Virus record (IMG/VR): IMGVR_UViG_3300022746_000001
DNA: 41,728 nt
DNA from: a virus
Taxonomy: Duplodnaviria > Heunggongvirae > Uroviricota > Caudoviricetes
Reading direction: 5' to 3' (one strand)
In this document: positions 1 through 41,728 of the stretch, piece by piece
How the letters are laid out: each line of letters starts with the position of its first letter
Numbering within the stretch: the first letter of the stretch is position 1
Program-made: the position numbers and the translations under genes
Notes under the pieces: generated by a model
Databases searched by the model: none
Told to the model about the DNA's origin: nothing
What the model saw: the letters and a program-made list of their open reading frames with translations, nothing else

Positions 1-840
1 GGTGGACGACACTTCGAGGGTCGCGTACAAGACGTTAAAACCTTTGAGAGAAGCGGCCTTTGCGAAACCAATCAAAGCGGTTGTCTTACCTGATTTGGCG
101 CCGCCCATGATTGTGGCGAGTTCTTTTCGACCCCAACCCTTGTGATAAAGGAGTTCGTCCAGCTTTAAGTTGCCGGTAGTGATGCCTCGCGCTGGTCGGA
201 TACCAGAGGCGTCGTCGATACGGATGGTGGTACGGTCTCCGATCTTCTCGAAGTAATCGTAGGCATCACCATCTTCGTTCACGCCTATCTGGATTGCCGC
301 TCGTACTTCCTCTTCGATCTTGTCGAATTTTTTCTTCTCGATCAGATCAACGGACTTCAGGATAGCCAGACTTACGGCTTGGTGACGCGCAAACTCAGCA
401 ACCTTCTCTTCGACGAAGGCGCGATCACTGATGGGGAAACCCTTGATCTTGTTCAGGGTGTCTTTGACAACTGGAACGAGGTCGCGGCGAATAATGCCGT
501 TGGCAACTTGATCCTTGAATGTTTGAATCAGTGCTGCGCGGCCTGGCGCGCTGTTGTACTTTTTGTAATACTCCAGCGCGATGTTGACTACGGATGCCTC
601 ACCCACATCTTCGAAGAATTGTGGCTTCAGAAGGTGAGCGATTCTCCGCATGAACTCAGAATCAGCAGCAGCGAGTGCCGTGATCTGTGTTTGGAAATCA
701 GCGTCAAAGCTAAACTTTTTGACTTCTTCTTCAGGCTGTTCAACTTCAACTTCTTCAGTCGTTGGCAGCTCACCTGAAAAACTGGCCCCGATAGCTTCCG
801 CTGCGGCTTTCTCTGCCGCTTCGAGAGTTAGATCGGACAT
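1..840 (-). CDS. Replicative DnaB/SF4-type DNA helicase, N-terminal 280 aa (runs off window start; absent from ORF track)
   Basis: Manual translation from ATG at 840: MSDLTLE... Walker A MGGAKSGKTT at about 79-108 is in frame, followed by VLYATLEV with the SF4 catalytic Glu. No stop codon before position 1. Confidence 0.88.
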   Translation of the reverse strand, partial: MSDLTLEAAEKAAAEAIGASFSGELPTTEEVEVEQPEEEVKKFSFDADFQTQITALAAADSEFMRRIAHLLKPQFFEDVGEASVVNIALEYYKKYNSAPGRAALIQTFKDQVANGIIRRDLVPVVKDTLNKIKGFPISDRAFVEEKVAEFARHQAVSLAILKSVDLIEKKKFDKIEEEVRAAIQIGVNEDGDAYDYFEKIGDRTTIRIDDASGIRPARGITTGNLKLDELLYHKGWGRKELATIMGGAKSGKTTALIGFAKAASLKGFNVLYATLEVSST

Positions 841-842
841 GC

Positions 843-1142
843 TTAGTGTGTGGTTTCAGCGTTAGCAATGCCAGGAGTAAAGAAGAGACGAATGTCGTGC
901 TTGAACAGGACGTAGACTTGATAGCTTTCGTCGGAGTTCGTAACCTTCATGGAGATGGTGAACTTGTCGCTATGCTTGACGGTTCCAGTCATGGATGTGC
1001 CGTCTGTAAATTCGCAAGTGACTTGTGCGCCAGATGCTTCTAGCGCCTTTAGAAATGCCTCATGACCTTTTGGTGTTGATGCTTTGGGTGTGCGCTTGTT
1101 GCCGCCGTTGAAATGTGAACGGGGTTGAGCTTCGAATGTCAT
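843..1142 (-). CDS. hfq: Hfq-like Sm-fold RNA-binding protein
   Basis: FLKAL...G...G..DKFTISMK...LFKHDI aligns colinearly with Hfq Sm1 (FLNAL...G..G..DQFVILLK) and Sm2 (YKHAI). Start moved to ATG 1142, which has an AAGGAG RBS. Confidence 0.82.
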   Translation of the reverse strand: MTFEAQPRSHFNGGNKRTPKASTPKGHEAFLKALEASGAQVTCEFTDGTSMTGTVKHSDKFTISMKVTNSDESYQVYVLFKHDIRLFFTPGIANAETTH

Positions 1143-1184
1143 GGGTACTTCTCCTTGTTGCAAAATCGTTGTGACCTTCACAGT

Positions 1185-1202
1185 ATAGTCACTTGTGACT
1201 TA
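1185..1202. promoter_or_regulatory. Palindromic operator copy ATAGTCAC-TT-GTGACTTA, overlapping -10 TATACT (1182-1187, minus) upstream of hfq
   Basis: Matches the 18-bp consensus. The -35 is poor (GTGCAG). Confidence 0.75.
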
Positions 1203-1931
1203 TTCTGCACCGGAGAAGTCAATTGCCTCTCTAACTACCCGTTCAGGGAAATGTTCGATCGCTTTCTCTATACGTATCGCGTCTTCAATATAGAGTGCAG
1301 CATTGAGTGCGAAGTGTGGTCGCTGCCTAGTTTTGATGCTGTCGATGATGAACTGCTCATAGGCCAACTGGTCGGCATGCCCAAAGAAGTTGGAGACCTT
1401 GTAGCGATCGTCCACTGCGAACTGCATACGTGCGCCACACTCCTCTTCCCACGCCATCATAATGTCCGTAATCATTTCAGGGTTGGTCATTAAATGGCTT
1501 GGGCGAGCTGGTTTAGTCCATCCGTTTGCGATGCACCAATCCATGCCTTTCATCAGGTAGAAGTCGTAACGAATGCCGAGCTTGTCGATGTGCTGACGTA
1601 GTCGCCAGAAAGACAGCCGTTCTTTAGACTGCATGAAGTCTAAGCCCTTGAAGCCTCGCATGTACGGGGCCGACCTTGCGTCTTGGGTAATGGAGATGAA
1701 GCGCGAATATGCCTTGTTGTAGCAGTGCGCAAGAAAGTAAGTGGCCTTTGTCGGGTGCATCCGACGATAGTCAAACCACTTTACCTGCATGAGAGCCGAC
1801 TCCTTCTTCAGCAGAGCGTCCGTGACGTTTTGAATCGCCAGGACTTCTGCGTGAAGAAAGTCTATGTCGTGCCCGTAGAAGTAGCCGAGCCACTCCCCGT
1901 GTTTGGGTTCTGTATTTGGGGTTTGGGTCAT
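1200..1931 (-). CDS. Hypothetical phage protein (243 aa)
   Basis: Long co-oriented ORF with no recognised motif. Confidence 0.8.
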   Translation of the reverse strand: MTQTPNTEPKHGEWLGYFYGHDIDFLHAEVLAIQNVTDALLKKESALMQVKWFDYRRMHPTKATYFLAHCYNKAYSRFISITQDARSAPYMRGFKGLDFMQSKERLSFWRLRQHIDKLGIRYDFYLMKGMDWCIANGWTKPARPSHLMTNPEMITDIMMAWEEECGARMQFAVDDRYKVSNFFGHADQLAYEQFIIDSIKTRQRPHFALNAALYIEDAIRIEKAIEHFPERVVREAIDFSGAE

Positions 1932-1946
1932 CCGTGCCGTCTGTAA

Positions 1947-1964
1947 TAAATCATGATTGACTTA
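1947..1964. promoter_or_regulatory. Degenerate operator copy TAAATCAT-GA-TTGACTTA
   Basis: 15 of 16 palindrome-arm positions are not all matched: 3 mismatches to consensus. Intergenic, 15 nt upstream of the 1931 start. Confidence 0.45.
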
Positions 1965-1981
1965 TTTTAGATAGCGTTTAG

Positions 1982-2007
1982 TTAATCTACGAGGGAGACT
2001 TTATCCC
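1982..2007. repeat. Intergenic element A, copy 1 (TTAATCTACGAGGGAGACTTTATCCC)
   Basis: 24 of 27 columns identical to 37170-37196. Confidence 0.6.
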
Positions 2008-2016
2008 CGCACCCAA

Positions 2017-2769
2017 TTATTCGTCTTCACCCACCTCATAGGCTTCGACAATCTCTTGCACCAAGCCGGAACGCACCACGTCCTGACGGGTGAAGCGAAC
2101 ACATTTGACTGATGGGATATGGGAGATGCGCTTCACGGCGTCGTCCAGACCCGATTGTCCGTGAATGTCTTTCTGACGAATGTCGCCGTTGACCACGACT
2201 TTGCAATCGTGACCGATGCGGGTCAGGAACAGCTTCATTTGGTTGGGAGTGGTGTTTTGCGCTTCGTCCAAGATCACGAAGGCTCGCTTGAAGGTGCGAC
2301 CGCGCATGTATGCAAGGGGTGCTGCCTCGATGCGGCCGATCTTGAGCATGTACTCGACAAAGCTCTTGCCAAGTCGCTCATTGAGAACGTCGCGGAATGG
2401 TTGGAGATAGGGGTCAAATTTGTCTTCGATTTCGCCAGGGAGGAAACCGAGTGACTCGCCTGCTTCGACTGCGGGTCGGGTGATGATGATCTTGTCGATC
2501 ACGCCTTCTTGAAGGGCTTGTGCTGCCAAAGCTCCACAGAGCCAAGTCTTACCTGTACCAGCGGGGCCGGTGGCGAACGTCAGTTCAAAACTTTTGATGG
2601 CGTTAATGTATCGGCGCTGCGATTCATTCAGAGGTTCGATTGGACTTTTGTCTACCTTCTCTGCCCTGACGGGGGCGGCGTAACCATCCCCTTCGTCTAT
2701 TTGAGTGTTAAAACGTAAGCCTTTACGTTTAACTTGACTGCGGGATGGTTGCGCTTTTTGTTTAGCCAT
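2017..2769 (-). CDS. phoH: PhoH family ATPase
   Basis: GPAGTGKT Walker A, IIITRPAVEAGESLGFLPG, APLAYMRGRTF, ILDEAQN, TRIG and GD motifs, all diagnostic of PhoH. Confidence 0.97.
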   Translation of the reverse strand: MAKQKAQPSRSQVKRKGLRFNTQIDEGDGYAAPVRAEKVDKSPIEPLNESQRRYINAIKSFELTFATGPAGTGKTWLCGALAAQALQEGVIDKIIITRPAVEAGESLGFLPGEIEDKFDPYLQPFRDVLNERLGKSFVEYMLKIGRIEAAPLAYMRGRTFKRAFVILDEAQNTTPNQMKLFLTRIGHDCKVVVNGDIRQKDIHGQSGLDDAVKRISHIPSVKCVRFTRQDVVRSGLVQEIVEAYEVGEDE

Positions 2770-2802
2770 GCGTTGCTGCCCTTAAATTGTTACTGCGCCA
2801 CC

Positions 2803-2832
2803 ACTATACCTCAGTCAGTGGTGACGTATCAA
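2803..2832 (-). promoter_or_regulatory. sigma70-like promoter TTGATA-N18-TATAGT with operator TCAGTCAG-TG-GTGACGTA (2811-2828) in the spacer
   Basis: Read from the sequence upstream of phoH. Confidence 0.65.
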
Positions 2833-2839
2833 TATAAGG

Positions 2840-4165
2840 TTACAAAACAGTCAGCGTTTTTGGAATGGAGCCTTCGTGTTCGGCAGGATTGCGATAGTAG
2901 AACTTGCCGCCGGAAACAGCGAAGTCTGTCACGCTCACGTAATCAAAGTTTGTCGCTTTGGTTTCGGTATCGACGTTAACCATCACAAAGCCGTTGTGCC
3001 AGCGCTCGCCTTCGCAGTACGAAGCGGAGCGACGATGACCGGAGCCGAGCTGGTGCCACTCATACGGGCCGTAGATGGGGCTGAACTCGCTCCACACTTG
3101 ATGGCGATGATGATGGCCGTTCACGCCAGGCAGACCCATGTTACGTGCATGTGGGAAGTGGTGAATCAGGACGGACTCGTAATAGATTTTGTAGTTCGTT
3201 GCCAACTCACGTTCGAAGTCTCGCTTGGTGAATGCGGCGAGATCAGCTTTGGCGATGTAGTTGATTTCGAACTTGTCCAAGCCAAGCAGCTTGGCGATTG
3301 TGAAGCCGTGAAGGTCGGACAACACAGCTCGGAGCGCAGGCGTAGCGTCAGCCAATTGCCGTAGCATCCGAGCTTCGTGGTTGCCTTCAATGAAGTCGAT
3401 TTGAGTGTTGGGACAGGCTTCGCGCAGTGGGCCGAGAATCTTCTCGTGTGCGAACTTGATGCGCCCCACTACGTTCCATTCGCGCGGGTCAACACCATAC
3501 TTGCCAAATTCAGGGAGGTCGAAAATGTCGCCAGCCAAAACGATCACATCTGGCTGTACGCGCTTGGCTGTGTCAATCAGGACGCGCAGATAGAACAGGT
3601 CAATCTCAACGTCATGGAGGTCGGAACACACCAAAATCGTTTTGAATCGGGTGTTGTTGTTGCGGATGTACTTGTCTGCAAAATCAGCGCGTTCAATGTT
3701 CAGGCGGCGATAGTGGTCAACCGATGCGTGTTTCGCAATGGCGCGCTCATGTGCGTGTTGCTGACGTGAGAGCTTGATACCTGCTTGACGCTTGAACTCT
3801 TCGAACGTACCGAAGTAGCGGTTCCAAGTTGATTCGGAGATGGCGCTATGGTTGCGGAAGTAATTGCGAGTGACGATCTTCTCGGGGTCGATCTCCGAGA
3901 TGCGTTGCAGCTCGTTGATACAGTCGTCAGGCGTCCAATGCTCCATGAATTTTGAAGCATCTTCTGACATGGGGTTGTCGTTGATGTTGGCGCGACGAAT
4001 TAGCTTCGGCGCGGTTGGGTCTGACTTACCCATTGTGCGAATGAAACCAGCCTTGTTTCGCACTGTCTTGATTGAGATACCGAAGTGTTCCGCAACATCG
4101 GCAACAGACGGGAATTTCTCCAGATCGTTATAAGCCTCTGTAAATTGTTTAATCTCCGCTGTCAT
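2840..4165 (-). CDS. Calcineurin-like metallophosphoesterase with N-terminal HTH-like region
   Basis: SDLH, GDIFD, GNHE and GHHH metal motifs. The N-terminal SVADVAEHFGISIKTVRNK is HTH-like. AAGGAG RBS. Confidence 0.88.
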   Translation of the reverse strand: MTAEIKQFTEAYNDLEKFPSVADVAEHFGISIKTVRNKAGFIRTMGKSDPTAPKLIRRANINDNPMSEDASKFMEHWTPDDCINELQRISEIDPEKIVTRNYFRNHSAISESTWNRYFGTFEEFKRQAGIKLSRQQHAHERAIAKHASVDHYRRLNIERADFADKYIRNNNTRFKTILVCSDLHDVEIDLFYLRVLIDTAKRVQPDVIVLAGDIFDLPEFGKYGVDPREWNVVGRIKFAHEKILGPLREACPNTQIDFIEGNHEARMLRQLADATPALRAVLSDLHGFTIAKLLGLDKFEINYIAKADLAAFTKRDFERELATNYKIYYESVLIHHFPHARNMGLPGVNGHHHRHQVWSEFSPIYGPYEWHQLGSGHRRSASYCEGERWHNGFVMVNVDTETKATNFDYVSVTDFAVSGGKFYYRNPAEHEGSIPKTLTVL

Positions 4166-4186
4166 AAAACTCCTTGTTAAAACGAA

Positions 4187-4618
4187 TCAGGCCGTGAATG
4201 ATTTGCCTGCTTGTAAGTCCGCCAGCTTCAGGCCGCCTGTGTACTGAAAGTGCGCAAGTTCTGGAAATGACTTCCATCGCTTTGCCCATTCAAGGCCACA
4301 GGACTCACCTATCGCACCAACCTTTTCCCACAACTTTCCGTCTTCGCCAGTGGTTCCCCAGACAGGTTTGCCATTGACTAGCGGCACTACATCGACTGCC
4401 ACTCGGAAGTTATGAAAAGATTGCCCAGGCTTGGCGTTTGTCACGATCTTGCCTGGAGCAGTACGACCTTGGGCATACAGCGCGGCTTGCGATTCCATGT
4501 CCCGAAAGGTGCTTGTCACAAGAAGATCAATGCCTGCTGTGTGACAGGCTTCGATGAACTTGCGAACCTTTGCGGCGACGACTGGATGAAGTACGTCTAA
4601 GCTACGACTGTTGACCAT
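4187..4618 (-). CDS. Endolysin, peptidase M15 (L-Ala-D-Glu peptidase type)
   Basis: R..ESQAALYAQGRT, SFHNFRVAVD (SxHxxxxAxD) and ELAHFQ motifs. AGGAG RBS. Confidence 0.93.
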   Translation of the reverse strand: MVNSRSLDVLHPVVAAKVRKFIEACHTAGIDLLVTSTFRDMESQAALYAQGRTAPGKIVTNAKPGQSFHNFRVAVDVVPLVNGKPVWGTTGEDGKLWEKVGAIGESCGLEWAKRWKSFPELAHFQYTGGLKLADLQAGKSFTA

Positions 4619-4632
4619 GATTGCTCCTAAGT

Positions 4633-4650
4633 ATAGTCACGGGTGACTTA
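4633..4650. promoter_or_regulatory. Operator copy ATAGTCAC-GG-GTGACTTA, overlapping -10 TATACT (4630-4635, minus) upstream of the endolysin
   Basis: Matches the consensus. The -35 is poor (GCGCAG). Confidence 0.75.
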
Positions 4651-4660
4651 TGCTGCGCCA

Positions 4661-5116
4661 TTAACGAATGGCGTTATATGCGTCGATACAGGCGTTCAAT
4701 TGCCGGATGGCTTTGTCGCCGTCGTTGGTGATGGCGATAAGGTTGTCAGAAGTCTCTGCGTCAAGTTCGGCTCGCGCTTCTGTCCGATTTCCGGTGGCAG
4801 AGGTGGAACCTTCGCAGGTGTATATGGTTGTGGGGACTGACAGCCGACGAGTGCCAGCGCGAACATCAGCGCGCAGCCTAGTGATTTCAGTGTCTGCATC
4901 TTTGTTTGCCTTTGCGAGTTGAAAAGCCATGTCATTGATTTGGGCTGTATGCGCTTGTTCTTCGGCGCGCGCCTTCTCATTCAGCTTTGAAATGGCGACT
5001 TGGTTTTCAAGTTGAGACGCCTCGTAACCTTTGTGATGGCCTAGCCCAAATGCGAAAAGCGTGGATAGAACCACGCCTAAGATCACGTAAGGACTGGGCA
5101 GTGAAGGAAGCGTCAT
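4661..5116 (-). CDS. Rz: Rz-like inner-membrane spanin
   Basis: N-terminal TM helix, coiled coil, LRADVRAGTRRLSV and QLNACIDAY C-terminus. A lipoprotein gene is nested in another frame. Confidence 0.9.
   Translation of the reverse strand: MTLPSLPSPYVILGVVLSTLFAFGLGHHKGYEASQLENQVAISKLNEKARAEEQAHTAQINDMAFQLAKANKDADTEITRLRADVRAGTRRLSVPTTIYTCEGSTSATGNRTEARAELDAETSDNLIAITNDGDKAIRQLNACIDAYNAIR
4696..4899 (-). CDS. Rz1: Rz1-like outer-membrane spanin lipoprotein, nested in Rz
   Basis: MQTLKSLGCALMFALALVGC lipobox followed by a Pro-rich mature region. Fully embedded out of frame in Rz. Confidence 0.88.
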   Translation of the reverse strand: MQTLKSLGCALMFALALVGCQSPQPYTPAKVPPLPPEIGQKREPNLTQRLLTTLSPSPTTATKPSGN

Positions 5117-5553
5117 GAGCGTTTTGCCGTAACTGTCTTCTTGGCGACAACAGTCTTCTTAGCCGGCGTCTTCCGAACTGCTGGCTTTTTTGCCGCAACC
5201 GCAATCTTCTCGTCCTTGTGGAGAGCGACAACAGCAGCCTCGATCTTTTCTTCGCGCTTTACTTGGTGAAATTCTTTGTACGCCGCAAGGCCGTAACCGC
5301 CACCGATCGCCGCGATGCCATACGAGATGAACGCCCACGAAGGGAACGACAGCACCGACACCGTGATGCCAGCGACGAGGTATTGCAGACACTGTGCAGA
5401 CTGCGCAAGCAAGCCTACAGCAGCGACAATCAAGCCAACTTTGTGATACGAGGGGAACAGGTGTGAACGCTCATGGAGCAAGCCCACGACGATCACAGCG
5501 AGGCCGATAAGGTCGGCAATCAGAACTGAACTGAACAGAAGATCATTAGCCAT
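5113..5553 (-). CDS. Membrane protein, holin/antiholin candidate (3 TM, Lys-rich tail)
   Basis: Three hydrophobic segments and a basic C-terminus. Lies in the lysis cassette. Confidence 0.6.
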   Translation of the reverse strand: MANDLLFSSVLIADLIGLAVIVVGLLHERSHLFPSYHKVGLIVAAVGLLAQSAQCLQYLVAGITVSVLSFPSWAFISYGIAAIGGGYGLAAYKEFHQVKREEKIEAAVVALHKDEKIAVAAKKPAVRKTPAKKTVVAKKTVTAKRS

Positions 5554-5555
5554 CT

Positions 5556-5975
5556 TTACCCCTTGGTTGTTGCTGGTTTTCTAGGCTTGCGCGTAGTTGT
5601 CTTGCGGCGGGTAGCCTGCACTTCTTTTGCGACTTCCAGAATGTCTTGACCTTCGCGACGATCAAAGAAGTTGGCGATGAAGTTGATTAAGCCGACTGAG
5701 GCGACGCCCAAGATGAAGCCGATGCCGAGTGCTGTGTCCATGTCGGCGAGGTCGAGACCAGCCCAACGTGCGACGAGACCACCAAGCGTAAAAGCGCCAC
5801 CAACGGAGATAGCTCCAATGATTGCGCCTGCGGCTAGTCGTCCATGTTGTTTGATTTTTTCAGGCTGCCAGAACACGCTAATGCTCAAGCCGCCGATAAG
5901 ACCCGCGAGTGCGGAAAGGCCTTTGCCGATAACAAAGCCTGTACCTGCGGCGGTGGATGTGATTGGTTCTGGCAT
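5556..5975 (-). CDS. Holin-like membrane protein
   Basis: Three hydrophobic Gly/Ala-rich helices and a basic C-terminal tail. First gene of the lysis cassette. Confidence 0.65.
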   Translation of the reverse strand: MPEPITSTAAGTGFVIGKGLSALAGLIGGLSISVFWQPEKIKQHGRLAAGAIIGAISVGGAFTLGGLVARWAGLDLADMDTALGIGFILGVASVGLINFIANFFDRREGQDILEVAKEVQATRRKTTTRKPRKPATTKG

Positions 5976-6009
5976 TGAAGCTCCGATGTGATTAAGCGCG
6001 GCGTCCGAC

Positions 6010-6375
6010 TCACATCAGAGTGCGGTATTTGTAAATCGTGTGGAGATACTGCTGGATGATTTCGTCGATGATGTTCTGGATGGTGGTGTCCTTGATTGGC
6101 GAAACCAAATAGCGGTTTGCGTCAATCCAGGCCACTTGCGCTTCCAGAAGTGTGAGCGAGTCGGTTTCAATATCCAACTGATCTAGCGAAATGTTTTCGA
6201 TGATGCCGTTGCGACCCTGATAGGTTTCAACGAACTTGTCTGCCAAGTCCACGATTGCATCGTAGAACTCACCCAGTGCCATGTGGCGCGCATAAACGGT
6301 TGTCCGCAGGTGTTCTCGGTGAGTGAAGTTACGGGCAAAGAACATCAGGGAGACAAATTCAGCGGCTTTTGACAT
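6010..6375 (-). CDS. Phage ferritin/Dps-like four-helix protein (DUF5856-like)
   Basis: H-x2-H...H-x-ALGEFYD..DLADKFVETYQG pattern typical of phage ferritin-like proteins. Recognised from memory. Confidence 0.6.
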   Translation of the reverse strand: MSKAAEFVSLMFFARNFTHREHLRTTVYARHMALGEFYDAIVDLADKFVETYQGRNGIIENISLDQLDIETDSLTLLEAQVAWIDANRYLVSPIKDTTIQNIIDEIIQQYLHTIYKYRTLM

Positions 6376-6392
6376 TGGTTAATCCTTATACG

Positions 6393-6436
6393 AAAACGGC
6401 ATTTCGGGCGAGATTGTCGCCTGAAAATGCCGTTTT
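6393..6436. repeat. Long imperfect inverted repeat (about 19-20 bp arms, 5-nt loop)
   Basis: AAAACGGCATTTCGGGCGA-GATTG-TCGCCTGAAAATGCCGTTTT. May act as a terminator after the fibre genes. Confidence 0.8.
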
Positions 6437-6457
6437 TGTCAAGTCACTCGTGACTTA
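6413..6457 (-). promoter_or_regulatory. Promoter TTGACA-N18-GACAAT with operator CAAGTCAC-TC-GTGACTTA (6440-6457) overlapping the -35
   Basis: Read from the sequence upstream of the ferritin-like gene. Confidence 0.7.
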
Positions 6458-6787
6458 CTCTGGTTTCGGATATTTAGCTTTGACAGCCTTGCAAGCGGCG
6501 ATGTAAGCGTCAATTTGCGCTTTATCACCCTTCACTACACCGTCAAGATAGTCGGTGATTGGTGGATATTCCAATTTGCGAAGAACGTCATAGCTCGATT
6601 GAGGCAAGTCAACCAAAATTGGATTTCCGCTTTCATCACCGCTAATAATCTTTCCAGATGATTGACCCGCAAGCAGCTCCTCATGCTTTTCTTTTGTGAT
6701 TTCGACAGCATCGTTTGGAATGCCGTCTCCATGAATATCAGCCACATAGAAGCCAAGGGTTGATTTTGAAAAATAGAACTTGTTCAT
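6455..6787 (-). CDS. Tail fibre assembly chaperone (Tfa-like)
   Basis: YFSKSTLGFY..IHG..IP.DAVEIT.E.H.ELL.GQS.GK.I..D..G.P.L.D is a typical Tfa N-terminus. Follows a fibre gene. Confidence 0.85.
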   Translation of the reverse strand: MNKFYFSKSTLGFYVADIHGDGIPNDAVEITKEKHEELLAGQSSGKIISGDESGNPILVDLPQSSYDVLRKLEYPPITDYLDGVVKGDKAQIDAYIAACKAVKAKYPKPE

Positions 6788-6789
6788 TT

Positions 6790-7515
6790 TTAGTTTCCAA
6801 TAGCTAACCAGCAGCGAGATGTGTCATAGACAAATCGGTAGTTTGAAGTTGTTATCGACGCAATTGCTGAATAGCCATCGTCGTACGTTCCAGATTGCCC
6901 GCCAATGTGAGTATTGAACACTCCAAAACAGTTATTAGGGAATGCGATGTTGAAGCTGCGTGTTGCGCCTCCGCCGTTGCCAACAGTGTAACTGCCCCAC
7001 TGAATGATGAAGCCATTGCTAAAAACCTGATAGCCATTAGCAACGCCAGATAATGCGCCATTGCCACCAACAACAATCCAGTTAGCTCCATCACACACAA
7101 ATTGATAGCTTGTCCCAGGCCCGCCAGCCTTTAATGTAATTGTCGCTGCAACGCCAGGCTCTCCATAAATTAAGCCAGATGGGGTCGTGAAAGAGACTGT
7201 ATTGCCCAGGCCAGATTGAATGTTGAACGTAATGGAGCCGCCGCTCACATTTGGCGTTGGAAGGGTGATAGTCCCGCCGGATGCGTTCACTGCGACGTAC
7301 TGACCCCATGCTGATGCCGTTAGCGTTGTCGGCAGTGAGTTGATTTGATTCGCTGCGTTAAAGTTACCTAAAGCGCGTTGCACAAATGCTGTCGTTGCTG
7401 GCGCCACACTATTGTCGAATTGCGCCGGCGTAGTTAAATTCAGCCCAGAGGCCGAAACCTTCCCATCACTACCGAGCAATGCGGCAAGTTTTGATGCGTA
7501 TCGAGCAACACTCAT
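6790..7515 (-). CDS. Tail fibre / receptor-binding protein with gp53-like C-terminal domain
   Basis: TTAFVQRALGNF shaft motif and NGYQVFSNGFIIQWG...FNIAFPNNCF tip motif. Confidence 0.85.
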   Translation of the reverse strand: MSVARYASKLAALLGSDGKVSASGLNLTTPAQFDNSVAPATTAFVQRALGNFNAANQINSLPTTLTASAWGQYVAVNASGGTITLPTPNVSGGSITFNIQSGLGNTVSFTTPSGLIYGEPGVAATITLKAGGPGTSYQFVCDGANWIVVGGNGALSGVANGYQVFSNGFIIQWGSYTVGNGGGATRSFNIAFPNNCFGVFNTHIGGQSGTYDDGYSAIASITTSNYRFVYDTSRCWLAIGN

Positions 7516-7754
7516 TTTTGCGCCCCTTGTAATGCGGTCTTAATTTTTTCAACTGTTTTAGACGAGTCAATCTTGTCCTGCATCGCTTTGTATTTGTCGC
7601 GAATTGCCTGACGCTCTGCTTCGATTACAGCCACGTCAGTGCCTGGAATCTGTTTCATGATGACTTCGTCCAGAGGCTTGAACTCCTCCGCGCGAGCTGC
7701 GCGGCGAATATCATGAGCAATCACTTTTGCCTTGTTAATGTTGATGGTAATCAT
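7512..7754 (-). CDS. Fibre chaperone-like protein
   Basis: AK.IAHDIRRAARAEEFKPLD helical motif common next to phage fibre genes. Overlapping junctions. Confidence 0.6.
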   Translation of the reverse strand: MITININKAKVIAHDIRRAARAEEFKPLDEVIMKQIPGTDVAVIEAERQAIRDKYKAMQDKIDSSKTVEKIKTALQGAQK

Positions 7755-8272
7755 GCCACTTCCATTTCCGCGCGTTGAACGTCAATAAGTTTGTTGAGTT
7801 GGTCGATGCGAGATACCTTGCCGGTTTCCCATTGGGCAACAGCTTCTGCATGCGCTGCGGCAATTTGCTCATTTAGAGCCGCGACTTGAGCCACCAGCTC
7901 TTCGTAGCCGGCGTCAATCTGTTCAGGCGTGAAATCCTCTGGAAATTCAGCTTGATCTTTTGAAGCGGCGACCAATGGTTTGGGAGTGGCTGGCGCAGTT
8001 TCGGTATTGATTTTCTTAATCTCCACTTCATACTGCTCGATAAACCATGCTTGTGCGCCGATGCCGTGACCATGCGGCTCAGAGAAGTCGGCTTCAAAGG
8101 CATCAAAGAATGTCATATCGGCAGGCACATTTGCTTCATCTATGATGAGATGCGGCAAACCTGCCGGCACATCTTTACGTGCAATTTCTTCAATTGAAAT
8201 TCCACAGTTAGGAGCTGGATAAACGATGGCAATGCCGCCACGTTCATTAGGGTAAATGATTACTTTATTCAT
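7751..8272 (-). CDS. Fibre chaperone-like protein
   Basis: VIIYPNERGGIAIVYPA..IEEIARKDVPAG N-terminus, directly after a fibre gene. Confidence 0.6.
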   Translation of the reverse strand: MNKVIIYPNERGGIAIVYPAPNCGISIEEIARKDVPAGLPHLIIDEANVPADMTFFDAFEADFSEPHGHGIGAQAWFIEQYEVEIKKINTETAPATPKPLVAASKDQAEFPEDFTPEQIDAGYEELVAQVAALNEQIAAAHAEAVAQWETGKVSRIDQLNKLIDVQRAEMEVA

Positions 8273-8287
8273 TTGCTTTGCTTTGAG

Positions 8288-9307
8288 TTAGCGGAAGATA
8301 TTAACGGACACATCTGGCGAATCGACGCGAATGTATCCATCATGTCGGGTGTAAATACGAAGAGAAGTCGTCGTTTTTACTCTGCCATAGTCGTAGTTTT
8401 CCAAACCCATCATCATGGCAATACCAAAGCTACCGTTTTGAACACTGCCGCCGATTGAGTAGTTGCTGTCAGGCATTGCGCTAGACATGCCAATGTCAAA
8501 ACAGCCTGTCGCAACACGGGTCAAGGAGGAGATGTTGCCAGAACCAAGAATGGCAACAGTTCCTTGTCCATTAAAATTCAACCAAGCGCGGCAACCGTAG
8601 GCTGTAGCAGAGGAGCCGAAGCCTGAGTTGAACATCATTACGCCGGCGGTATTAACTCGGAATTGGTTTACGTTGGCGTGCCAACCACCAATCAAGTCGC
8701 TTCCGGTAACACCCGCTTGTGAAGTTGCCAGCAAAGCGGTACACCCGCTTGCACTTGCTCCCAAATTGGCCGCAATTGCGTTTTGCGTATTGTTTGAATA
8801 CACGGAAAAACGCTCACCGTAAGTGGCTGAGTTTGTATTGATAAATACGTTGCCGTTTGCGTCAACAGCAATTGGTAATTCCTGCACATCACCAGCACCC
8901 GACGTGTTACGGCCAAGCACCTTGCCAGCAGAAACTTGTTGCATCTTGGCGTAGGTGACAGCGTTGGCTGCCAAGTTTGTAGTACCTACTGCGCCAGCGG
9001 TTGTAGCCAGCTTGCCAGCGAGAAGAGTATCCGTCTCACCTTTGCGGTAAGTGTCAACCATCGACACAGGCCAGCGAGCTTTAGCTTTAAATTCCTCACC
9101 AGCCGCGCAAGCCGTATTCAGAATAATTGTTGTGCCGTTGGTCGCTGTGTAGTCGGATGAAGCCAGCTCAGTACCGTTAATCAACACATCGACGTAGCCA
9201 GGCAAATACCCGCCATCAGGCGAGAATGTGGTTTGGCCTGCGGTCGCAATCTTTTCAGTGACCGTTTGAACTGTCTGGCCGAATGGTGGAACACCTACGT
9301 ATGACAT
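8288..9307 (-). CDS. Tail fibre / receptor-binding protein
   Basis: ATAGQTTF..GY.PG.VDV..NG..L...DYTATNGT beta domain, AVTYAKM shaft repeat and RAWLNFNG tip. Confidence 0.82.
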   Translation of the reverse strand: MSYVGVPPFGQTVQTVTEKIATAGQTTFSPDGGYLPGYVDVLINGTELASSDYTATNGTTIILNTACAAGEEFKAKARWPVSMVDTYRKGETDTLLAGKLATTAGAVGTTNLAANAVTYAKMQQVSAGKVLGRNTSGAGDVQELPIAVDANGNVFINTNSATYGERFSVYSNNTQNAIAANLGASASGCTALLATSQAGVTGSDLIGGWHANVNQFRVNTAGVMMFNSGFGSSATAYGCRAWLNFNGQGTVAILGSGNISSLTRVATGCFDIGMSSAMPDSNYSIGGSVQNGSFGIAMMMGLENYDYGRVKTTTSLRIYTRHDGYIRVDSPDVSVNIFR

Positions 9308-9310
9308 TAG

Positions 9311-9574
9311 TTACTCCGTCTTCGGGAATTTGTTTTTGACTTCTTCAATGGTCGCTTTCCAGGCGTCGTAGCCGCCGTGGTAAAGAGTGTCCAATTGATC
9401 TTGAATGCTTGGGTATGCTGCGGCGCGTTGATACTTGTATTCGTTTGGATCGACCCAGGCATCGACTTTCTTCATGTCGATTTTGACTCTCTTACCCTCA
9501 ACATCAAATGCGCCAGCTTCGCTATCGACGCAGACGACATTTGGATATAAAGCATAAATAGCAGCGTGATTCAT
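9311..9574 (-). CDS. Small fibre chaperone-like protein
   Basis: EYKYQRAAAYPSIQDQLDTLYHG...W.A.I.EVKNKFPK motif. Start reassigned to ATG 9574 (ATGA overlap with the upstream stop). Confidence 0.75.
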   Translation of the reverse strand: MNHAAIYALYPNVVCVDSEAGAFDVEGKRVKIDMKKVDAWVDPNEYKYQRAAAYPSIQDQLDTLYHGGYDAWKATIEEVKNKFPKTE

Positions 9575-10164
9575 CCCGCAATCTCCATCAATGTAATTTG
9601 ACTTGGCGCCGTAAAGCCAAGCGCGTTTCCAGTGTTGTATGAGCCGCCAACAATCGACGCCACGCCACCCTCGGAACACATCTGCACGCCATAAGTAATT
9701 GGCGACGTAGTGCCAGGGCTGTCCAGAAATTTCAAACTATGACAAGATGGATACCAGTAGGCTGGAGTTCCGCCTCCGGCACCAGCTTGAGTTAGGCCAG
9801 TTCTGGCGTCGCCTAAGTCGATCGCAGAACCATTACGAACCAAGCGCGTTATCGTTTGATATTGCCCACTGCTGTTGCCTGCGCAAATGTAAGCGGAATA
9901 CATAACCAAAATCTTGCTTGTTGTAGATATTGGTGTAATCGTCGCTGACAGACCAGTAATGTCTACAAATGTTGGAGCGGCGCTCGCGGCGCTAAAAGAC
10001 GAAGTCTTGTTTGTTTGAACAACTTGCAGAATCGCGCCAGCGCCGAAATTGGCACGAGCTGCGCCAGCACCCATCTTTGCAGCCGTTACCGCTGCATCTA
10101 AAAGATCATTCGTGGTAATTGCGCCATCTTGAATGCTCTCTGTTTTAATTCTACTCAGTGCCAT
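9571..10164 (-). CDS. Short tail fibre-like protein
   Basis: AVTAAKM repeat, GAILQVVQT..., FVDITGLSATITP.STTSKILV domain and ITLMEIAG C-terminus. Confidence 0.75.
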   Translation of the reverse strand: MALSRIKTESIQDGAITTNDLLDAAVTAAKMGAGAARANFGAGAILQVVQTNKTSSFSAASAAPTFVDITGLSATITPISTTSKILVMYSAYICAGNSSGQYQTITRLVRNGSAIDLGDARTGLTQAGAGGGTPAYWYPSCHSLKFLDSPGTTSPITYGVQMCSEGGVASIVGGSYNTGNALGFTAPSQITLMEIAG

Positions 10165-10166
10165 TT

Positions 10167-10526
10167 TTATTTTCCTGCCTGTTCAACTGCTTTCCAGCTA
10201 ATTGTTTCTTCATCCCACGCATAGAATTTGTCATCATTTGGGTACGCAACGGGAGGAATCCAGAAGCATGTCTCCTCATCCAGAACCCAACTTGGAGCAA
10301 ATTTTGGCGGTATGAAGGCGTCTCTTTGCCGGTCATACGTATAGCCAATACCTGCAAAGTTCTTTCGCAGAGGTGTGCCCCCATTTGCGTGAACGCCACC
10401 AAAGGTGTTGTACGAAGTCTGAATCCATTCCCCAGGCGAAGTGTCTATGAACCCATCGAAAAATTCAGGCTCCGCAACAATAACCTGCGTAACGACACCA
10501 TCGACCACTTTTGCAAAATGTCCCAT
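10167..10526 (-). CDS. Partner protein of Gly-rich fibre (chaperone-like)
   Basis: MGHFAKV..GVVTQVIVA...WIQTSYNT...RKNFAGIGYTYD..RDAFIPP motif, commonly adjacent to Gly-rich phage proteins. Confidence 0.65.
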   Translation of the reverse strand: MGHFAKVVDGVVTQVIVAEPEFFDGFIDTSPGEWIQTSYNTFGGVHANGGTPLRKNFAGIGYTYDRQRDAFIPPKFAPSWVLDEETCFWIPPVAYPNDDKFYAWDEETISWKAVEQAGK

Positions 10527-10534
10527 AAAATTCC

Positions 10535-11857
10535 TTACGCAGTTAATGTTCCAGACGATGTAAACGTGTGAATTGTGTATCCGTTTGCGGACGTAACTAT
10601 TCCACCCACCGCTCGTTGAATACCAAGGTAGCGAATTACAACCACGCCGGAACCACCAGCGCCGCCGTTATACCAACCGCCAGCGGAATCTGAACCCGCC
10701 CCGCCGATGCCTCCGTTACCAGTGTTGGCAGAGGCAGACGATCCACCATACGAGCTTGAGCCGCTGTTGTACGCTCCGCCAGCTCCGCCAGCAGCGTATG
10801 TAACAGCCGACCCAGTGTAGGAGTTAGAAATTCCATTACCGCCAGCCGTACCAGAACCGTAATTAGCGTTAGCCGTGAAGTCGGCGCCTGCACTACTGGC
10901 GCCACCTCCGCCACAGCCAGATGCGCCACCGTAAGTTCGGTTTCCGCCTCGATAGCCCTGACCTGCGGTTCCAGCGCCGCCAAGAGGCAAACCATTACTT
11001 GCTCCGCCGTTGCCGCCGCCAGAGCCACCAGCAGAAGGTGTGGTATTCCATCCGCTACCTCCACCACCTCCGCCAACTGCCGCAGTTAAAGAGCCAATCT
11101 GACTGTTGCCACCATTACCACCACGGACGTTTGCTGATCCGGCGGAGCCACCCGCGCCAACAATTACGTTATAGGTCGTGCCAGGGACAAGGCTCAGTGT
11201 TTGCGTTAGTACGCCACCTCCGCCACCTCCGCCACCACCGTTACCGATGTTAGTTTGAACATAGCTGGAGCTGGCGCCGCTACCGCCGCCGCCTGCAACA
11301 ACCAGCGCGTCTGCGGCGTAATAAGAGTCTTTTGCAAAAGGAACCCAATTTCCCGTCACTAGGTCGTACCACTCTGGCGCGCCACTAGTGCTGTTCAATC
11401 TATACATTCCCGATGCAGGCGAAGCTGGTCGCTGTGCTGTCGAGCCTACGGGCATCAGAGCTGCACCAGTGCCGTCTAAGTTTGCAACGTCCATTTTTGG
11501 GGCTGTTACAGAGCCTGAACTTAATTTAGCTGTCGTCACTGCCGCATCACTCAACTTGGCTGTCGATACAGAACTATCAACTGGCACCAATGAGCCAATT
11601 GGCATGTCGAGGTACGTAACGTAGATATTGCCTGTGCCGGCGCTAACTGTTTCAGAAAACGTCAAAGTTTTGCCGCTTACGGAATAGCTGCCGTCGAACG
11701 GAGACTGTTGGACGTTGTTAACCACAACCTCAATGTCGCTTGTCTTTGCCACTGAGCGTGACAGCGTGTATGTCGCAGAGCCGCCGTTGAACGGCTCAGA
11801 TTGAACGCCCGCAAAGGCGACTGGCAGAGGGGCGGCAGATGAACCGATGTAGGCCAT
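10535..11857 (-). CDS. Glycine-rich tail fibre-like protein
   Basis: N-terminal beta domain, three VTTAKL-type 10-aa repeats, then LVVAGGGGS...GGSGVVVIRY Gly-rich domain. Confidence 0.8.
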   Translation of the reverse strand: MAYIGSSAAPLPVAFAGVQSEPFNGGSATYTLSRSVAKTSDIEVVVNNVQQSPFDGSYSVSGKTLTFSETVSAGTGNIYVTYLDMPIGSLVPVDSSVSTAKLSDAAVTTAKLSSGSVTAPKMDVANLDGTGAALMPVGSTAQRPASPASGMYRLNSTSGAPEWYDLVTGNWVPFAKDSYYAADALVVAGGGGSGASSSYVQTNIGNGGGGGGGGGVLTQTLSLVPGTTYNVIVGAGGSAGSANVRGGNGGNSQIGSLTAAVGGGGGGSGWNTTPSAGGSGGGNGGASNGLPLGGAGTAGQGYRGGNRTYGGASGCGGGGASSAGADFTANANYGSGTAGGNGISNSYTGSAVTYAAGGAGGAYNSGSSSYGGSSASANTGNGGIGGAGSDSAGGWYNGGAGGSGVVVIRYLGIQRAVGGIVTSANGYTIHTFTSSGTLTA

Positions 11858-11859
11858 GA

Positions 11860-12186
11860 TTACACCAAGTAGCTTGCAACTGCGTCGATAGACGATGCGG
11901 CGCTTGAGTAGGCGGTAATGGTGTCACCAGCTTCAAGCACGACCTTTTGATCGCCACCCACGATTACCAGCGCACCGCCGGCAGGGACGATCGCATCCTT
12001 AATCAGAAACGAACTCACGCCACTTTGCTTGTTCAGCTTTGCGGAGACTGTCACTGCGGACGTGACGACATTGCACAGCGACATGCCGATGACTGTCTGT
12101 GTTGCGCCTGCTGCGACTGTGTCTGTAACCACTGTTGGCGTAGCGGCTACGTTAATGCCAGGGGTTGCTTTTGATTTGAATGCCAT
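11860..12186 (-). CDS. Small virion structural protein (hypothetical)
   Basis: Beta-rich, with KVVLEAGDTI motif. Lies in the tail module. Confidence 0.7.
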   Translation of the reverse strand: MAFKSKATPGINVAATPTVVTDTVAAGATQTVIGMSLCNVVTSAVTVSAKLNKQSGVSSFLIKDAIVPAGGALVIVGGDQKVVLEAGDTITAYSSAASSIDAVASYLV

Positions 12187-12196
12187 TGTTTAGTCC

Positions 12197-12514
12197 TTAT
12201 CCCAGGGCAATCGCCATTGCGGTTGCGAAGTCTGCTGAAGCCATAATGTCAACGCCATCAACCTTGTCGGCGTCTGGTGCTTTACCCACAGCACCGTTGA
12301 AATCCATCATCAGCTTCCATGTGTTCGGGCCTGTTGCGGTCAGAATGAAAAGCTGTTGCAAGTCGGAGCGAAAGCAAGGCATGCCAACCCACACGTTCGC
12401 GGTTGGGAAAGCTGTGCCAGAGTTTTGGGAAATGGCCGTTGCCAAGTTGTCCAAAATCAATTGGCGAGACTCGGTGAGAGTCTTTGTATCTGGAATGTCC
12501 TGATAGCCTTGCAT
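12197..12514 (-). CDS. Tail-associated hypothetical protein
   Basis: NSGTAFPTAN..VGMPCFRSDLQQLFIL anchor-like motif. C-terminal ATAMAIALG. Confidence 0.7.
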   Translation of the reverse strand: MQGYQDIPDTKTLTESRQLILDNLATAISQNSGTAFPTANVWVGMPCFRSDLQQLFILTATGPNTWKLMMDFNGAVGKAPDADKVDGVDIMASADFATAMAIALG

Positions 12515-12523
12515 TTGTTATCC

Positions 12524-12569
12524 TAAGTCAGTAGTGACTGATTGTATAGAGTTTTTGGAACGTCATCAA
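12524..12569 (-). promoter_or_regulatory. Promoter TTGATG-N17-TACAAT with operator TAAGTCAG-TA-GTGACTGA (12524-12541) over the start site
   Basis: Read from the sequence. Confidence 0.72.
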
Positions 12570-14404
12570 TAGCCTTGTGCAGACCATGAAACGACGCCGG
12601 AAAGACGCGCACCTGTTTGGGGGTTTTCCAGAACAAGCGTGAATCCACCGTCATCTGGCGCAATGACTCTGGGAACCGCCAGTACCGTGCCGCCTTTGAG
12701 CGTAGCGGTAATTTCTGGCGTAACGTGGAAGCCACGAGTGAATGTGACACGAACTCCCGCAGCCGCCTGCGCAGCCGTGATCGTCACCGAACCAGTTTCA
12801 AACACATCGGGCACGTCCACAAAAACCTTCAACTCATTCAATTGAGCGCGGTCTTCGTTTACGGACTTCAAAACGGCGCGGAAAATGGCCTGTTGGTACT
12901 CGTGATCGCCAGGGATGAAGTCGCGGAACTCGGTGAAGCCAGGCGCTCTACCTGCTTCAATGACCTGAATGAACGAAGCCAATGTCAGAGGGTCAGTCGA
13001 GACGATCATGTCCGAGATTACCCCGTTGGCGTGGCGGCGATACTCATCAAAGATGGCGAGGGACTCGACCTTTGACAGTGTCGTTGCTTTCGCCAGCGCA
13101 TCATGGACGCTGATGTTCTCTTCAAGGTAGACGTGGTAGCTAACGGCACGACCCATCAATTCCATGATGGCGACAATTTCGTTGACCGCTAGTGTGATTT
13201 CTTTCTGGAACAGAGTTTCAACAACACCTACCTGCTCTGCGAACGCCATATCCACGTTATTGCTGTTGGATTCGGCAACATTTACGCTCTCGAAGACGCC
13301 CTTTTCAACCATGCGCTGAAGCGCTTCCGAGACTTGCAGAACTTCGAACTGCGACTTTGTCAAATCCTTAGCTGCCAACTCAGCGACATGGAATTGCTCA
13401 GAGACTGGCTTTGTGAAGTTCTTTACTGGCGTCTCGGCGACGTTCAGCGACTCCGAGATGTTCGAAGTGAACTGGCGCTTGAGTGCATCGACTAGATGCA
13501 AAGCGTCGGCAAAGTTCTTTTGAGCATTGCGTGAGGCGACTTCTTTAATCTTGATTTGTTCGAGGCGTGGAAGCGTATAGTCTTTGACTAATGTTTCCTC
13601 AATGCCGATAGTTTCCATCACTCGCAGAATGAAGGAAATGTGATCGACGTAACACTCTGCAATTCCAATGGTCTCAAATGTGTTGAGAACCATATCGCGG
13701 AAATGACTGTCGGTCAGGTTAAATGCCTCAAATGCAGCTTTTGTGAAGTCGTTGTGGGCTTTGTCGGTCAAACTAAAGCTCTCGGCGCGCTGCATTGTCA
13801 TGTCTCGTGACAGGCGATCTGACATAGAAACCGCTTCTGACAGCGCCATTGTTGCGTCGAACTTCAGTGCGTCAGACGTGTGAATGGCGTCTTTTAACGA
13901 CAGCAGAGAATCGCGCTTGAGTGCGTCAGACAGACCGATAGACACATTCGTTACAACGGTTGCGTTCTTTGCGATGGCGTCGGACATGGCAAAGCTGTCC
14001 GCGAGCTGCTTAGTGGTGTTCTTCGACACATTGTCAGAAAGCGAGAAGCCATCTGCCAGAGCGATTTGCCCTGCTTTAGCGATTGCGTCGGAGGTGGAAA
14101 TGGATTCGCCAACACTCTTGCTGGCATCTTTTCTCAACGCCTCAAGAATGTTGAGTGCGTCGTAAACATACTTGCCAATTTGCCTGTTCGAGCCATCGAC
14201 AATGCCGAAGCTCTCAGAAAATGGTCTTGTGAAATTCTTTGCGGGAGTGTCAGACGTGACAAAACTCTCGCCAACGGCGAGGTTGAAGTTTACGGTGCTG
14301 ATGTTCGCCCAAGTCGCTGTCGCTTTAGACAGCGACCAGGGGTAATCAGCGGACGCCCACTTTAGCGGCGTACCCGCAGACGAGCCGACGCTAACGGTGG
14401 TCAT
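12566..14404 (-). CDS. Tail fibre-like protein with about 23 tandem 18-aa repeats
   Basis: Units such as ASKSVGESISTSDAIAKA, GQIALADGFSLSDNVSKN and TTKQLADSFAMSDAIAKN. C-terminal beta domain. Confidence 0.75.
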   Translation of the reverse strand: MTTVSVGSSAGTPLKWASADYPWSLSKATATWANISTVNFNLAVGESFVTSDTPAKNFTRPFSESFGIVDGSNRQIGKYVYDALNILEALRKDASKSVGESISTSDAIAKAGQIALADGFSLSDNVSKNTTKQLADSFAMSDAIAKNATVVTNVSIGLSDALKRDSLLSLKDAIHTSDALKFDATMALSEAVSMSDRLSRDMTMQRAESFSLTDKAHNDFTKAAFEAFNLTDSHFRDMVLNTFETIGIAECYVDHISFILRVMETIGIEETLVKDYTLPRLEQIKIKEVASRNAQKNFADALHLVDALKRQFTSNISESLNVAETPVKNFTKPVSEQFHVAELAAKDLTKSQFEVLQVSEALQRMVEKGVFESVNVAESNSNNVDMAFAEQVGVVETLFQKEITLAVNEIVAIMELMGRAVSYHVYLEENISVHDALAKATTLSKVESLAIFDEYRRHANGVISDMIVSTDPLTLASFIQVIEAGRAPGFTEFRDFIPGDHEYQQAIFRAVLKSVNEDRAQLNELKVFVDVPDVFETGSVTITAAQAAAGVRVTFTRGFHVTPEITATLKGGTVLAVPRVIAPDDGGFTLVLENPQTGARLSGVVSWSAQGY

Positions 14405-14430
14405 ACCGCTTGTCCTTCAGTCAGGTTGAC

Positions 14431-14880
14431 TTAGGACAGGGTGAAGGTGAAGACTGTCGTCAGAGAGTCGTCAACGCCTTTGTTCACCACTGGGAACACG
14501 ACGCGATCCAGCATGGTGCCAACGGAAGCGGCATTGAAGATACCTGCTTCAGTCAAAGCGCCAGTTGCGTCACCAGCAGGGAAAGTAGACGTAAATGTGA
14601 ACGCCTTTGTGCCAGAGGTGTGCGCGTACACGGCGACGTTACGCTTAATCTCTGTCACGAGTGCAGTTTGTGCTGTGGCTGCGGCGGTTGTACCTGTACC
14701 GACAGCGGTGTAACCCATCACGGATGGACGGCTAGACGACTTGCCAATTGCGTCGGCAATGAAGTCAAAGCCAACGTCAACGATGATGTTGTCTTTTTGG
14801 GTCACTTCAACAGTGCCATCTGCCTTGGTCAACATCAGCGTCAGGGCGCCGTGCAGTTTCAGGGTATCTTTGAGTTGCAT
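14431..14880 (-). CDS. Tail-associated structural protein (hypothetical)
   Basis: N.IV..G...IA.......AVGTGTTA...QTAL..E...LTEAGIFNA.....MLDR.VF.VVNK pattern seen in fibre-anchoring proteins. AAGGAG RBS. Confidence 0.75.
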   Translation of the reverse strand: MQLKDTLKLHGALTLMLTKADGTVEVTQKDNIIVDVGFDFIADAIGKSSSRPSVMGYTAVGTGTTAAATAQTALVTEIKRNVAVYAHTSGTKAFTFTSTFPAGDATGALTEAGIFNAASVGTMLDRVVFPVVNKGVDDSLTTVFTFTLS

Positions 14881-14908
14881 TAAAAGCTCCTTGTTTAAGG
14901 TTGTGGGA

Positions 14909-14937
14909 ATTCTAAGTCACTTGTGACTGATTTGCAA
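14909..14937 (-). promoter_or_regulatory. Promoter TTGCAA-N17-TAGAAT with operator TAAGTCAC-TT-GTGACTGA (14913-14930) in the spacer
   Basis: Read from the sequence. Confidence 0.78.
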
Positions 14938-14940
14938 GCG

Positions 14941-17900
14941 TCAGTAAAGAGCCAATTTTGTGAATGGGCCGATTGGCGCATAGGGTTTCTCGTCAGCCCC
15001 AATGGATTTACCGTCCATTGAGCCAACCAGAAGACTTCGTTTACTTCCGTCCTGGGAAATGCCGATGCACAGCTTGTCCCCAGAGACGAAAGTGAATGGG
15101 ACTGTATTTTGCTTTCCGAGGTTATCTTCCAGCTTGAAGGCGCCATCGTGAATGCTATAGAAGACCTTCAGCCAACCAGAGCCGCCCGAAATCGTGACGA
15201 TATTGGCGTCTGTGACTTGAGCAGGTGTAACCCAGAAGGTCTTGCTAAACCATGTCGGAATGTCCACATTCCAATCCACGAAGGTTGTGTCTTGCACATT
15301 CAAGCCTTGACCGTAGCGCCCTTCCCCGTAGCTGACGCCCAAGTGAGTGGATGCGACACGGTTGCCGATACTATCCAAGTTACCATTCAGGCGCCAACCA
15401 TCTACGTCCGTCGGCAGTAAGCCAACATCTGTAGCGATCTGGTATAGCGCCGAAATCGAGTTATCGTCAGCGGCTGGACGCCACTTGCGGTTCGACTTCA
15501 GACTTCCCCATGAGAAGTTCGCGTTATGCCAAACCAGCGTACTTTCGTAAGCGACCGAGTCCATTGCGGTGAACAGGGTGTTTTGCGCGCGGAAGCGAAC
15601 CGGCAGCACTACGTCAAACAGGTATTCGGCGCGAGAGACGCCTTCGTCCATTACCAAGGTGTCGCTAACTACGCTTGCGCCATGTGTGACGCCTGCAAAG
15701 TTCAAAGTCTTACGATTAGATTCAACCAAGACGTTGGTGTTTTGCGGACGTGTTACGCCGACGTTGATGAAGACTGGAGTATCGCTGTAGACGCCTGGGG
15801 CGACGATAGCCTTGATCCAGAACGTGCGAGTACCGTCAGCGCCAGATGGCAGCGTGTAAGTGGTCGCCTTGACCTGCGTGACGAACTGGCTAGTGCGCCA
15901 AGCTGTGCCCTCGCGCAGCTCGTAACCAACAATGTTGTTTTCAGTGTTTGCCAGCCAACGGAATTCCAGGCGATTTCCAGACTGAATACAGTCGAACTGG
16001 CTTACCGCTGCTGGCGCGTCCAATGGCAACGTGAATGTTGTCACGTTGTCGGAATACAGACCGCCGGAGTCGAGTGAACGAATGTGATAGTGATACACGC
16101 CAGGATTGTCCTGATCGTGCGTAATCATCGTGCCTTTGAAATTGGCAATGACGATCGTACCTGAGTCCCAAGATGGGCCTACTCGAACTTCATAGCCGGA
16201 CACGTCAACGTCCGTTACCGCATCCCAAGTCAATAGCAAGTCGGTTGTGCGGCGCGTCACTTGGAAGTTCAGCACGTCGCCTGGGGCCGTGGTCTTGCCC
16301 TTTGGCAGATAGCTACCCGTGACGTTCACTGAGCGCTTGCCAAAGGAGTTCATCGACACAAGTTGGAACTCGTGCATTGACTTGCGGACGTTGTCAATGT
16401 CAATCGAGGTGTTCGATGTAGTGATTGTCTGCCATGACGTAGCGTACTTACCAGTGCGGCGCCAACGAATCTCGTACTGCGGCATGGTGCAAGTCCATGA
16501 CAGCGCCAACTTTGTACCGATCAGTCCAGGCGCCACCTCATAGGTATGCTCCTCGATGATGAAGTTAGTCGGCGTCGTAATGGCGTTTACGTCAATCACT
16601 GACGTTTTTGGCTCTTCTAGCTTCAGACCATTTTCAATGGCGCCAAACTTGGACGAGTTATGCTCGATTGCCGTCACGACAAACTGCTTGGTGTCCAGAC
16701 CGTCTTGAGCTACCGAGATGACGCGCGCCAGCAGTGGCGTCAGTGATGCTTCTGCCATGATCCAGACAGCGTTTGCGACTGGCTGTGCCGGCAGTGGGCT
16801 TACCCACGTCAGCGTTGAGTGTGTGCCGGCGCCTTGAATGACGGGGCGATCTGTAAACGTACCATCCGGCAGGCGAATCGAGATAACTGCGCCAGGGCCA
16901 GTCAGGGTGACTGGAGCGTCCAGATTGGCAGTTGTCGTTGTGCAGCCTGTCAGTCGGCCACCCATACGCTTGCCGGCGCGGAAGGTGTCGTGAATCTTGA
17001 TGACTTCGCCTGGCACAACCATCGCAGCATCAAGCCCCACCTTGAACTGAATCATGTCTGATTCAAGGCGCTCTGTGAACAGCAACCAGCGACCGGCGCG
17101 GTTTGCTTGACCACGGCTCGTACAGCCAAAAGCGACCATATCGGTCTTGCGGATACCGACCTTGGCGATCGCGTCTGTGTCTTCGACGTATTCGATCTTT
17201 TGACGGTACTTGTCATTTGGATCGTTCCAAGTGACGTTCACGACTGAGTGGCGATCTTTACGCGCGGAGCCTGTGTAGTTAAATACGCCATCAATGACGT
17301 TTGAAGGCGTAAATACGGCACTGGTGTCTGTTGGGCTATCTTGCGTAAAGCCAACAATGCCACCGTTCCAGTAAGCCATGCCACGGAATGCCGAGGTCAG
17401 GTCTGAAATCAGCTTGTAGGCTTCTGCTTGTGCCTGAACGACTGTGTTAACGACAAAGCGCGGCTCAACGCCGCCAAAGCCGTTCGGCACCATCTCGTCA
17501 CAATACTTGCCGATTTGGTACAGCTTCGCTTTGTCAACTTGGGAAGGTGACAAGTAATTACCAAGACCGTAGCGTGTATTCGTCAGCAAGTCGTACAGCA
17601 CCCACGCAGGGTTGTTCGAGATTGCCGTCTTCATGCTGCCGTTCCACACGCCGCTATAGGCTCGTGTGGTCGGGTTGTAGTTCGATGGCACTTGAATGTA
17701 GAGGCCGTCTACCAAGTACGAGCGTGAAGGAATGTGAGAGAACTGGGCCGAGTCGATACGAATGCCAACCAGCGCCGAGTTCGGGTAGCTCAACTTCGCG
17801 TTGACAATTTCGATGAAGGAGTCGAAGTACGTATCGTTCGAAATGGATGCTGACGATGCGTCACCTGTCAGACGAACCATCTGAATGTTCCAACTCACTG

Positions 17901-19041
17901 CGCCTGCTGGCTTTGGTAAGTTGATTACGTGCGCACGTTGATACTTTGAGTTTGTTTTGCCGGAGACTGTGATGCGCGGACTGTCGCTGACAACCGTGTT
18001 GTAGCCTGTGCGCGCTTCCTGCCATGTGCTTTCGCCGTCAGAAACGTCAACGTAATACGTGTATGACTGCACGTCCGAGCGCTGGAACAGAACATCCGTG
18101 TAGGGGCCATCATTGACCGAAACTCGGAATTTGTACTCGACTGTCGTGCCGTTAATATCGCCAGTTGTTGAATCTTGCGCACGTAGAGACGGAATTGTCA
18201 CCAATACGCGAACAGAATCGGCGTTGGGGTTTGTTACCGTGACCGTATGCGGCGTGGTTGTCTTAACCTGCACACCAATGTTGTATGGCGTTTCAACGTC
18301 CGAATAGCCATCAATGGGCGTTTGTGATGAGCTGCCAGTACGCTGCTCCCAAGAGACACCGCTGAAGTTCAGCGAGCCATCAGTGTTCATTACTGGCGTG
18401 TCGTCAAAGTGAATCGACTGAGCGCCGCTAACCAGGCCGCCGATCAAACCTTCACCAATCAAGTCCAGCACGGAAATCATGGCGCGCGACTGCAAGCTAT
18501 CTGCGGCTTCAACAGCGGCGCGACCACCGCCACCACCCTTACCGCCGCCACCACCTGCGCCAGCGATCACGGGATAAGTCTCTCTGTGACCGCCATTGTG
18601 AACGCGAATACCGTCAGCGATAAACGTGTGATGGGGTTCAACCGTTAGGTTGTAGACGGGTTCGTGACCGATCAATTCAGCACCAGTGACGGGGCGCAGA
18701 TGACCCATGCCGTCCACCAGCGCATCATGCGTGGTCAGACTACCCATCTCCACAAAGCTGTTGTACTGGTTCAGAACCCAGTGGTTTGGGGTGATATGAG
18801 TTTCGCCGCGCCAGAAGGAAACCTTCAGAATTGGCTGTGGTTCAGCGTGATAGTGAACCTTTGTGACTTTTGCAAGGTGCAGCGAACCGTCTTCAGCAAA
18901 TGCCAAGACCTCATCACCCTCGCGCAGCTCTTCAATGGCAATCGTTTTGCCATGCTCAAGCTGAATCTGGGTGCCTTTGCGAAAGCAACCACCGCCGCCA
19001 CCAGCGCCGCTAATCTCGATCAAATTGTTTTCTTCGCTCAT
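14941..19041 (-). CDS. Central tail fibre / tip attachment protein (lambda gpJ-like) with N-terminal Hint domain
   Basis: DLIGEG.IGGL, NPAWVLYDLLTNTRYGLG, FGCTSRGQANRAGRWLL and PGEVIKIHD motifs, plus FN3-like segments. Hint domain at residues 19-149. Confidence 0.95.
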   Translation of the reverse strand: MSEENNLIEISGAGGGGGCFRKGTQIQLEHGKTIAIEELREGDEVLAFAEDGSLHLAKVTKVHYHAEPQPILKVSFWRGETHITPNHWVLNQYNSFVEMGSLTTHDALVDGMGHLRPVTGAELIGHEPVYNLTVEPHHTFIADGIRVHNGGHRETYPVIAGAGGGGGKGGGGGRAAVEAADSLQSRAMISVLDLIGEGLIGGLVSGAQSIHFDDTPVMNTDGSLNFSGVSWEQRTGSSSQTPIDGYSDVETPYNIGVQVKTTTPHTVTVTNPNADSVRVLVTIPSLRAQDSTTGDINGTTVEYKFRVSVNDGPYTDVLFQRSDVQSYTYYVDVSDGESTWQEARTGYNTVVSDSPRITVSGKTNSKYQRAHVINLPKPAGAVSWNIQMVRLTGDASSASISNDTYFDSFIEIVNAKLSYPNSALVGIRIDSAQFSHIPSRSYLVDGLYIQVPSNYNPTTRAYSGVWNGSMKTAISNNPAWVLYDLLTNTRYGLGNYLSPSQVDKAKLYQIGKYCDEMVPNGFGGVEPRFVVNTVVQAQAEAYKLISDLTSAFRGMAYWNGGIVGFTQDSPTDTSAVFTPSNVIDGVFNYTGSARKDRHSVVNVTWNDPNDKYRQKIEYVEDTDAIAKVGIRKTDMVAFGCTSRGQANRAGRWLLFTERLESDMIQFKVGLDAAMVVPGEVIKIHDTFRAGKRMGGRLTGCTTTTANLDAPVTLTGPGAVISIRLPDGTFTDRPVIQGAGTHSTLTWVSPLPAQPVANAVWIMAEASLTPLLARVISVAQDGLDTKQFVVTAIEHNSSKFGAIENGLKLEEPKTSVIDVNAITTPTNFIIEEHTYEVAPGLIGTKLALSWTCTMPQYEIRWRRTGKYATSWQTITTSNTSIDIDNVRKSMHEFQLVSMNSFGKRSVNVTGSYLPKGKTTAPGDVLNFQVTRRTTDLLLTWDAVTDVDVSGYEVRVGPSWDSGTIVIANFKGTMITHDQDNPGVYHYHIRSLDSGGLYSDNVTTFTLPLDAPAAVSQFDCIQSGNRLEFRWLANTENNIVGYELREGTAWRTSQFVTQVKATTYTLPSGADGTRTFWIKAIVAPGVYSDTPVFINVGVTRPQNTNVLVESNRKTLNFAGVTHGASVVSDTLVMDEGVSRAEYLFDVVLPVRFRAQNTLFTAMDSVAYESTLVWHNANFSWGSLKSNRKWRPAADDNSISALYQIATDVGLLPTDVDGWRLNGNLDSIGNRVASTHLGVSYGEGRYGQGLNVQDTTFVDWNVDIPTWFSKTFWVTPAQVTDANIVTISGGSGWLKVFYSIHDGAFKLEDNLGKQNTVPFTFVSGDKLCIGISQDGSKRSLLVGSMDGKSIGADEKPYAPIGPFTKLALY
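18595..18987 (-). other. Hint (intein-like) domain, Cys19-Asn149 of gpJ
   Basis: Begins CFRKGTQI, has block-B ITPNH, and ends VYNLTVEPHHTFIADGIRVHN. The +1 residue is Gly. Confidence 0.92.
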
Positions 19042-19048
19042 GGCGGCC

Positions 19049-19636
19049 TTACATCAGTTGATCCACCGTCACGGCGGCTGTAATTGCGTGAGAGCCTGTA
19101 AGAATTCGTCCGTAAATCAGAGGCACTGGAATGCCCTGCATTGACGTATTCACAGGCCCGTCAAAGTAGTACGAGGTTTGGTCTTTTCGTGTGGCTGCGT
19201 CATTGTTAAGCGACGGTTTTGGCGTCAGCATCTCAATCACTGAGCCAACCATCATCGACACACCAGCCATACCAATGGCTGTACCGACTGGGCCGGAGAA
19301 CCATGAAGTGCCGAAGCCGATGATTGCTAAGGTTGCGCCAATTACAAACCGCACTCCGGCGCTTGCGCCCTCAATAATCGGAACAATGTGTACCGACTTG
19401 GGTTTGCGTTCAGCCCAAAAGGTGTCGTCATCCAGCTCTTCAGTTCGCTCGTCGTCGTACTGACAGATGACTTGGTAGCGCGGATACTCAGGCAGTGAAC
19501 TCTTGATCCAATTGAACAGGCCAGGCTTGTTCGCGTCAATGATGCGAAGACCTTCAGCGATCGAAGTCGCCTCAATGTCCCACTCGCGCCCAAACTTCTT
19601 ACCGAGCGCGCCTTCCAGAATGATTAGTGTAGACAT
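19049..19636 (-). CDS. Tail assembly protein I (ubiquitin-like N-terminus)
   Basis: L.G.LGKKFGR...HIVPIIEGA and YYFDGPVNTSMQGIPVPLIYGR motifs. Start at MSTLII. Confidence 0.92.
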   Translation of the reverse strand: MSTLIILEGALGKKFGREWDIEATSIAEGLRIIDANKPGLFNWIKSSLPEYPRYQVICQYDDERTEELDDDTFWAERKPKSVHIVPIIEGASAGVRFVIGATLAIIGFGTSWFSGPVGTAIGMAGVSMMVGSVIEMLTPKPSLNNDAATRKDQTSYYFDGPVNTSMQGIPVPLIYGRILTGSHAITAAVTVDQLM

Positions 19637-20367
19637 TTCGTTTTGTGCCTCAAATGGTGCGTCGTGTGTTTTGCCCACATGCCGCCATAAACGTCACGGC
19701 GCGACAGTCGGTTCTGGCAGTGATGCAGAATCAAGTCGTCGCCGATATACGCCGCAATGTGGTTTGGAATGTCCGCCGCCACTTGCATGATGAACAGGTC
19801 GCCCACTTCAGGTTCTTGGTCAATCAAGAGTTCGAAGCCCTGCTCTGGGTAGCCTTCCGTGAAGAAGTCCAGACCTTTCTTCCAGAAGTTTTCAACTCGT
19901 GGGTATTCGCCTAGCGTGATGCCAAACTCGCGGCTGTAGTAGTCGCGAATCAGCGTGTAGCAGTCGTAAACGCCGAATAGGTATGGTCGCTCCAAGTAAT
20001 CCACTTCAGCATCAGATGGCTGAAGCGTGTGAATTGGAGTGAATGTCATGCCCTCTTCTGTCTTGTATGCGCCGATGATGAACCATTCGACACCAGATGA
20101 ATTGCAGCCTGCAACGTCTGCTGGCGAAGGGTTGGCTGGTAGCTCAACATGCGTATGCCAGATGCCGATAACCTCACCCTGATTCGCCGCCTTCACGTAG
20201 TCGTGCGGGTCGATTCGAAAGTAATTGCGAGGATCGCTGGCGATGTTTTTGCAAGGAATGATGATTGCTTTCTTGCCGGCAGACACGACTACCCCACACG
20301 ATTCATTGGGGTAGTTCAGTTCCGCCTGCTGGCGCATCACCTCTTCAAGATCGTTGTGATTAACCAT
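19624..20367 (-). CDS. Tail assembly protein K (JAB/MPN + NlpC/P60)
   Basis: YPNESCG, WHTH...PSPAD JAB motif, then FGVYDCYTLIRDYY and NHIAAYIG...ILHH NlpC motifs. Confidence 0.95.
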   Translation of the reverse strand: MVNHNDLEEVMRQQAELNYPNESCGVVVSAGKKAIIIPCKNIASDPRNYFRIDPHDYVKAANQGEVIGIWHTHVELPANPSPADVAGCNSSGVEWFIIGAYKTEEGMTFTPIHTLQPSDAEVDYLERPYLFGVYDCYTLIRDYYSREFGITLGEYPRVENFWKKGLDFFTEGYPEQGFELLIDQEPEVGDLFIMQVAADIPNHIAAYIGDDLILHHCQNRLSRRDVYGGMWAKHTTHHLRHKTKCLH

Positions 20368-21052
20368 TGCGCACCGCCCCTGGGAAGCCACCGTAGGGCA
20401 GCGTTGCGTTTGAACCGTAACGGCAGCGGCAAGAAGACAGCCGCTTGGCGCATGAGTCTTGGCTCTTGTCTGTTGTCGCTACGTCATTGGTTGTGTAGTA
20501 GCCACCTGTCCAGCCGCATTCGGGGCCACGGTACTTCCACACACATGCGTTCTGAATGATTTGACGGTACGGCAGCATTACACCTTGAAGGTCAAATGCC
20601 GATGCCAGTTCCCACTCAACAACGTAGCGGTTTTCCGACAGCTTGCGCTCGACGAACCAAACGTCATCAATCAGGCTTTGATTAGGGTCTGCGTCTGGAT
20701 TACCTTCGGGGAAGTTGACAGAATCCAGATAGCGAGTAAATGTGCGCTTGCGAATGACTTTGCAGCCAACCAAGTCGTCATAGGTTCGCAGCTCCGCCGA
20801 GAACATGCCATTGATGTTTGCAGCGCGCAGTTTTGGGCGAGGCAAAGAACCCTTCGTCGTGATTTCGAAACCTTCGCTCTCGATTGGCAACGGCATGTAG
20901 GTGACGCCCTGCCACACTACTGGCTGCTGTAGCTTATTGGTTCCAGCGTGGAAGTAAAGCGGACTGCCGCCAGCTACCGAACTCAGGTCGAGAACGAAAA
21001 GCTCGATGAGTGCGGTAGGCGATAGGGATTGAATCTCTGCGGCAATTGTCAT
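20360..21052 (-). CDS. Minor tail protein L
   Basis: PRPKLRAANING..., RKRTF.RYLD.VNF, ELASAFD, and C-terminal Cys cluster (C..YRGPECG...C.KRLSSCRCR...GGFPG). Confidence 0.96.
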   Translation of the reverse strand: MTIAAEIQSLSPTALIELFVLDLSSVAGGSPLYFHAGTNKLQQPVVWQGVTYMPLPIESEGFEITTKGSLPRPKLRAANINGMFSAELRTYDDLVGCKVIRKRTFTRYLDSVNFPEGNPDADPNQSLIDDVWFVERKLSENRYVVEWELASAFDLQGVMLPYRQIIQNACVWKYRGPECGWTGGYYTTNDVATTDKSQDSCAKRLSSCRCRYGSNATLPYGGFPGAVRNG

Positions 21053-21054
21053 CT

Positions 21055-21390
21055 TTAGTATTCAAATACTTGTTCAAACTTGCAGCTAACCTCAATCGTG
21101 CCGCCATTCTGAGACGTGCTGTATGAGCGACACACGAATGTGCCCTCTTCTGACAATGGGGTTGTCCAGGTGAAAGCCTCGGAAGCGCCACGCGCCTTCA
21201 GGAACGCGATGATTGCGCCGGCCTCCGTGTAGCTCCGCTCGAACTTCAAACTCCACTTTTGTGGCTGGTTGTTGATGCCGGCAGGAACACGCAATTCGTA
21301 CCCGTCACCAAACTTGGTGACGTTTACTTTTGGCTCAACGTCTTGTTGGGAACCCCGATCAGGGAACCAAGTGAATACTGGCTTTGTCAT
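21055..21390 (-). CDS. Minor tail protein M
   Basis: FGDGYELR..AGIN...W.L.F...I..FL..RG..EAF.WT.P and F.QVF motifs. Confidence 0.95.
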   Translation of the reverse strand: MTKPVFTWFPDRGSQQDVEPKVNVTKFGDGYELRVPAGINNQPQKWSLKFERSYTEAGAIIAFLKARGASEAFTWTTPLSEEGTFVCRSYSTSQNGGTIEVSCKFEQVFEY

Positions 21391-21397
21391 GGCTGCG

Positions 21398-21427
21398 ATT
21401 ATAAGTCACTGGTTACTTATAAAGCAA
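21398..21427 (-). promoter_or_regulatory. Promoter TTGCTT-N18-TATAAT with operator TAAGTCAC-TG-GTTACTTA (21402-21419) in the spacer
   Basis: Perfect -10, only 7 nt before the gpM ATG. Confidence 0.72.
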
Positions 21428-24400
21428 ACCGCCAGGACGGGTTTGAGTGACAAGCTCAGTGCGAACAACGTCCTTCACTTTGTTTGCCATCGAAGTCCAG
21501 TCTTGGGCGCTATCGCCGGAAGCTGACGCATTAGATGTGCCATCTTTGTTCACGACAATGTTGATGCTCACGTTTGTGCCAGTGGCGGCAGCGCTGTTTG
21601 CGATACCTTGAGGCGCGCTCATGGTCACGGGGATGGAGCGACCGTCCGGCAGCGGAACGTAGGCTTCATTCATGCTGCCCTCGCCGAACAACGCCAGTTG
21701 TGGGCTTGTTGCTACGCCACCATTAGCGTAAGCCTTCAGTGACAGTGGGCCGGACGAAGTCATGATGCCGCCGTCGGCAAACGCTGCACCTGCGGCTGAC
21801 GTAGTGACCATTTCAGCCATTGCTGCGCTAACCACCGCCACCATTTCGCCCATCGAGCTTGTGGTGACGAGGCTCATTTCGCCCATCGCGGTAGTCAACC
21901 CAGTCATGCCAGTTGTCATTTCGGTCACAACGGTGGTCATGGCTGTAGTCGTTTCCGCAGTCATGGTTGTCATGGCTGTCGTCACGGCCGCCGTCTGAGC
22001 TGCGCCGGTAGTTGCGCCGGTTGCGGCTGTAGTAGCTGCACCTGTCGCGGCCGAGGTTGCGGCCGAAGTCGTTGCTGCTGCGGCAGCTTGTTGACCAGCG
22101 CCAGCCATCATCCCCTTGCCGATGCCCTTCACCAAACTACCAAGCATATCTGCCAGCGGTTCTGCAAATTGCTTCTGCAAGAAGATTTTGTAGACTTGGG
22201 TTGCCATGTCAGCAACCATTTTGCGCCACTCAACTTTGCCGCCAGTGGTCAGCGTAACCATCGTGTCGATGAAGCTATTAGCCCAGTTTGCAGACAGGCG
22301 GTTCATCTGATCCACGGTGTTCTGCCAACCGTTTGTCAGACGATCTAGTTCAGTCATTGAACCAGTACGCATCTGCACATTGGCGCGCTCTTGCGCGATT
22401 GTGCGAGCTTCTGTCGCACGAATCATCACATCGTTGAAGCGCTTGACAGCTTCTTCAGTATTGCCTGCCTTTTGCAGCTCATCCTGCGCCAGACGCTGAC
22501 GCAAGTTGTATTGCTCGTTGATCCGAGCCATCTCATTTTCATGAGCGCGTTTCTTTTGATCTTCCAGACTTGCGGTGAGGTTGTACTCTTCCTCTTTAGC
22601 CTTGCGCAGCTTTTCGGCTTCGTCAGCGTAAGCGTTGTTTGCGGCCGTCATCATCGTGTCAGCCACGAGTTCGGCGCGCGCCTGCTGGTATACCTTCAGG
22701 TTCTCTTTAGCTGAGAGATACTTAGCCTCTTCTTTGTCCAGCGCTTTGATGAGCGACAGCGTTGCAGTCTCTTCTTTTGCCAGACCTTGAGTGGCATAGC
22801 GCTCTTCAGAAGCAGCCAGCGCATCCTTGGCAGCCGCAGCTTTGCCGCGAATGTCGGTGATGAGCTTTTGAGCCTCTGGGATTGAATTAAGTGTCGTTCT
22901 CTCTTCGATGATGCCCTTGAGCGACTTCTTGACCGCCGCATCCATCGTGTCGATGGAGTCGATGAACTTGCCAATATCGGTGTTGCCTTCGGCGAGATAC
23001 TGACGCAGACGAGCGACGTATTGACCGCGATCGGCACCGCCGCGACGTTCAACTTGGGTCTTGCCATCTTCATTCTTGACGGTCTTGTCAAACTCGCCCT
23101 TGGCAACCTTACCCATCAATTCCAGGGCGGTCTCTTGACGAATCTGGTCGATGCCGCGAACACCGCGAACCGTTGCTTCCAGTTTGGCTTGAGCTGCGGC
23201 CACTTGACCTTCGAGGTCGAGCAGCATCTCGGCCAATGGGTCACGTTTGCGACCCTCGCCTTTACCACCCAGAACCGCCGTAAAGCCGATGCGAGACTGC
23301 TGGTACTTGGTCTCCAGCGAATCACGCATTTTGCCCATCTCAACGATACCGACTTCGAGGGCTTTCGCCTCTTCTTCGCTCATCTTCAATTGTCCGTCTT
23401 TGAACAATTGCAGGTTGCGGCGCTTTTCGCGTGTGAGGTTGTCGATCGCCACTTTTTCGGCGTCGATTTGTTCGCGGTTCAGTTGATCGCGGCGTTCGTT
23501 GTACTTTGTGATGACAGCCTTGCGTTTAGCTTGGTTGTCACCCATCAACTTCAGTTCTTCATCTTCCTGATTCTTCAGTTCGATGTAGCGCTGACGGAAC
23601 ACTGAGCCAGCGTCATCTTTGACGTTGTCCACTTCGGCGCGCAGACCCTGCACCAGCGAAGCGACGTTGTTGCGGCCGGCGATTTTCTTGGCGCGCTCAA
23701 GTTGCTCTTCCATCTGGTCAACTTGGGTGCGCAGCTCGTCAATCCACTGGCTCTTCTTCTTAGTTACATCCTTGCCGTCTTTGTCGGTGAAGGTGATTTC
23801 GCGGCTTGCGCTGCCACCTTGTGTGAGCAAAGATTCCAGGCGCGCTTTCTTCACACCCAGTTCAGCTTGGATATTGGCGACGCTGGCGTTGTCTGCGAAA
23901 CCTTTGTTCAGGTCTTCAATCGCCTTGTACGCTTTGCGCATACGGTCAGCCGACTTCTCGGCCGCCTCACCGATCTTGTTCCAAATCCAGATTACGCCTT
24001 CTACGGCCGCTGTCACGAGGGCGAACTGCACACCCATCGCCACCAGCGACAGAGTGAAGCCTTTCAGTGAAGACCATAGACCCTCCAGAACAGCTTTCAT
24101 GCCGCCCCAGACACCCGACAGAGTGCCGGCGCCCATGCTCAATTTAGTTTGTGCGGCTGCGGCCATCTCTGCGGCCGTCGCTTGTTGCGCGAGAGCGGCG
24201 TTCTGACCGTGAATGGCGTGAGTAGATTCGTCAATGAACTTGCTGTGACGCTGCTCCAGCGCAATGAGACGTTCTTTCTCTTTGATCGAGCGTTGGATTG
24301 CGGCAATTTCTGCATCAATCGTAGCTGCTGCACCGCCGGCCACGCCAGCGTTCGCGCGGAAGCGATCGGCTTCTGCTTGCATCTCACGAGCGAGTGCTGC

Positions 24401-25804
24401 CGTGCCAGCCTTCTTGCGACGCATCATTTCTTCAGCGGCAAGTTCTTTCGCCATCGTCTGCGCGAGGAACTGCTCTTGCAGCGCCATCATTTCGGCGTAG
24501 CGGTCGCGGCGCTCCAGAATCAGTTTGCGCGATTGCTCGATTTCCGATTCCATCTCACGCGCGTTCGCCAAGTGCTGTGCAGTCTTGGTCGAGTTCAGAG
24601 ATTGGATTTGCTTTTCGTTTGCTTCGATACGGAAGCGCAGTTCGTTGGCTTTGATAGCCTCCATGCGCTTCACGTCTTCTTGTTCTTGAATCAGGTTGTC
24701 ACGCGCCGCTGCACGGGCTGTTGCGAAGGCAGCGATGATGCCGTCAGCTCCTGATTTGAATGGGGCGACCATGCTGGCAACTTTGGATACCAGCAGCGCC
24801 GTGATTGCAGCCTGAATCTCGTCAGAGTATTTGACGATGAAGTCCTTGACGGTCGCGAAGATGCGAACCAAGTCTTCCAGCAGATTGCCGAGCTTGTTCG
24901 CCCACGATTCAGCCGTTGTGGTGTCGAAGGCGTCGATGATCTTCTTCAGTTCTTGACGTGCGGCTTCGAAGCCACCTGTCTTGCCGACTTCAACCTTAAA
25001 CATTTCCCACTTGGTCTTGAGCTTTTCAATTTGCCCGTTCCAAGTGTCCATCATGTCTTTAGCGTAGCCAGCGTTCTGCATCTCCATCTGGAAGAACATC
25101 TTGGACAGACCTTGCTGTGCATCGACAACGCCCTGACCAACTTTCTTTGCCAGATCAGCGACAGACAAGCCAAGACCTTCAGACATTAACTGCATCGCAT
25201 TAGGCATTGCTTCACCCAACTGCTGACGCAATTCTTCCATCGAGATTACGCCCTTACCTGCCATCTGTTGAATAGCGATGGAAGCGCGGTGCATAATGTC
25301 CGATGTGCCACCGAACTTAGCGATGGAGTTTGTGAGTGCCTGGAGCTTACCGTCCGTTGGGTCGAGACCGGCGGTCTTCAACTTGACGAACGAATCTGTC
25401 AGGGCTTTAACCTCAAATGGCGCATTCTGCGCCAGGTTGAAAACGAACTTGACGCCGGCAGCCGCTTCAGCTTTACGCTTGTAGTCGTCTGTCTCGGCGC
25501 TGAGACCTTCCATGAGTTTGGTGAGACGTTCAATCTCGCCAGAGGTCTTGAGAACGGCCTTGGGGAAGGCAAGGAATACGTCGTTCAGGTCAGCCATTGC
25601 GAAGCGCAACAGCGACATGGTGAAGACTGTATCGTGGAACTTTTTGCCGAGCGAGGTGAAGTGAGTTTCGAGGTTACGGGCAGACACTGCGGTCTGTTCC
25701 ATACTCCGCTTCATTTCGGACAACACTTGATTATTCTTGACCGTTTTGATCGAGAAGTCTTTGTCGTCCAGCGTCATTACGACTTTGATTTCACCGCCTA
25801 GCAT
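21413..25804 (-). CDS. Tape measure protein (1463 aa)
   Basis: Long helical protein between the chaperones and gpM. Tape-measure domain (IQQMAGKGVISMEELRQQLGEAMP) and C-terminal FADGG...ALFGEGSMNEAYVPL. Confidence 0.96.
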   Translation of the reverse strand: MLGGEIKVVMTLDDKDFSIKTVKNNQVLSEMKRSMEQTAVSARNLETHFTSLGKKFHDTVFTMSLLRFAMADLNDVFLAFPKAVLKTSGEIERLTKLMEGLSAETDDYKRKAEAAAGVKFVFNLAQNAPFEVKALTDSFVKLKTAGLDPTDGKLQALTNSIAKFGGTSDIMHRASIAIQQMAGKGVISMEELRQQLGEAMPNAMQLMSEGLGLSVADLAKKVGQGVVDAQQGLSKMFFQMEMQNAGYAKDMMDTWNGQIEKLKTKWEMFKVEVGKTGGFEAARQELKKIIDAFDTTTAESWANKLGNLLEDLVRIFATVKDFIVKYSDEIQAAITALLVSKVASMVAPFKSGADGIIAAFATARAAARDNLIQEQEDVKRMEAIKANELRFRIEANEKQIQSLNSTKTAQHLANAREMESEIEQSRKLILERRDRYAEMMALQEQFLAQTMAKELAAEEMMRRKKAGTAALAREMQAEADRFRANAGVAGGAAATIDAEIAAIQRSIKEKERLIALEQRHSKFIDESTHAIHGQNAALAQQATAAEMAAAAQTKLSMGAGTLSGVWGGMKAVLEGLWSSLKGFTLSLVAMGVQFALVTAAVEGVIWIWNKIGEAAEKSADRMRKAYKAIEDLNKGFADNASVANIQAELGVKKARLESLLTQGGSASREITFTDKDGKDVTKKKSQWIDELRTQVDQMEEQLERAKKIAGRNNVASLVQGLRAEVDNVKDDAGSVFRQRYIELKNQEDEELKLMGDNQAKRKAVITKYNERRDQLNREQIDAEKVAIDNLTREKRRNLQLFKDGQLKMSEEEAKALEVGIVEMGKMRDSLETKYQQSRIGFTAVLGGKGEGRKRDPLAEMLLDLEGQVAAAQAKLEATVRGVRGIDQIRQETALELMGKVAKGEFDKTVKNEDGKTQVERRGGADRGQYVARLRQYLAEGNTDIGKFIDSIDTMDAAVKKSLKGIIEERTTLNSIPEAQKLITDIRGKAAAAKDALAASEERYATQGLAKEETATLSLIKALDKEEAKYLSAKENLKVYQQARAELVADTMMTAANNAYADEAEKLRKAKEEEYNLTASLEDQKKRAHENEMARINEQYNLRQRLAQDELQKAGNTEEAVKRFNDVMIRATEARTIAQERANVQMRTGSMTELDRLTNGWQNTVDQMNRLSANWANSFIDTMVTLTTGGKVEWRKMVADMATQVYKIFLQKQFAEPLADMLGSLVKGIGKGMMAGAGQQAAAAATTSAATSAATGAATTAATGATTGAAQTAAVTTAMTTMTAETTTAMTTVVTEMTTGMTGLTTAMGEMSLVTTSSMGEMVAVVSAAMAEMVTTSAAGAAFADGGIMTSSGPLSLKAYANGGVATSPQLALFGEGSMNEAYVPLPDGRSIPVTMSAPQGIANSAAATGTNVSINIVVNKDGTSNASASGDSAQDWTSMANKVKDVVRTELVTQTRPGGLLYK

Positions 25805-25816
25805 GAGCGTTCCTTT

Positions 25817-26155
25817 TTACATCATGGCCGCAGCCAACATCTTCAATTCCTTAAACCCCTCCTCGTCACGCACGGCGTCTGGGACGACCGGCTCCTTCAC
25901 CACATCTCCAAGCTCGATGACAAGTCTTTCGTGATGTTCTTTGAACGCTTCACCGCCCTGCGAGGTTATCGCGACCGACATGGCGCGCATGTCGTTTTGG
26001 GCTTGAATGCGACGAACATTCTCACTCATCATCCAGAACGTCTTCATGGGCATCCGAAGAACATCCCAATAAGACATTGCGTAAAAGTGACTGACTCGAC
26101 AAAACAGGAAGGCGAAATCGACTTCCTGCGCTGGCAAGCCCTTTAAGCGTTTCCC
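25817..26155 (-). CDS. Tail assembly chaperone T frame (C-terminal part of G-T fusion, reached by -1 frameshift)
   Basis: The -1 frame at GGGAAAC reads GKRLKGLPAQEVDFAFLFC, which is continuous with ORF 25817-26137. Confidence 0.85.
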   Translation of the reverse strand, partial: GKRLKGLPAQEVDFAFLFCRVSHFYAMSYWDVLRMPMKTFWMMSENVRRIQAQNDMRAMSVAITSQGGEAFKEHHERLVIELGDVVKEPVVPDAVRDEEGFKELKMLAAAMM

Positions 26156-26475
26156 TCGTTCACCGCCGCTTGTTCAGCTTCGATGATCTTCTCTGGGTCG
26201 GCGCCGCGAATGAACGCAGTCAAGCCGCGCAGTTGTTCGAGCGATAGACCCATCAGGACAGTCTCTTCAATCTCAGGAATCGAACGCTTGATGAGGCGAA
26301 TCGTTTCCTGAATTTGTTTTGCGTAGCTGCTTTCAGTCTCCATCTGTTCAGCAGTGCGCGTTGTTTCGATGAAATCTTCCACGGACATTTCTTTGATCGG
26401 ATATGTCTTGCCACCGATTTGCACTTCGCGAGTTTCTTTTGCGCTCAGTGTGTCCAGGTTTAAGATTTTTGCCAT
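26143..26475 (-). CDS. Tail assembly chaperone G
   Basis: Lies between tube and TMP. Start MAKILNL has an AAGGAG RBS. Slippery site just before the stop. Confidence 0.9.
   Translation of the reverse strand: MAKILNLDTLSAKETREVQIGGKTYPIKEMSVEDFIETTRTAEQMETESSYAKQIQETIRLIKRSIPEIEETVLMGLSLEQLRGLTAFIRGADPEKIIEAEQAAVNEGNA
26149..26155 (-). other. Programmed -1 ribosomal frameshift site G GGA AAC
   Basis: X XXY YYZ heptamer in the correct phase (GAG GGA AAC GCT TAA). Confidence 0.88.
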
Positions 26476-26499
26476 GTTTACTCCTTGTGTTCCTCTAAT

Positions 26500-26526
26500 G
26501 AAAAAGCCCCGCACGAGGCGAGGCTT
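26500..26526 (-). terminator. Intrinsic terminator after the tail tube gene
   Basis: AAGCCTCGC-CTCGT-GCGGGGCTT followed by TTT. Confidence 0.75.
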
Positions 26527-26541
26527 CATTCTACAACAAAG

Positions 26542-26559
26542 TCAGTCAGTTGTGACAGA
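26542..26559. promoter_or_regulatory. Operator copy TCAGTCAG-TT-GTGACAGA
   Basis: Degenerate consensus match between tube and chaperone genes. A -10-like TAGAAT lies downstream on the minus strand. Confidence 0.55.
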
Positions 26560-26575
26560 CTTTATTGAGCGTGGT

Positions 26576-27451
26576 TTAGTAACCGCCGACTGCGAACAGA
26601 CGACCGCCGTTGGCAGAGTCTGGGTAGCCGTTAAATTCCACGTTGTAGATACGCTCGTTTTCCAGCTTGTAAGCAAACTGGAGCGCACCGGAGGTAGCGG
26701 CCAGAGGAATGAAGAAGTCTTCAGACTTGTCATCAGCAGCTTTGCCAACTGGGTGCAGACGCAGCTCTTTGGCGATTGCCAACAGGTCAGTACCCACGCC
26801 GTTAGTCACGGTCACGTACTTGCTGGTTGGGTCGATACCGCCAGTCAGAGTAGCGCCAGACAGAGTCACCTTGGTGCCGGCAGTGCCTGCGCCCAGAGTG
26901 AAAGCGTTACCAGCGGCAGTCTTCTCACCAGTTGTGCCGAACACCAAGGCAGAGCCGTAGGTCACAGTCACGATGGCGCCAGATGCGCTGTATGTTGCGG
27001 CGGCCAAAGCAGGGCTTGTGGAGGCGCTCAGAACAGCAGCGAGGTTAGCGGCAGTAGCGGCCACAGAACCACCGATGGTCACTTCGTCGGCAGCGGTAGC
27101 TGTCGTTTTGAAAGTGATGGTCTTGCCGTTCACAACGATGGTGTCGTTCGCCACGACAGAACCCACAGTGATCGAACCACTAGCCACAGCACCGCCGACA
27201 GTTGTCAGGGTAGCGCCAGGCATAATGGCAACCATGTTTTCGAGAGTCGTTTCAGCCAGGGGAACCTTAGCCATAACGTCGCGACCCATGATGTATTCGT
27301 TGATCGTGGTCTTACCGAACTGATCGACGTTCACTTTGTGGGTGTCGGTTTTCACTTGAACTTCAACGCCGCCCTGGGTGTAGCCCAGATCAACGCCGTC
27401 GAAGAAAACTTGGCAAACGCCCAGTTTTACGTTTTTTGTACTAGATGACAT
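26576..27451 (-). CDS. Major tail tube protein with a 120-aa internal insertion
   Basis: KNVKLGVCQV.F.GVDLGYTQGGV.V.V.T N-terminus and ...ERIYNVEFNGYPD C-terminus. Ala/Thr/Gly-rich central domain. Confidence 0.92.
   Translation of the reverse strand: MSSSTKNVKLGVCQVFFDGVDLGYTQGGVEVQVKTDTHKVNVDQFGKTTINEYIMGRDVMAKVPLAETTLENMVAIMPGATLTTVGGAVASGSITVGSVVANDTIVVNGKTITFKTTATAADEVTIGGSVAATAANLAAVLSASTSPALAAATYSASGAIVTVTYGSALVFGTTGEKTAAGNAFTLGAGTAGTKVTLSGATLTGGIDPTSKYVTVTNGVGTDLLAIAKELRLHPVGKAADDKSEDFFIPLAATSGALQFAYKLENERIYNVEFNGYPDSANGGRLFAVGGY
26844..27219. repeat. 16-bp direct repeats GTCAG(A/G)GTAGCGCCAG at 26844-26859 and 27204-27219
   Basis: 15 of 16 identical, 360 bp apart. Both encode GATLT. 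Confidence 0.8.
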
Positions 27452-27479
27452 TCAATGCTCCTTTGCAAAGGGTGTTAAA

Positions 27480-27540
27480 TAAGTCGGTCGTGACTTACGC
27501 GCGTGGCCGCGACTATAGCACAAAAGCACCCAAAAGTCCA
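27480..27540 (-). promoter_or_regulatory. Promoter TGGACT-N17-TATAGT (27512-27540) with operator TAAGTCGG-TC-GTGACTTA (27480-27497) downstream
   Basis: Upstream of the tube gene, which has an AAGGAG RBS. Confidence 0.72.
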
Positions 27541-27543
27541 GCT

Positions 27544-28014
27544 TTACAGGTTGTCTTTGGCTACTTCAATCAAACGGTTCATCATGCGCTCACTGACTTT
27601 GTCGGCTGCGCGCTCCATAAAGCCACCCCCGACTACCTCACTTTGCGAATCTTGCTTGGCTTGAGACCAGATGCCGAGCTTCTTAAAACCGTATGGCGTG
27701 ATGTGTTGATGCGCTTCCCAGGCGTAATCACCGACGAATTTGCCTGGTCGCTCTGGCACGGGCATATCGCCGTCGATGTAGACCTCAAGGCTTTTTCGCT
27801 CGAATTGTCCAAACTGCCCTCGCCCACCACCGATTTCACGCACCTTGATAGCTTGCTCTAGGTTTCCAAACTCCAGAGGAGCCATGTCTTGCGCAAGATT
27901 CTTGATGGATTCGGCCTCACGACGCATTTGCGCTAGAACGCCACGAACAGCTTTCTCGCCGCCCTGCGACAGCAAAATCTTCAGCTCTTCAACGCCCTGA
28001 ACTTCAATACCCAT
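27544..28014 (-). CDS. HK97 gp10-like tail completion protein
   Basis: I.V.GVEEL...L...A..I...AQ.MAP.E.GNL..AI motif and position. Confidence 0.8.
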   Translation of the reverse strand: MGIEVQGVEELKILLSQGGEKAVRGVLAQMRREAESIKNLAQDMAPLEFGNLEQAIKVREIGGGRGQFGQFERKSLEVYIDGDMPVPERPGKFVGDYAWEAHQHITPYGFKKLGIWSQAKQDSQSEVVGGGFMERAADKVSERMMNRLIEVAKDNL

Positions 28015-28393
28015 TTTCGACCGTGTACGCGATTTCGTACTTCACCAACACCTCCACCAAATTGCCTTCGTTCACTGGGAACGTCACAGGTAGATGGTGT
28101 GGGCGAATGTATTTGACATTCATGTTGCCGATGACAAGCTCGTAGCCGCGCAACTTTGTCATGATGGTCTCGGCCAACGTATTGGCTTCTTCATGCTTTG
28201 GCGCGCGCACAATGACGCCGAACTCGGTTTTGTAGTAGCCAGGCAGTTCGTGGTCAATGTCTGTGCCTTGAAGTGGGCTGCGTAGCAGAATGCCCTTCTT
28301 GCACTCCAGCGGCATGGCATGGATGAAGATGGTCTTGCCTTTGGTGCCGAGATTCTCAGCCTGGAGTTTGTCTGCGATTGGTTGAAGGTTCAT
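28004..28393 (-). CDS. Tail terminator-like protein
   Basis: Size, position and Q/V-I-VRA-type beta motif (FGVIVRA). Confidence 0.7.
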   Translation of the reverse strand: MNLQPIADKLQAENLGTKGKTIFIHAMPLECKKGILLRSPLQGTDIDHELPGYYKTEFGVIVRAPKHEEANTLAETIMTKLRGYELVIGNMNVKYIRPHHLPVTFPVNEGNLVEVLVKYEIAYTVENGY

Positions 28394-28394
28394 C

Positions 28395-28739
28395 TTAGTT
28401 CCAGATCATTGCGTCCACTTCATAGTGGTCGAGCTTCCCCTGCACATCGAGGCGCGGGAATTTGGAGATGATTTTCAGACTGTAGCCAGAGACGTGAATA
28501 ATGTCGTCAATGTTGGCTGCTGTCTTTGGAGTCAATAGAAATTTTGAATCTGCGTGCAGTTCGCGTGCGGAGCCGCGCGACGCAGAGGTGTCCGCACGAA
28601 CGGCAGACTTCACGTTGCGCAAATCCAGCTTAACCATAGCGCAGCGCTCACGAACTAATCGTGATGGCAATGGTTGGCCGTAAACGTCCGTCTCGCCGTT
28701 AGCGACTTCGATTGTGCAGTCGATATTAGGCTTGAACAT
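28395..28739 (-). CDS. Head closure / stopper-like protein
   Basis: TDVYGQP N-terminus, HYEV C-terminus and position. Confidence 0.7.
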   Translation of the reverse strand: MFKPNIDCTIEVANGETDVYGQPLPSRLVRERCAMVKLDLRNVKSAVRADTSASRGSARELHADSKFLLTPKTAANIDDIIHVSGYSLKIISKFPRLDVQGKLDHYEVDAMIWN

Positions 28740-29400
28740 ACATCTCTACCTTTGCGCTTGCGTTGAAATGGAAGATCGAACGCTCTAACGACGCAAACGA
28801 TGGATACTCGGTGCTGTCGCCAGAGATGGAGAAAACCAGTCCGTAATTAGCGTGAGTTGGATCGTCGTATGAAACCGTTGCGAGGTCGGTTGTCCATGAA
28901 ATCTGCTCCATGCGAGCTGACAGCCACAGACGGTATGCGAAGTCTCGCGTCATGCCACGCACGTAGTCGGCTGCTTTGTACTTGCGTCCGCTAGAAGTCT
29001 CGACAGAGAACTCCGGTGTCGCCAGTTTCTTTTGCAGCAACAGACCGATGCCACCATGAGCGTTTTTCACGCTCTTGAGGGCGTCTTGGTGAACGCCCTT
29101 CATACGACCGATCAAGGTGCTGATATTTTGACTTGTGACCATAGCAAGCTCGTTCATGAGTGTCACAGACTGCTCTGTGCTGTCGCCATTCTCAAGCTGT
29201 GCTACGTATGCGGTAATTGACTTTGAGGCGCTACTTAAGTACGTATCTCGCACATCGGCAACATCAGCCTTCAAGTCGTTGACCATTTTGGGAGTGACTT
29301 CAGCGCCAGGCGCCATAGCACTCAAATAGCGTCCCGCAAGCGCAAAAAGGAACACATCGTATTCCTTCTTCATTTGCGCGCCGAAGTCGTCGTAAATCAT
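28726..29400 (-). CDS. Hypothetical head-associated protein
   Basis: Co-oriented ORF with overlapping junctions and no clear motif. Confidence 0.7.
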   Translation of the reverse strand: MIYDDFGAQMKKEYDVFLFALAGRYLSAMAPGAEVTPKMVNDLKADVADVRDTYLSSASKSITAYVAQLENGDSTEQSVTLMNELAMVTSQNISTLIGRMKGVHQDALKSVKNAHGGIGLLLQKKLATPEFSVETSSGRKYKAADYVRGMTRDFAYRLWLSARMEQISWTTDLATVSYDDPTHANYGLVFSISGDSTEYPSFASLERSIFHFNASAKVEMYVQA

Positions 29401-30242
29401 CCTGAGCGTCCAATGCGTTTGTTGAATGTGACGAAGTAGCTCAAGTAGCCCAACGCGCGACGACAGATTGGCAGATGCAGCGCTTTGGTGCTTCGAAACA
29501 TCTGGCGGCTCTCACCGATAGAGTCCAGAATCAGTCCAGCTTGTCGCTTCTCTTCGTAAGGGTCGCCACCCAGAATGTTGTTTGCTTCCACAACCTGAGC
29601 TTGGCGCAAAGCCTTCTTGAAGCGCTCTGGCAGATTGTTGAATTGAGCAGCGTTCAAGATTGCCAAGTTACCGTTGAAGATAAACAGGCTGTTGCGCGCC
29701 ACGTAGGACGACTGGTACTGACCTTCCGGCACGTACTGCAAAGAGTCTTGGCCGAAGTTAACATTCGAGTTCAGCAGGTTGAAGTTGAGTTGGACGATAT
29801 GCTCACGCGCATCAATCATCGCTGCCACTTGCTCCGCATCGCTTGCCGCATCCCAGGCACTGAGATTCGGAATGTCGAGCGCCGTCAATTGAGCTTGCGA
29901 GAAGGTTTGAAACGAGTTCACGCCAGTTTGCAGCGGCTGTGTCGATTCGAGACCATACGACTGAGACATGACCACCGTGTTGCCATCTGTGACGCAGTAG
30001 AGTTCGACGTTGCGAATCTCGCGCGTGGCCCCAGTGGCAATCACGTTAAGCGCGGCGGGAACCTGAATGGTTGCCTCGGTGTCGCCGTTAGCTACAGCCA
30101 CGTCAGTCGGAGCCACCAGTTCGGTGTCAGCCTGATTGGTAACGCGATACTTCGCCGAGGTGACGGTGATAGCGTTGCCGGCGGCATCCGTGAACGGAAT
30201 GACGACCGAAACGTCCGTGTTGTTCAGGTAAACCGCCGTCAT
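29397..30242 (-). CDS. Head-tail adaptor-like protein with N-terminal beta domain
   Basis: GVNSFQT...A, KKALRQAQV..A and SIGES C-terminal motif typical of adaptors. Confidence 0.75.
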   Translation of the reverse strand: MTAVYLNNTDVSVVIPFTDAAGNAITVTSAKYRVTNQADTELVAPTDVAVANGDTEATIQVPAALNVIATGATREIRNVELYCVTDGNTVVMSQSYGLESTQPLQTGVNSFQTFSQAQLTALDIPNLSAWDAASDAEQVAAMIDAREHIVQLNFNLLNSNVNFGQDSLQYVPEGQYQSSYVARNSLFIFNGNLAILNAAQFNNLPERFKKALRQAQVVEANNILGGDPYEEKRQAGLILDSIGESRQMFRSTKALHLPICRRALGYLSYFVTFNKRIGRSG

Positions 30243-30245
30243 TGC

Positions 30246-30746
30246 TTACTCCTTCGATGCCGTGTTGCCCTGAGCTTTCAGGATGGCTTCGATGATGCCG
30301 ACAATAGAAGTGCCCTTCACGCCCATCGGTTCGCCAACTTCACGCAAGCCGTTGATACCTTTTGTGTCCGCAATGTCGGACAGCTCTTGGTACGTGTAGA
30401 CTTTGACTTCAGTGGTGATGCCTTCGGTGGTTGGCTTCTCTTCTGTTTGCTTTGCCTCGGTCTTCTTTTGAGACTTTGCTTTGACAGGAGCTTCTTCGCC
30501 CTCTACAGGCATTGACATGCTGTTAATGTCGTCGCCGCCAACGAATGCTGGAGAGTGCATGTTATTGAGGTACATCTCGCCGACGTTAGCGGCGGTGCCG
30601 TCTTCCCACTCTGCGCCCAAGGCGGCAGAGATACGAATCGCGTCGATTGGGAGAACGTCACTTTCGGACAGGCCGTCCTTGAACATCACTACACCCATCT
30701 GTCCGGTGTAGGTCTCAAAGCCAGCTTGGGTCAGTCGTAATTTCAT
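30246..30746 (-). CDS. Hypothetical virion protein; C-terminal HeH-like segment
   Basis: N-terminus is paralogous to 30756-31025. C-terminal YTYQEL.DIAD.KGINGLRE.....GVKG..I..II.AIL. Confidence 0.75.
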   Translation of the reverse strand: MKLRLTQAGFETYTGQMGVVMFKDGLSESDVLPIDAIRISAALGAEWEDGTAANVGEMYLNNMHSPAFVGGDDINSMSMPVEGEEAPVKAKSQKKTEAKQTEEKPTTEGITTEVKVYTYQELSDIADTKGINGLREVGEPMGVKGTSIVGIIEAILKAQGNTASKE

Positions 30747-30755
30747 AGCGACTCC

Positions 30756-31025
30756 TTAGTCTGTCTCTGGCGTGTTGTTGGTTTGATCTACAACCTCTTT
30801 GCCGGCAGCTTCATCAGTCTTTTCGTCCGATGTTTCTTCGGTGACTTCTTTGCTGGACACTTCGGTGACTTCGCCGTCGTCGATTGTCTCGATCAGATAC
30901 AGGCCACCAATGGTGTCTGCTTCCAGTTTGCTGACGTGGCCTTTAGAGATGCCATTCTCAAATTCGACGTTAGCGATCGAACCTGTGAAGGACTCGAAGC
31001 CCTGTTGAGTAATCATGATTTGCAT
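30756..31025 (-). CDS. Hypothetical protein, paralogue of the downstream gene, with acidic tail
   Basis: MQIMITQQGFESFTG vs MKLRLTQAGFETYTG. GGAAGG RBS before ATG 31025. Confidence 0.75.
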   Translation of the reverse strand: MQIMITQQGFESFTGSIANVEFENGISKGHVSKLEADTIGGLYLIETIDDGEVTEVSSKEVTEETSDEKTDEAAGKEVVDQTNNTPETD

Positions 31026-31042
31026 ATTTCTTCCTTCCAATG

Positions 31043-31070
31043 AAAAAGGGTGGGTCTTTTGAACCCACCC
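31043..31070 (-). terminator. Intrinsic terminator after the major capsid gene
   Basis: GGGTGGGT-TCAAAAG-ACCCACCC followed by TTTTT. Confidence 0.85.
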
Positions 31071-31071
31071 C

Positions 31072-31100
31072 ATTCTAAGTCAGTTGTGACTTACCCGCAA
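31072..31100 (-). promoter_or_regulatory. Promoter TTGCGG-N17-TAGAAT with operator TAAGTCAG-TT-GTGACTTA (31076-31093) in the spacer
   Basis: Read from the sequence. Confidence 0.72.
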
Positions 31101-31103
31101 GGC

Positions 31104-32015
31104 TTAGATGTTTGTCACACCTTTGAGACGAGCGATCGAACGGCTCGACTTCAATGCCAAACCTGTATACCACTTGAGGCGGATACGGGTTGCGTCTTTG
31201 TTTTGCACAGTGCCGATGTTCTCGACCACGATGCCAGCGTCATTGCCGCCGTACAGACCGTGCAAACCATCCAACTCGTTCAAGCGCAGTGCGTACACTG
31301 AGCAAGTGTCGGTGTTGGTGCCTTGGTCTTCGCCGCCATCCAGGAACTCGTTCATGATGACTGGGATGCCGTTGTGAGTCAGCATTGGGCGACCGAAGTT
31401 TTCCAACTGTTGCATCACAGCGTCAGTACCGTAAGTTGCGCGCAGCAAGCCACGGAATGCGCGGATTGTGCCGCGTCGCATCACGATCACGTCAGCACCG
31501 TTAGGCACTGCGTCGCACAACTGATCCAACATCGACAAAGTCAATGCGTTACCGTTAGTGCCGGCAGACACCAACTGAGTATTAGGAGCAGCGGCGGCCA
31601 GAGTTGGCAGACCGTCGAAGGCTTTAGGGTTCACGCTGGAATCACCAGTAGCCAGGGTTTGATGGAAAGCACGAGCCACAGCTTTGGCCTTCTTAGCGAT
31701 TTGGATCGCCATTTGGTCATTGGTGTCGCCCATTGTGGTTTGCAGGAACTTGTCCACGTCCACATCGCCAGCCAGGATACGCAGCTTGGCAACAACTTCA
31801 GTGAAGGTTGCGGCGCTTTCGTTCACAGCGTCGTTAGGGTCGAGGAAGTCAGCAGAACCGAGAGTGTTTTCACGGTTGTAGACGTATGCTTTGCCGTTCA
31901 CGCCGGTGAATGGGAGCACAGAGAACAGGTCATCGCGTTCGATGATCTGGTCGATCACGCCAGAGACGAGCTGGTTGTTACTCAGCTTCTCGGCTTCAGC
32001 TTTCAGAAGAGCCAT
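31104..32015 (-). CDS. Major capsid protein (HK97 fold)
   Basis: Follows the scaffold gene and precedes a strong terminator. AEAEKLSNN...KLRILAGDVDVDKFL...GIVVENIGTVQNKDA.R.R.KWY closely recalls SSU5-like capsids. Confidence 0.95.
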   Translation of the reverse strand: MALLKAEAEKLSNNQLVSGVIDQIIERDDLFSVLPFTGVNGKAYVYNRENTLGSADFLDPNDAVNESAATFTEVVAKLRILAGDVDVDKFLQTTMGDTNDQMAIQIAKKAKAVARAFHQTLATGDSSVNPKAFDGLPTLAAAAPNTQLVSAGTNGNALTLSMLDQLCDAVPNGADVIVMRRGTIRAFRGLLRATYGTDAVMQQLENFGRPMLTHNGIPVIMNEFLDGGEDQGTNTDTCSVYALRLNELDGLHGLYGGNDAGIVVENIGTVQNKDATRIRLKWYTGLALKSSRSIARLKGVTNI

Positions 32016-32086
32016 TTAATGTCCTTTCAGTGGAGACGAATTGATAATTCGGTACTCAAGTCGCTCTAAGTCACCGATGGGGCATG

Positions 32087-32130
32087 ACTGTAGCACAAAA
32101 TGCCACAGAAAGCAAGTCACCCGTGACTTA
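32087..32130 (-). promoter_or_regulatory. Promoter TTGCTT-N17-TACAGT with operator CAAGTCAC-CC-GTGACTTA (32113-32130) overlapping the -35
   Basis: Upstream of the major capsid gene. Confidence 0.78.
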
Positions 32131-32136
32131 TTTTAT

Positions 32137-33033
32137 TTAAGCGACTTTAAGACCCTTCAAACCGCTGGCAATTTTCGAAATGCCGTCGATATTTGTATCA
32201 GTTTTCACTGAGCCGACAGGTTTCTTGGATTCCGATGCGGCGCCCTGCTTCATTTTGCTCTTGAGCAAATGATCTTTCTCAGGGTCTGCTTCAACGATCT
32301 TCTTCAGCGCGTCTTCAAAGCCTACTGGCGAGCCGTACTGATCGACCATTGCGGTGCGGTTGGCGGCGCCGCGAGGCTTGTCAAAGCCCACTACTTTGCC
32401 GTCCACCAGATCGAAGTGATCGCCATAGATGACGCGCGCCTTTGCAGGTGTCAGCGTCAATTCATCGGCGATGAATGTCGATTGGCTAAATTGGCTTCCG
32501 ATGCTCAGGTCGTTCATTGCGCTGGTCTTTTGATTCAACTCGCTCTTCAAGGCGTCGAGCTGTTCTTGCAGCGTTTTCACTTCCTTACCATGTTCCTCGG
32601 CCATGCGAGTCTTGAGGCGATCCCAATCACCAGCGGCTGCAAGAGCTTTCTCTTCGGCGGTCTTCTTCTCCGAGAGAAGTTTGCGCACTTCGTCGGCGTT
32701 CACGCCGTCAAATGCCTTGAGCAGTTCTTGAGCTTTGCTGAGTTCGGCGTTGGCTTTATCCAGCGCTTCCTTCTTCTTCATATTCTCTTTGAGAAGACGG
32801 GCCTCTTCATCACTTGGCTTTTTGCCCCCTTTGGCTGCTTCATCGGCTGCGGCTTTATCGGCTGCTGCCTTATCTGCGGCTGCTTTTGCGGCTTCTGCAT
32901 CTGCGGCTGCTTTAGCTGCTGCTGCGGCTGCGGCTGCGGCGTCATCACCACCAGCGCTACCGCCACCACCTGCACCGCCATCATCTCCTTGGGGAGCCAT
33001 GTATTTCAAAAATACGTTTCGAGTTACAAACAT
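32137..33033 (-). CDS. Capsid scaffolding protein
   Basis: Gly/Ala-rich N-terminus, long coiled coil, position between portal and capsid. Confidence 0.88.
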   Translation of the reverse strand: MFVTRNVFLKYMAPQGDDGGAGGGGSAGGDDAAAAAAAAAKAAADAEAAKAAADKAAADKAAADEAAKGGKKPSDEEARLLKENMKKKEALDKANAELSKAQELLKAFDGVNADEVRKLLSEKKTAEEKALAAAGDWDRLKTRMAEEHGKEVKTLQEQLDALKSELNQKTSAMNDLSIGSQFSQSTFIADELTLTPAKARVIYGDHFDLVDGKVVGFDKPRGAANRTAMVDQYGSPVGFEDALKKIVEADPEKDHLLKSKMKQGAASESKKPVGSVKTDTNIDGISKIASGLKGLKVA

Positions 33034-33108
33034 CTGTCACCTTTCTGACCGTTCGCTTGGTCATTGAGTTGTTAATGGAACGACAAGTCGCTATGTCGTT
33101 CCGAGGGT

Positions 33109-34746
33109 TTAAGGCTTATTGTTTTGGCCTTGCTTACTAGCCTTCGGATCGTTCTTGACTTGAAGGTTTCCCTTCGTGTTGCCGCCTTGACTTAGGGTCT
33201 CTTGAGACCCTGTAGTTGGGACAGCTTCAAGAGGATCGGTAGGCCAATCTTTGAGAGCTTTTTCCATCTTCGCTCGGGCCGATTTCTCGATCTGAGGGAA
33301 GAGCTTGTCCAGCACGGACTTCATCTGTTCCTGGCGCACGGTCTCTGGTGCGTCAATCAGCATGAGGCGAGCTGCAATATCGAACTCATCGTAGAGTCCA
33401 CGAGTGTCGAAGTCATCTGGGTAGGACACGAGGTCTTCCGCAGATTCAGGCTTCTCACCGTGCCACAGAGCTACGATTTGCGCGATCTTGTTTTCAATGA
33501 CTTCCAGGCTGTCCGCTTTGGCAGCCAGAAGTGCATTCACGCGCTCGAAGTCAAAAGCCTTCGCAACGCCTGAACTGTTGTCGATTCCCACTGCGTTGTC
33601 TTGCTTGGTGCGTTCGCCTGCCAAGCCGACAGTGTGGTAAATCTCGTTAATGATCTTGTTGATGGCGGCCAGAATCATCTGGGCCTGCTTTGGGTCTGGC
33701 GACAGGTAGAACGGAGCTGCGCCGCCCTCGCCGTCGTACAAGAAGATGCGCTTGGTGCCCATCTCTGTCAGTTTGGTGTAGTTGTCTTCGCCTGGCAGCA
33801 CGTTCTGAGCTGGCATCGCCAGTTGCGAGAACGTCTGATCTTGAATGATGGCGTCCAGGTTTGACAGGTAGTTCGCTACCGCGCGGTCGAGGTAGGCAAT
33901 GTCGTCAATCAACGATTGCGCACCGTACTCTTCGTCCGAAATCACGTTGTCGGCTAACACGACTGGCACGACGCCCAAGCCATGAACGCCGCTACCGATG
34001 AGCTTGACCACTTTCTTGCGGCCTTCTTTAACCTCTTCGTAGAGCGACCAGTCGTTCTTTGTCCACAGGCGGAATCGTTCGATTTCATCGCCAGATGACT
34101 CTAAGGGGTCAGCATCGTCGCGCTCACACTCTTGAATCAATGCCCACATCAGCTCGCCTTGATCGTCAAAAGCGTAGTCCAGCAATTGCTCTGGGCCGAC
34201 GATGTAGGCGTAAGTGCGCGCGCCAGCCTTCTTCTCGTCTGCTTTTGAGACAATTGGCTGACCGCTGGTCTTGTTGTCGATCACGATACCGATGCGGCCG
34301 TAAATCGAAGTCTTCTTTGAAATCTGACGCGACAGGTCTTTGATACCCAAGCCATTGAGTGTGGCCTTCTTCCAGAAGCGCTTTAGCGCCTCGGGCGCGT
34401 CTTTCTCGTTGCGTTGGACGTTTTGCTTGAACAGGTACTTGTTCAGCAAGTCCACCACTTCACGCGAGTGGTTGAATCGGTAGGCGCGAGCCAAGCGATC
34501 TGCAAATTCGGTGTCACCTTCCTTGATGTAGCGGAAGATGTTCTCTTTGAACCACTCGCGGCCACCTTCGTAGGTGTCTTCGAGGAAGTCCCAGTGATCG
34601 ACGTTCTCAGCGTACTCAGGATGGCGGCGCTCAATCAAGCGGCGCAATTTCTTTTGGTCGTCAGTCAGCGGTGCGGTTCCGGCAGACGCAAGCGCGTCCT
34701 TCGGGTCAACCGACATGCTTTGATTGGGTTTCAATTGAAATGACAT
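33109..34746 (-). CDS. Portal protein
   Basis: 545 aa directly after TerL. HPEY...W.FL.D.YEGG, HGLGVVPVV and SGVAK.FD motifs. Confidence 0.93.
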   Translation of the reverse strand: MSFQLKPNQSMSVDPKDALASAGTAPLTDDQKKLRRLIERRHPEYAENVDHWDFLEDTYEGGREWFKENIFRYIKEGDTEFADRLARAYRFNHSREVVDLLNKYLFKQNVQRNEKDAPEALKRFWKKATLNGLGIKDLSRQISKKTSIYGRIGIVIDNKTSGQPIVSKADEKKAGARTYAYIVGPEQLLDYAFDDQGELMWALIQECERDDADPLESSGDEIERFRLWTKNDWSLYEEVKEGRKKVVKLIGSGVHGLGVVPVVLADNVISDEEYGAQSLIDDIAYLDRAVANYLSNLDAIIQDQTFSQLAMPAQNVLPGEDNYTKLTEMGTKRIFLYDGEGGAAPFYLSPDPKQAQMILAAINKIINEIYHTVGLAGERTKQDNAVGIDNSSGVAKAFDFERVNALLAAKADSLEVIENKIAQIVALWHGEKPESAEDLVSYPDDFDTRGLYDEFDIAARLMLIDAPETVRQEQMKSVLDKLFPQIEKSARAKMEKALKDWPTDPLEAVPTTGSQETLSQGGNTKGNLQVKNDPKASKQGQNNKP

Positions 34747-34754
34747 GGGTGCCT

Positions 34755-34783
34755 ATCTTATATGTCAGTGGTGACTTAGTCAA
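34755..34783 (-). promoter_or_regulatory. Promoter TTGACT-N17-TAAGAT with operator TATGTCAG-TG-GTGACTTA (34761-34778) in the spacer
   Basis: The -10 lies 8 nt before the portal ATG. Confidence 0.75.
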
Positions 34784-34787
34784 GCGA

Positions 34788-36035
34788 TTAAATCGAGATG
34801 CCACCAATCTCGACCTTACGCACTGGGAATTCCAGCTCGATGCAGTAGCCGCCGGCGTCAGCAGAGTGTTCTGTGCCAGCGGATTTATCCACTTCGCGGG
34901 TTCCCTTTTTGTAGATGGTTTGCTCAAGTGCGCCAATGAAGTGTTTGCACTTCTCGTCGATACGCAGTCGAATCTTCCCATTGGCATCGCGCAACATGCG
35001 GTTTACAGCGTTTACACGGTCTGCAACCATCGGGTGCTTGCGACGGTATTTGATGCGCTTGAAACCCTTCTCGCGAAGAATGTCCATGTCAGTCTCGCCC
35101 CTAGCATGCTGGCGCTGGCCGCCGGCGGGGTCAGGGTAGATCGTGATTTGGTTCTGTTGACGCCAGTAGCGCTTTTCCAGCTCCTCACACACCTCTTCGG
35201 TGTTTGAGCCGAACAGCACAATCTCATCCACCGCCCACAACTCACCATTTTCTTGGGGCTGATAGATGACAGTGGACATTGGGTCGATGTTGAAGTCCAT
35301 ACCGACCCAGATGGGTAACTTTGGATTGTATGGGTATTTGCCGACGTGCGAGCCACGATCGAATGGGTAGTACACCCGTCCAGACATGGTCTCGAAGCTG
35401 GCTTCAAATTCCTGACGAAAGCTCTTTTCATCCATATCGGCACGAGCGGCCGCAATTTCCGACACTGGGATGAACGGAGATGTGATCGTGGGGAACTGCC
35501 AGGACTGCCACTGGTTAGCCTTAGTCAGCCTTGTTTCTTGGCCTTTTTTGTAAAGCTCGTACAGGTAGTTGTACGCTTTTGGGGTTCCAATGAAGATGGC
35601 ATGGCCGCCGGTATCGGCCAAGGTTGGTCGCAGAACTAAAGTCCAGACCTCTTCTGCCATGTCTTGAAACTCGTCCAGCACAAGAAAGTGGATACCCACG
35701 CCACGCAGCGAATCTGGCTTGTCTGCGCCCTTCAGCTCGATGCGGGTGCCGTTGATTAACGTGATTGTTAGGCTAGTCTCATTGACCTTGCGAATCCACT
35801 TCTTCGGGATGGCATCCATCAAGTCCACCCACATAATCTGCTTCGCCATTTTGTAGGTTGGTGCCACGTACCAGATTTTCTGCTTCTTCTTCTGGGCTTT
35901 TTTGATAATCAACACGCGCGAAAGCGCCGTCTTTCCCCAACGCCGGCCGGCCACGACTACCCGATACCGACACTCTGATCGGTAGACTTCCATTTGCTTC
36001 GGGTGAAGCGATAGTCCCAGGCGCTCACGAGCCAT
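34788..36035 (-). CDS. terL: Terminase large subunit
   Basis: VVAGRRWGKT Walker A, FLVLDEF Walker B, IGTPK, GMDFN nuclease Asp and EHSADA. Confidence 0.97.
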   Translation of the reverse strand: MARERLGLSLHPKQMEVYRSECRYRVVVAGRRWGKTALSRVLIIKKAQKKKQKIWYVAPTYKMAKQIMWVDLMDAIPKKWIRKVNETSLTITLINGTRIELKGADKPDSLRGVGIHFLVLDEFQDMAEEVWTLVLRPTLADTGGHAIFIGTPKAYNYLYELYKKGQETRLTKANQWQSWQFPTITSPFIPVSEIAAARADMDEKSFRQEFEASFETMSGRVYYPFDRGSHVGKYPYNPKLPIWVGMDFNIDPMSTVIYQPQENGELWAVDEIVLFGSNTEEVCEELEKRYWRQQNQITIYPDPAGGQRQHARGETDMDILREKGFKRIKYRRKHPMVADRVNAVNRMLRDANGKIRLRIDEKCKHFIGALEQTIYKKGTREVDKSAGTEHSADAGGYCIELEFPVRKVEIGGISI

Positions 36036-36670
36036 TAGTCTTCCTCAACTACATCGTCGTCGCCTGGATTGACGCCATTGTCCTCGTCCAGATCGACTTC
36101 GATTTCTTCTATTTCGGAGAAGCTGCGTTTGCGCAGCGTCTCGATTTGGTCGGCCGTCAATTCAGAAATGACCAGTTCTGGCACTTCGTTTTCATCGACT
36201 GCGTCTTTGTCCAGACCCAGAACGGAGTAGCGCTCTTCGCGCGCCTTCTTCAATACCGTCATTGCGGTATCCAGGGCTTTCAGGTTGTTGATGGCCGTGC
36301 TGACGGGTACGCCGTCTTGCTTGGCTTTCAGAATCTCTGCCCAAGTCAGCTTGGCAAGACCAGAAGCCATTTTGTAATGCTCTTCTTTGGTCTCTTTGAT
36401 CCTGGCGGCCAGAATCGTCGCTTCTTCGGAAACCGCTTTGGTCAAGTCTTCAGACACCACCTTTGCGATGTGTTCTTTTTTGGAGCCTTGAATGATGCCT
36501 TTGCTTTTGAAGTGGGTGCGCAAGCCCTGGCGCGATACGCCGAACTTCGCCACGAGGTCGTTGTAGGTTGCGTCGCCGGCTTCCCAGAGCGCGTCGATAA
36601 CGGCCCATGTTCGCGCAGGCAGTCGCTTTGATTTGGCTTTGGCTTTAGTTTTAGTTTTTGCTTCAGTCAT
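36035..36670 (-). CDS. terS: Terminase small subunit
   Basis: N-terminal HTH-like segment, helical core, 1-nt overlap with TerL. Confidence 0.8.
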   Translation of the reverse strand: MTEAKTKTKAKAKSKRLPARTWAVIDALWEAGDATYNDLVAKFGVSRQGLRTHFKSKGIIQGSKKEHIAKVVSEDLTKAVSEEATILAARIKETKEEHYKMASGLAKLTWAEILKAKQDGVPVSTAINNLKALDTAMTVLKKAREERYSVLGLDKDAVDENEVPELVISELTADQIETLRKRSFSEIEEIEVDLDEDNGVNPGDDDVVEED

Positions 36671-36688
36671 GGTCGGCCTTCCTCAGAC

Positions 36689-36715
36689 AAAAAAAAGGGC
36701 GTTGGAGAAACGCCC
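36689..36715 (-). terminator. Strong intrinsic terminator in the terS leader
   Basis: GGGCGTT-TCTCC-AACGCCC followed by 8 T. Confidence 0.88.
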
Positions 36716-36740
36716 AGAGGAGAAAGTCCTACTTGAGCGC

Positions 36741-36784
36741 AGTGTAGTCGAATTTATTAACATTTTCAAGTCACCCGTGACTTA
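36741..36784 (-). promoter_or_regulatory. Promoter TTGAAA-N17-TACACT with operator CAAGTCAC-CC-GTGACTTA (36767-36784) overlapping the -35
   Basis: Read from the sequence upstream of terS. Confidence 0.78.
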
Positions 36785-37155
36785 TCTTCCAGAAGTATCA
36801 AAAGCAACATCGCCAGGCAATCCAGCTCCGTCTTGAACAGGTTTGTCTCTGTGCTACCCTCACTGGATTCGAAGACGCAAGACCAGAGACCGCCGGCCGC
36901 ATTGTTGTGCTTGATAGTCATGTAACGCGCTCCGAGTTCCTGGAGCAACTTGATCGTAGTGTCGCGATCCTGGGTGTACCGAACGCCAACAGTCCAGTTT
37001 GTCTCGTCGGGCGCAACACCCCACTCCCAGACCTTCAGAATACCGTCTTGGTATTCCGCGCGCAGGTTCCGCTTCCGAGCTATCAACTCATCTAGCTTCC
37101 CCGCATTTAAGGGAGATTTCATTCCCGCAACAATAGATTCTTTAATTACATTCAT
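36766..37155 (-). CDS. Hypothetical protein
   Basis: Co-oriented 129-aa ORF with no motif. Its last codons contain the operator. Confidence 0.65.
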   Translation of the reverse strand: MNVIKESIVAGMKSPLNAGKLDELIARKRNLRAEYQDGILKVWEWGVAPDETNWTVGVRYTQDRDTTIKLLQELGARYMTIKHNNAAGGLWSCVFESSEGSTETNLFKTELDCLAMLLLILLEDKSRVT

Positions 37156-37169
37156 TGTTATGTATTTAT

Positions 37170-37196
37170 TTAATATACGAGGGACGACTTTTTCCC
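37170..37196. repeat. Intergenic element A, copy 2 (TTAATATACGAGGGACGACTTTTTCCC)
   Basis: 24 of 27 columns identical to 1982-2007. Confidence 0.6.
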
Positions 37197-37206
37197 GTGT
37201 CTCCCG

Positions 37207-37536
37207 TTACGGCTCCAGAAACTCTTCAATCTCTTGAAAAGCCGTGTCTTCTTCCTCGCTGACAACGAATGACGGGCCGGCAGTTTTTGCGCCCATGATG
37301 GTTGCGCCAGCGGGAGTGATCTTGATGATGGCTCGGACTCGTCCGCGACGTTTTTCACCCGTACCTTTCTCAATCAGCCCGTGAGCAATCAAAGCTCGGA
37401 TTGAGAATTGAATTGACTGTTTCGTCGGCTTGTAAGAAACCCGCTCAATCACTTCGTCAAGATCGGTTGGTGAACCGTCCGTGTTGCCTTGATTGATAAC
37501 TCGCAGGAGTTCGATTTGTTTCGCTGTCAGTTGCAT
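37207..37536 (-). CDS. Winged-helix DNA-binding protein
   Basis: LTAKQIELL.VI...DLDEVIE...SIQFSIRALIAHGLIEK plus wing GEKRRGR, as in MarR/ArsR-like folds. Confidence 0.8.
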   Translation of the reverse strand: MQLTAKQIELLRVINQGNTDGSPTDLDEVIERVSYKPTKQSIQFSIRALIAHGLIEKGTGEKRRGRVRAIIKITPAGATIMGAKTAGPSFVVSEEEDTAFQEIEEFLEP

Positions 37537-38468
37537 GGTTGTGCGTATTGGTACTCGGGCGGCAGCTTTGAAACGTCGAGCGGCGCGTCCGTTGGTTGGT
37601 AATCGAAGGCCAAAACAGGCAGTCGAGGGGGAAGTGACGATTTGGCTTTTTCAGGGCTTGCATCGGGGTTGATATAGACACCGTACAGGGGACTCGCCAG
37701 GGTGAGTTGTTGCAGTGACTTGAGCAGATACCCTACGTCCATCGTTTCAGAGCGCTCTACGCCCCTAAAACGCGCGTTGCCGGTCTTTTCCAGGGCCGAC
37801 GAAGCGTAGTAGAACTTGCGCATCTCATTGACGCACTTCTCACGCACCGCTTTTGGCATCTGGTCGATTTCCTTCATGATGCCCACGTAGTCCGATGGAT
37901 TTGATTCGAACCAGCGACGGAAGAACTCTAGTCCCTTGTCGAACTTGGCAGCCCGTTTGGGCTTAGTGAACCGAATCCCCGCTTTCGCAGCGAACGGATT
38001 GAACTTGGACATGGATGATTGGAACTCAATCACGCCACAGCCTGTCATTCGCATCATCAGGTTCTGCATACGGTATGCAATGCCGGCGCCGCGATACATG
38101 GTGTCCAGAACCAGCCGGCTGTTAGTGCAGGCGTTGTCATTGATCCACATAGCGCGATGGCGGTTGATGAGGCGTGTGTCCATGCCTCCTGTGTTGGGCT
38201 TCAGATGCTCAAACACCTCATTGCGACCCGATAGCAGAATCTTCGGCACGGTCATGACACCGACGCCGATGGTCTGCCCTCGCAAGACGCAGCGATAAAT
38301 GCGTGGCCCAATCCCCAAGTTTTCTGCCTTGTAGTGCAGCTCGTGGAGCAAGTTCCAATCATCAATGTCGCCGCGCTCGACGTAGATTTCGTCCAGCAGG
38401 GAGAGCGCATGGTTTGCCGGTGGCTGCCGGCGCTCCATGTAAATGTCTACGTTGTCGCAAACAACCAT
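37527..38468 (-). CDS. GNAT-family acyltransferase, partner of the ABC ATPase
   Basis: LHY N-terminal motif, SRLVLDTMYRGAGIA acyl-CoA motif A and SSMSKFNPF..KAG. Confidence 0.8.
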   Translation of the reverse strand: MVVCDNVDIYMERRQPPANHALSLLDEIYVERGDIDDWNLLHELHYKAENLGIGPRIYRCVLRGQTIGVGVMTVPKILLSGRNEVFEHLKPNTGGMDTRLINRHRAMWINDNACTNSRLVLDTMYRGAGIAYRMQNLMMRMTGCGVIEFQSSMSKFNPFAAKAGIRFTKPKRAAKFDKGLEFFRRWFESNPSDYVGIMKEIDQMPKAVREKCVNEMRKFYYASSALEKTGNARFRGVERSETMDVGYLLKSLQQLTLASPLYGVYINPDASPEKAKSSLPPRLPVLAFDYQPTDAPLDVSKLPPEYQYAQPCN

Positions 38469-38472
38469 TGGC

Positions 38473-38640
38473 TTACTTATTCTTCTTGACGAGGGGTGGC
38501 AGTTGGGTGCCAGATTCGCGCAAAGGCGCCGCCTTGGAAATGTCCAAGGGAGCGTTGCCGATCTTCTTGATGATTTCGGTAGTGGACTGAGAGCCGTTGT
38601 TCAGCTTCTTGCCAATTTCTTTGGGGTCATTTTTTGCCAT
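38473..38640 (-). CDS. Small basic hypothetical protein (55 aa)
   Basis: Fills the gap between neighbours. The GGAAAA-preceded ATG at 38640 overlaps the end of the upstream gene. Confidence 0.5.
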   Translation of the reverse strand: MAKNDPKEIGKKLNNGSQSTTEIIKKIGNAPLDISKAAPLRESGTQLPPLVKKNK

Positions 38641-38911
38641 GATTTTTCCTTTCGATGACGTTTTGGTAGAACCAGATGGCTGAAGCGATGCCACAGCAGC
38701 CACCCAGGGTTGAGAGCGCGAGAACTAGCCCACCGCCACTTGCCGCGAACTTGACGAAGATGAAGTTGCTGACGTTGATGCCGGCCGAGACCAGTACGGC
38801 CGCGAAGTAACGACCAGCCATGACGTTGCGCGACTGGATGCCGAGCAAGAACACGACTGTGAAGTTGCCCAACACGATGAGCAGCATGTCGATGAGGCTA
38901 AGTTCGGTCAT
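38627..38911 (-). CDS. Small 3-TM membrane protein
   Basis: Hydrophobic segments, VFLLGIQSRNV..GRY. Confidence 0.75.
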   Translation of the reverse strand: MTELSLIDMLLIVLGNFTVVFLLGIQSRNVMAGRYFAAVLVSAGINVSNFIFVKFAASGGGLVLALSTLGGCCGIASAIWFYQNVIERKNHGKK

Positions 38912-38997
38912 TTGAAGAGTGTGGAGATGAACGCGATGACGCCGATGGCTAGAACTAGCACCAGCGGAACGCTAAACGCCATGCTGATCGCTTCCAT
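38908..38997 (-). CDS. 29-aa single-TM peptide (not in ORF track)
   Basis: MEAISMAFSVPLVLVLAIGVIAFISTLFK. TAATG overlap upstream and ATGA overlap downstream. Confidence 0.7.
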   Translation of the reverse strand: MEAISMAFSVPLVLVLAIGVIAFISTLFK

Positions 38998-39341
38998 TAC
39001 GCCTCCATGTAGTTGCGAATGTTGGCTTCGCCGTGGGCGCCAACCAGTCGCTTAGTCGTGGGAAAGCCGTCGATCAGCTCAAGCACTGTCGGTACGCTGC
39101 GGATATTGAACGCCACGGCCATGCCTTTGATTTCATCCACGTTGACGATAAAGAGCGCTTTGCCAGTCTCTTGCGCGACTTTCTCCAAGATGGGCTTCAT
39201 AGACTTGCATGGGCCGCACCAAGGCGCCGTAAACGCCACAAACACGCTTGCGTGTGGGTTGGCATTCGACATGTGCGTCGCTTGCATCCACTTTTCTTCG
39301 CTGTAGTTTGGCGCTTTAGGTTCTTCGAGTTCGGCTGTCAT
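38997..39341 (-). CDS. Thioredoxin
   Basis: AFTAPWCGPCK, VNVDE and IRSVPT motifs. Confidence 0.93.
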   Translation of the reverse strand: MTAELEEPKAPNYSEEKWMQATHMSNANPHASVFVAFTAPWCGPCKSMKPILEKVAQETGKALFIVNVDEIKGMAVAFNIRSVPTVLELIDGFPTTKRLVGAHGEANIRNYMEA

Positions 39342-40003
39342 GCTGCTTCCTTGTACTGCTCGCCCTCGGGCGTACGAACGATTTCGATCTTTTCCCGATA
39401 GCGCTTGTTAATGTAAAGATTGGGAGAAAGGTCATCGACCATGTCTGTGTGTGTGGTGGCGACCATCAGCGTGGCGCCAGTCTTACGGGCGATCTTCTGA
39501 AGGTTGAAGGCAATGACTTTCGCGGTAACGCGATCAAGCACAGCCAGAAATTCGTCAGCAACCCAGACCTTTGCGCCAGATTCGATGATCTTGGCAAGAC
39601 GGAAGCGGTAGCGTTGACCGTCAGACAGCTCGGCCGGCTTGCGCACAAACAGGTAGGCGTCGTTCAAGCCAGCGATCGACAGTAGCGTCAGTGCCTCCGT
39701 CGTGTTCTTGCCGATCTGGTCGATTAGCGGTTTGTCCAGCAGCTCGACCTCATCTATGTCCGAAACTTGTATATCTTTTTCGGACATTTGCTTCTTCAGC
39801 TCGCGCAGTGCGAGCGACTTGCCAGAGCCTGACTGACCCGTGATGTAGACCACGTCGCCTTGCTTGACCTCAATTGGCTGGTTGTCGAAGATGACGAACT
39901 CTTTATCGTCCAGGCCCAGACCGAACGCTTCGGCAATCTCCAGCACTCGGTCGGTGCGCTCTACTTCGCAGACGAAGCGCTTGTCGATGGTGTATTGGGT
40001 CAT
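39338..40003 (-). CDS. Stand-alone ABC-family ATPase (no TM partner)
   Basis: GQSGSGKS, LSDGQ signature, VWVADEF..LD and H-loop VATTH. Start at MTQYTID. Confidence 0.92.
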   Translation of the reverse strand: MTQYTIDKRFVCEVERTDRVLEIAEAFGLGLDDKEFVIFDNQPIEVKQGDVVYITGQSGSGKSLALRELKKQMSEKDIQVSDIDEVELLDKPLIDQIGKNTTEALTLLSIAGLNDAYLFVRKPAELSDGQRYRFRLAKIIESGAKVWVADEFLAVLDRVTAKVIAFNLQKIARKTGATLMVATTHTDMVDDLSPNLYINKRYREKIEIVRTPEGEQYKEAA

Positions 40004-40368
40004 TCGTCGTCCTTTGCAGCTTCGCGCTTGACCGCGCGGAGCGTTTTGGCAATCCAATTGAATACCTTTGGATTACTAACCCACAGTTCCACCAGTCCGT
40101 TGGTGTGCTGCGTGGTGATGTGTTCTTCCTGCGCGCCGTCGTCGATGCCATAGACCCAGTTGATTGCGTGGGTTAGTTCATGCTGCACGACATTGATGGC
40201 GCGTTGACGTGCCAGATGCTCATCAAGGTAGATGTGAAACTTGGAGAAGTCGGTGATGCCGTCGCATCCTTCCAAGACTTCGTTTTTCTCAGCCGTCGTG
40301 ATGTGAATGCGGAATGTGTAAGCTCCGACTTTCACTTTGCGGGGTAAGCCCACGTATACGTCAGTCAT
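40000..40368 (-). CDS. HExxH-motif small protein (zinc metallopeptidase-like)
   Basis: INVVQHELTHAI with a downstream EE. Confidence 0.65.
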   Translation of the reverse strand: MTDVYVGLPRKVKVGAYTFRIHITTAEKNEVLEGCDGITDFSKFHIYLDEHLARQRAINVVQHELTHAINWVYGIDDGAQEEHITTQHTNGLVELWVSNPKVFNWIAKTLRAVKREAAKDDE

Positions 40369-41021
40369 GACTTACTCCCTGTCATCAATTTTTTGACAAA
40401 GTCCACAAAAGCGTCAGCGCCTTGAAGACCGGAGTCGGCTTCGATTTGCGCCATGAACGCAGCAACGTGACGCTCGTCTTTACCCTGGATGGCTTTAAAG
40501 CCCAGGGCTTTTTCAATCTTCACTTCACGCGCATCCACTTCTTCAACCTTGCGAACGCTTTCTTCGGCTTGCTTGGCGACTTCAATGTCAATGTCTGCCA
40601 CGAAAGCGTCTGTGTTCACGCTGCCGAGGTCGGCCTCCATGAAGTCCAGCTCTTTCTTGTCAAAGATGCCCTCCAGATCGAAGTTCAGCGAGGCCAATTC
40701 GCGTTGCAGCAAGTCGCTGTCAATATCGGAGATGGCGACACGGTTGTCAGCCAGGCGGTAAGCGCGTTGAGCATCTTCTGACAGGTTTGCAATAACCTGC
40801 ACGGGGACTTCTTTTAAGCCTAGCTTGATGGCGGCCAGGCGACGACCGTGGCCGGCAAGGATGACGCCGTCTTCGTTGACGACGATGGGATTGCCAACCC
40901 AACCGAACTCTTTGATGGACTTAGCGATCTTCTCGACCTGCTTGTCATCATGGTTCTTGGCGTTTAGCTCGTATGGGATGATCTTGTCGATTGTCCAAGG
41001 GGTTGTTACAGGCTTGGTCAT
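40365..41021 (-). CDS. ParB/Srx N-terminal-domain protein
   Basis: PYELNAKNHD.KQVEKIAKSIKEFGW..PIVV...ILAGHGRRLAA..LG...AYRLADNRVA. Confidence 0.92.
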   Translation of the reverse strand: MTKPVTTPWTIDKIIPYELNAKNHDDKQVEKIAKSIKEFGWVGNPIVVNEDGVILAGHGRRLAAIKLGLKEVPVQVIANLSEDAQRAYRLADNRVAISDIDSDLLQRELASLNFDLEGIFDKKELDFMEADLGSVNTDAFVADIDIEVAKQAEESVRKVEEVDAREVKIEKALGFKAIQGKDERHVAAFMAQIEADSGLQGADAFVDFVKKLMTGSKS

Positions 41022-41206
41022 GCAGCGTTTCTCCAAAATTCTTTAAATTGACCGATGGTCATGTCTTCGGTCTCCTCGTCGTAGAGGCTGTCCTCGTCGT
41101 CATAGGGTTCGAAATTGTCTGCTTCGTCGCAGTCCTCGCACATATCGGGGTCGTATTTCCGATTGATGCAGCTATCGCACTCTTCAAACTTGTCTTCAGC
41201 CTTCAC
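41018..41206 (-). CDS. Small acidic CxxC-x10-CxxC protein
   Basis: GTG start after GAGGA RBS. ECDSC...MCEDC. Confidence 0.6.
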   Translation of the reverse strand: MKAEDKFEECDSCINRKYDPDMCEDCDEADNFEPYDDEDSLYDEETEDMTIGQFKEFWRNAA

Positions 41207-41213
41207 GGTGTCC

Positions 41214-41728
41214 TCAGTCTTTCTTGGTAAGGAGGTGAACAAGGGCGTTACCCGCATTAGATAGAGAGTCTTCATCCGTAAACCTCTGTTCTTTCATGGT
41301 TTGCTCGATCATGTCTGTGATGGTGCCAACGTCATCCATTGGCACTTTGAAGCGCATGATTTGGTGTGTCTGTGCCGGTTTCTGCGCTGGCGTAACGGGA
41401 GATTCGTCTGCGTCGTCTAGATCAAGGTCGTCCAGCGATATATTCACGCTCGAAAAGATCGACGCAAAGTCGCTCTCGGAGTACGGCATGAATGAGGAGA
41501 GTTCGGTTGCGCCCAAACCTAGTTCGTCAAGCAGACCTGCCAGTTGCAGCGTGTCGTCGGCGCCGTAGCGACCGTTGTCCACCAGACCAATCTCTTTGGC
41601 TTTTTTGTCGGTGATGCGGCCCAGATTAACCACCGGAACTTCGTCGTACCCCAGTGCTTTTGCGGCATCCCAACGGTGTTCACCGCCGATGATTTCAAGG
41701 GCGCCGTCCGACTTCTCACGCACGACGA
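41214..41728 (-). CDS. ParB/Srx-like protein, C-terminal part (5' end outside window)
   Basis: LEIIGGEHRWDAAKALGYDEVPVV motif and acidic linker. The frame is open to the window edge. Confidence 0.88.
   Translation of the reverse strand, partial: VVREKSDGALEIIGGEHRWDAAKALGYDEVPVVNLGRITDKKAKEIGLVDNGRYGADDTLQLAGLLDELGLGATELSSFMPYSESDFASIFSSVNISLDDLDLDDADESPVTPAQKPAQTHQIMRFKVPMDDVGTITDMIEQTMKEQRFTDEDSLSNAGNALVHLLTKKD

Follow-up and report, generated by a model that had tools for sequence, protein, structure and literature searches.

In E. coli, the canonical route by which Hfq promotes annealing joins an mRNA bound to its distal face and an sRNA bound to its proximal face over a patch of arginines. 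Panja et al. place the active site of annealing at these rim arginines, and they note that where a Gram-positive Hfq has fewer basic residues on its rim (RKEN, KANQ), its role with sRNAs is weaker or unclear (PMC3753642). [quoted passage not shown]

Here, we describe an Hfq-like gene directly ahead of a gene for a DnaB-like helicase in a 41,728-nt stretch of temperate phage DNA (hereafter, the window) from the Caudoviricetes record IMGVR_UViG_3300022746_000001. The original prediction, made from the sequence of the window, was that this gene encodes a phage Hfq in which the proximal pocket is intact and the rim and distal faces are lost. That the gene is phage encoded is borne out by the portal, large terminase, scaffold, major head, and tail-fiber genes in the same window. 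No known RNA family was matched in the window by Rfam models at their gathering thresholds, nor did ARAGORN detect a tRNA.

The family to which the gene belongs is neither unique nor unannotated, as public records already name homologs Hfq. PGAP uses the name "RNA chaperone Hfq" for homologs in A. baumannii and Cupriavidus plasmids, the homolog of Pseudomonas phage Nican01 is named "hfq," and homologs in JGI metagenomes are named "sRNA-binding regulator protein Hfq," while PHROGs lists the family as unknown. The paper on Nican01 does not mention the hfq gene, and our literature searches did not find an experimental study of the phage- or phage-plasmid-encoded Hfq proteins of this family. At default sensitivity, neither megablast with positions 1 to 6000 of the window nor tblastn with the Hfq-like protein (P0001) gave a match among the INPHARED phages; a family profile was needed to detect the homolog in phage nickie.

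The Hfq-like gene and its predicted fold

The features of the region from dnaB to phoH are listed in Table 1. The original prediction placed 2 nt between the stop codon of the Hfq-like gene and the helicase ATG, and this spacing is exact. We identified no clear Shine-Dalgarno sequence in front of dnaB of this phage. For the Hfq-like gene, a GTG start codon at 1181, which would give a 112-aa protein, was rejected because it falls within the promoter/operator sequence and because the nearest relative has the same ATG start as that in Table 1. In a comparison with the related locus L025, in which the Hfq-like protein has 90% amino acid identity to P0001, the dN/dS of the Hfq-like gene was 0.078, supporting that the open reading frame is a protein-coding gene under purifying selection. 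The strength of this selection is similar to that on dnaB (0.057); the gene for the 243-aa protein had a dN/dS of 0.063.

Table 1. Features between dnaB and phoH, with coordinates in the window
Feature	Position	Strand	Details
DnaB-like replicative helicase gene	1..840	-	5' part; 474 aa in full, continuing beyond the window; Pfam DnaB_C on L001
Junction of Hfq-like stop and dnaB start	841..842	-	2 nt; helicase ATG 840-838
Hfq-like gene (P0001)	843..1142	-	99 aa plus stop; ATG 1142-1140, TAA 845-843
Shine-Dalgarno sequence AAGGAG of the Hfq-like gene	1151..1156	-	8 nt upstream of the ATG; conserved in relatives
-10-like hexamer TATACT	1182..1187	-	immediately after the palindrome; good -35 absent
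Palindrome GTCAC-N2-GTGAC	1188..1199		one copy of the dispersed operator-like site of the phage
Gene for 243-aa all-helical protein, phrog_2500	1200..1931	-	AF2 pLDDT 93.6; upstream of the Hfq-like gene
PhoH-like ATPase gene	2017..2769	-	first in the conserved array; Pfam PhoH on the identical L001 gene
Sigma-70-like promoter TTGATA-18-TATAGT	2803..2832	-	upstream of phoH; palindrome copy 2814-2825 in the spacer

The Pfam Hfq model (PF17209) matches P0001 with 29.8 bits (E 4.7e-7), which is above its gathering cut-off of 27, and also matches 40 of 41 aligned relatives. The NCBIfam equivalog models TIGR02383 and NF001602 gave scores far under their cut-offs (24.8 versus 61.7 bits and 17.4 versus 95 bits, respectively), while E. 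coli Hfq, scored in the same run, passed both (99.6 and 148.5 bits). By these scores, P0001 belongs to the Hfq family without being an orthologue-grade Hfq. A search of the family profile against all PDB sequences returned Hfq chains only, with those of S. aureus (E 1.5e-8) and B. subtilis (E 1.1e-6) as the best matches, followed by those of Listeria, Aquifex, and E. coli.

In an AF2 model based on the family alignment, residues 1 to 25 are disordered (pLDDT ~55), while residues ~30 to 90 have a pLDDT >90. The core (residues 26 to 90) has the Sm topology with helix alpha1 (residues 27 to 37) followed by five strands, beta1 to beta5 (residues 40 to 45, 50 to 58, 62 to 68, 74 to 80, and 84 to 88). 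When this model was compared with the PDB using Foldseek, all of the 50 best matches were Hfq, with TM-scores by target mostly of 0.7 to 0.89, identities of 20 to 26%, and an rmsd mostly of 1 to 3 Å over ~60 residues. The PDB profile search and the 50 best Foldseek matches show that the match to Hfq is beyond chance, and the original assignment of P0001 to the Sm proteins of the Hfq family is one on which the Pfam threshold, the AF2 fold, and Foldseek agree.

We also noticed that the stretch GHEAFLKALEASGAQV (residues 15 to 50) mimics an ankyrin-repeat consensus. With phmmer, these residues gave spurious matches to designed ankyrin repeats (E 3.6e-4), and a search of representative sequences gave multi-stretch matches to long repeat proteins that stem from the same ankyrin likeness. 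We rejected an ankyrin homology of residues 15 to 50, as GHEAFLKALEASGA resembles the ankyrin consensus by chance.

Surface residues across the family

To assign residues, the family profile was aligned with E. coli K-12 Hfq (sequence from NC_000913.3) using hhalign, which gave a probability of 87% and an E-value of 4e-6 with an identity of 26% over 57 aligned columns. In this alignment, residues 28 to 68 of P0001 correspond without gaps to Hfq residues 9 to 49, residues 69 to 74 are a 6-residue insertion, and residues 75 to 90 correspond to Hfq residues 50 to 65; this register agrees with the AF2 secondary structure. Based on the profile alignment, every residue named in the original description was correct. 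Thus, F42, K56, and H57 of the proximal pocket are kept as F61, K81, and H82; the rim residues R16, R17, and R19 are replaced by E35, A36, and G38; and the distal residues Y25, I30, and K31 are replaced by E44, T49, and S50. D40 of Hfq is also kept (D59), Sm2 of P0001 reads F80-K81-H82-D83-I84, and the basic N-terminal sequence KRTPKASTPK comprises residues 16 to 25. Two changes in the pocket had been missed, i.e., Q41 is replaced by K60, similar to K41 in S. aureus, and Q8, by ungapped extension of the alignment, is replaced by H27. A "KALE" motif in common with S. aureus Hfq was dropped because the underlying HMMER alignment was shifted by 3 residues from the register given by E. coli Hfq and the secondary structure.

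We measured conservation on 218 aligned relatives pooled from two database searches, and found that the combination of a kept proximal face with a lost rim and a lost distal face holds across the family. G26, H27, D59, and K81 are 100% conserved, and E28, A29, L31, L34, G53, T62, V78, F80, H82, I84, and F87 each reach a conservation of 90% or more. In the pocket, H82 is present in 94%, Y or F at position 61 in 98%, and K60 in 88% of the 218 sequences. The position equivalent to R16 is a glutamate in 82% and an arginine in 2%, the position equivalent to R17 is variable, and the position equivalent to R19 is a glycine in 71%. Few positions in the protein vary as much as the distal ones, which have an entropy of 2.3 to 3.5 bits. 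The N-terminal tail varies in length and is net positive in 99.5% of the members with a median charge of +4, compared with a median of -1 for the Sm core. Judged from this pattern of conservation and charge in the relatives, selection maintains the proximal face, helix alpha1, and the basic tail, and maintains neither a rim patch nor a distal site. Residues exposed on helix alpha1 do not vary. Known contacts between Hfq and RNA do not account for the additional invariant motifs GHEAFLKALE and KHSDK, which could mark another ligand or a protein partner. The invariant histidine replaces Q8, which is a uridine contact in Hfq.

We favor, with moderate confidence, the reading that P0001 is a diverged Sm protein of the Hfq branch that forms a ring and binds U-rich RNA ends, without annealing at an arginine rim. 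Ring assembly, RNA binding, and the RNA targets are inferred. P0001 would most likely assemble into a homo-oligomeric ring, as suggested by homology and by the conserved beta4-beta5 residues V78, F80, I84, and F87. The conserved proximal pore, lined by H27, K60, F/Y61, K81, and H82, would take up U-rich RNA in single-stranded form, in most cases at 3' ends like those of terminator tails, and the conserved, basic, disordered N-terminal tail would assist in RNA binding. The rim has a conserved glutamate in place of arginines, and a conserved distal site for A-rich RNA is absent; because both the arginine rim and the conserved distal site are lacking, the canonical E. coli route of annealing would be closed to P0001. 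A protein with these surfaces may have no matchmaker activity, as originally proposed, although the conserved basic tail could partly replace the arginine rim and allow some annealing. The histidine in place of Q8, the additional invariant motifs, and the low NCBIfam scores count against the favored reading.

The same combination of a kept pocket with a lost annealing rim and a lost mRNA face would also suit a competitor that binds sRNAs and does not deliver them. P0001 could enter the rings of the host Hfq to form dominant-negative mixed hexamers, or its own rings could soak up the U-tails of sRNAs; as in the model originally put forward, host sRNA regulation would be disabled or rewired early in infection. 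Expression together with the early and replication genes, as predicted from the layout of the promoter and gene junction, would fit such interference. Moreover, plasmid-borne Hfq3 of B. anthracis is toxic to the host when overexpressed, demonstrating that a plasmid-encoded Hfq can affect host physiology, and this toxicity depends on the distal face (PMC5348863). The low identity to E. coli Hfq over the aligned columns argues against interference with the host protein, as does the observation that no relative with the length of a canonical Hfq was apparent among 187 matching representative clusters. Also, the hosts of the family range from Acinetobacter and Pseudomonas to Burkholderiales while the invariant residues are the same, and therefore co-assembly with each of the different host Hfq proteins seems unlikely. 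Overall, we regard interference with host Hfq as an unlikely function of P0001.

Gene order and transcription of the helicase-primase region

The portal protein encoded in the window is ~53% identical to those of 112- to 122-kb siphoviruses of Rhizobium and Pseudomonas (Nickievirus) and to that of a Klebsiella SSU5-like element, and many homologs of the Hfq-like gene are on contigs of 104 to 112 kb. The loci with an identical Hfq-like gene continue to genes for primase, ligase, and integrase and to cobT. The named relatives of the neighboring genes are from Ferrovum, Paraburkholderia, Polaromonas, and Undibacterium, some of them integrated, which makes Burkholderiales the probable hosts of the immediate clade. 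Elsewhere in the window, a gene just upstream of the packaging genes (37527-38468, minus strand) encodes a soluble ABC-type ATPase (phrog_886, E 2e-129), and a permease gene is absent nearby.

We compared nine loci carrying the gene, i.e., the window, L025, L005, L017 to L020, phage nickie, and the A. baumannii 107-kb plasmid. In all nine, the order is PhoH, a gene of ~200 to 250 aa, the Hfq-like gene, DnaB, and primase, with RepB in the place of PhoH in the A. baumannii plasmid. Between the stop codon of the Hfq-like gene and the start codon of dnaB, the spacing is +2, +2, +5, +2, -1, -10, -4, -8, and +9 nt in these loci, so that the close juxtaposition described for the window is a conserved feature. 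The array occurs in uncultured phages of the Burkholderiales type, in Pseudomonas Nickievirus phages, and in Acinetobacter phage-plasmids, and, as judged from these sequences, the Hfq-like gene is fixed ahead of the helicase gene in a group of phages and phage-plasmids of ~105 to 115 kb.

The Rhizobium phages RHph_N1_10 (L023, MN988505.1) and B1VFA (L024, MT770738.1) have an array of genes for PhoH, a 240-aa protein, DnaB, primase, and a WGR protein, in which DnaB is 42 to 47% identical. Neither the family profile nor the Pfam model matched an Hfq-like gene in these two genomes, and only 88 to 118 nt separate the genes that would flank it. Because the Rhizobium phages keep the array without the Hfq-like gene, this gene is accessory and is unlikely to have an essential role as a helicase loader, and this type of helicase can function without the Hfq-like protein. 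We note that the DnaB homolog of B1VFA is annotated as "DNA primase."

The 243-aa protein matched no Pfam family and had no usable match in the Atlas. Foldseek against the PDB returned nothing below an E-value of 0.6, the best Z-score with VIA-align was 5.2 over 78 residues, which is within noise for helical proteins, and the AFDB clusters contained only unnamed relatives. Genes of this family always follow phoH and precede the Hfq-like gene or, as in the Rhizobium phages, dnaB, and the protein is a candidate initiator or loader. The order of an unknown protein, a small protein, and a helicase resembles initiator-loader-helicase modules, for which G38P-G39P-G40P of SPP1 is an example.

This resemblance raises the possibility that P0001 is an accessory of the replisome, in which the ring would either dock on the hexameric DnaB or, at the fork or origin, bind RNA primers or ssDNA. 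The location ahead of dnaB in all nine loci, with the tight junctions, and the invariance of the exposed residues of helix alpha1 are in line with such a role. Similarly, in Thermococcus and Methanocaldococcus plasmids, Hfq-like genes directly adjoin helicase genes in the same transcription unit (PMC3543421). Weighing against this role, the Rhizobium phages have the remainder of the module; moreover, as synteny extends over the entire module and tight packing is general among phage genes, adjacency to dnaB is by itself weak evidence. We consider it improbable that P0001 is a component of the replisome. The recurrence of a position beside a helicase gene for the unrelated Hfq-like genes of archaeal plasmids counts against the favored reading, as it hints that the role is linked to replication and is not one of binding RNA in general. 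In its broadest form, this idea would mean that P0001 is not an RNA regulator, and that a replication-linked Sm ring has been recruited repeatedly beside helicases (in the phage described here, in Nickievirus, in Acinetobacter phage-plasmids, and, independently, in archaeal plasmids) to act on primers, R-loops, or ssDNA or to dock on DnaB via helix alpha1 and the basic tail; we find this doubtful and give it little weight.

The original prediction that the Hfq-like gene has its own operator-promoter is supported by a conserved architecture. Ahead of the Hfq-like gene in eight of the nine loci (the window, six related uncultured phages, and the A. baumannii phage-plasmid), a palindrome GTCA-N4-TGAC abuts TATACT or TATAAT. 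A scan with the sigma-70 consensus did not call a promoter ahead of the Hfq-like gene, because the -35 is poor. On the minus strand between phoH and the Hfq-like gene, we found no terminator-like site, and read-through from the phoH promoter into the Hfq-like gene is, therefore, also likely. These data support that the Hfq-like gene is the predicted leader of a helicase-primase unit with its own regulated promoter.

Allowing one mismatch, the palindrome GTCAC-N2-GTGAC is present 13 times in the window (starts at 1188, 2814, 4636, 6443, 12527, 14249, 14916, 21405, 26545, 31079, 32116, 34764, and 36770), while 1.9 copies are expected and none of 100 shuffled sequences reached 13. Twelve of the 13 copies are at gene boundaries on the coding (minus) strand, where they abut a -10-like hexamer, lie within a promoter spacer, or are directly upstream of a -35-like TTGACA. 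The palindromes look like the operator network of a single regulator over replication, lysis, tail, head, and packaging genes. At 31047-31090 and 26506-26556 (minus strand), the palindrome and a -10-like hexamer (TAGAAT) have, only a few bases further on, a strong hairpin with a U-tract that resembles a terminator. Both of these sites are just ahead of the ribosome-binding site of the next gene, and one of them follows the major head gene. Transcription from these sites would yield a U-tailed RNA of very small size; alternatively, the hairpin may simply end the upstream gene.

With regard to the favored reading of P0001 as a ring that binds U-rich RNA ends, the gene would be the first of the helicase-primase transcription unit, behind an operator-like palindrome. 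Its transcript runs straight into dnaB, and the protein would therefore be made with the replication proteins, acting as an accessory factor and not as a core replication factor.

A further alternative is that the target of P0001 is the mRNA of its own operon, i.e., that it stabilizes the helicase-primase transcript or counters Rho-dependent termination on it. The gain-of-function variant D25Y of the LSm-like protein GoF of T4 stabilizes RNA with the 5' region of the helicase gene 41, while wild-type GoF does not have such an effect (PMC12152347). The Sm-like protein Rof inhibits Rho (PMC11018626). Also, dnaB, which does not have a clear Shine-Dalgarno sequence of its own, is predicted to depend on upstream translation. 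However, P0001 has no sequence similarity to GoF or Rof, and the alternative is based solely on analogy with these proteins; moreover, all of the 50 best structural matches are Hfq proteins, which form rings, and Rof is not among these 50. We consider protection of, or read-through on, the operon mRNA very unlikely.

Comparison with known systems

If the inferred properties hold, P0001 would be a natural separation-of-function Hfq with the pocket for sRNAs and 3' ends but without the annealing rim or the mRNA face, and it could serve as a probe of which Hfq activity needs which surface. It would also show how RNA is handled, during early expression and replication, by the temperate phages and phage-plasmids found in Burkholderiales, Pseudomonas, and Acinetobacter. 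Because cultured members of the family exist, i.e., the P. syringae phages nickie, Nican01, and phiK7B1 and the A. baumannii ~107-kb phage-plasmids, the question can be tested directly.

The closest annotated homologs are WP_000614153.1 of an A. baumannii ~107-kb phage-plasmid, hfq of Nican01, and CNR34_00048 of nickie, which is annotated as hypothetical. They belong to the same family based on tblastn (36% identity, E 5e-6) and the profile (E 5.5e-8), and, similar to the gene in the window, they are located between a gene for a protein of ~200 to 240 aa and dnaB, with the A. baumannii copy having the same palindrome and TATACT. They differ in being only 33 to 37% identical to P0001, and the A. 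baumannii protein has an N-terminal extension of ~100 aa. The nickie protein (L012 5007-5276, 89 aa) has FKS instead of FKH in Sm2, its gene overlaps dnaB by 8 nt, and its promoter has a different palindrome, CAGCGCG-TATACT-CGCGCTG, which flanks the -10.

[quoted passage not shown] Archaeal ZF-Hfq is encoded beside a helicase gene like P0001, but is fused to a zinc finger and encoded downstream of the helicase gene (PMC3543421). None of the three T4 proteins has the Hfq motifs or is predicted to assemble into a ring, and GoF(D25Y) acts on helicase mRNA (PMC12152347).

In comparison with bacterial Hfq (PF17209), as represented by the E. coli protein (PDB 1HK9/3RER), P0001 has the same Sm fold of helix alpha1 and five strands, a similar Sm2 (FKHDI in the phage protein and YKHAI in E. 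coli Hfq), and the residues corresponding to F42, K56, H57, D40, and G34. Unlike in E. coli Hfq, the rim reads EASG with a conserved glutamate instead of RRER, distal residues Y25, I30, and K31 are lost and the face is variable, and Q8 is replaced by an invariant histidine. Also, P0001 has a 6-residue insertion between beta3 and beta4 and a basic N-terminal tail in place of the C-terminal tail.

Among the known proteins, Hfq of the S. aureus/B. subtilis type (PDB 1KQ1/1KQ2 and 3HSB) gave the best profile matches. Similar to P0001, S. aureus Hfq has a D-K-Y motif in the pocket (K41, Y42), and these proteins have few or no rim arginines (KANQ in S. aureus; PMC3753642). In contrast to P0001, the Gram-positive proteins are chromosomally encoded and have kept a purine-binding distal face, while the phage family is marked by an acidic residue on the rim, a distal face that varies, and the GHEAFLKALE and KHSDK motifs of its own, and its genes occupy a fixed position in a phage replication operon. 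Compared to the Gram-positive rims RKEN and KANQ, the phage family goes further in the loss of the rim.

What the first reader, a model, noticed from the sequence alone, without database searches (positions are those of the whole stretch)
1185..36784. Dispersed 18-bp palindromic operator regulon tied to sigma70 promoters across replication, lysis, tail, head and packaging genes
Seen: TAAGTCAC-NN-GTGACTTA variants at 1185, 1947 (weak), 2811, 4633, 6440, 12524, 14913, 21402, 26542, 27480, 31076, 32113, 34761 and 36767, all at gene boundaries. Ten coincide with -35/-10 pairs spaced 17-18 bp apart. The site lies in the spacer (2811, 14913, 21402, 31076, 34761), overlaps the -35 (6440, 32113, 36767), or sits downstream of the -10 (12524, 27480). 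Inference: variable position relative to the promoter fits a dimeric master repressor better than an activator. The late region appears split into many independently repressed units rather than one antiterminated operon, conceptually like the dispersed P1 C1 operators. Two sites with TATACT but a poor -35 (hfq, endolysin) could be dual-mode.
Basis: partly seen in the sequence, partly recalled or inferred. Interest (0 to 1): 0.8.

Follow-up and report, generated by a model that had tools for sequence, protein, structure and literature searches.

The report
Dispersed repressor operators in temperate phage
An 18-base DNA palindrome sits in nearly every gap between genes of this temperate phage, overlapping ordinary promoters, and is most likely the docking site through which one phage repressor silences the whole virus; this kind of control is known, but here it appears in an unstudied group related to SSU5-type phage-plasmids.

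Summary
TAAGTCAC-NN-GTGACTTA occurs 14 times (up to 3 mismatches) against 0.09 expected, and none lies inside a called gene. Five complete relatives (106-115 kb, GC 44-61%) carry 19-39 copies each, often at the same gene junctions.

The two arms vary independently (287 one-sided changes, 6 compensatory). This fits a protein site and argues against a hairpin.

Sigma-70-type promoters are enriched beside the motif only in the direction of transcription. The motif centre falls at about -41.5, at about -19.5, or just downstream of the -10. Such varied placement fits a repressor better than an activator.

The in-window winged-helix gene is a poor candidate. The best candidate is a 148-aa 434-Cro-like XRE protein encoded about 8 kb beyond the window start, next to an integrase and on the opposite strand. 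Relatives keep this gene but swap the integrase for partition genes.

No binding or transcript data exist. A conserved terminator between the terminase promoter and its gene suggests antitermination also operates.

The scan had already reported this motif, with the same reading, on an adjacent window of this genome (e1-1730773). Verdict: a new member of a known kind (compare P1 C1, L5 stoperators, phiC31).

The parts
1185..1202 (-). Operator copy (2 mismatches). The TAA stop of gene 1200-1931 lies inside it. -10 TATACT at 1182-1187, no good -35. Upstream of the Hfq-like gene 843-1142.
   Evidence: the GACTATACT variant recurs 11 times in relatives
1947..1964 (-). Weak operator-like copy (3 mismatches) between the PhoH gene and gene 1200-1931.
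   Evidence: no convincing promoter; only 1 of 5 relatives has a site at this junction
2811..2828 (-). Operator copy (3 mismatches) in the spacer of TTGATA (2827-2832) - 18 nt - TATAGT (2803-2808). Upstream of PhoH 2017-2769.
   Evidence: (score 12.1)
4633..4650 (-). Operator copy (2 mismatches). -10 TATACT at 4630-4635, no -35. Upstream of endolysin 4187-4618.
6440..6457 (-). Operator copy (1 mismatch). Its end, ACTTG, supplies the TTG of the -35 TTGACA (6437-6442); -10 GACAAT at 6413-6418; motif centre about -41.5. A long terminator hairpin overlaps the promoter. Upstream of regulator-like gene 6010-6375.
   Evidence: (10.3)
12524..12541 (-). Operator copy (2 mismatches) starting at the last base of the -10. 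Promoter TTGATG (12564-12569) - 17 nt - TACAAT (12541-12546). Upstream of gene 12197-12514.
   Evidence: (10.6)
14913..14930 (-). Operator copy (1 mismatch) filling the spacer of TTGCAA (14932-14937) - 17 nt - TAGAAT (14909-14914); centre about -19.5. Upstream of gene 14431-14880.
   Evidence: (11.5)
21402..21419 (-). Operator copy (1 mismatch) in the spacer of TTGCTT (21422-21427) - 18 nt - TATAAT (21398-21403). The tape-measure gene's stop codon lies inside the motif. Upstream of tail gene 21055-21390.
   Evidence: 11.5
26542..26559 (-). Degenerate copy (4 mismatches) after the major tail gene, followed by TAGAAT and terminator 26506-26519.
   Evidence: strong copies at the orthologous junction in G003, G004 and G005
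27480..27497 (-). Operator copy (2 mismatches) 14 nt downstream of the -10. Promoter TGGACT (27535-27540) - 17 nt - TG-TATAGT (27512-27517). Upstream of major tail gene 26576-27451.
   Evidence: (9.9); orthologous sites in 4 of 5 relatives, with the -10 located 4-14 nt upstream of the motif
31076..31093 (-). Operator copy (1 mismatch) between the capsid gene's stop codon and terminator 31047-31071. Lies in the spacer of TTGCGG (31095-31100) - 17 nt - TAGAAT (31072-31077).
   Evidence: (8.2); a site at this junction in 5 of 5 relatives
32113..32130 (-). Operator copy (1 mismatch). ACTTG supplies the -35 TTGCTT (32110-32115); 17-nt spacer; TG-extended TACAGT (32087-32092). Upstream of major capsid gene 31104-32015.
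   Evidence: a site at the orthologous junction in 4 of 5 relatives
34761..34778 (-). Operator copy (2 mismatches) in the spacer of TTGACT (34778-34783) - 17 nt - TAAGAT (34755-34760), between the large terminase and portal genes.
   Evidence: (11.5); orthologous site in 4 of 5 relatives, and SSU5's own palindrome sits at the same junction
36767..36784 (-). Operator copy (1 mismatch). ACTTG supplies the -35 TTGAAA (36764-36769); 17-nt spacer; TACACT (36741-36746); centre about -41.5. Upstream of the small-terminase-like gene 36035-36670.
   Evidence: (11.1); a site upstream of the orthologous gene in 5 of 5 relatives
36697..36715 (-). Intrinsic terminator (GGGCG...CGCCC followed by T8) between the predicted terminase promoter and the start codon.
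   Evidence: the same arrangement with different stem sequences in G002, G004 and G005, with a weaker T-tract in G003
40357..40374 (-). Weak operator-like copy (3 mismatches) at a coupled gene junction. It contains the stop of one gene and the ATG of the next.
   Evidence: possibly coincidental, since a similar GGAG-TAAGTCATGA junction occurs at L117:6701

Best explanation
The motif is the operator of a phage-encoded DNA-binding protein, presumably a dimer. That protein acts mainly as a repressor of host-type (sigma-70) promoters spread over the whole genome, about 14 in this window and 20-40 per complete genome. Because the operator overlaps the RNA polymerase footprint at each promoter, a bound protein would block polymerase and keep replication, lysis, tail, head and packaging genes silent in the lysogen. 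Three placements are seen: over the -35 (centre about -41.5), in the spacer (about -19.5), and just downstream of the -10. The most likely binder is a 148-aa XRE-family protein with a 434-Cro-like helix-turn-helix. It is encoded about 8 kb beyond the window start, next to the integrase, on the strand opposite to the neighbouring genes. What is shown: the motif's reality, its restriction to intergenic DNA, its conservation, independent variation of the half-sites, orientation-specific overlap with promoter-like sequences, and the lysogeny context. What is inferred: that the promoters fire, that the protein represses, and which protein binds.
For: The motif occurs 14 times against 0.09 expected. 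Across six genomes there are 172 copies and only 8 lie inside called CDS. The same consensus is the top palindrome in genomes of GC 43.7-61.4%. This argues for a phage-encoded binder. Copies sit at orthologous junctions: terminase 5 of 5 relatives, after the capsid gene 5 of 5, before the capsid gene 4 of 5, portal 4 of 5, major tail 4 of 5. The arms vary independently, with 287 one-sided changes against 6 compensatory, and the flanks do not extend the palindrome. The best sigma-70 matrix score within 60 nt averages 9.06 in the forward direction and 6.86 mirrored. Scores of 10 or more occur at 52 forward sites against 6 mirrored, out of 136. The -10 start positions peak at motif positions 16-17, at 38-41, and over -27 to -4. 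TTG at position 16 together with a -10 at position 39 occurs in 18-19 forward sites against 0-2 mirrored. For the candidate binder, an XRE homologue is present in all five complete motif-bearing relatives and absent from nickie, which has no motif. RHEph10 has a diverged homologue and a variant palindrome. In the window's own genome the gene lies next to a 424-aa integrase on the opposite strand. In relatives it lies next to an integrase, or next to ParA/ParB or recombinase plus ParA. Its recognition helix, KPNIITMIKQGKTKLP, is nearly invariant in the family. The AF2 model (pLDDT 89) matches 434 Cro and 434 repressor DNA-binding domains at TM 0.79. The best solved-structure sequence match is an 'Immunity repressor protein' (8bny, E 6.5e-5). 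Motif-like sites lie upstream of the gene in relatives. They also lie upstream in 3 unrelated elements that carry a homologue, where 0.075 would be expected.
Against: The promoter matrix is E. coli-based and the hosts are unknown. At motif position 17 a TAnnnT hexamer is as common on the mirrored side (23 against 25), so the 'spacer' class rests on the -35 signal and the full matrix score, not on the -10 alone. About 40% of sites have no convincing promoter. A centre at -41.5 is also the classical class II activator position (as I recall, lambda CI at PRM). The XRE recognition helix is a family signature: 23 of 27 unrelated loci with a homologue show no motif nearby. SSU5 has an analogous palindrome but no detectable homologue. 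The window genome's own repressor-gene upstream region has only partial sites.
Confidence: 0.65

Rival explanations
1. The same protein is a dual-mode or temporal regulator and not a pure lysogeny repressor. It would activate the promoters where it sits at -41.5 (terminase, capsid) through contact with sigma region 4, and repress those where it sits in the spacer or downstream. Alternatively, a Cro-like lytic protein uses the same sites.
For: About 18-23 sites place the motif centre at about -41.5 with fixed geometry. That is the class II activator position, the one used by lambda and 434 repressors at PRM (my own knowledge). The -41.5 and -19.5 positions are about two helical turns apart. A small divergent gene next to the XRE gene could be Cro-like. 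In RHEph10 the homologue is co-directional with the lytic genes.
Against: The -41.5 promoters have good -35 elements (TTGACT, TTGAAA, TTGCTT) and 17-bp spacers. The operator departs from its own consensus (A to G at position 18) to create the TTG. This points to intrinsically active promoters that need repression. The two geometry classes do not separate early genes from late genes.
Confidence: 0.15
2. The palindrome acts as a nucleic-acid hairpin: a terminator, an RNase processing or stabilising site in RNA, or a cruciform in DNA.
For: It is a perfect inverted repeat in intergenic DNA. In some sites it would lie at the 5' end or in the 3' UTR of transcripts, and several copies abut real terminators.
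Against: There are 287 one-sided arm changes against 6 compensatory, and flank complementarity is no better than shuffled flanks. A 2-nt loop is sterically impossible. The motif itself has no T-tract. Promoter association is orientation-specific.
Confidence: 0.03
3. The sites are centromere or silencing sites of a ParB/KorB-type protein (as on plasmid RK2 or phage N15), or sites for the packaging-adjacent ParB-like or winged-helix proteins.
For: Relatives are phage-plasmids with partition genes. Two ParB-like proteins and a winged-helix protein are encoded beside the terminase. KorB binds dispersed palindromes at promoters (my own knowledge).
Against: The partition modules differ in kind between genomes that share the identical motif (ParA+ParB, recombinase+ParA, or none with an integrase). 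The ParB-like genes are also in nickie, which has no motif. The winged-helix protein is as similar to SSU5's (47%) as to those of motif-sharing relatives (36-54%).
Confidence: 0.07
4. A conserved host factor binds the motif.
For: Nothing positive; this simply cannot be excluded without binding data.
Against: The same 16 specified bases are kept in phages whose GC content ranges from 44 to 61%, and relatives are found in Beta-, Gamma- and Alphaproteobacteria. The motif is absent from the related phage nickie. It does not match any host regulator consensus I know of.
Confidence: 0.03
5. The copies are a small mobile or recombinogenic palindromic element (REP/MITE-like or module-junction repeats) without a regulatory role.
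For: In G001 a 94-aa opposite-strand ORF is inserted between the terminase and portal genes, flanked by two perfect copies.
Against: There is no conserved flank beyond 18 bp. Registration with the -35 and -10 elements is fixed. Positions are conserved at orthologous junctions over deep divergence.
Confidence: 0.03

Closest known systems
Phage P1 C1 repressor and its dispersed operators
   Same: One repressor with many operators scattered over a roughly 100-kb temperate phage (P1 is a plasmid prophage, like several relatives here), controlling separate promoters for replication, lysis and late functions.
   Different: From my own knowledge, P1 operators are asymmetric 17-bp sites and C1 is not an XRE/434-type protein. 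Here the site is a symmetric 8-2-8 palindrome and the candidate binder has a 434-Cro-like HTH. No sequence homology was tested or is claimed.
Stoperators and the gp71-type immunity repressor of Cluster A mycobacteriophages (L5) (PMC9283540, PMC6550527)
   Same: Dozens of repressor sites in short intergenic gaps across the genome. About 40% of the sites here lack a promoter and could act as roadblocks.
   Different: Stoperators are asymmetric, orientation-dependent, bound by a monomer, and stop elongation (PMC9283540 abstract). As I recall from Mavrich and Hatfull (PMC6550527), Cluster A stoperators and repressors diversify between subclusters. Here the site is symmetric, most copies overlap promoters, and the consensus is unchanged across relatives of GC 44-61%.
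Streptomyces phage phiC31 c repressor and its conserved inverted repeats
   Same: A palindromic site of about 17-18 bp in many intergenic loci near promoters and terminators (my own knowledge). This is the closest formal analogue.
   Different: Unrelated phage and host. Homology of the repressors was not tested. phiC31 has fewer sites and, as I recall, several repressor isoforms.
434, P22 and lambda CI/Cro operator systems
   Same: The candidate binder's N-terminal domain superimposes on 434 Cro and 434 repressor (TM 0.79, rmsd 1.7). The operators are palindromes of similar length. Centres at about -42 and in the promoter core are both used by those repressors.
   Different: Lambdoid operators are confined to two control regions, whereas here there are 20-40 dispersed sites. 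The candidate has no S24 peptidase domain, so induction is probably not by RecA-stimulated self-cleavage.
KorB/KorA global regulon of IncP plasmid RK2
   Same: A dozen or more palindromic sites at or near many promoters of one replicon, with plasmid maintenance linked to global repression (my own knowledge).
   Different: KorB is a ParB-family CTPase. Here the partition proteins differ in kind among genomes that share the motif.

Membership tests
Dispersed-operator master-repressor regulon (P1 C1 / phiC31 type, defined by function) | Many copies of one specific site across the genome, far above chance and outside coding sequence | tested here: met
   14 copies against 0.09 expected; 172 sites in six genomes with 8 inside CDS
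Dispersed-operator master-repressor regulon (P1 C1 / phiC31 type, defined by function) | Sites overlap promoters of separate transcription units | tested here: met
   Computational only. Matrix score of 10 or more at 52 forward sites against 6 mirrored, out of 136; three positional peaks. No TSS data.
Dispersed-operator master-repressor regulon (P1 C1 / phiC31 type, defined by function) | Temperate element with a dedicated repressor gene | tested here: met
   Integrase plus an opposite-strand XRE gene in the window's genome; partition or recombinase genes beside the same gene in relatives; relatives occur in bacterial genome assemblies
Dispersed-operator master-repressor regulon (P1 C1 / phiC31 type, defined by function) | The repressor binds the sites and silences the promoters in the lysogen | not testable with these tools
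XRE / 434-Cro-type HTH repressors (candidate binder) | HTH_3-type five-helix DNA-binding domain | tested here: met
   Pfam HTH_3 is weak for single sequences, but PF01381/PF12844 are recorded for many homologues. AF2 model matches 434 Cro at TM 0.79. Profile hit to immunity repressor 8bny.
XRE / 434-Cro-type HTH repressors (candidate binder) | Homodimer matching a two-fold symmetric operator | tested here: inconclusive
   The symmetric 8-2-8 site with independent half-site variation fits a dimer. The complex prediction gave no verdict.
Stoperators (Cluster A mycobacteriophages) | Asymmetric, orientation-dependent site bound by a monomer, acting on elongation | tested here: not met
   The site is a palindrome and most copies overlap promoters. 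A roadblock role at promoter-less copies is not excluded.
Intrinsic terminator or structured-RNA element | Base pairing maintained by compensatory changes; a T-tract for terminators | tested here: not met
   6 compensatory against 287 one-sided changes; no extension into the flanks
ParB-parS / KorB-type sites | A cognate ParB-family protein co-inherited with the site | tested here: not met
   Partition modules differ or are absent among genomes with the identical motif. ParB-like packaging-region genes are also in motif-less nickie.

The most novel reading that the evidence does not exclude
One operator-repressor specificity has stayed frozen across a whole clade of roughly 110-kb temperate phages. 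These infect hosts of very different GC content and switch between integrative and plasmid lysogeny. Relatives would then be mutually immune across genera. The same protein might also act positively at the fixed -41.5 promoters (terminase, capsid). In that case it would work together with a conserved promoter-proximal terminator in a combined repression and antitermination switch. This would be the first regulatory circuit described for the SSU5/RHEph10 phage-plasmid supergroup.
Probability: 0.15. Interest if true: 0.7.

Novelty: new member of a known kind. Interest (0 to 1): 0.5.

Why it matters
The SSU5/RHEph10-related phage-plasmids are a large and widespread group; Pfeifer et al. 2021 (PMC7969092) call the SSU5 supercommunity the largest set of related phage-plasmids. 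I found no description of how they control lysogeny. No paper in the searched library combines SSU5 with repressor and operator in this sense.

This analysis supplies a concrete and testable circuit. It gives an 18-bp operator consensus, a map of about 14 controlled promoters in this window (20-40 per complete genome), and a named candidate repressor gene. It also shows that SSU5 and RHEph10 carry their own variants of the same 8-2-8 palindrome, in part at the same gene junctions. In addition, the constancy of the operator over deep divergence contrasts with the rapid turnover of immunity specificities in other temperate phages.

As a category, however, dispersed repressor operators are well known, and this scan had already noted the same motif in this genome.

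Tried and rejected
1. Homodimer prediction for the XRE protein gave no verdict. It is not used as evidence either way.
3. No whole genome is held for the window. An exact 40-mer of the window is not in IMG/VR. The genome's continuation was recovered only through a Logan contig that is 100% identical to window 1-3473.
4. Full-text search for the motif letters returned only primer noise. A 2026 preprint on SSU5-like heteroresistance contains none of the words repressor, operator or palindrome.
5. Megablast against phage and plasmid collections found no close relative.
6. Extended palindromes in the flanks looked striking by eye in G001 and G003, but they are not above shuffled flanks.
7. A co-variation test compared operator position 8 with the helix variant KKG(E/D) against KQGK. 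It is suggestive but rests on too few sites to count (C is rare in L114 and L115, and RHEph10 has A).
8. The in-window winged-helix protein was rejected as the binder.
9. HTH_3 and family-profile searches found no homologue in SSU5, so the binder of SSU5's own palindrome remains unknown.
10. Region-wide promoter and terminator counts from the consensus scan are not above shuffles. Only their coincidence with motif sites is informative.

Full report
OBSERVATION. The pattern TAAGTCAC-NN-GTGACTTA with up to three mismatches matches 14 places in the window. Dinucleotide-preserving shuffles give 0.09 on average and never more than 1. Site 1947 is weak. Site 26542 has four mismatches.

All 52 genes I called lie on the minus strand and cover 92.6% of the window, yet no copy lies inside a called gene. 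Read in the direction of transcription, three copies contain the stop codon of the upstream gene.

WHAT THE WINDOW IS. PHROG annotation gives the following gene order in the direction of transcription. First come two ParB-like proteins, ABC-type ATPases, a thioredoxin-like protein and a holin. Then come a small winged-helix protein, a small-terminase-like protein, large terminase and portal. Capsid, tail and tape-measure genes and fibres follow. Last come spanin and endolysin, a phosphoesterase, PhoH, an Hfq-like protein and DnaB.

The large terminase is 60-64% identical to those of Rhizobium phage RHEph10, Pseudomonas phage nickie and Salmonella phage SSU5. This places the window in the SSU5/RHEph10 group. 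RHEph10 and its plasmid relative pLM21S1 have been called archetypes of plasmid-like prophages (PMC4447125), and SSU5 heads the largest phage-plasmid supercommunity (PMC7969092).

THE MOTIF IS A CLADE-WIDE FEATURE. An exact-match scan of IMG/VR found the motif on several contigs of 105-118 kb. Five complete or near-complete genomes (G001-G005) have GC contents of 43.7, 56.5, 47.0, 61.4 and 60.8%. Each carries 19-39 copies at up to three mismatches, and the reversed-pattern control gives zero. In each genome it is the most frequent palindrome.

These genomes are syntenic with the window but deeply diverged: terminase 66-79% identical, and many proteins 25-60%. Of 172 copies in the six genomes, only 8 fall inside called genes.

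Copies recur at orthologous junctions. One lies upstream of the small-terminase-like gene in 5 of 5 relatives and after the capsid gene in 5 of 5. One lies before the capsid gene, before the portal gene and before the major tail gene in 4 of 5 each.

A motif kept unchanged while base composition moves from 44 to 61% GC must be read by something the phages carry themselves.

PROTEIN SITE OR HAIRPIN. Across the 172 copies, 287 arm positions differ from consensus on one side only. Only 6 are changed on both sides in a complementary way. Complementarity does not extend into the flanks beyond what shuffled flanks give. A two-base loop is also impossible for a hairpin. The half-sites therefore degenerate independently, as expected for a two-fold symmetric protein-binding site.

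RELATION TO PROMOTERS. I oriented the 136 copies that lie between co-directional genes. I then scored the best sigma-70-type promoter within 60 nt, using the mirrored strand as an internal control. The forward mean is 9.06 and the mirrored mean 6.86. Scores of 9 or more occur at 76 forward sites against 17 mirrored, and scores of 10 or more at 52 against 6.

The -10 start positions cluster in three places.
- At motif positions 38-41 (23 sites). Here the operator's last bases read ACTTG and supply the TTG of the -35. The spacer is 17 bp, and the operator centre falls at about -41.5.
- At positions 16-17 (23 sites). Here the operator fills the spacer and its centre falls at about -19.5.
- Over a broad range 4-27 nt upstream of the motif (about 36 sites). 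Here the operator covers roughly +1 to +25.

TTG at position 16 combined with a -10 at position 39 occurs 18-19 times forward and 0-2 times mirrored.

One caution applies. A TAnnnT hexamer at position 17 is equally common on the mirrored side (23 against 25). The spacer class therefore rests on the upstream TTG (19 against 3) and on the full matrix score, not on the -10 alone.

In the window, 10 of 15 sites have a promoter scoring 9 or more, against 4.3% of background windows. The independent consensus scan hits eight of the same promoters.

All three placements lie inside the polymerase footprint, and two of them (spacer and downstream of the start) are incompatible with activation. A repressor is therefore the most economical reading. 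The -41.5 promoters also have good -35 elements, created by a departure from the operator consensus. This suggests promoters that are active on their own and need to be shut off.

WHO BINDS. The in-window winged-helix protein (37207-37536; Pfam HTH_27, E 6.5e-4) does not track the motif. Its SSU5 homologue is 47% identical although SSU5 lacks this motif. In the five relatives that share the motif it is 36-54% identical, and only 36-39% in G002 and G003.

A better candidate emerged from the complete relatives. It is an XRE-family protein of 135-160 residues and one of the few genes on the minority strand. It is present in all five motif-bearing genomes and absent from nickie, which has no motif.

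The gene stands beside different lysogeny functions in different genomes.
- G001: it is followed by ParA and ParB.
- G002 and G003: it is followed by a short tyrosine recombinase and ParA.
- G004: it is next to a full-length integrase.
- G005: it is followed by two uncharacterised proteins.
Because the partition proteins differ in kind while the motif stays the same, a ParB/KorB-type binder is unlikely.

A Logan contig that is 100% identical to window positions 1-3473 continues past the window start. After DnaB, primase, ligase and guanylate kinase it shows a 424-aa integrase. Next comes a 148-aa member of this XRE family, on the opposite strand. A 62-aa gene and CobT follow. The window's own phage is therefore temperate and carries the candidate about 8 kb outside the window.

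The family's recognition region, KPNIITMIKQGKTKLP, is almost invariant in 116 homologues, although overall identity is 40-70%. The AF2 model (pLDDT 89) has a 434-Cro-like N-terminal domain (TM 0.79, rmsd 1.7) and a helical C-terminal half. The best match by sequence among solved structures is an 'Immunity repressor protein' (8bny).

Motif-like sites lie upstream of the gene in relatives. In bacterial genome assemblies, the four loci that share this phage's replication genes are the ones that carry three or more copies of the motif. These are a 113-kb Massilia contig, a Halomonas chromosome and two MAGs. Among 27 unrelated elements with a homologue, three have a copy at up to three mismatches 150-325 bp upstream of the gene, where 0.075 would be expected.

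LIMITS OF THE BINDER ASSIGNMENT. The helix is a family signature: 23 of 27 unrelated loci show no motif nearby. The window genome's own repressor-gene upstream region has only partial sites. The homodimer prediction gave no verdict. I put the identity of the binder at about even odds, and the operator-repressor reading as a whole at about 0.65.

WIDER FAMILY. RHEph10 has a full-length homologue of the XRE protein (profile E 2e-31) whose helix differs (QSNMVTMIKKGDAK). It also has about 25 intergenic copies of a variant palindrome, T(C/A)A(G/A)TCAA-NN-TTGA(C/T)T(G/T)A.

SSU5 has about 18 intergenic copies of TA(G/A)GTAAG-NN-CTTAC(C/T)TA, with the same 8-2-8 architecture. A perfect copy lies at the terminase/portal junction and another copy lies just after the capsid gene. 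SSU5 has no detectable homologue of the XRE protein. Either its binder is different, or the sequenced isolate lacks it.

Between the predicted terminase promoter (36741-36769) and the start codon (36670) lies a strong terminator, GGGCG...CGCCC followed by T8 (36697-36715). The same arrangement occurs in G002, G004 and G005, and with a weaker T-tract in G003. It runs operator, -35, 17 bp, -10, a leader of 25-35 nt, a GC hairpin with a different stem sequence, a T-run, the ribosome-binding site, then the gene.

This resembles lambda PR'-tR'. It suggests that late transcription also needs antitermination. The late region is therefore probably not simply a set of independently repressed units. Terminators also follow the capsid and major tail genes, each directly after an operator copy.

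COMPARISON AND NOVELTY. The design works like P1 C1 with its dispersed operators. It also resembles phiC31's conserved inverted repeats and, in part, L5 stoperators (PMC9283540, PMC6550527). The binder candidate belongs structurally with 434 and P22 repressors.

It is a new member of a known kind, not a new kind. What is unusual is the constancy of the operator and recognition helix across hosts of very different composition and across integrative and plasmid lifestyles. The exact registration of the operator with the -35 and -10 elements is also notable.

I found no published description of lysogeny control in this group in the searched library. The scan itself had already reported this motif on an adjacent window of the same genome, with the same conclusion (e1-1730773). 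It had also reported dispersed palindromes in SSU5-like elements (e1-453909 and e1-1906835).

Noticed in passing
window 36697-36769 (and L067:2600-2760, L071:13640-13760 in relatives): A conserved promoter-proximal intrinsic terminator lies between the operator-bearing terminase promoter and the small-terminase-like gene. Stem sequences differ between genomes while the hairpin and T8 run are kept. This looks like a lambda PR'-tR'-type antitermination checkpoint or a short leader RNA. No antiterminator was identified.
   Followed up: partly
SSU5 record NC_018843.1 (L096-L101), e.g. 2032, 5472, 27475, 67776, 77652, 84179: SSU5 carries about 18 intergenic copies of its own 8-2-8 palindrome, TA(G/A)GTAAG-NN-CTTAC(C/T)TA, including at the terminase/portal junction and after the capsid gene. 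It also has 10-11 copies of AAAACAA-N-TTGTTTT. No homologue of the XRE candidate or any HTH_3 domain was detected in SSU5.
   Followed up: partly
RHEph10 record NC_034248.1 (L084-L089): This cultured Rhizobium phage has about 25 intergenic copies of a variant palindrome, TCAGTCAA-TA-TTGACTGA or TAAATCAA-NN-TTGATTTA, and a diverged homologue of the XRE protein at 35193-35594. It is a convenient experimental system for the operator-repressor pair.
   Followed up: partly
L075:12689-13072 (G001): A 94-aa ORF on the opposite strand, with its own promoter-like sequence, is inserted between the portal and large terminase genes. It is bracketed by two perfect operator copies, suggesting that operators may mark insertion or exchange junctions for accessory genes.
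   Followed up: no
L067:2440-2640 (G005) and the region upstream of the terminase operator in G004 (L109): Arrays of six or more (C)ATAAGT half-site-like repeats lie upstream of the terminase operator. They could be extra repressor half-sites or packaging-recognition repeats.
   Followed up: no
window about 32055-32080 (capsid gene leader): The capsid gene's 5' leader contains a block, CATCGGTGACT(T)AGAGCGA(C/G)TT, that is conserved in G002 and G003 despite diverged surroundings. It may be a translational or RNA-stability element.
   Followed up: no
L117:9956-11904; L069:2858-5252; L078:11925-14825; L106:12060-13371; L111:9546-11325: The lysogeny module is swapped between relatives: full-length integrase (window genome, G004), recombinase plus ParA (G002, G003), ParA plus ParB (G001). 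The adjacent XRE gene is constant throughout. The same phage backbone therefore alternates between integrative and plasmid prophage lifestyles.
   Followed up: partly
window 40357-40374 and L117:6701-6718: Weak operator-like sequences at translationally coupled junctions read GGAG-TAA-GTC-ATG-A. They contain the stop of one gene and the start of the next, and may be coincidental look-alikes and not true operators.
   Followed up: no
L114:5327-6085: A 252-aa protein between the CobS-like ATPase and the DNA polymerase III alpha gene has a weak Sigma70_r2 hit in the precomputed table. This is a possible phage sigma factor that could add a temporal layer to transcription.
   Followed up: no

Follow-up and report, generated by a model that had tools for sequence, protein, structure and literature searches.

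Why should the gene for the central tail fibre of a phage open with an intein-like domain, and what becomes of that domain once the protein has been made? The question is raised by a locus within a window of 41,728 nucleotides (the whole stretch of DNA that was analysed) from an uncultured, ~105-kb phage with the lambda-like gene order H-M-L-K-I-J.

Layout of the gpJ N-terminus

The minus-strand ORF at 14941–19041 encodes gpJ (TipJ), a protein of 1366 residues, the first 174 of which correspond to positions 18520–19041 of the window. Its identity is indicated by the presence of the Phage-tail_3 and FNIII-A_GpJ domains and by the H-M-L-K-I-J order, which is also that of two sister phages, L057 and L058. 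The features of the region are as follows.

14941–19041, minus strand: gpJ/TipJ, central tail fibre (tail tip), with an N-terminal cassette (Pfam Phage-tail_3, 4e-31, and FNIII-A_GpJ, 3e-28; phrog_31 'central tail fiber J', 4e-279; NCBIfam lambda_TipJ, 1e-143; synteny)
18523–18570, minus strand: native Gly-rich gpJ arm, V158 to G173 (DNA alignment; orthologous to the extreme N-terminus of Hint-less gpJ and, from residue 2, to lambda gpJ)
18541–18560, no strand: downstream copy of a 20-nt direct repeat (partner at 18988–19007; 85% identical; spacing 447 nt)
18571–18594, minus strand: C-flank linker, G150-G151-H-R-E-T-Y-P157 (clade consensus GG[HYF]Rx[RT][YF]P; disorder predicted)
18595–18987, minus strand: Hint domain, type-A BIL-like, C19 to N149, 131 residues (profile comparison with the PDB, AF2, Foldseek, TIGR01443, invariant residues)
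18988–19041, minus strand: leader (N-extein), M1 to G18, 18 residues, with the end I-S-G-A-G-G-G-G-G (copy of the native gpJ N-terminus; the same motif opens Hint-less relatives)
19049–19678, minus strand: gpI, tail assembly protein I, with a ubiquitin-like (Ubl) domain (phrog_32, 5e-48; alignment with lambda gpI)
19624–20391, minus strand: gpK, JAB metallopeptidase plus NlpC/P60 peptidase (Pfam Prok-JAB, 8e-16; NLPC_P60, 3e-15)

A preliminary description of this DNA had placed a Hint domain with intact catalytic residues at the N-terminus of gpJ, and this is borne out: on the minus strand, C19 to H148-N149 is exactly 131 residues, and the landmarks are Cys1 (C19), the block B motif T84-P-N-H87, the stretch V-Y-N131-L-T-V...H-T-F and the terminal H148-N149. 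It was likewise right that the domain lacks an endonuclease insert, 131 residues being the size of a mini-intein, and that the +1 residue is Gly (Gly150). The leader terminates in ...IEISGAGGGGG, and downstream of the linker the sequence runs V158-IAGAGGGGGKGGGGG-R174; the two copies of the I-x-GAGGGGG motif, at I10 and I159, are 149 codons apart. The claimed duplication of this motif around the Hint domain holds for the query but is not universal: in 13 of 155 homologues the terminal HN is followed by GGGGKGGGG, straight into the gpJ arm, and the second I-x-G copy is absent. Hint-less relatives open M-x6-IVIAGAGGGGK..., a start that aligns at the DNA level with the downstream copy, so by comparison a cut at N149-G150 would restore a native-like gpJ N-terminus, as the earlier account had proposed. 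Residues 2–35 of lambda gpJ align with profile positions 160–193, and lambda_TipJ 2–35 with residues 167–200.

A read-through fusion of gpI and gpJ is excluded; the gpI stop codon is 7 nt from the gpJ ATG and out of frame. Also excluded is an internal GTG start at V158 that would give a Hint-less gpJ, given that the closest Hint-bearing relative has GTC there and that the position is variable over the family.

Fold, conservation and distribution of the cassette

In a profile search of the PDB, the verified type-A bacterial intein-like (BIL) domain 2LWY was matched with E = 6e-19, BUBL BIL2 with 9e-13 and the best intein with 1.3e-12; on these scores the Hint domain is nearest to verified type-A BILs, not to inteins. 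The AF2 model, which was built on a 54-sequence alignment and replaced a single-sequence model with a pLDDT of 37, has a pLDDT above 95 across residues 20–149. Its top Foldseek match is 6Y75 (BUBL BIL2; 1e-11, TM 0.82 on the target), and 2LWY superposes with a TM of 0.87 and an rmsd of 1.5 Å. There were 64 PDB matches at E ≤ 1e-3, and among the 50 matches listed all are BIL, intein or Hedgehog Hint domains. Additionally, TIGR01443 (intein_Cterm) was passed with 27.2 bits against a cut-off of 15.6. The best Pfam family is PF07591 (PT-HINT), with 29.4 bits for residues 1–200 and 25.0 for the whole protein (gathering threshold 27.7), and distant relatives with tandem Hint copies reach 187 bits against it. 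The domain appears to be of the type-A BIL (BIL/PT-HINT) kind, its closest counterparts by sequence and predicted fold being the Clostridium thermocellum BIL 2LWY and the Tetrahymena BUBL BIL2.

The arrangement is not a chance one: at least 161 gpJ homologues show the same layout, and the fold is predicted with the high confidence given above. Across these, T84, H87, H65 and N131 are invariant (161/161). Cys1 and the terminal HN are kept in every Hint-bearing gpJ sampled, the only failures of the search pattern being a truncated gene call and one sequence with Gln at +1. At the flanks, the −1 residue is Gly in 157 of the 161; the +1 residue is Gly in 152, Ala in 5 and never Cys, Ser or Thr; and the +2 residue is Gly in 158. 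The leader, by comparison, varies from 7 to 37 residues and is weakly conserved except for I-x-G-x-GGG. The Hint domain is under purifying selection, as judged from a dN/dS of 0.069 against 0.11–0.15 for the gpJ core, with dS similarly saturated in the two (1.27 and 1.3–1.85, respectively). The invariance of Cys1, Gly-1 and the block B His shows that selection acts on the N-terminal reaction as well; a model with a C-terminal cut alone would have no need of this conservation, unless the mechanism couples the two steps. The two flank copies match each other far more often than in shuffles (72/140 against 39, maximum 51), but phylogenetically independent pairs support their concerted evolution only moderately (~7 same to 1 opposite; median p 0.04; p 0.18 for the A/S position).

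The survey of gpJ homologues that had been called for found the cassette in 65 of the 120 nearest gpJ cores and not in the other 55; the query's own starred clade has two members with it and three without. On the gpJ tree, this amounts to at least 15 gains or losses (at least 7 of them on starred branches). Many gpJ proteins lack the whole arm, P0263 and similar ones beginning ..EA-DSLRS. Exchange of the Hint domain between gpJ lineages is supported for three relatives (P0023, P0030 and P0040), in which it is 84–88% identical to that of the query clade, the cores being only 45–49% identical. A recent transfer between the query phage and its closest Hint-bearing relative is excluded, because the Hint dS is saturated like that of the core, and over the family the divergence of Hint and core is correlated (Spearman 0.78). 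The sister phages L057 and L058 have the same I, K and L genes and genome layout, yet one is without the Hint domain; P0131, P0153 and P0105 have tandem double Hints, and the same Hint family also occurs in unrelated contexts. On these sequence comparisons, the cassette is optional, is exchanged between gpJ lineages and is part of a far larger Hint family.

The cassette was not found among INPHARED cultured phages: a megablast search with the gpJ gene against cultured phages gave no match, and tblastn with residues 1–175 against 50,697 phage records gave no gpJ case, the sole hits being true inteins of Vibrio phage helicases, in their genes, at 28–30% identity. GTDB species genomes contain only ~9 close loci, mostly in MAGs; other matches there, mostly in Alphaproteobacteria, are weaker or partial (≤38% identity, or just the C-terminal ~20–60 residues). 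Cassette-bearing prophages are present in the named hosts Herbaspirillum huttiense and the Oxalobacter isolate OttesenSCG-928-P03, and in Castellaniella only as a MAG. Our literature search found no publication describing a Hint cassette on gpJ.

Fate of the Hint domain

At this locus the domain, its predicted fold, the conservation of its residues, purifying selection, presence/absence polymorphism and the homology of the flanks are observed. The explanation that we consider probable, from comparative sequence evidence, is that the Hint domain is a self-removing pro-domain or passenger cassette in the flexible Gly-rich arm of gpJ, not a required maturation device. All of the chemical steps, and the absence of the Hint domain from virions, we infer as follows. 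After translation, the domain would almost certainly remove itself from gpJ: Cys19 would convert the G18-C19 bond to a thioester by an N–S acyl shift, assisted by T84 and H87, and cyclization of Asn149, with H148, would break the N149-G150 bond. The main product would be gpJ from G150 (GGHRETYP followed by VIAGAGGGGGK...), with an arm resembling the one found in Hint-less relatives; this product could then join gpL and gpI in the tip hub. Hydrolysis would resolve the thioester of the leader, except in a minority of molecules in which the α-amine of Gly150 would attack it and splice the leader on. This is the chemistry described for type-A BILs, namely, thioester formation, Asn cyclization and aminolysis by the freed α-amine, with cleavage products dominating (PMC4031507). 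gpJ's N-terminal region packs on the Fe-S domain of gpL and on gpI inside the tip (PMC10721106, PMC11101478), where three extra 15-kDa Hint domains would probably not fit. The cassette would spread, and be lost, through recombination in the Gly-codon repeats; since there is no homing endonuclease, it has no known active drive. A passenger of this sort would be tolerated only while active, and might confer a modest benefit.

In a different explanation, the Hint domain is kept as an adaptation that delays or gates the entry of gpJ into the tip complex, or protects the arm until assembly. Purifying selection is stronger on the Hint domain than on the core, the two have diverged together over the long term, and about half of the relatives have retained the cassette, although the repeats on either side permit its precise loss; co-divergence, and survival through saturated dS when such loss would be harmless, argue for some benefit and against a pure passenger. 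Nevertheless, all of this conservation would also be expected of an insert that removes itself from an essential protein, one of two sister phages with the same I, K and L genes manages without the domain, tandem double Hints occur, and the family is found in unrelated contexts; an adaptive role of this kind is possible, albeit doubtful. The maturation timer, the shield and the mask against host defences that the earlier account had put forward are speculative; the Bil system, a Ubl-type defence, does target central tail fibres, but is described without a site of attachment. Splicing as the main outcome, with the Gly150 α-amine attacking the Gly18 thioester to give a mature gpJ of leader plus GGHRETYP-VIAGAG..., we regard as unlikely. 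The preliminary description had noted that canonical splicing needs Cys, Ser or Thr at +1: that form of splicing is indeed ruled out, but in type-A BILs the flanks can be ligated even without a +1 nucleophile (PMC4031507), and this leaves a route by which gpJ could be spliced. Cys1, Gly-1, the block B Thr and His and the +1/+2 glycines are all conserved; Gly on either side is the least hindered pair for aminolysis; the C. thermocellum BIL, which is the best match by sequence, needs no nucleophilic side-chain for ligation (2LWY; as cited in PMC4031507); and in the 13 homologues without the downstream duplicate, splicing would be the sole way to remake the native M..I-x-G-x-GGG-GGGGK arm. However, cleavage products dominate in type-A BILs, the native motif already lies downstream in the query clade, where ligation adds nothing obvious, and the leader is unlikely to be needed when so many gpJ proteins (P0263 and similar) lack the whole arm.

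Other fates would involve the neighbouring genes. The tail of gpI, V-P-I-I-E-G-A-S-A-G (V, P, G, A and G are invariant, lambda included), resembles Y-P-V-I-A-G-A-G-G-G of the gpJ arm, and gpK, which in the query carries both JAB and NlpC/P60 domains, is predicted to cut gpI through its JAB domain at the C-terminal Gly of the Ubl (a prediction only; PMC1779556). Conceivably, the gpK JAB peptidase might remove the cassette, wholly or additionally, by cutting at P-V-I-A-G-A-G-G downstream of the Hint domain; this is very unlikely, as the likeness is that of a short Gly-rich motif, the same gpK is found in phages with and without the Hint domain, gpI cleavage is itself just a prediction and the invariance of every Hint catalytic residue would be left unexplained. 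Highly improbable, too, is a role in tail assembly, in which an activated Gly thioester, a free Gly-Gly amine at the gpJ N-terminus, or both, would serve covalent ligation in the tip independently of ATP and E1, joining the leader, or the gpI Ubl via the gpK peptidases, to the gpJ arm as a phage counterpart of the 'ubiquitination by protein splicing' of BUBL. We give barely any weight to conjugation, whereby the Cys1 thioester would transfer the Gly-ended leader to a Lys ε-amine (for example, that of K168 in the arm, or of another tip protein). BUBL BIL2, which does so with ubiquitin-like domains, forming K(ε)–C-terminal isopeptides (PMC8616854), is the top structural match, the oligo-Gly end of the leader is like the gpI tail and the arm has a conserved Lys; but the leader is just 7–37 residues long, weakly conserved outside its motif and not a folded Ubl, and the Lys is shared by Hint-less gpJ. 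Least probable of all is an inactive Hint domain that stays on virion gpJ as a structural or adhesive module, given that residues needed for chemistry alone (C1, the block B T and H, the terminal HN and the small +1 residue) are invariant, or nearly so, across 161 sequences.

If the chemistry of self-removal holds, a virion structural protein would be made as a self-processing pro-protein via a BIL-type Hint domain, and an intein-like element that lacks an endonuclease would be a natural example of one maintained in phage tail genes, and a widespread one, with hundreds of sequence clusters. The system would be a tractable one for asking how BIL domains persist and move without homing, which outcome, cleavage or ligation by aminolysis, a type-A BIL has in its native context, and whether the gpI/gpK ubiquitin-like module of lambda-type phages intersects with thioester chemistry. 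Prophages in named hosts would make such experiments feasible if the strains can be obtained. Moreover, the family is a source of compact Gly-Cys...HN-Gly-Gly self-cleaving tags, which may be useful in protein engineering.

Comparison with known Hint systems

Like type-A BILs (Amitai 2003, Dassa 2004 and Aranko 2013, as cited in PMC4031507), the gpJ domain has an N-terminal Cys, the block B TxxH, the C-terminal His-Asn that type B is without, and no +1 nucleophile. Described BILs lie in the hypervariable parts of bacterial proteins that are not conserved and are often secreted (PMC7765530); gpJ, the host here, is a structural phage protein and is conserved, but the point of insertion is a variable, dispensable Gly-rich arm. 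A further difference is the conserved Gly-Gly at +1/+2 and, in the query clade, the duplicated host motif around the domain. With the C. thermocellum BIL 2LWY it shares a length of ~130–140 residues, Cys1, TxxH, a block F of the form V-Y-N-[LF]-x-V...H-T-[FY], the terminal His-Asn and the absence of both a +1 nucleophile and an endonuclease; it is, however, only ~28% identical, and in its host, a virion protein of a phage, it sits right at the N-terminus, after a leader of 7–37 residues. In BUBL BIL2 of Tetrahymena thermophila (6TMM, 6Y75), the BIL domain also follows a Gly-ended segment, but that segment is a folded ubiquitin-like domain in a eukaryotic polyprotein, whereas the gpJ N-extein is a short unstructured leader (~24% identity). 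The PT-HINT domains (PF07591) of polymorphic toxins similarly lie directly upstream of the module to be released, which in gpJ is a structural tail protein, with no link to toxins or secretion.

Canonical mini-inteins (gp41-1, Mtu RecA, Npu DnaE and DnaB) have the same fold, with blocks A, B, F and G also in common. In contrast to them, the gpJ domain has Gly, not Cys, Ser or Thr, at +1, Asn at position 4 of block F and a vestigial N-extein, and it lies in a disordered, dispensable arm, not in a conserved active site. Nor does it behave as a class 1 intein: Gly150 is at +1, the arm is missing from many gpJ proteins and the flank in the query clade is duplicated, not simply interrupted, though empty alleles exist at the same spot. 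Finally, the Hint domain of Hedgehog (Hog-Hint; 1AT0, 6TYY) has the same fold and the same Gly-Cys-Phe scissile junction; it has no terminal His-Asn and resolves its thioester via a sterol-recognition region, whereas the gpJ domain terminates in HN, with gpJ itself immediately after it.

Gene context and layout of the cassette

The tail-tip protein gpJ of the window lies on the minus strand, and the genes upstream of it follow the lambda order: the tape measure gene, gpM, gpL, gpK (with JAB and NlpC/P60 domains) and gpI. Translation of the gpJ ORF reproduced exactly the arrangement of its first 174 residues that the preliminary description had proposed.

Features of gpJ and its N-terminal region
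14941-19041 (-): gpJ ORF, 1366 aa; Pfam Phage-tail_3 and FNIII-A_GpJ; PHROG 31 'central tail fiber J' (E 4e-279); NCBIfam lambda_TipJ
21413-25804: tape measure gene, upstream of gpJ
18520-19041 (-): Hint cassette region, gpJ residues 1-174
leader: 18 aa, ending ...I-E-I-S-G-A-G-G-G-G-G
Hint: 131 residues, Cys19 (Cys1 of the domain) to H148-N149
C-flank of the Hint: G150-G151-H-R-E-T-Y-P, directly after N149
Gly arm of gpJ: V-I-A-G-A-G-G-G-G-G-K-G-G-G-G-G, after Y-P

The two I-x-G-A-G-G-G-G-G copies, one in the leader and one downstream of the Hint, are separated by 149 codons; at the DNA level they correspond to direct repeats of 20 nt that share 85% identity at a spacing of 447 nt. Directly downstream of gpJ lie 12566-14404(-) and 14431-14880(-), encoding products of 612 and 149 aa that have weak PHROG tail-fibre matches and no Pfam match; in L058, the closest Hint-bearing relative, and in L057, a Hint-less sister phage, gpJ is likewise followed by genes of these sizes. 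In L057, a radical-SAM gene (14370-15552) is found just past the tail-fibre modules.

An optional cassette ahead of the native gpJ start

The survey of homologues suggested in the preliminary description revealed a polymorphic cassette: among the 120 nearest relatives by gpJ core (residues 200-760, a query unbiased toward the Hint), it is present in 65 and absent from 55. The maximum-likelihood core tree requires at least 15 presence changes, at least seven of them on well-supported branches (39.9 with shuffled labels), and the query's own fully supported five-member clade comprises two proteins with the Hint and three without. The Hint-less relatives begin M-K-E-E-E-K-Q-I-V-I-A-G-A-G-G-G-G-K-G-G-G..., and in DNA alignments their start-codon region pairs with the window's downstream copy, not with the leader; residue 2 of lambda gpJ likewise aligns past the Hint, at about residue 167. 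Since both starts align downstream of the Hint, a cut at N149|G150 would give a native-like end, leaving an eight-residue stub, GGHRETYP, before V-I-A-G-A-G..., much like the 7-8 residues that precede this motif in Hint-less proteins. Comparison thus partly supports the idea of a pro-domain that would release a normal gpJ N-terminus. The Gly arm itself is a tolerant, dispensable site, because many other gpJ lack it wholly.

The second I-x-G copy is clade-specific, with HN|G-G-G-G-K-G-G-G-G joined directly in 13 of 155 homologues. Where both copies occur, x is the same in 72 of 140 (39 expected; maximum 51 over 1000 shuffles), and phylogenetically independent pairs, about seven in the same direction versus one opposite (median p 0.04), lend this matching moderate support. 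It fits gene conversion or unequal crossing-over of Gly-codon repeats, or else repeated insertion that duplicates the local target; the repeats also offer a possible route to precise cassette loss. Three gpJ homologues (P0105, P0131 and P0153) carry two tandem Hints ahead of the native N-terminus, an arrangement that unequal crossing-over in the Gly-codon repeats would explain and with which it is consistent.

Hint identity follows core identity (Spearman 0.78), the Hint being the more conserved (mean 58.5% versus 49%). The cassette has nevertheless been swapped between divergent gpJ lineages, because the Hints of P0023, P0030 and P0040 are 84-88% identical to those of the query's clade, whereas their cores are just 45-49% identical (about 53% is typical). 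As had been noted, the 131 residues contain no homing endonuclease; the vehicle is likely to be recombination within the tail genes.

Conservation and distribution

A word-indexed search with residues 1-200 retrieved full-length gpJ sharing this N-terminus (59-100% identity) in at least 120 clusters, and an exhaustive search retrieved 2789 proteins at E<=1e-3. Across 161 gpJ-borne Hints, T84, H87, H65 and N131 are invariant; the -1 residue is Gly in 157 and +2 is Gly in 158, whilst at +1 there are 152 Gly and five Ala and never Cys, Ser or Thr. Loss of Cys1 or the terminal HN was seen in none of the sampled Hint-bearing gpJ, the two pattern failures being a truncated gene call and a protein with Gln at +1. 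Between the query and L058, dN/dS is 0.069 at dS 1.27 for the Hint, and 0.11-0.15 at dS 1.3-1.85 for the gpJ core; the Hint is therefore under strong purifying selection and, in this pair, is as old as the gene. Given such selection on the minus-strand frame, an antisense ORF overlapping the Hint coding region (18664-19083(+), 139 aa) is most likely spurious.

Among 50,697 cultured-phage records there was neither a near-identical phage nor a gpJ-borne Hint, and in 185,579 species genomes the close loci numbered only about nine (Betaproteobacteria, Oxalobacter, Castellaniella and several MAGs whose binning is doubtful). NCBI lists one prophage protein with this N-terminus, from Herbaspirillum huttiense, as 'TipJ family'. 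Carriers are mostly metagenomic contigs of about 100-110 kb, many sharing tail-gene order, which points to uncultured siphophages of ~105 kb that form a large, coherent family and whose hosts are probably Betaproteobacteria.

The exhaustive protein search also found the same Hint subfamily, with strong PT-HINT scores, in several other layouts. Back-to-back arrays of 3-10 copies, with junctions ...H-N-K-G(-G)|C-F..., occur in bacterial proteins: in P0133 and P0160 a signal peptide precedes the array, which leads into Gly-rich sequence, then a membrane segment and finally a C-terminal region (Tim44-like by Pfam in P0133); P0163 has three copies behind a signal peptide, and P0206 has ten. Elsewhere the Hint forms the very C-terminal end of proteins of 570-700 aa having no further Pfam domain (P0187, P0216 and P0222), or is free-standing (P0186, 151 aa).

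Fold, family and proposed self-removal

Single-sequence Pfam matches are weak (PT-HINT, 29.4 bits over residues 1-200; also Hint_2, Vint and Hedgehog Hint), and NCBIfam intein_Cterm scores above its cut-off at residues 128-149. A profile of the gpJ N-terminus built from 54 sequences and run against PDB sequences placed the Clostridium thermocellum 'bacterial intein-like domain' (BIL) 2LWY first (E=6e-19) and Tetrahymena BUBL BIL2 (6TMM/6Y75) second (~9e-13), ahead of the mini-inteins gp41-1 and Mtu RecA. The AlphaFold2 model from the same alignment has pLDDT >95 over residues 20-149, with disordered flanks, and Foldseek matched it to BIL2 (1e-11) and 2LWY (TM 0.87, rmsd 1.5 A), followed by inteins and Hedgehog. 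Block F/G of gpJ, V-Y-N-L-T-V-E-P-H-H-T-F...R-V-H-N, resembles V-Y-N-F-K-V-D-D-F-H-T-Y...L-V-H-N of 2LWY. By profile and predicted fold, the domain is a genuine Hint, as first proposed, and lies closest to type-A BIL domains.

In our reading, the Hint would remove itself chiefly through C-terminal cleavage to yield native-like gpJ, with splicing as a lesser or alternative route. A caveat to this reading is that Cys1, Gly-1 and the block-B His are invariant, which implies a role for the N-terminal step as well, the two steps being coupled or ligation being used. Additionally, the ubiquitin-like tail of gpI (19049-19678(-)), V-P-I-I-E-G-A-S-A-G, in which V, P, G, A and G are invariant, lambda included, resembles Y-P-V-I-A-G-A-G-G-G of the gpJ arm (18523-18594(-)). 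The gpK JAB domain is predicted to cleave gpI at the Ubl C-terminal Gly (PMC1779556); given this and the resemblance, gpK might also cut gpJ there. The motif may be a common recognition site for the JAB peptidase or a coincidence in Gly-rich sequence.

A full-text literature search found no description of a Hint or BIL domain on a gpJ-type tail protein; the Bil defence system acts on central tail fibres. In lambda, the gpJ N-terminal region and the gpL Fe-S domain complete the HDII-insertion domain, and gpI acts as a plug in the lumen (PMC10721106, PMC11101478). Type-A BILs form an N-terminal thioester, and Asn cyclisation breaks their C-terminal bond; attack of the released amine on the thioester can then join the flanks, but cleavage products dominate (PMC4031507). 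BUBL BIL2 makes an isopeptide bond to lysine instead (PMC8616854).
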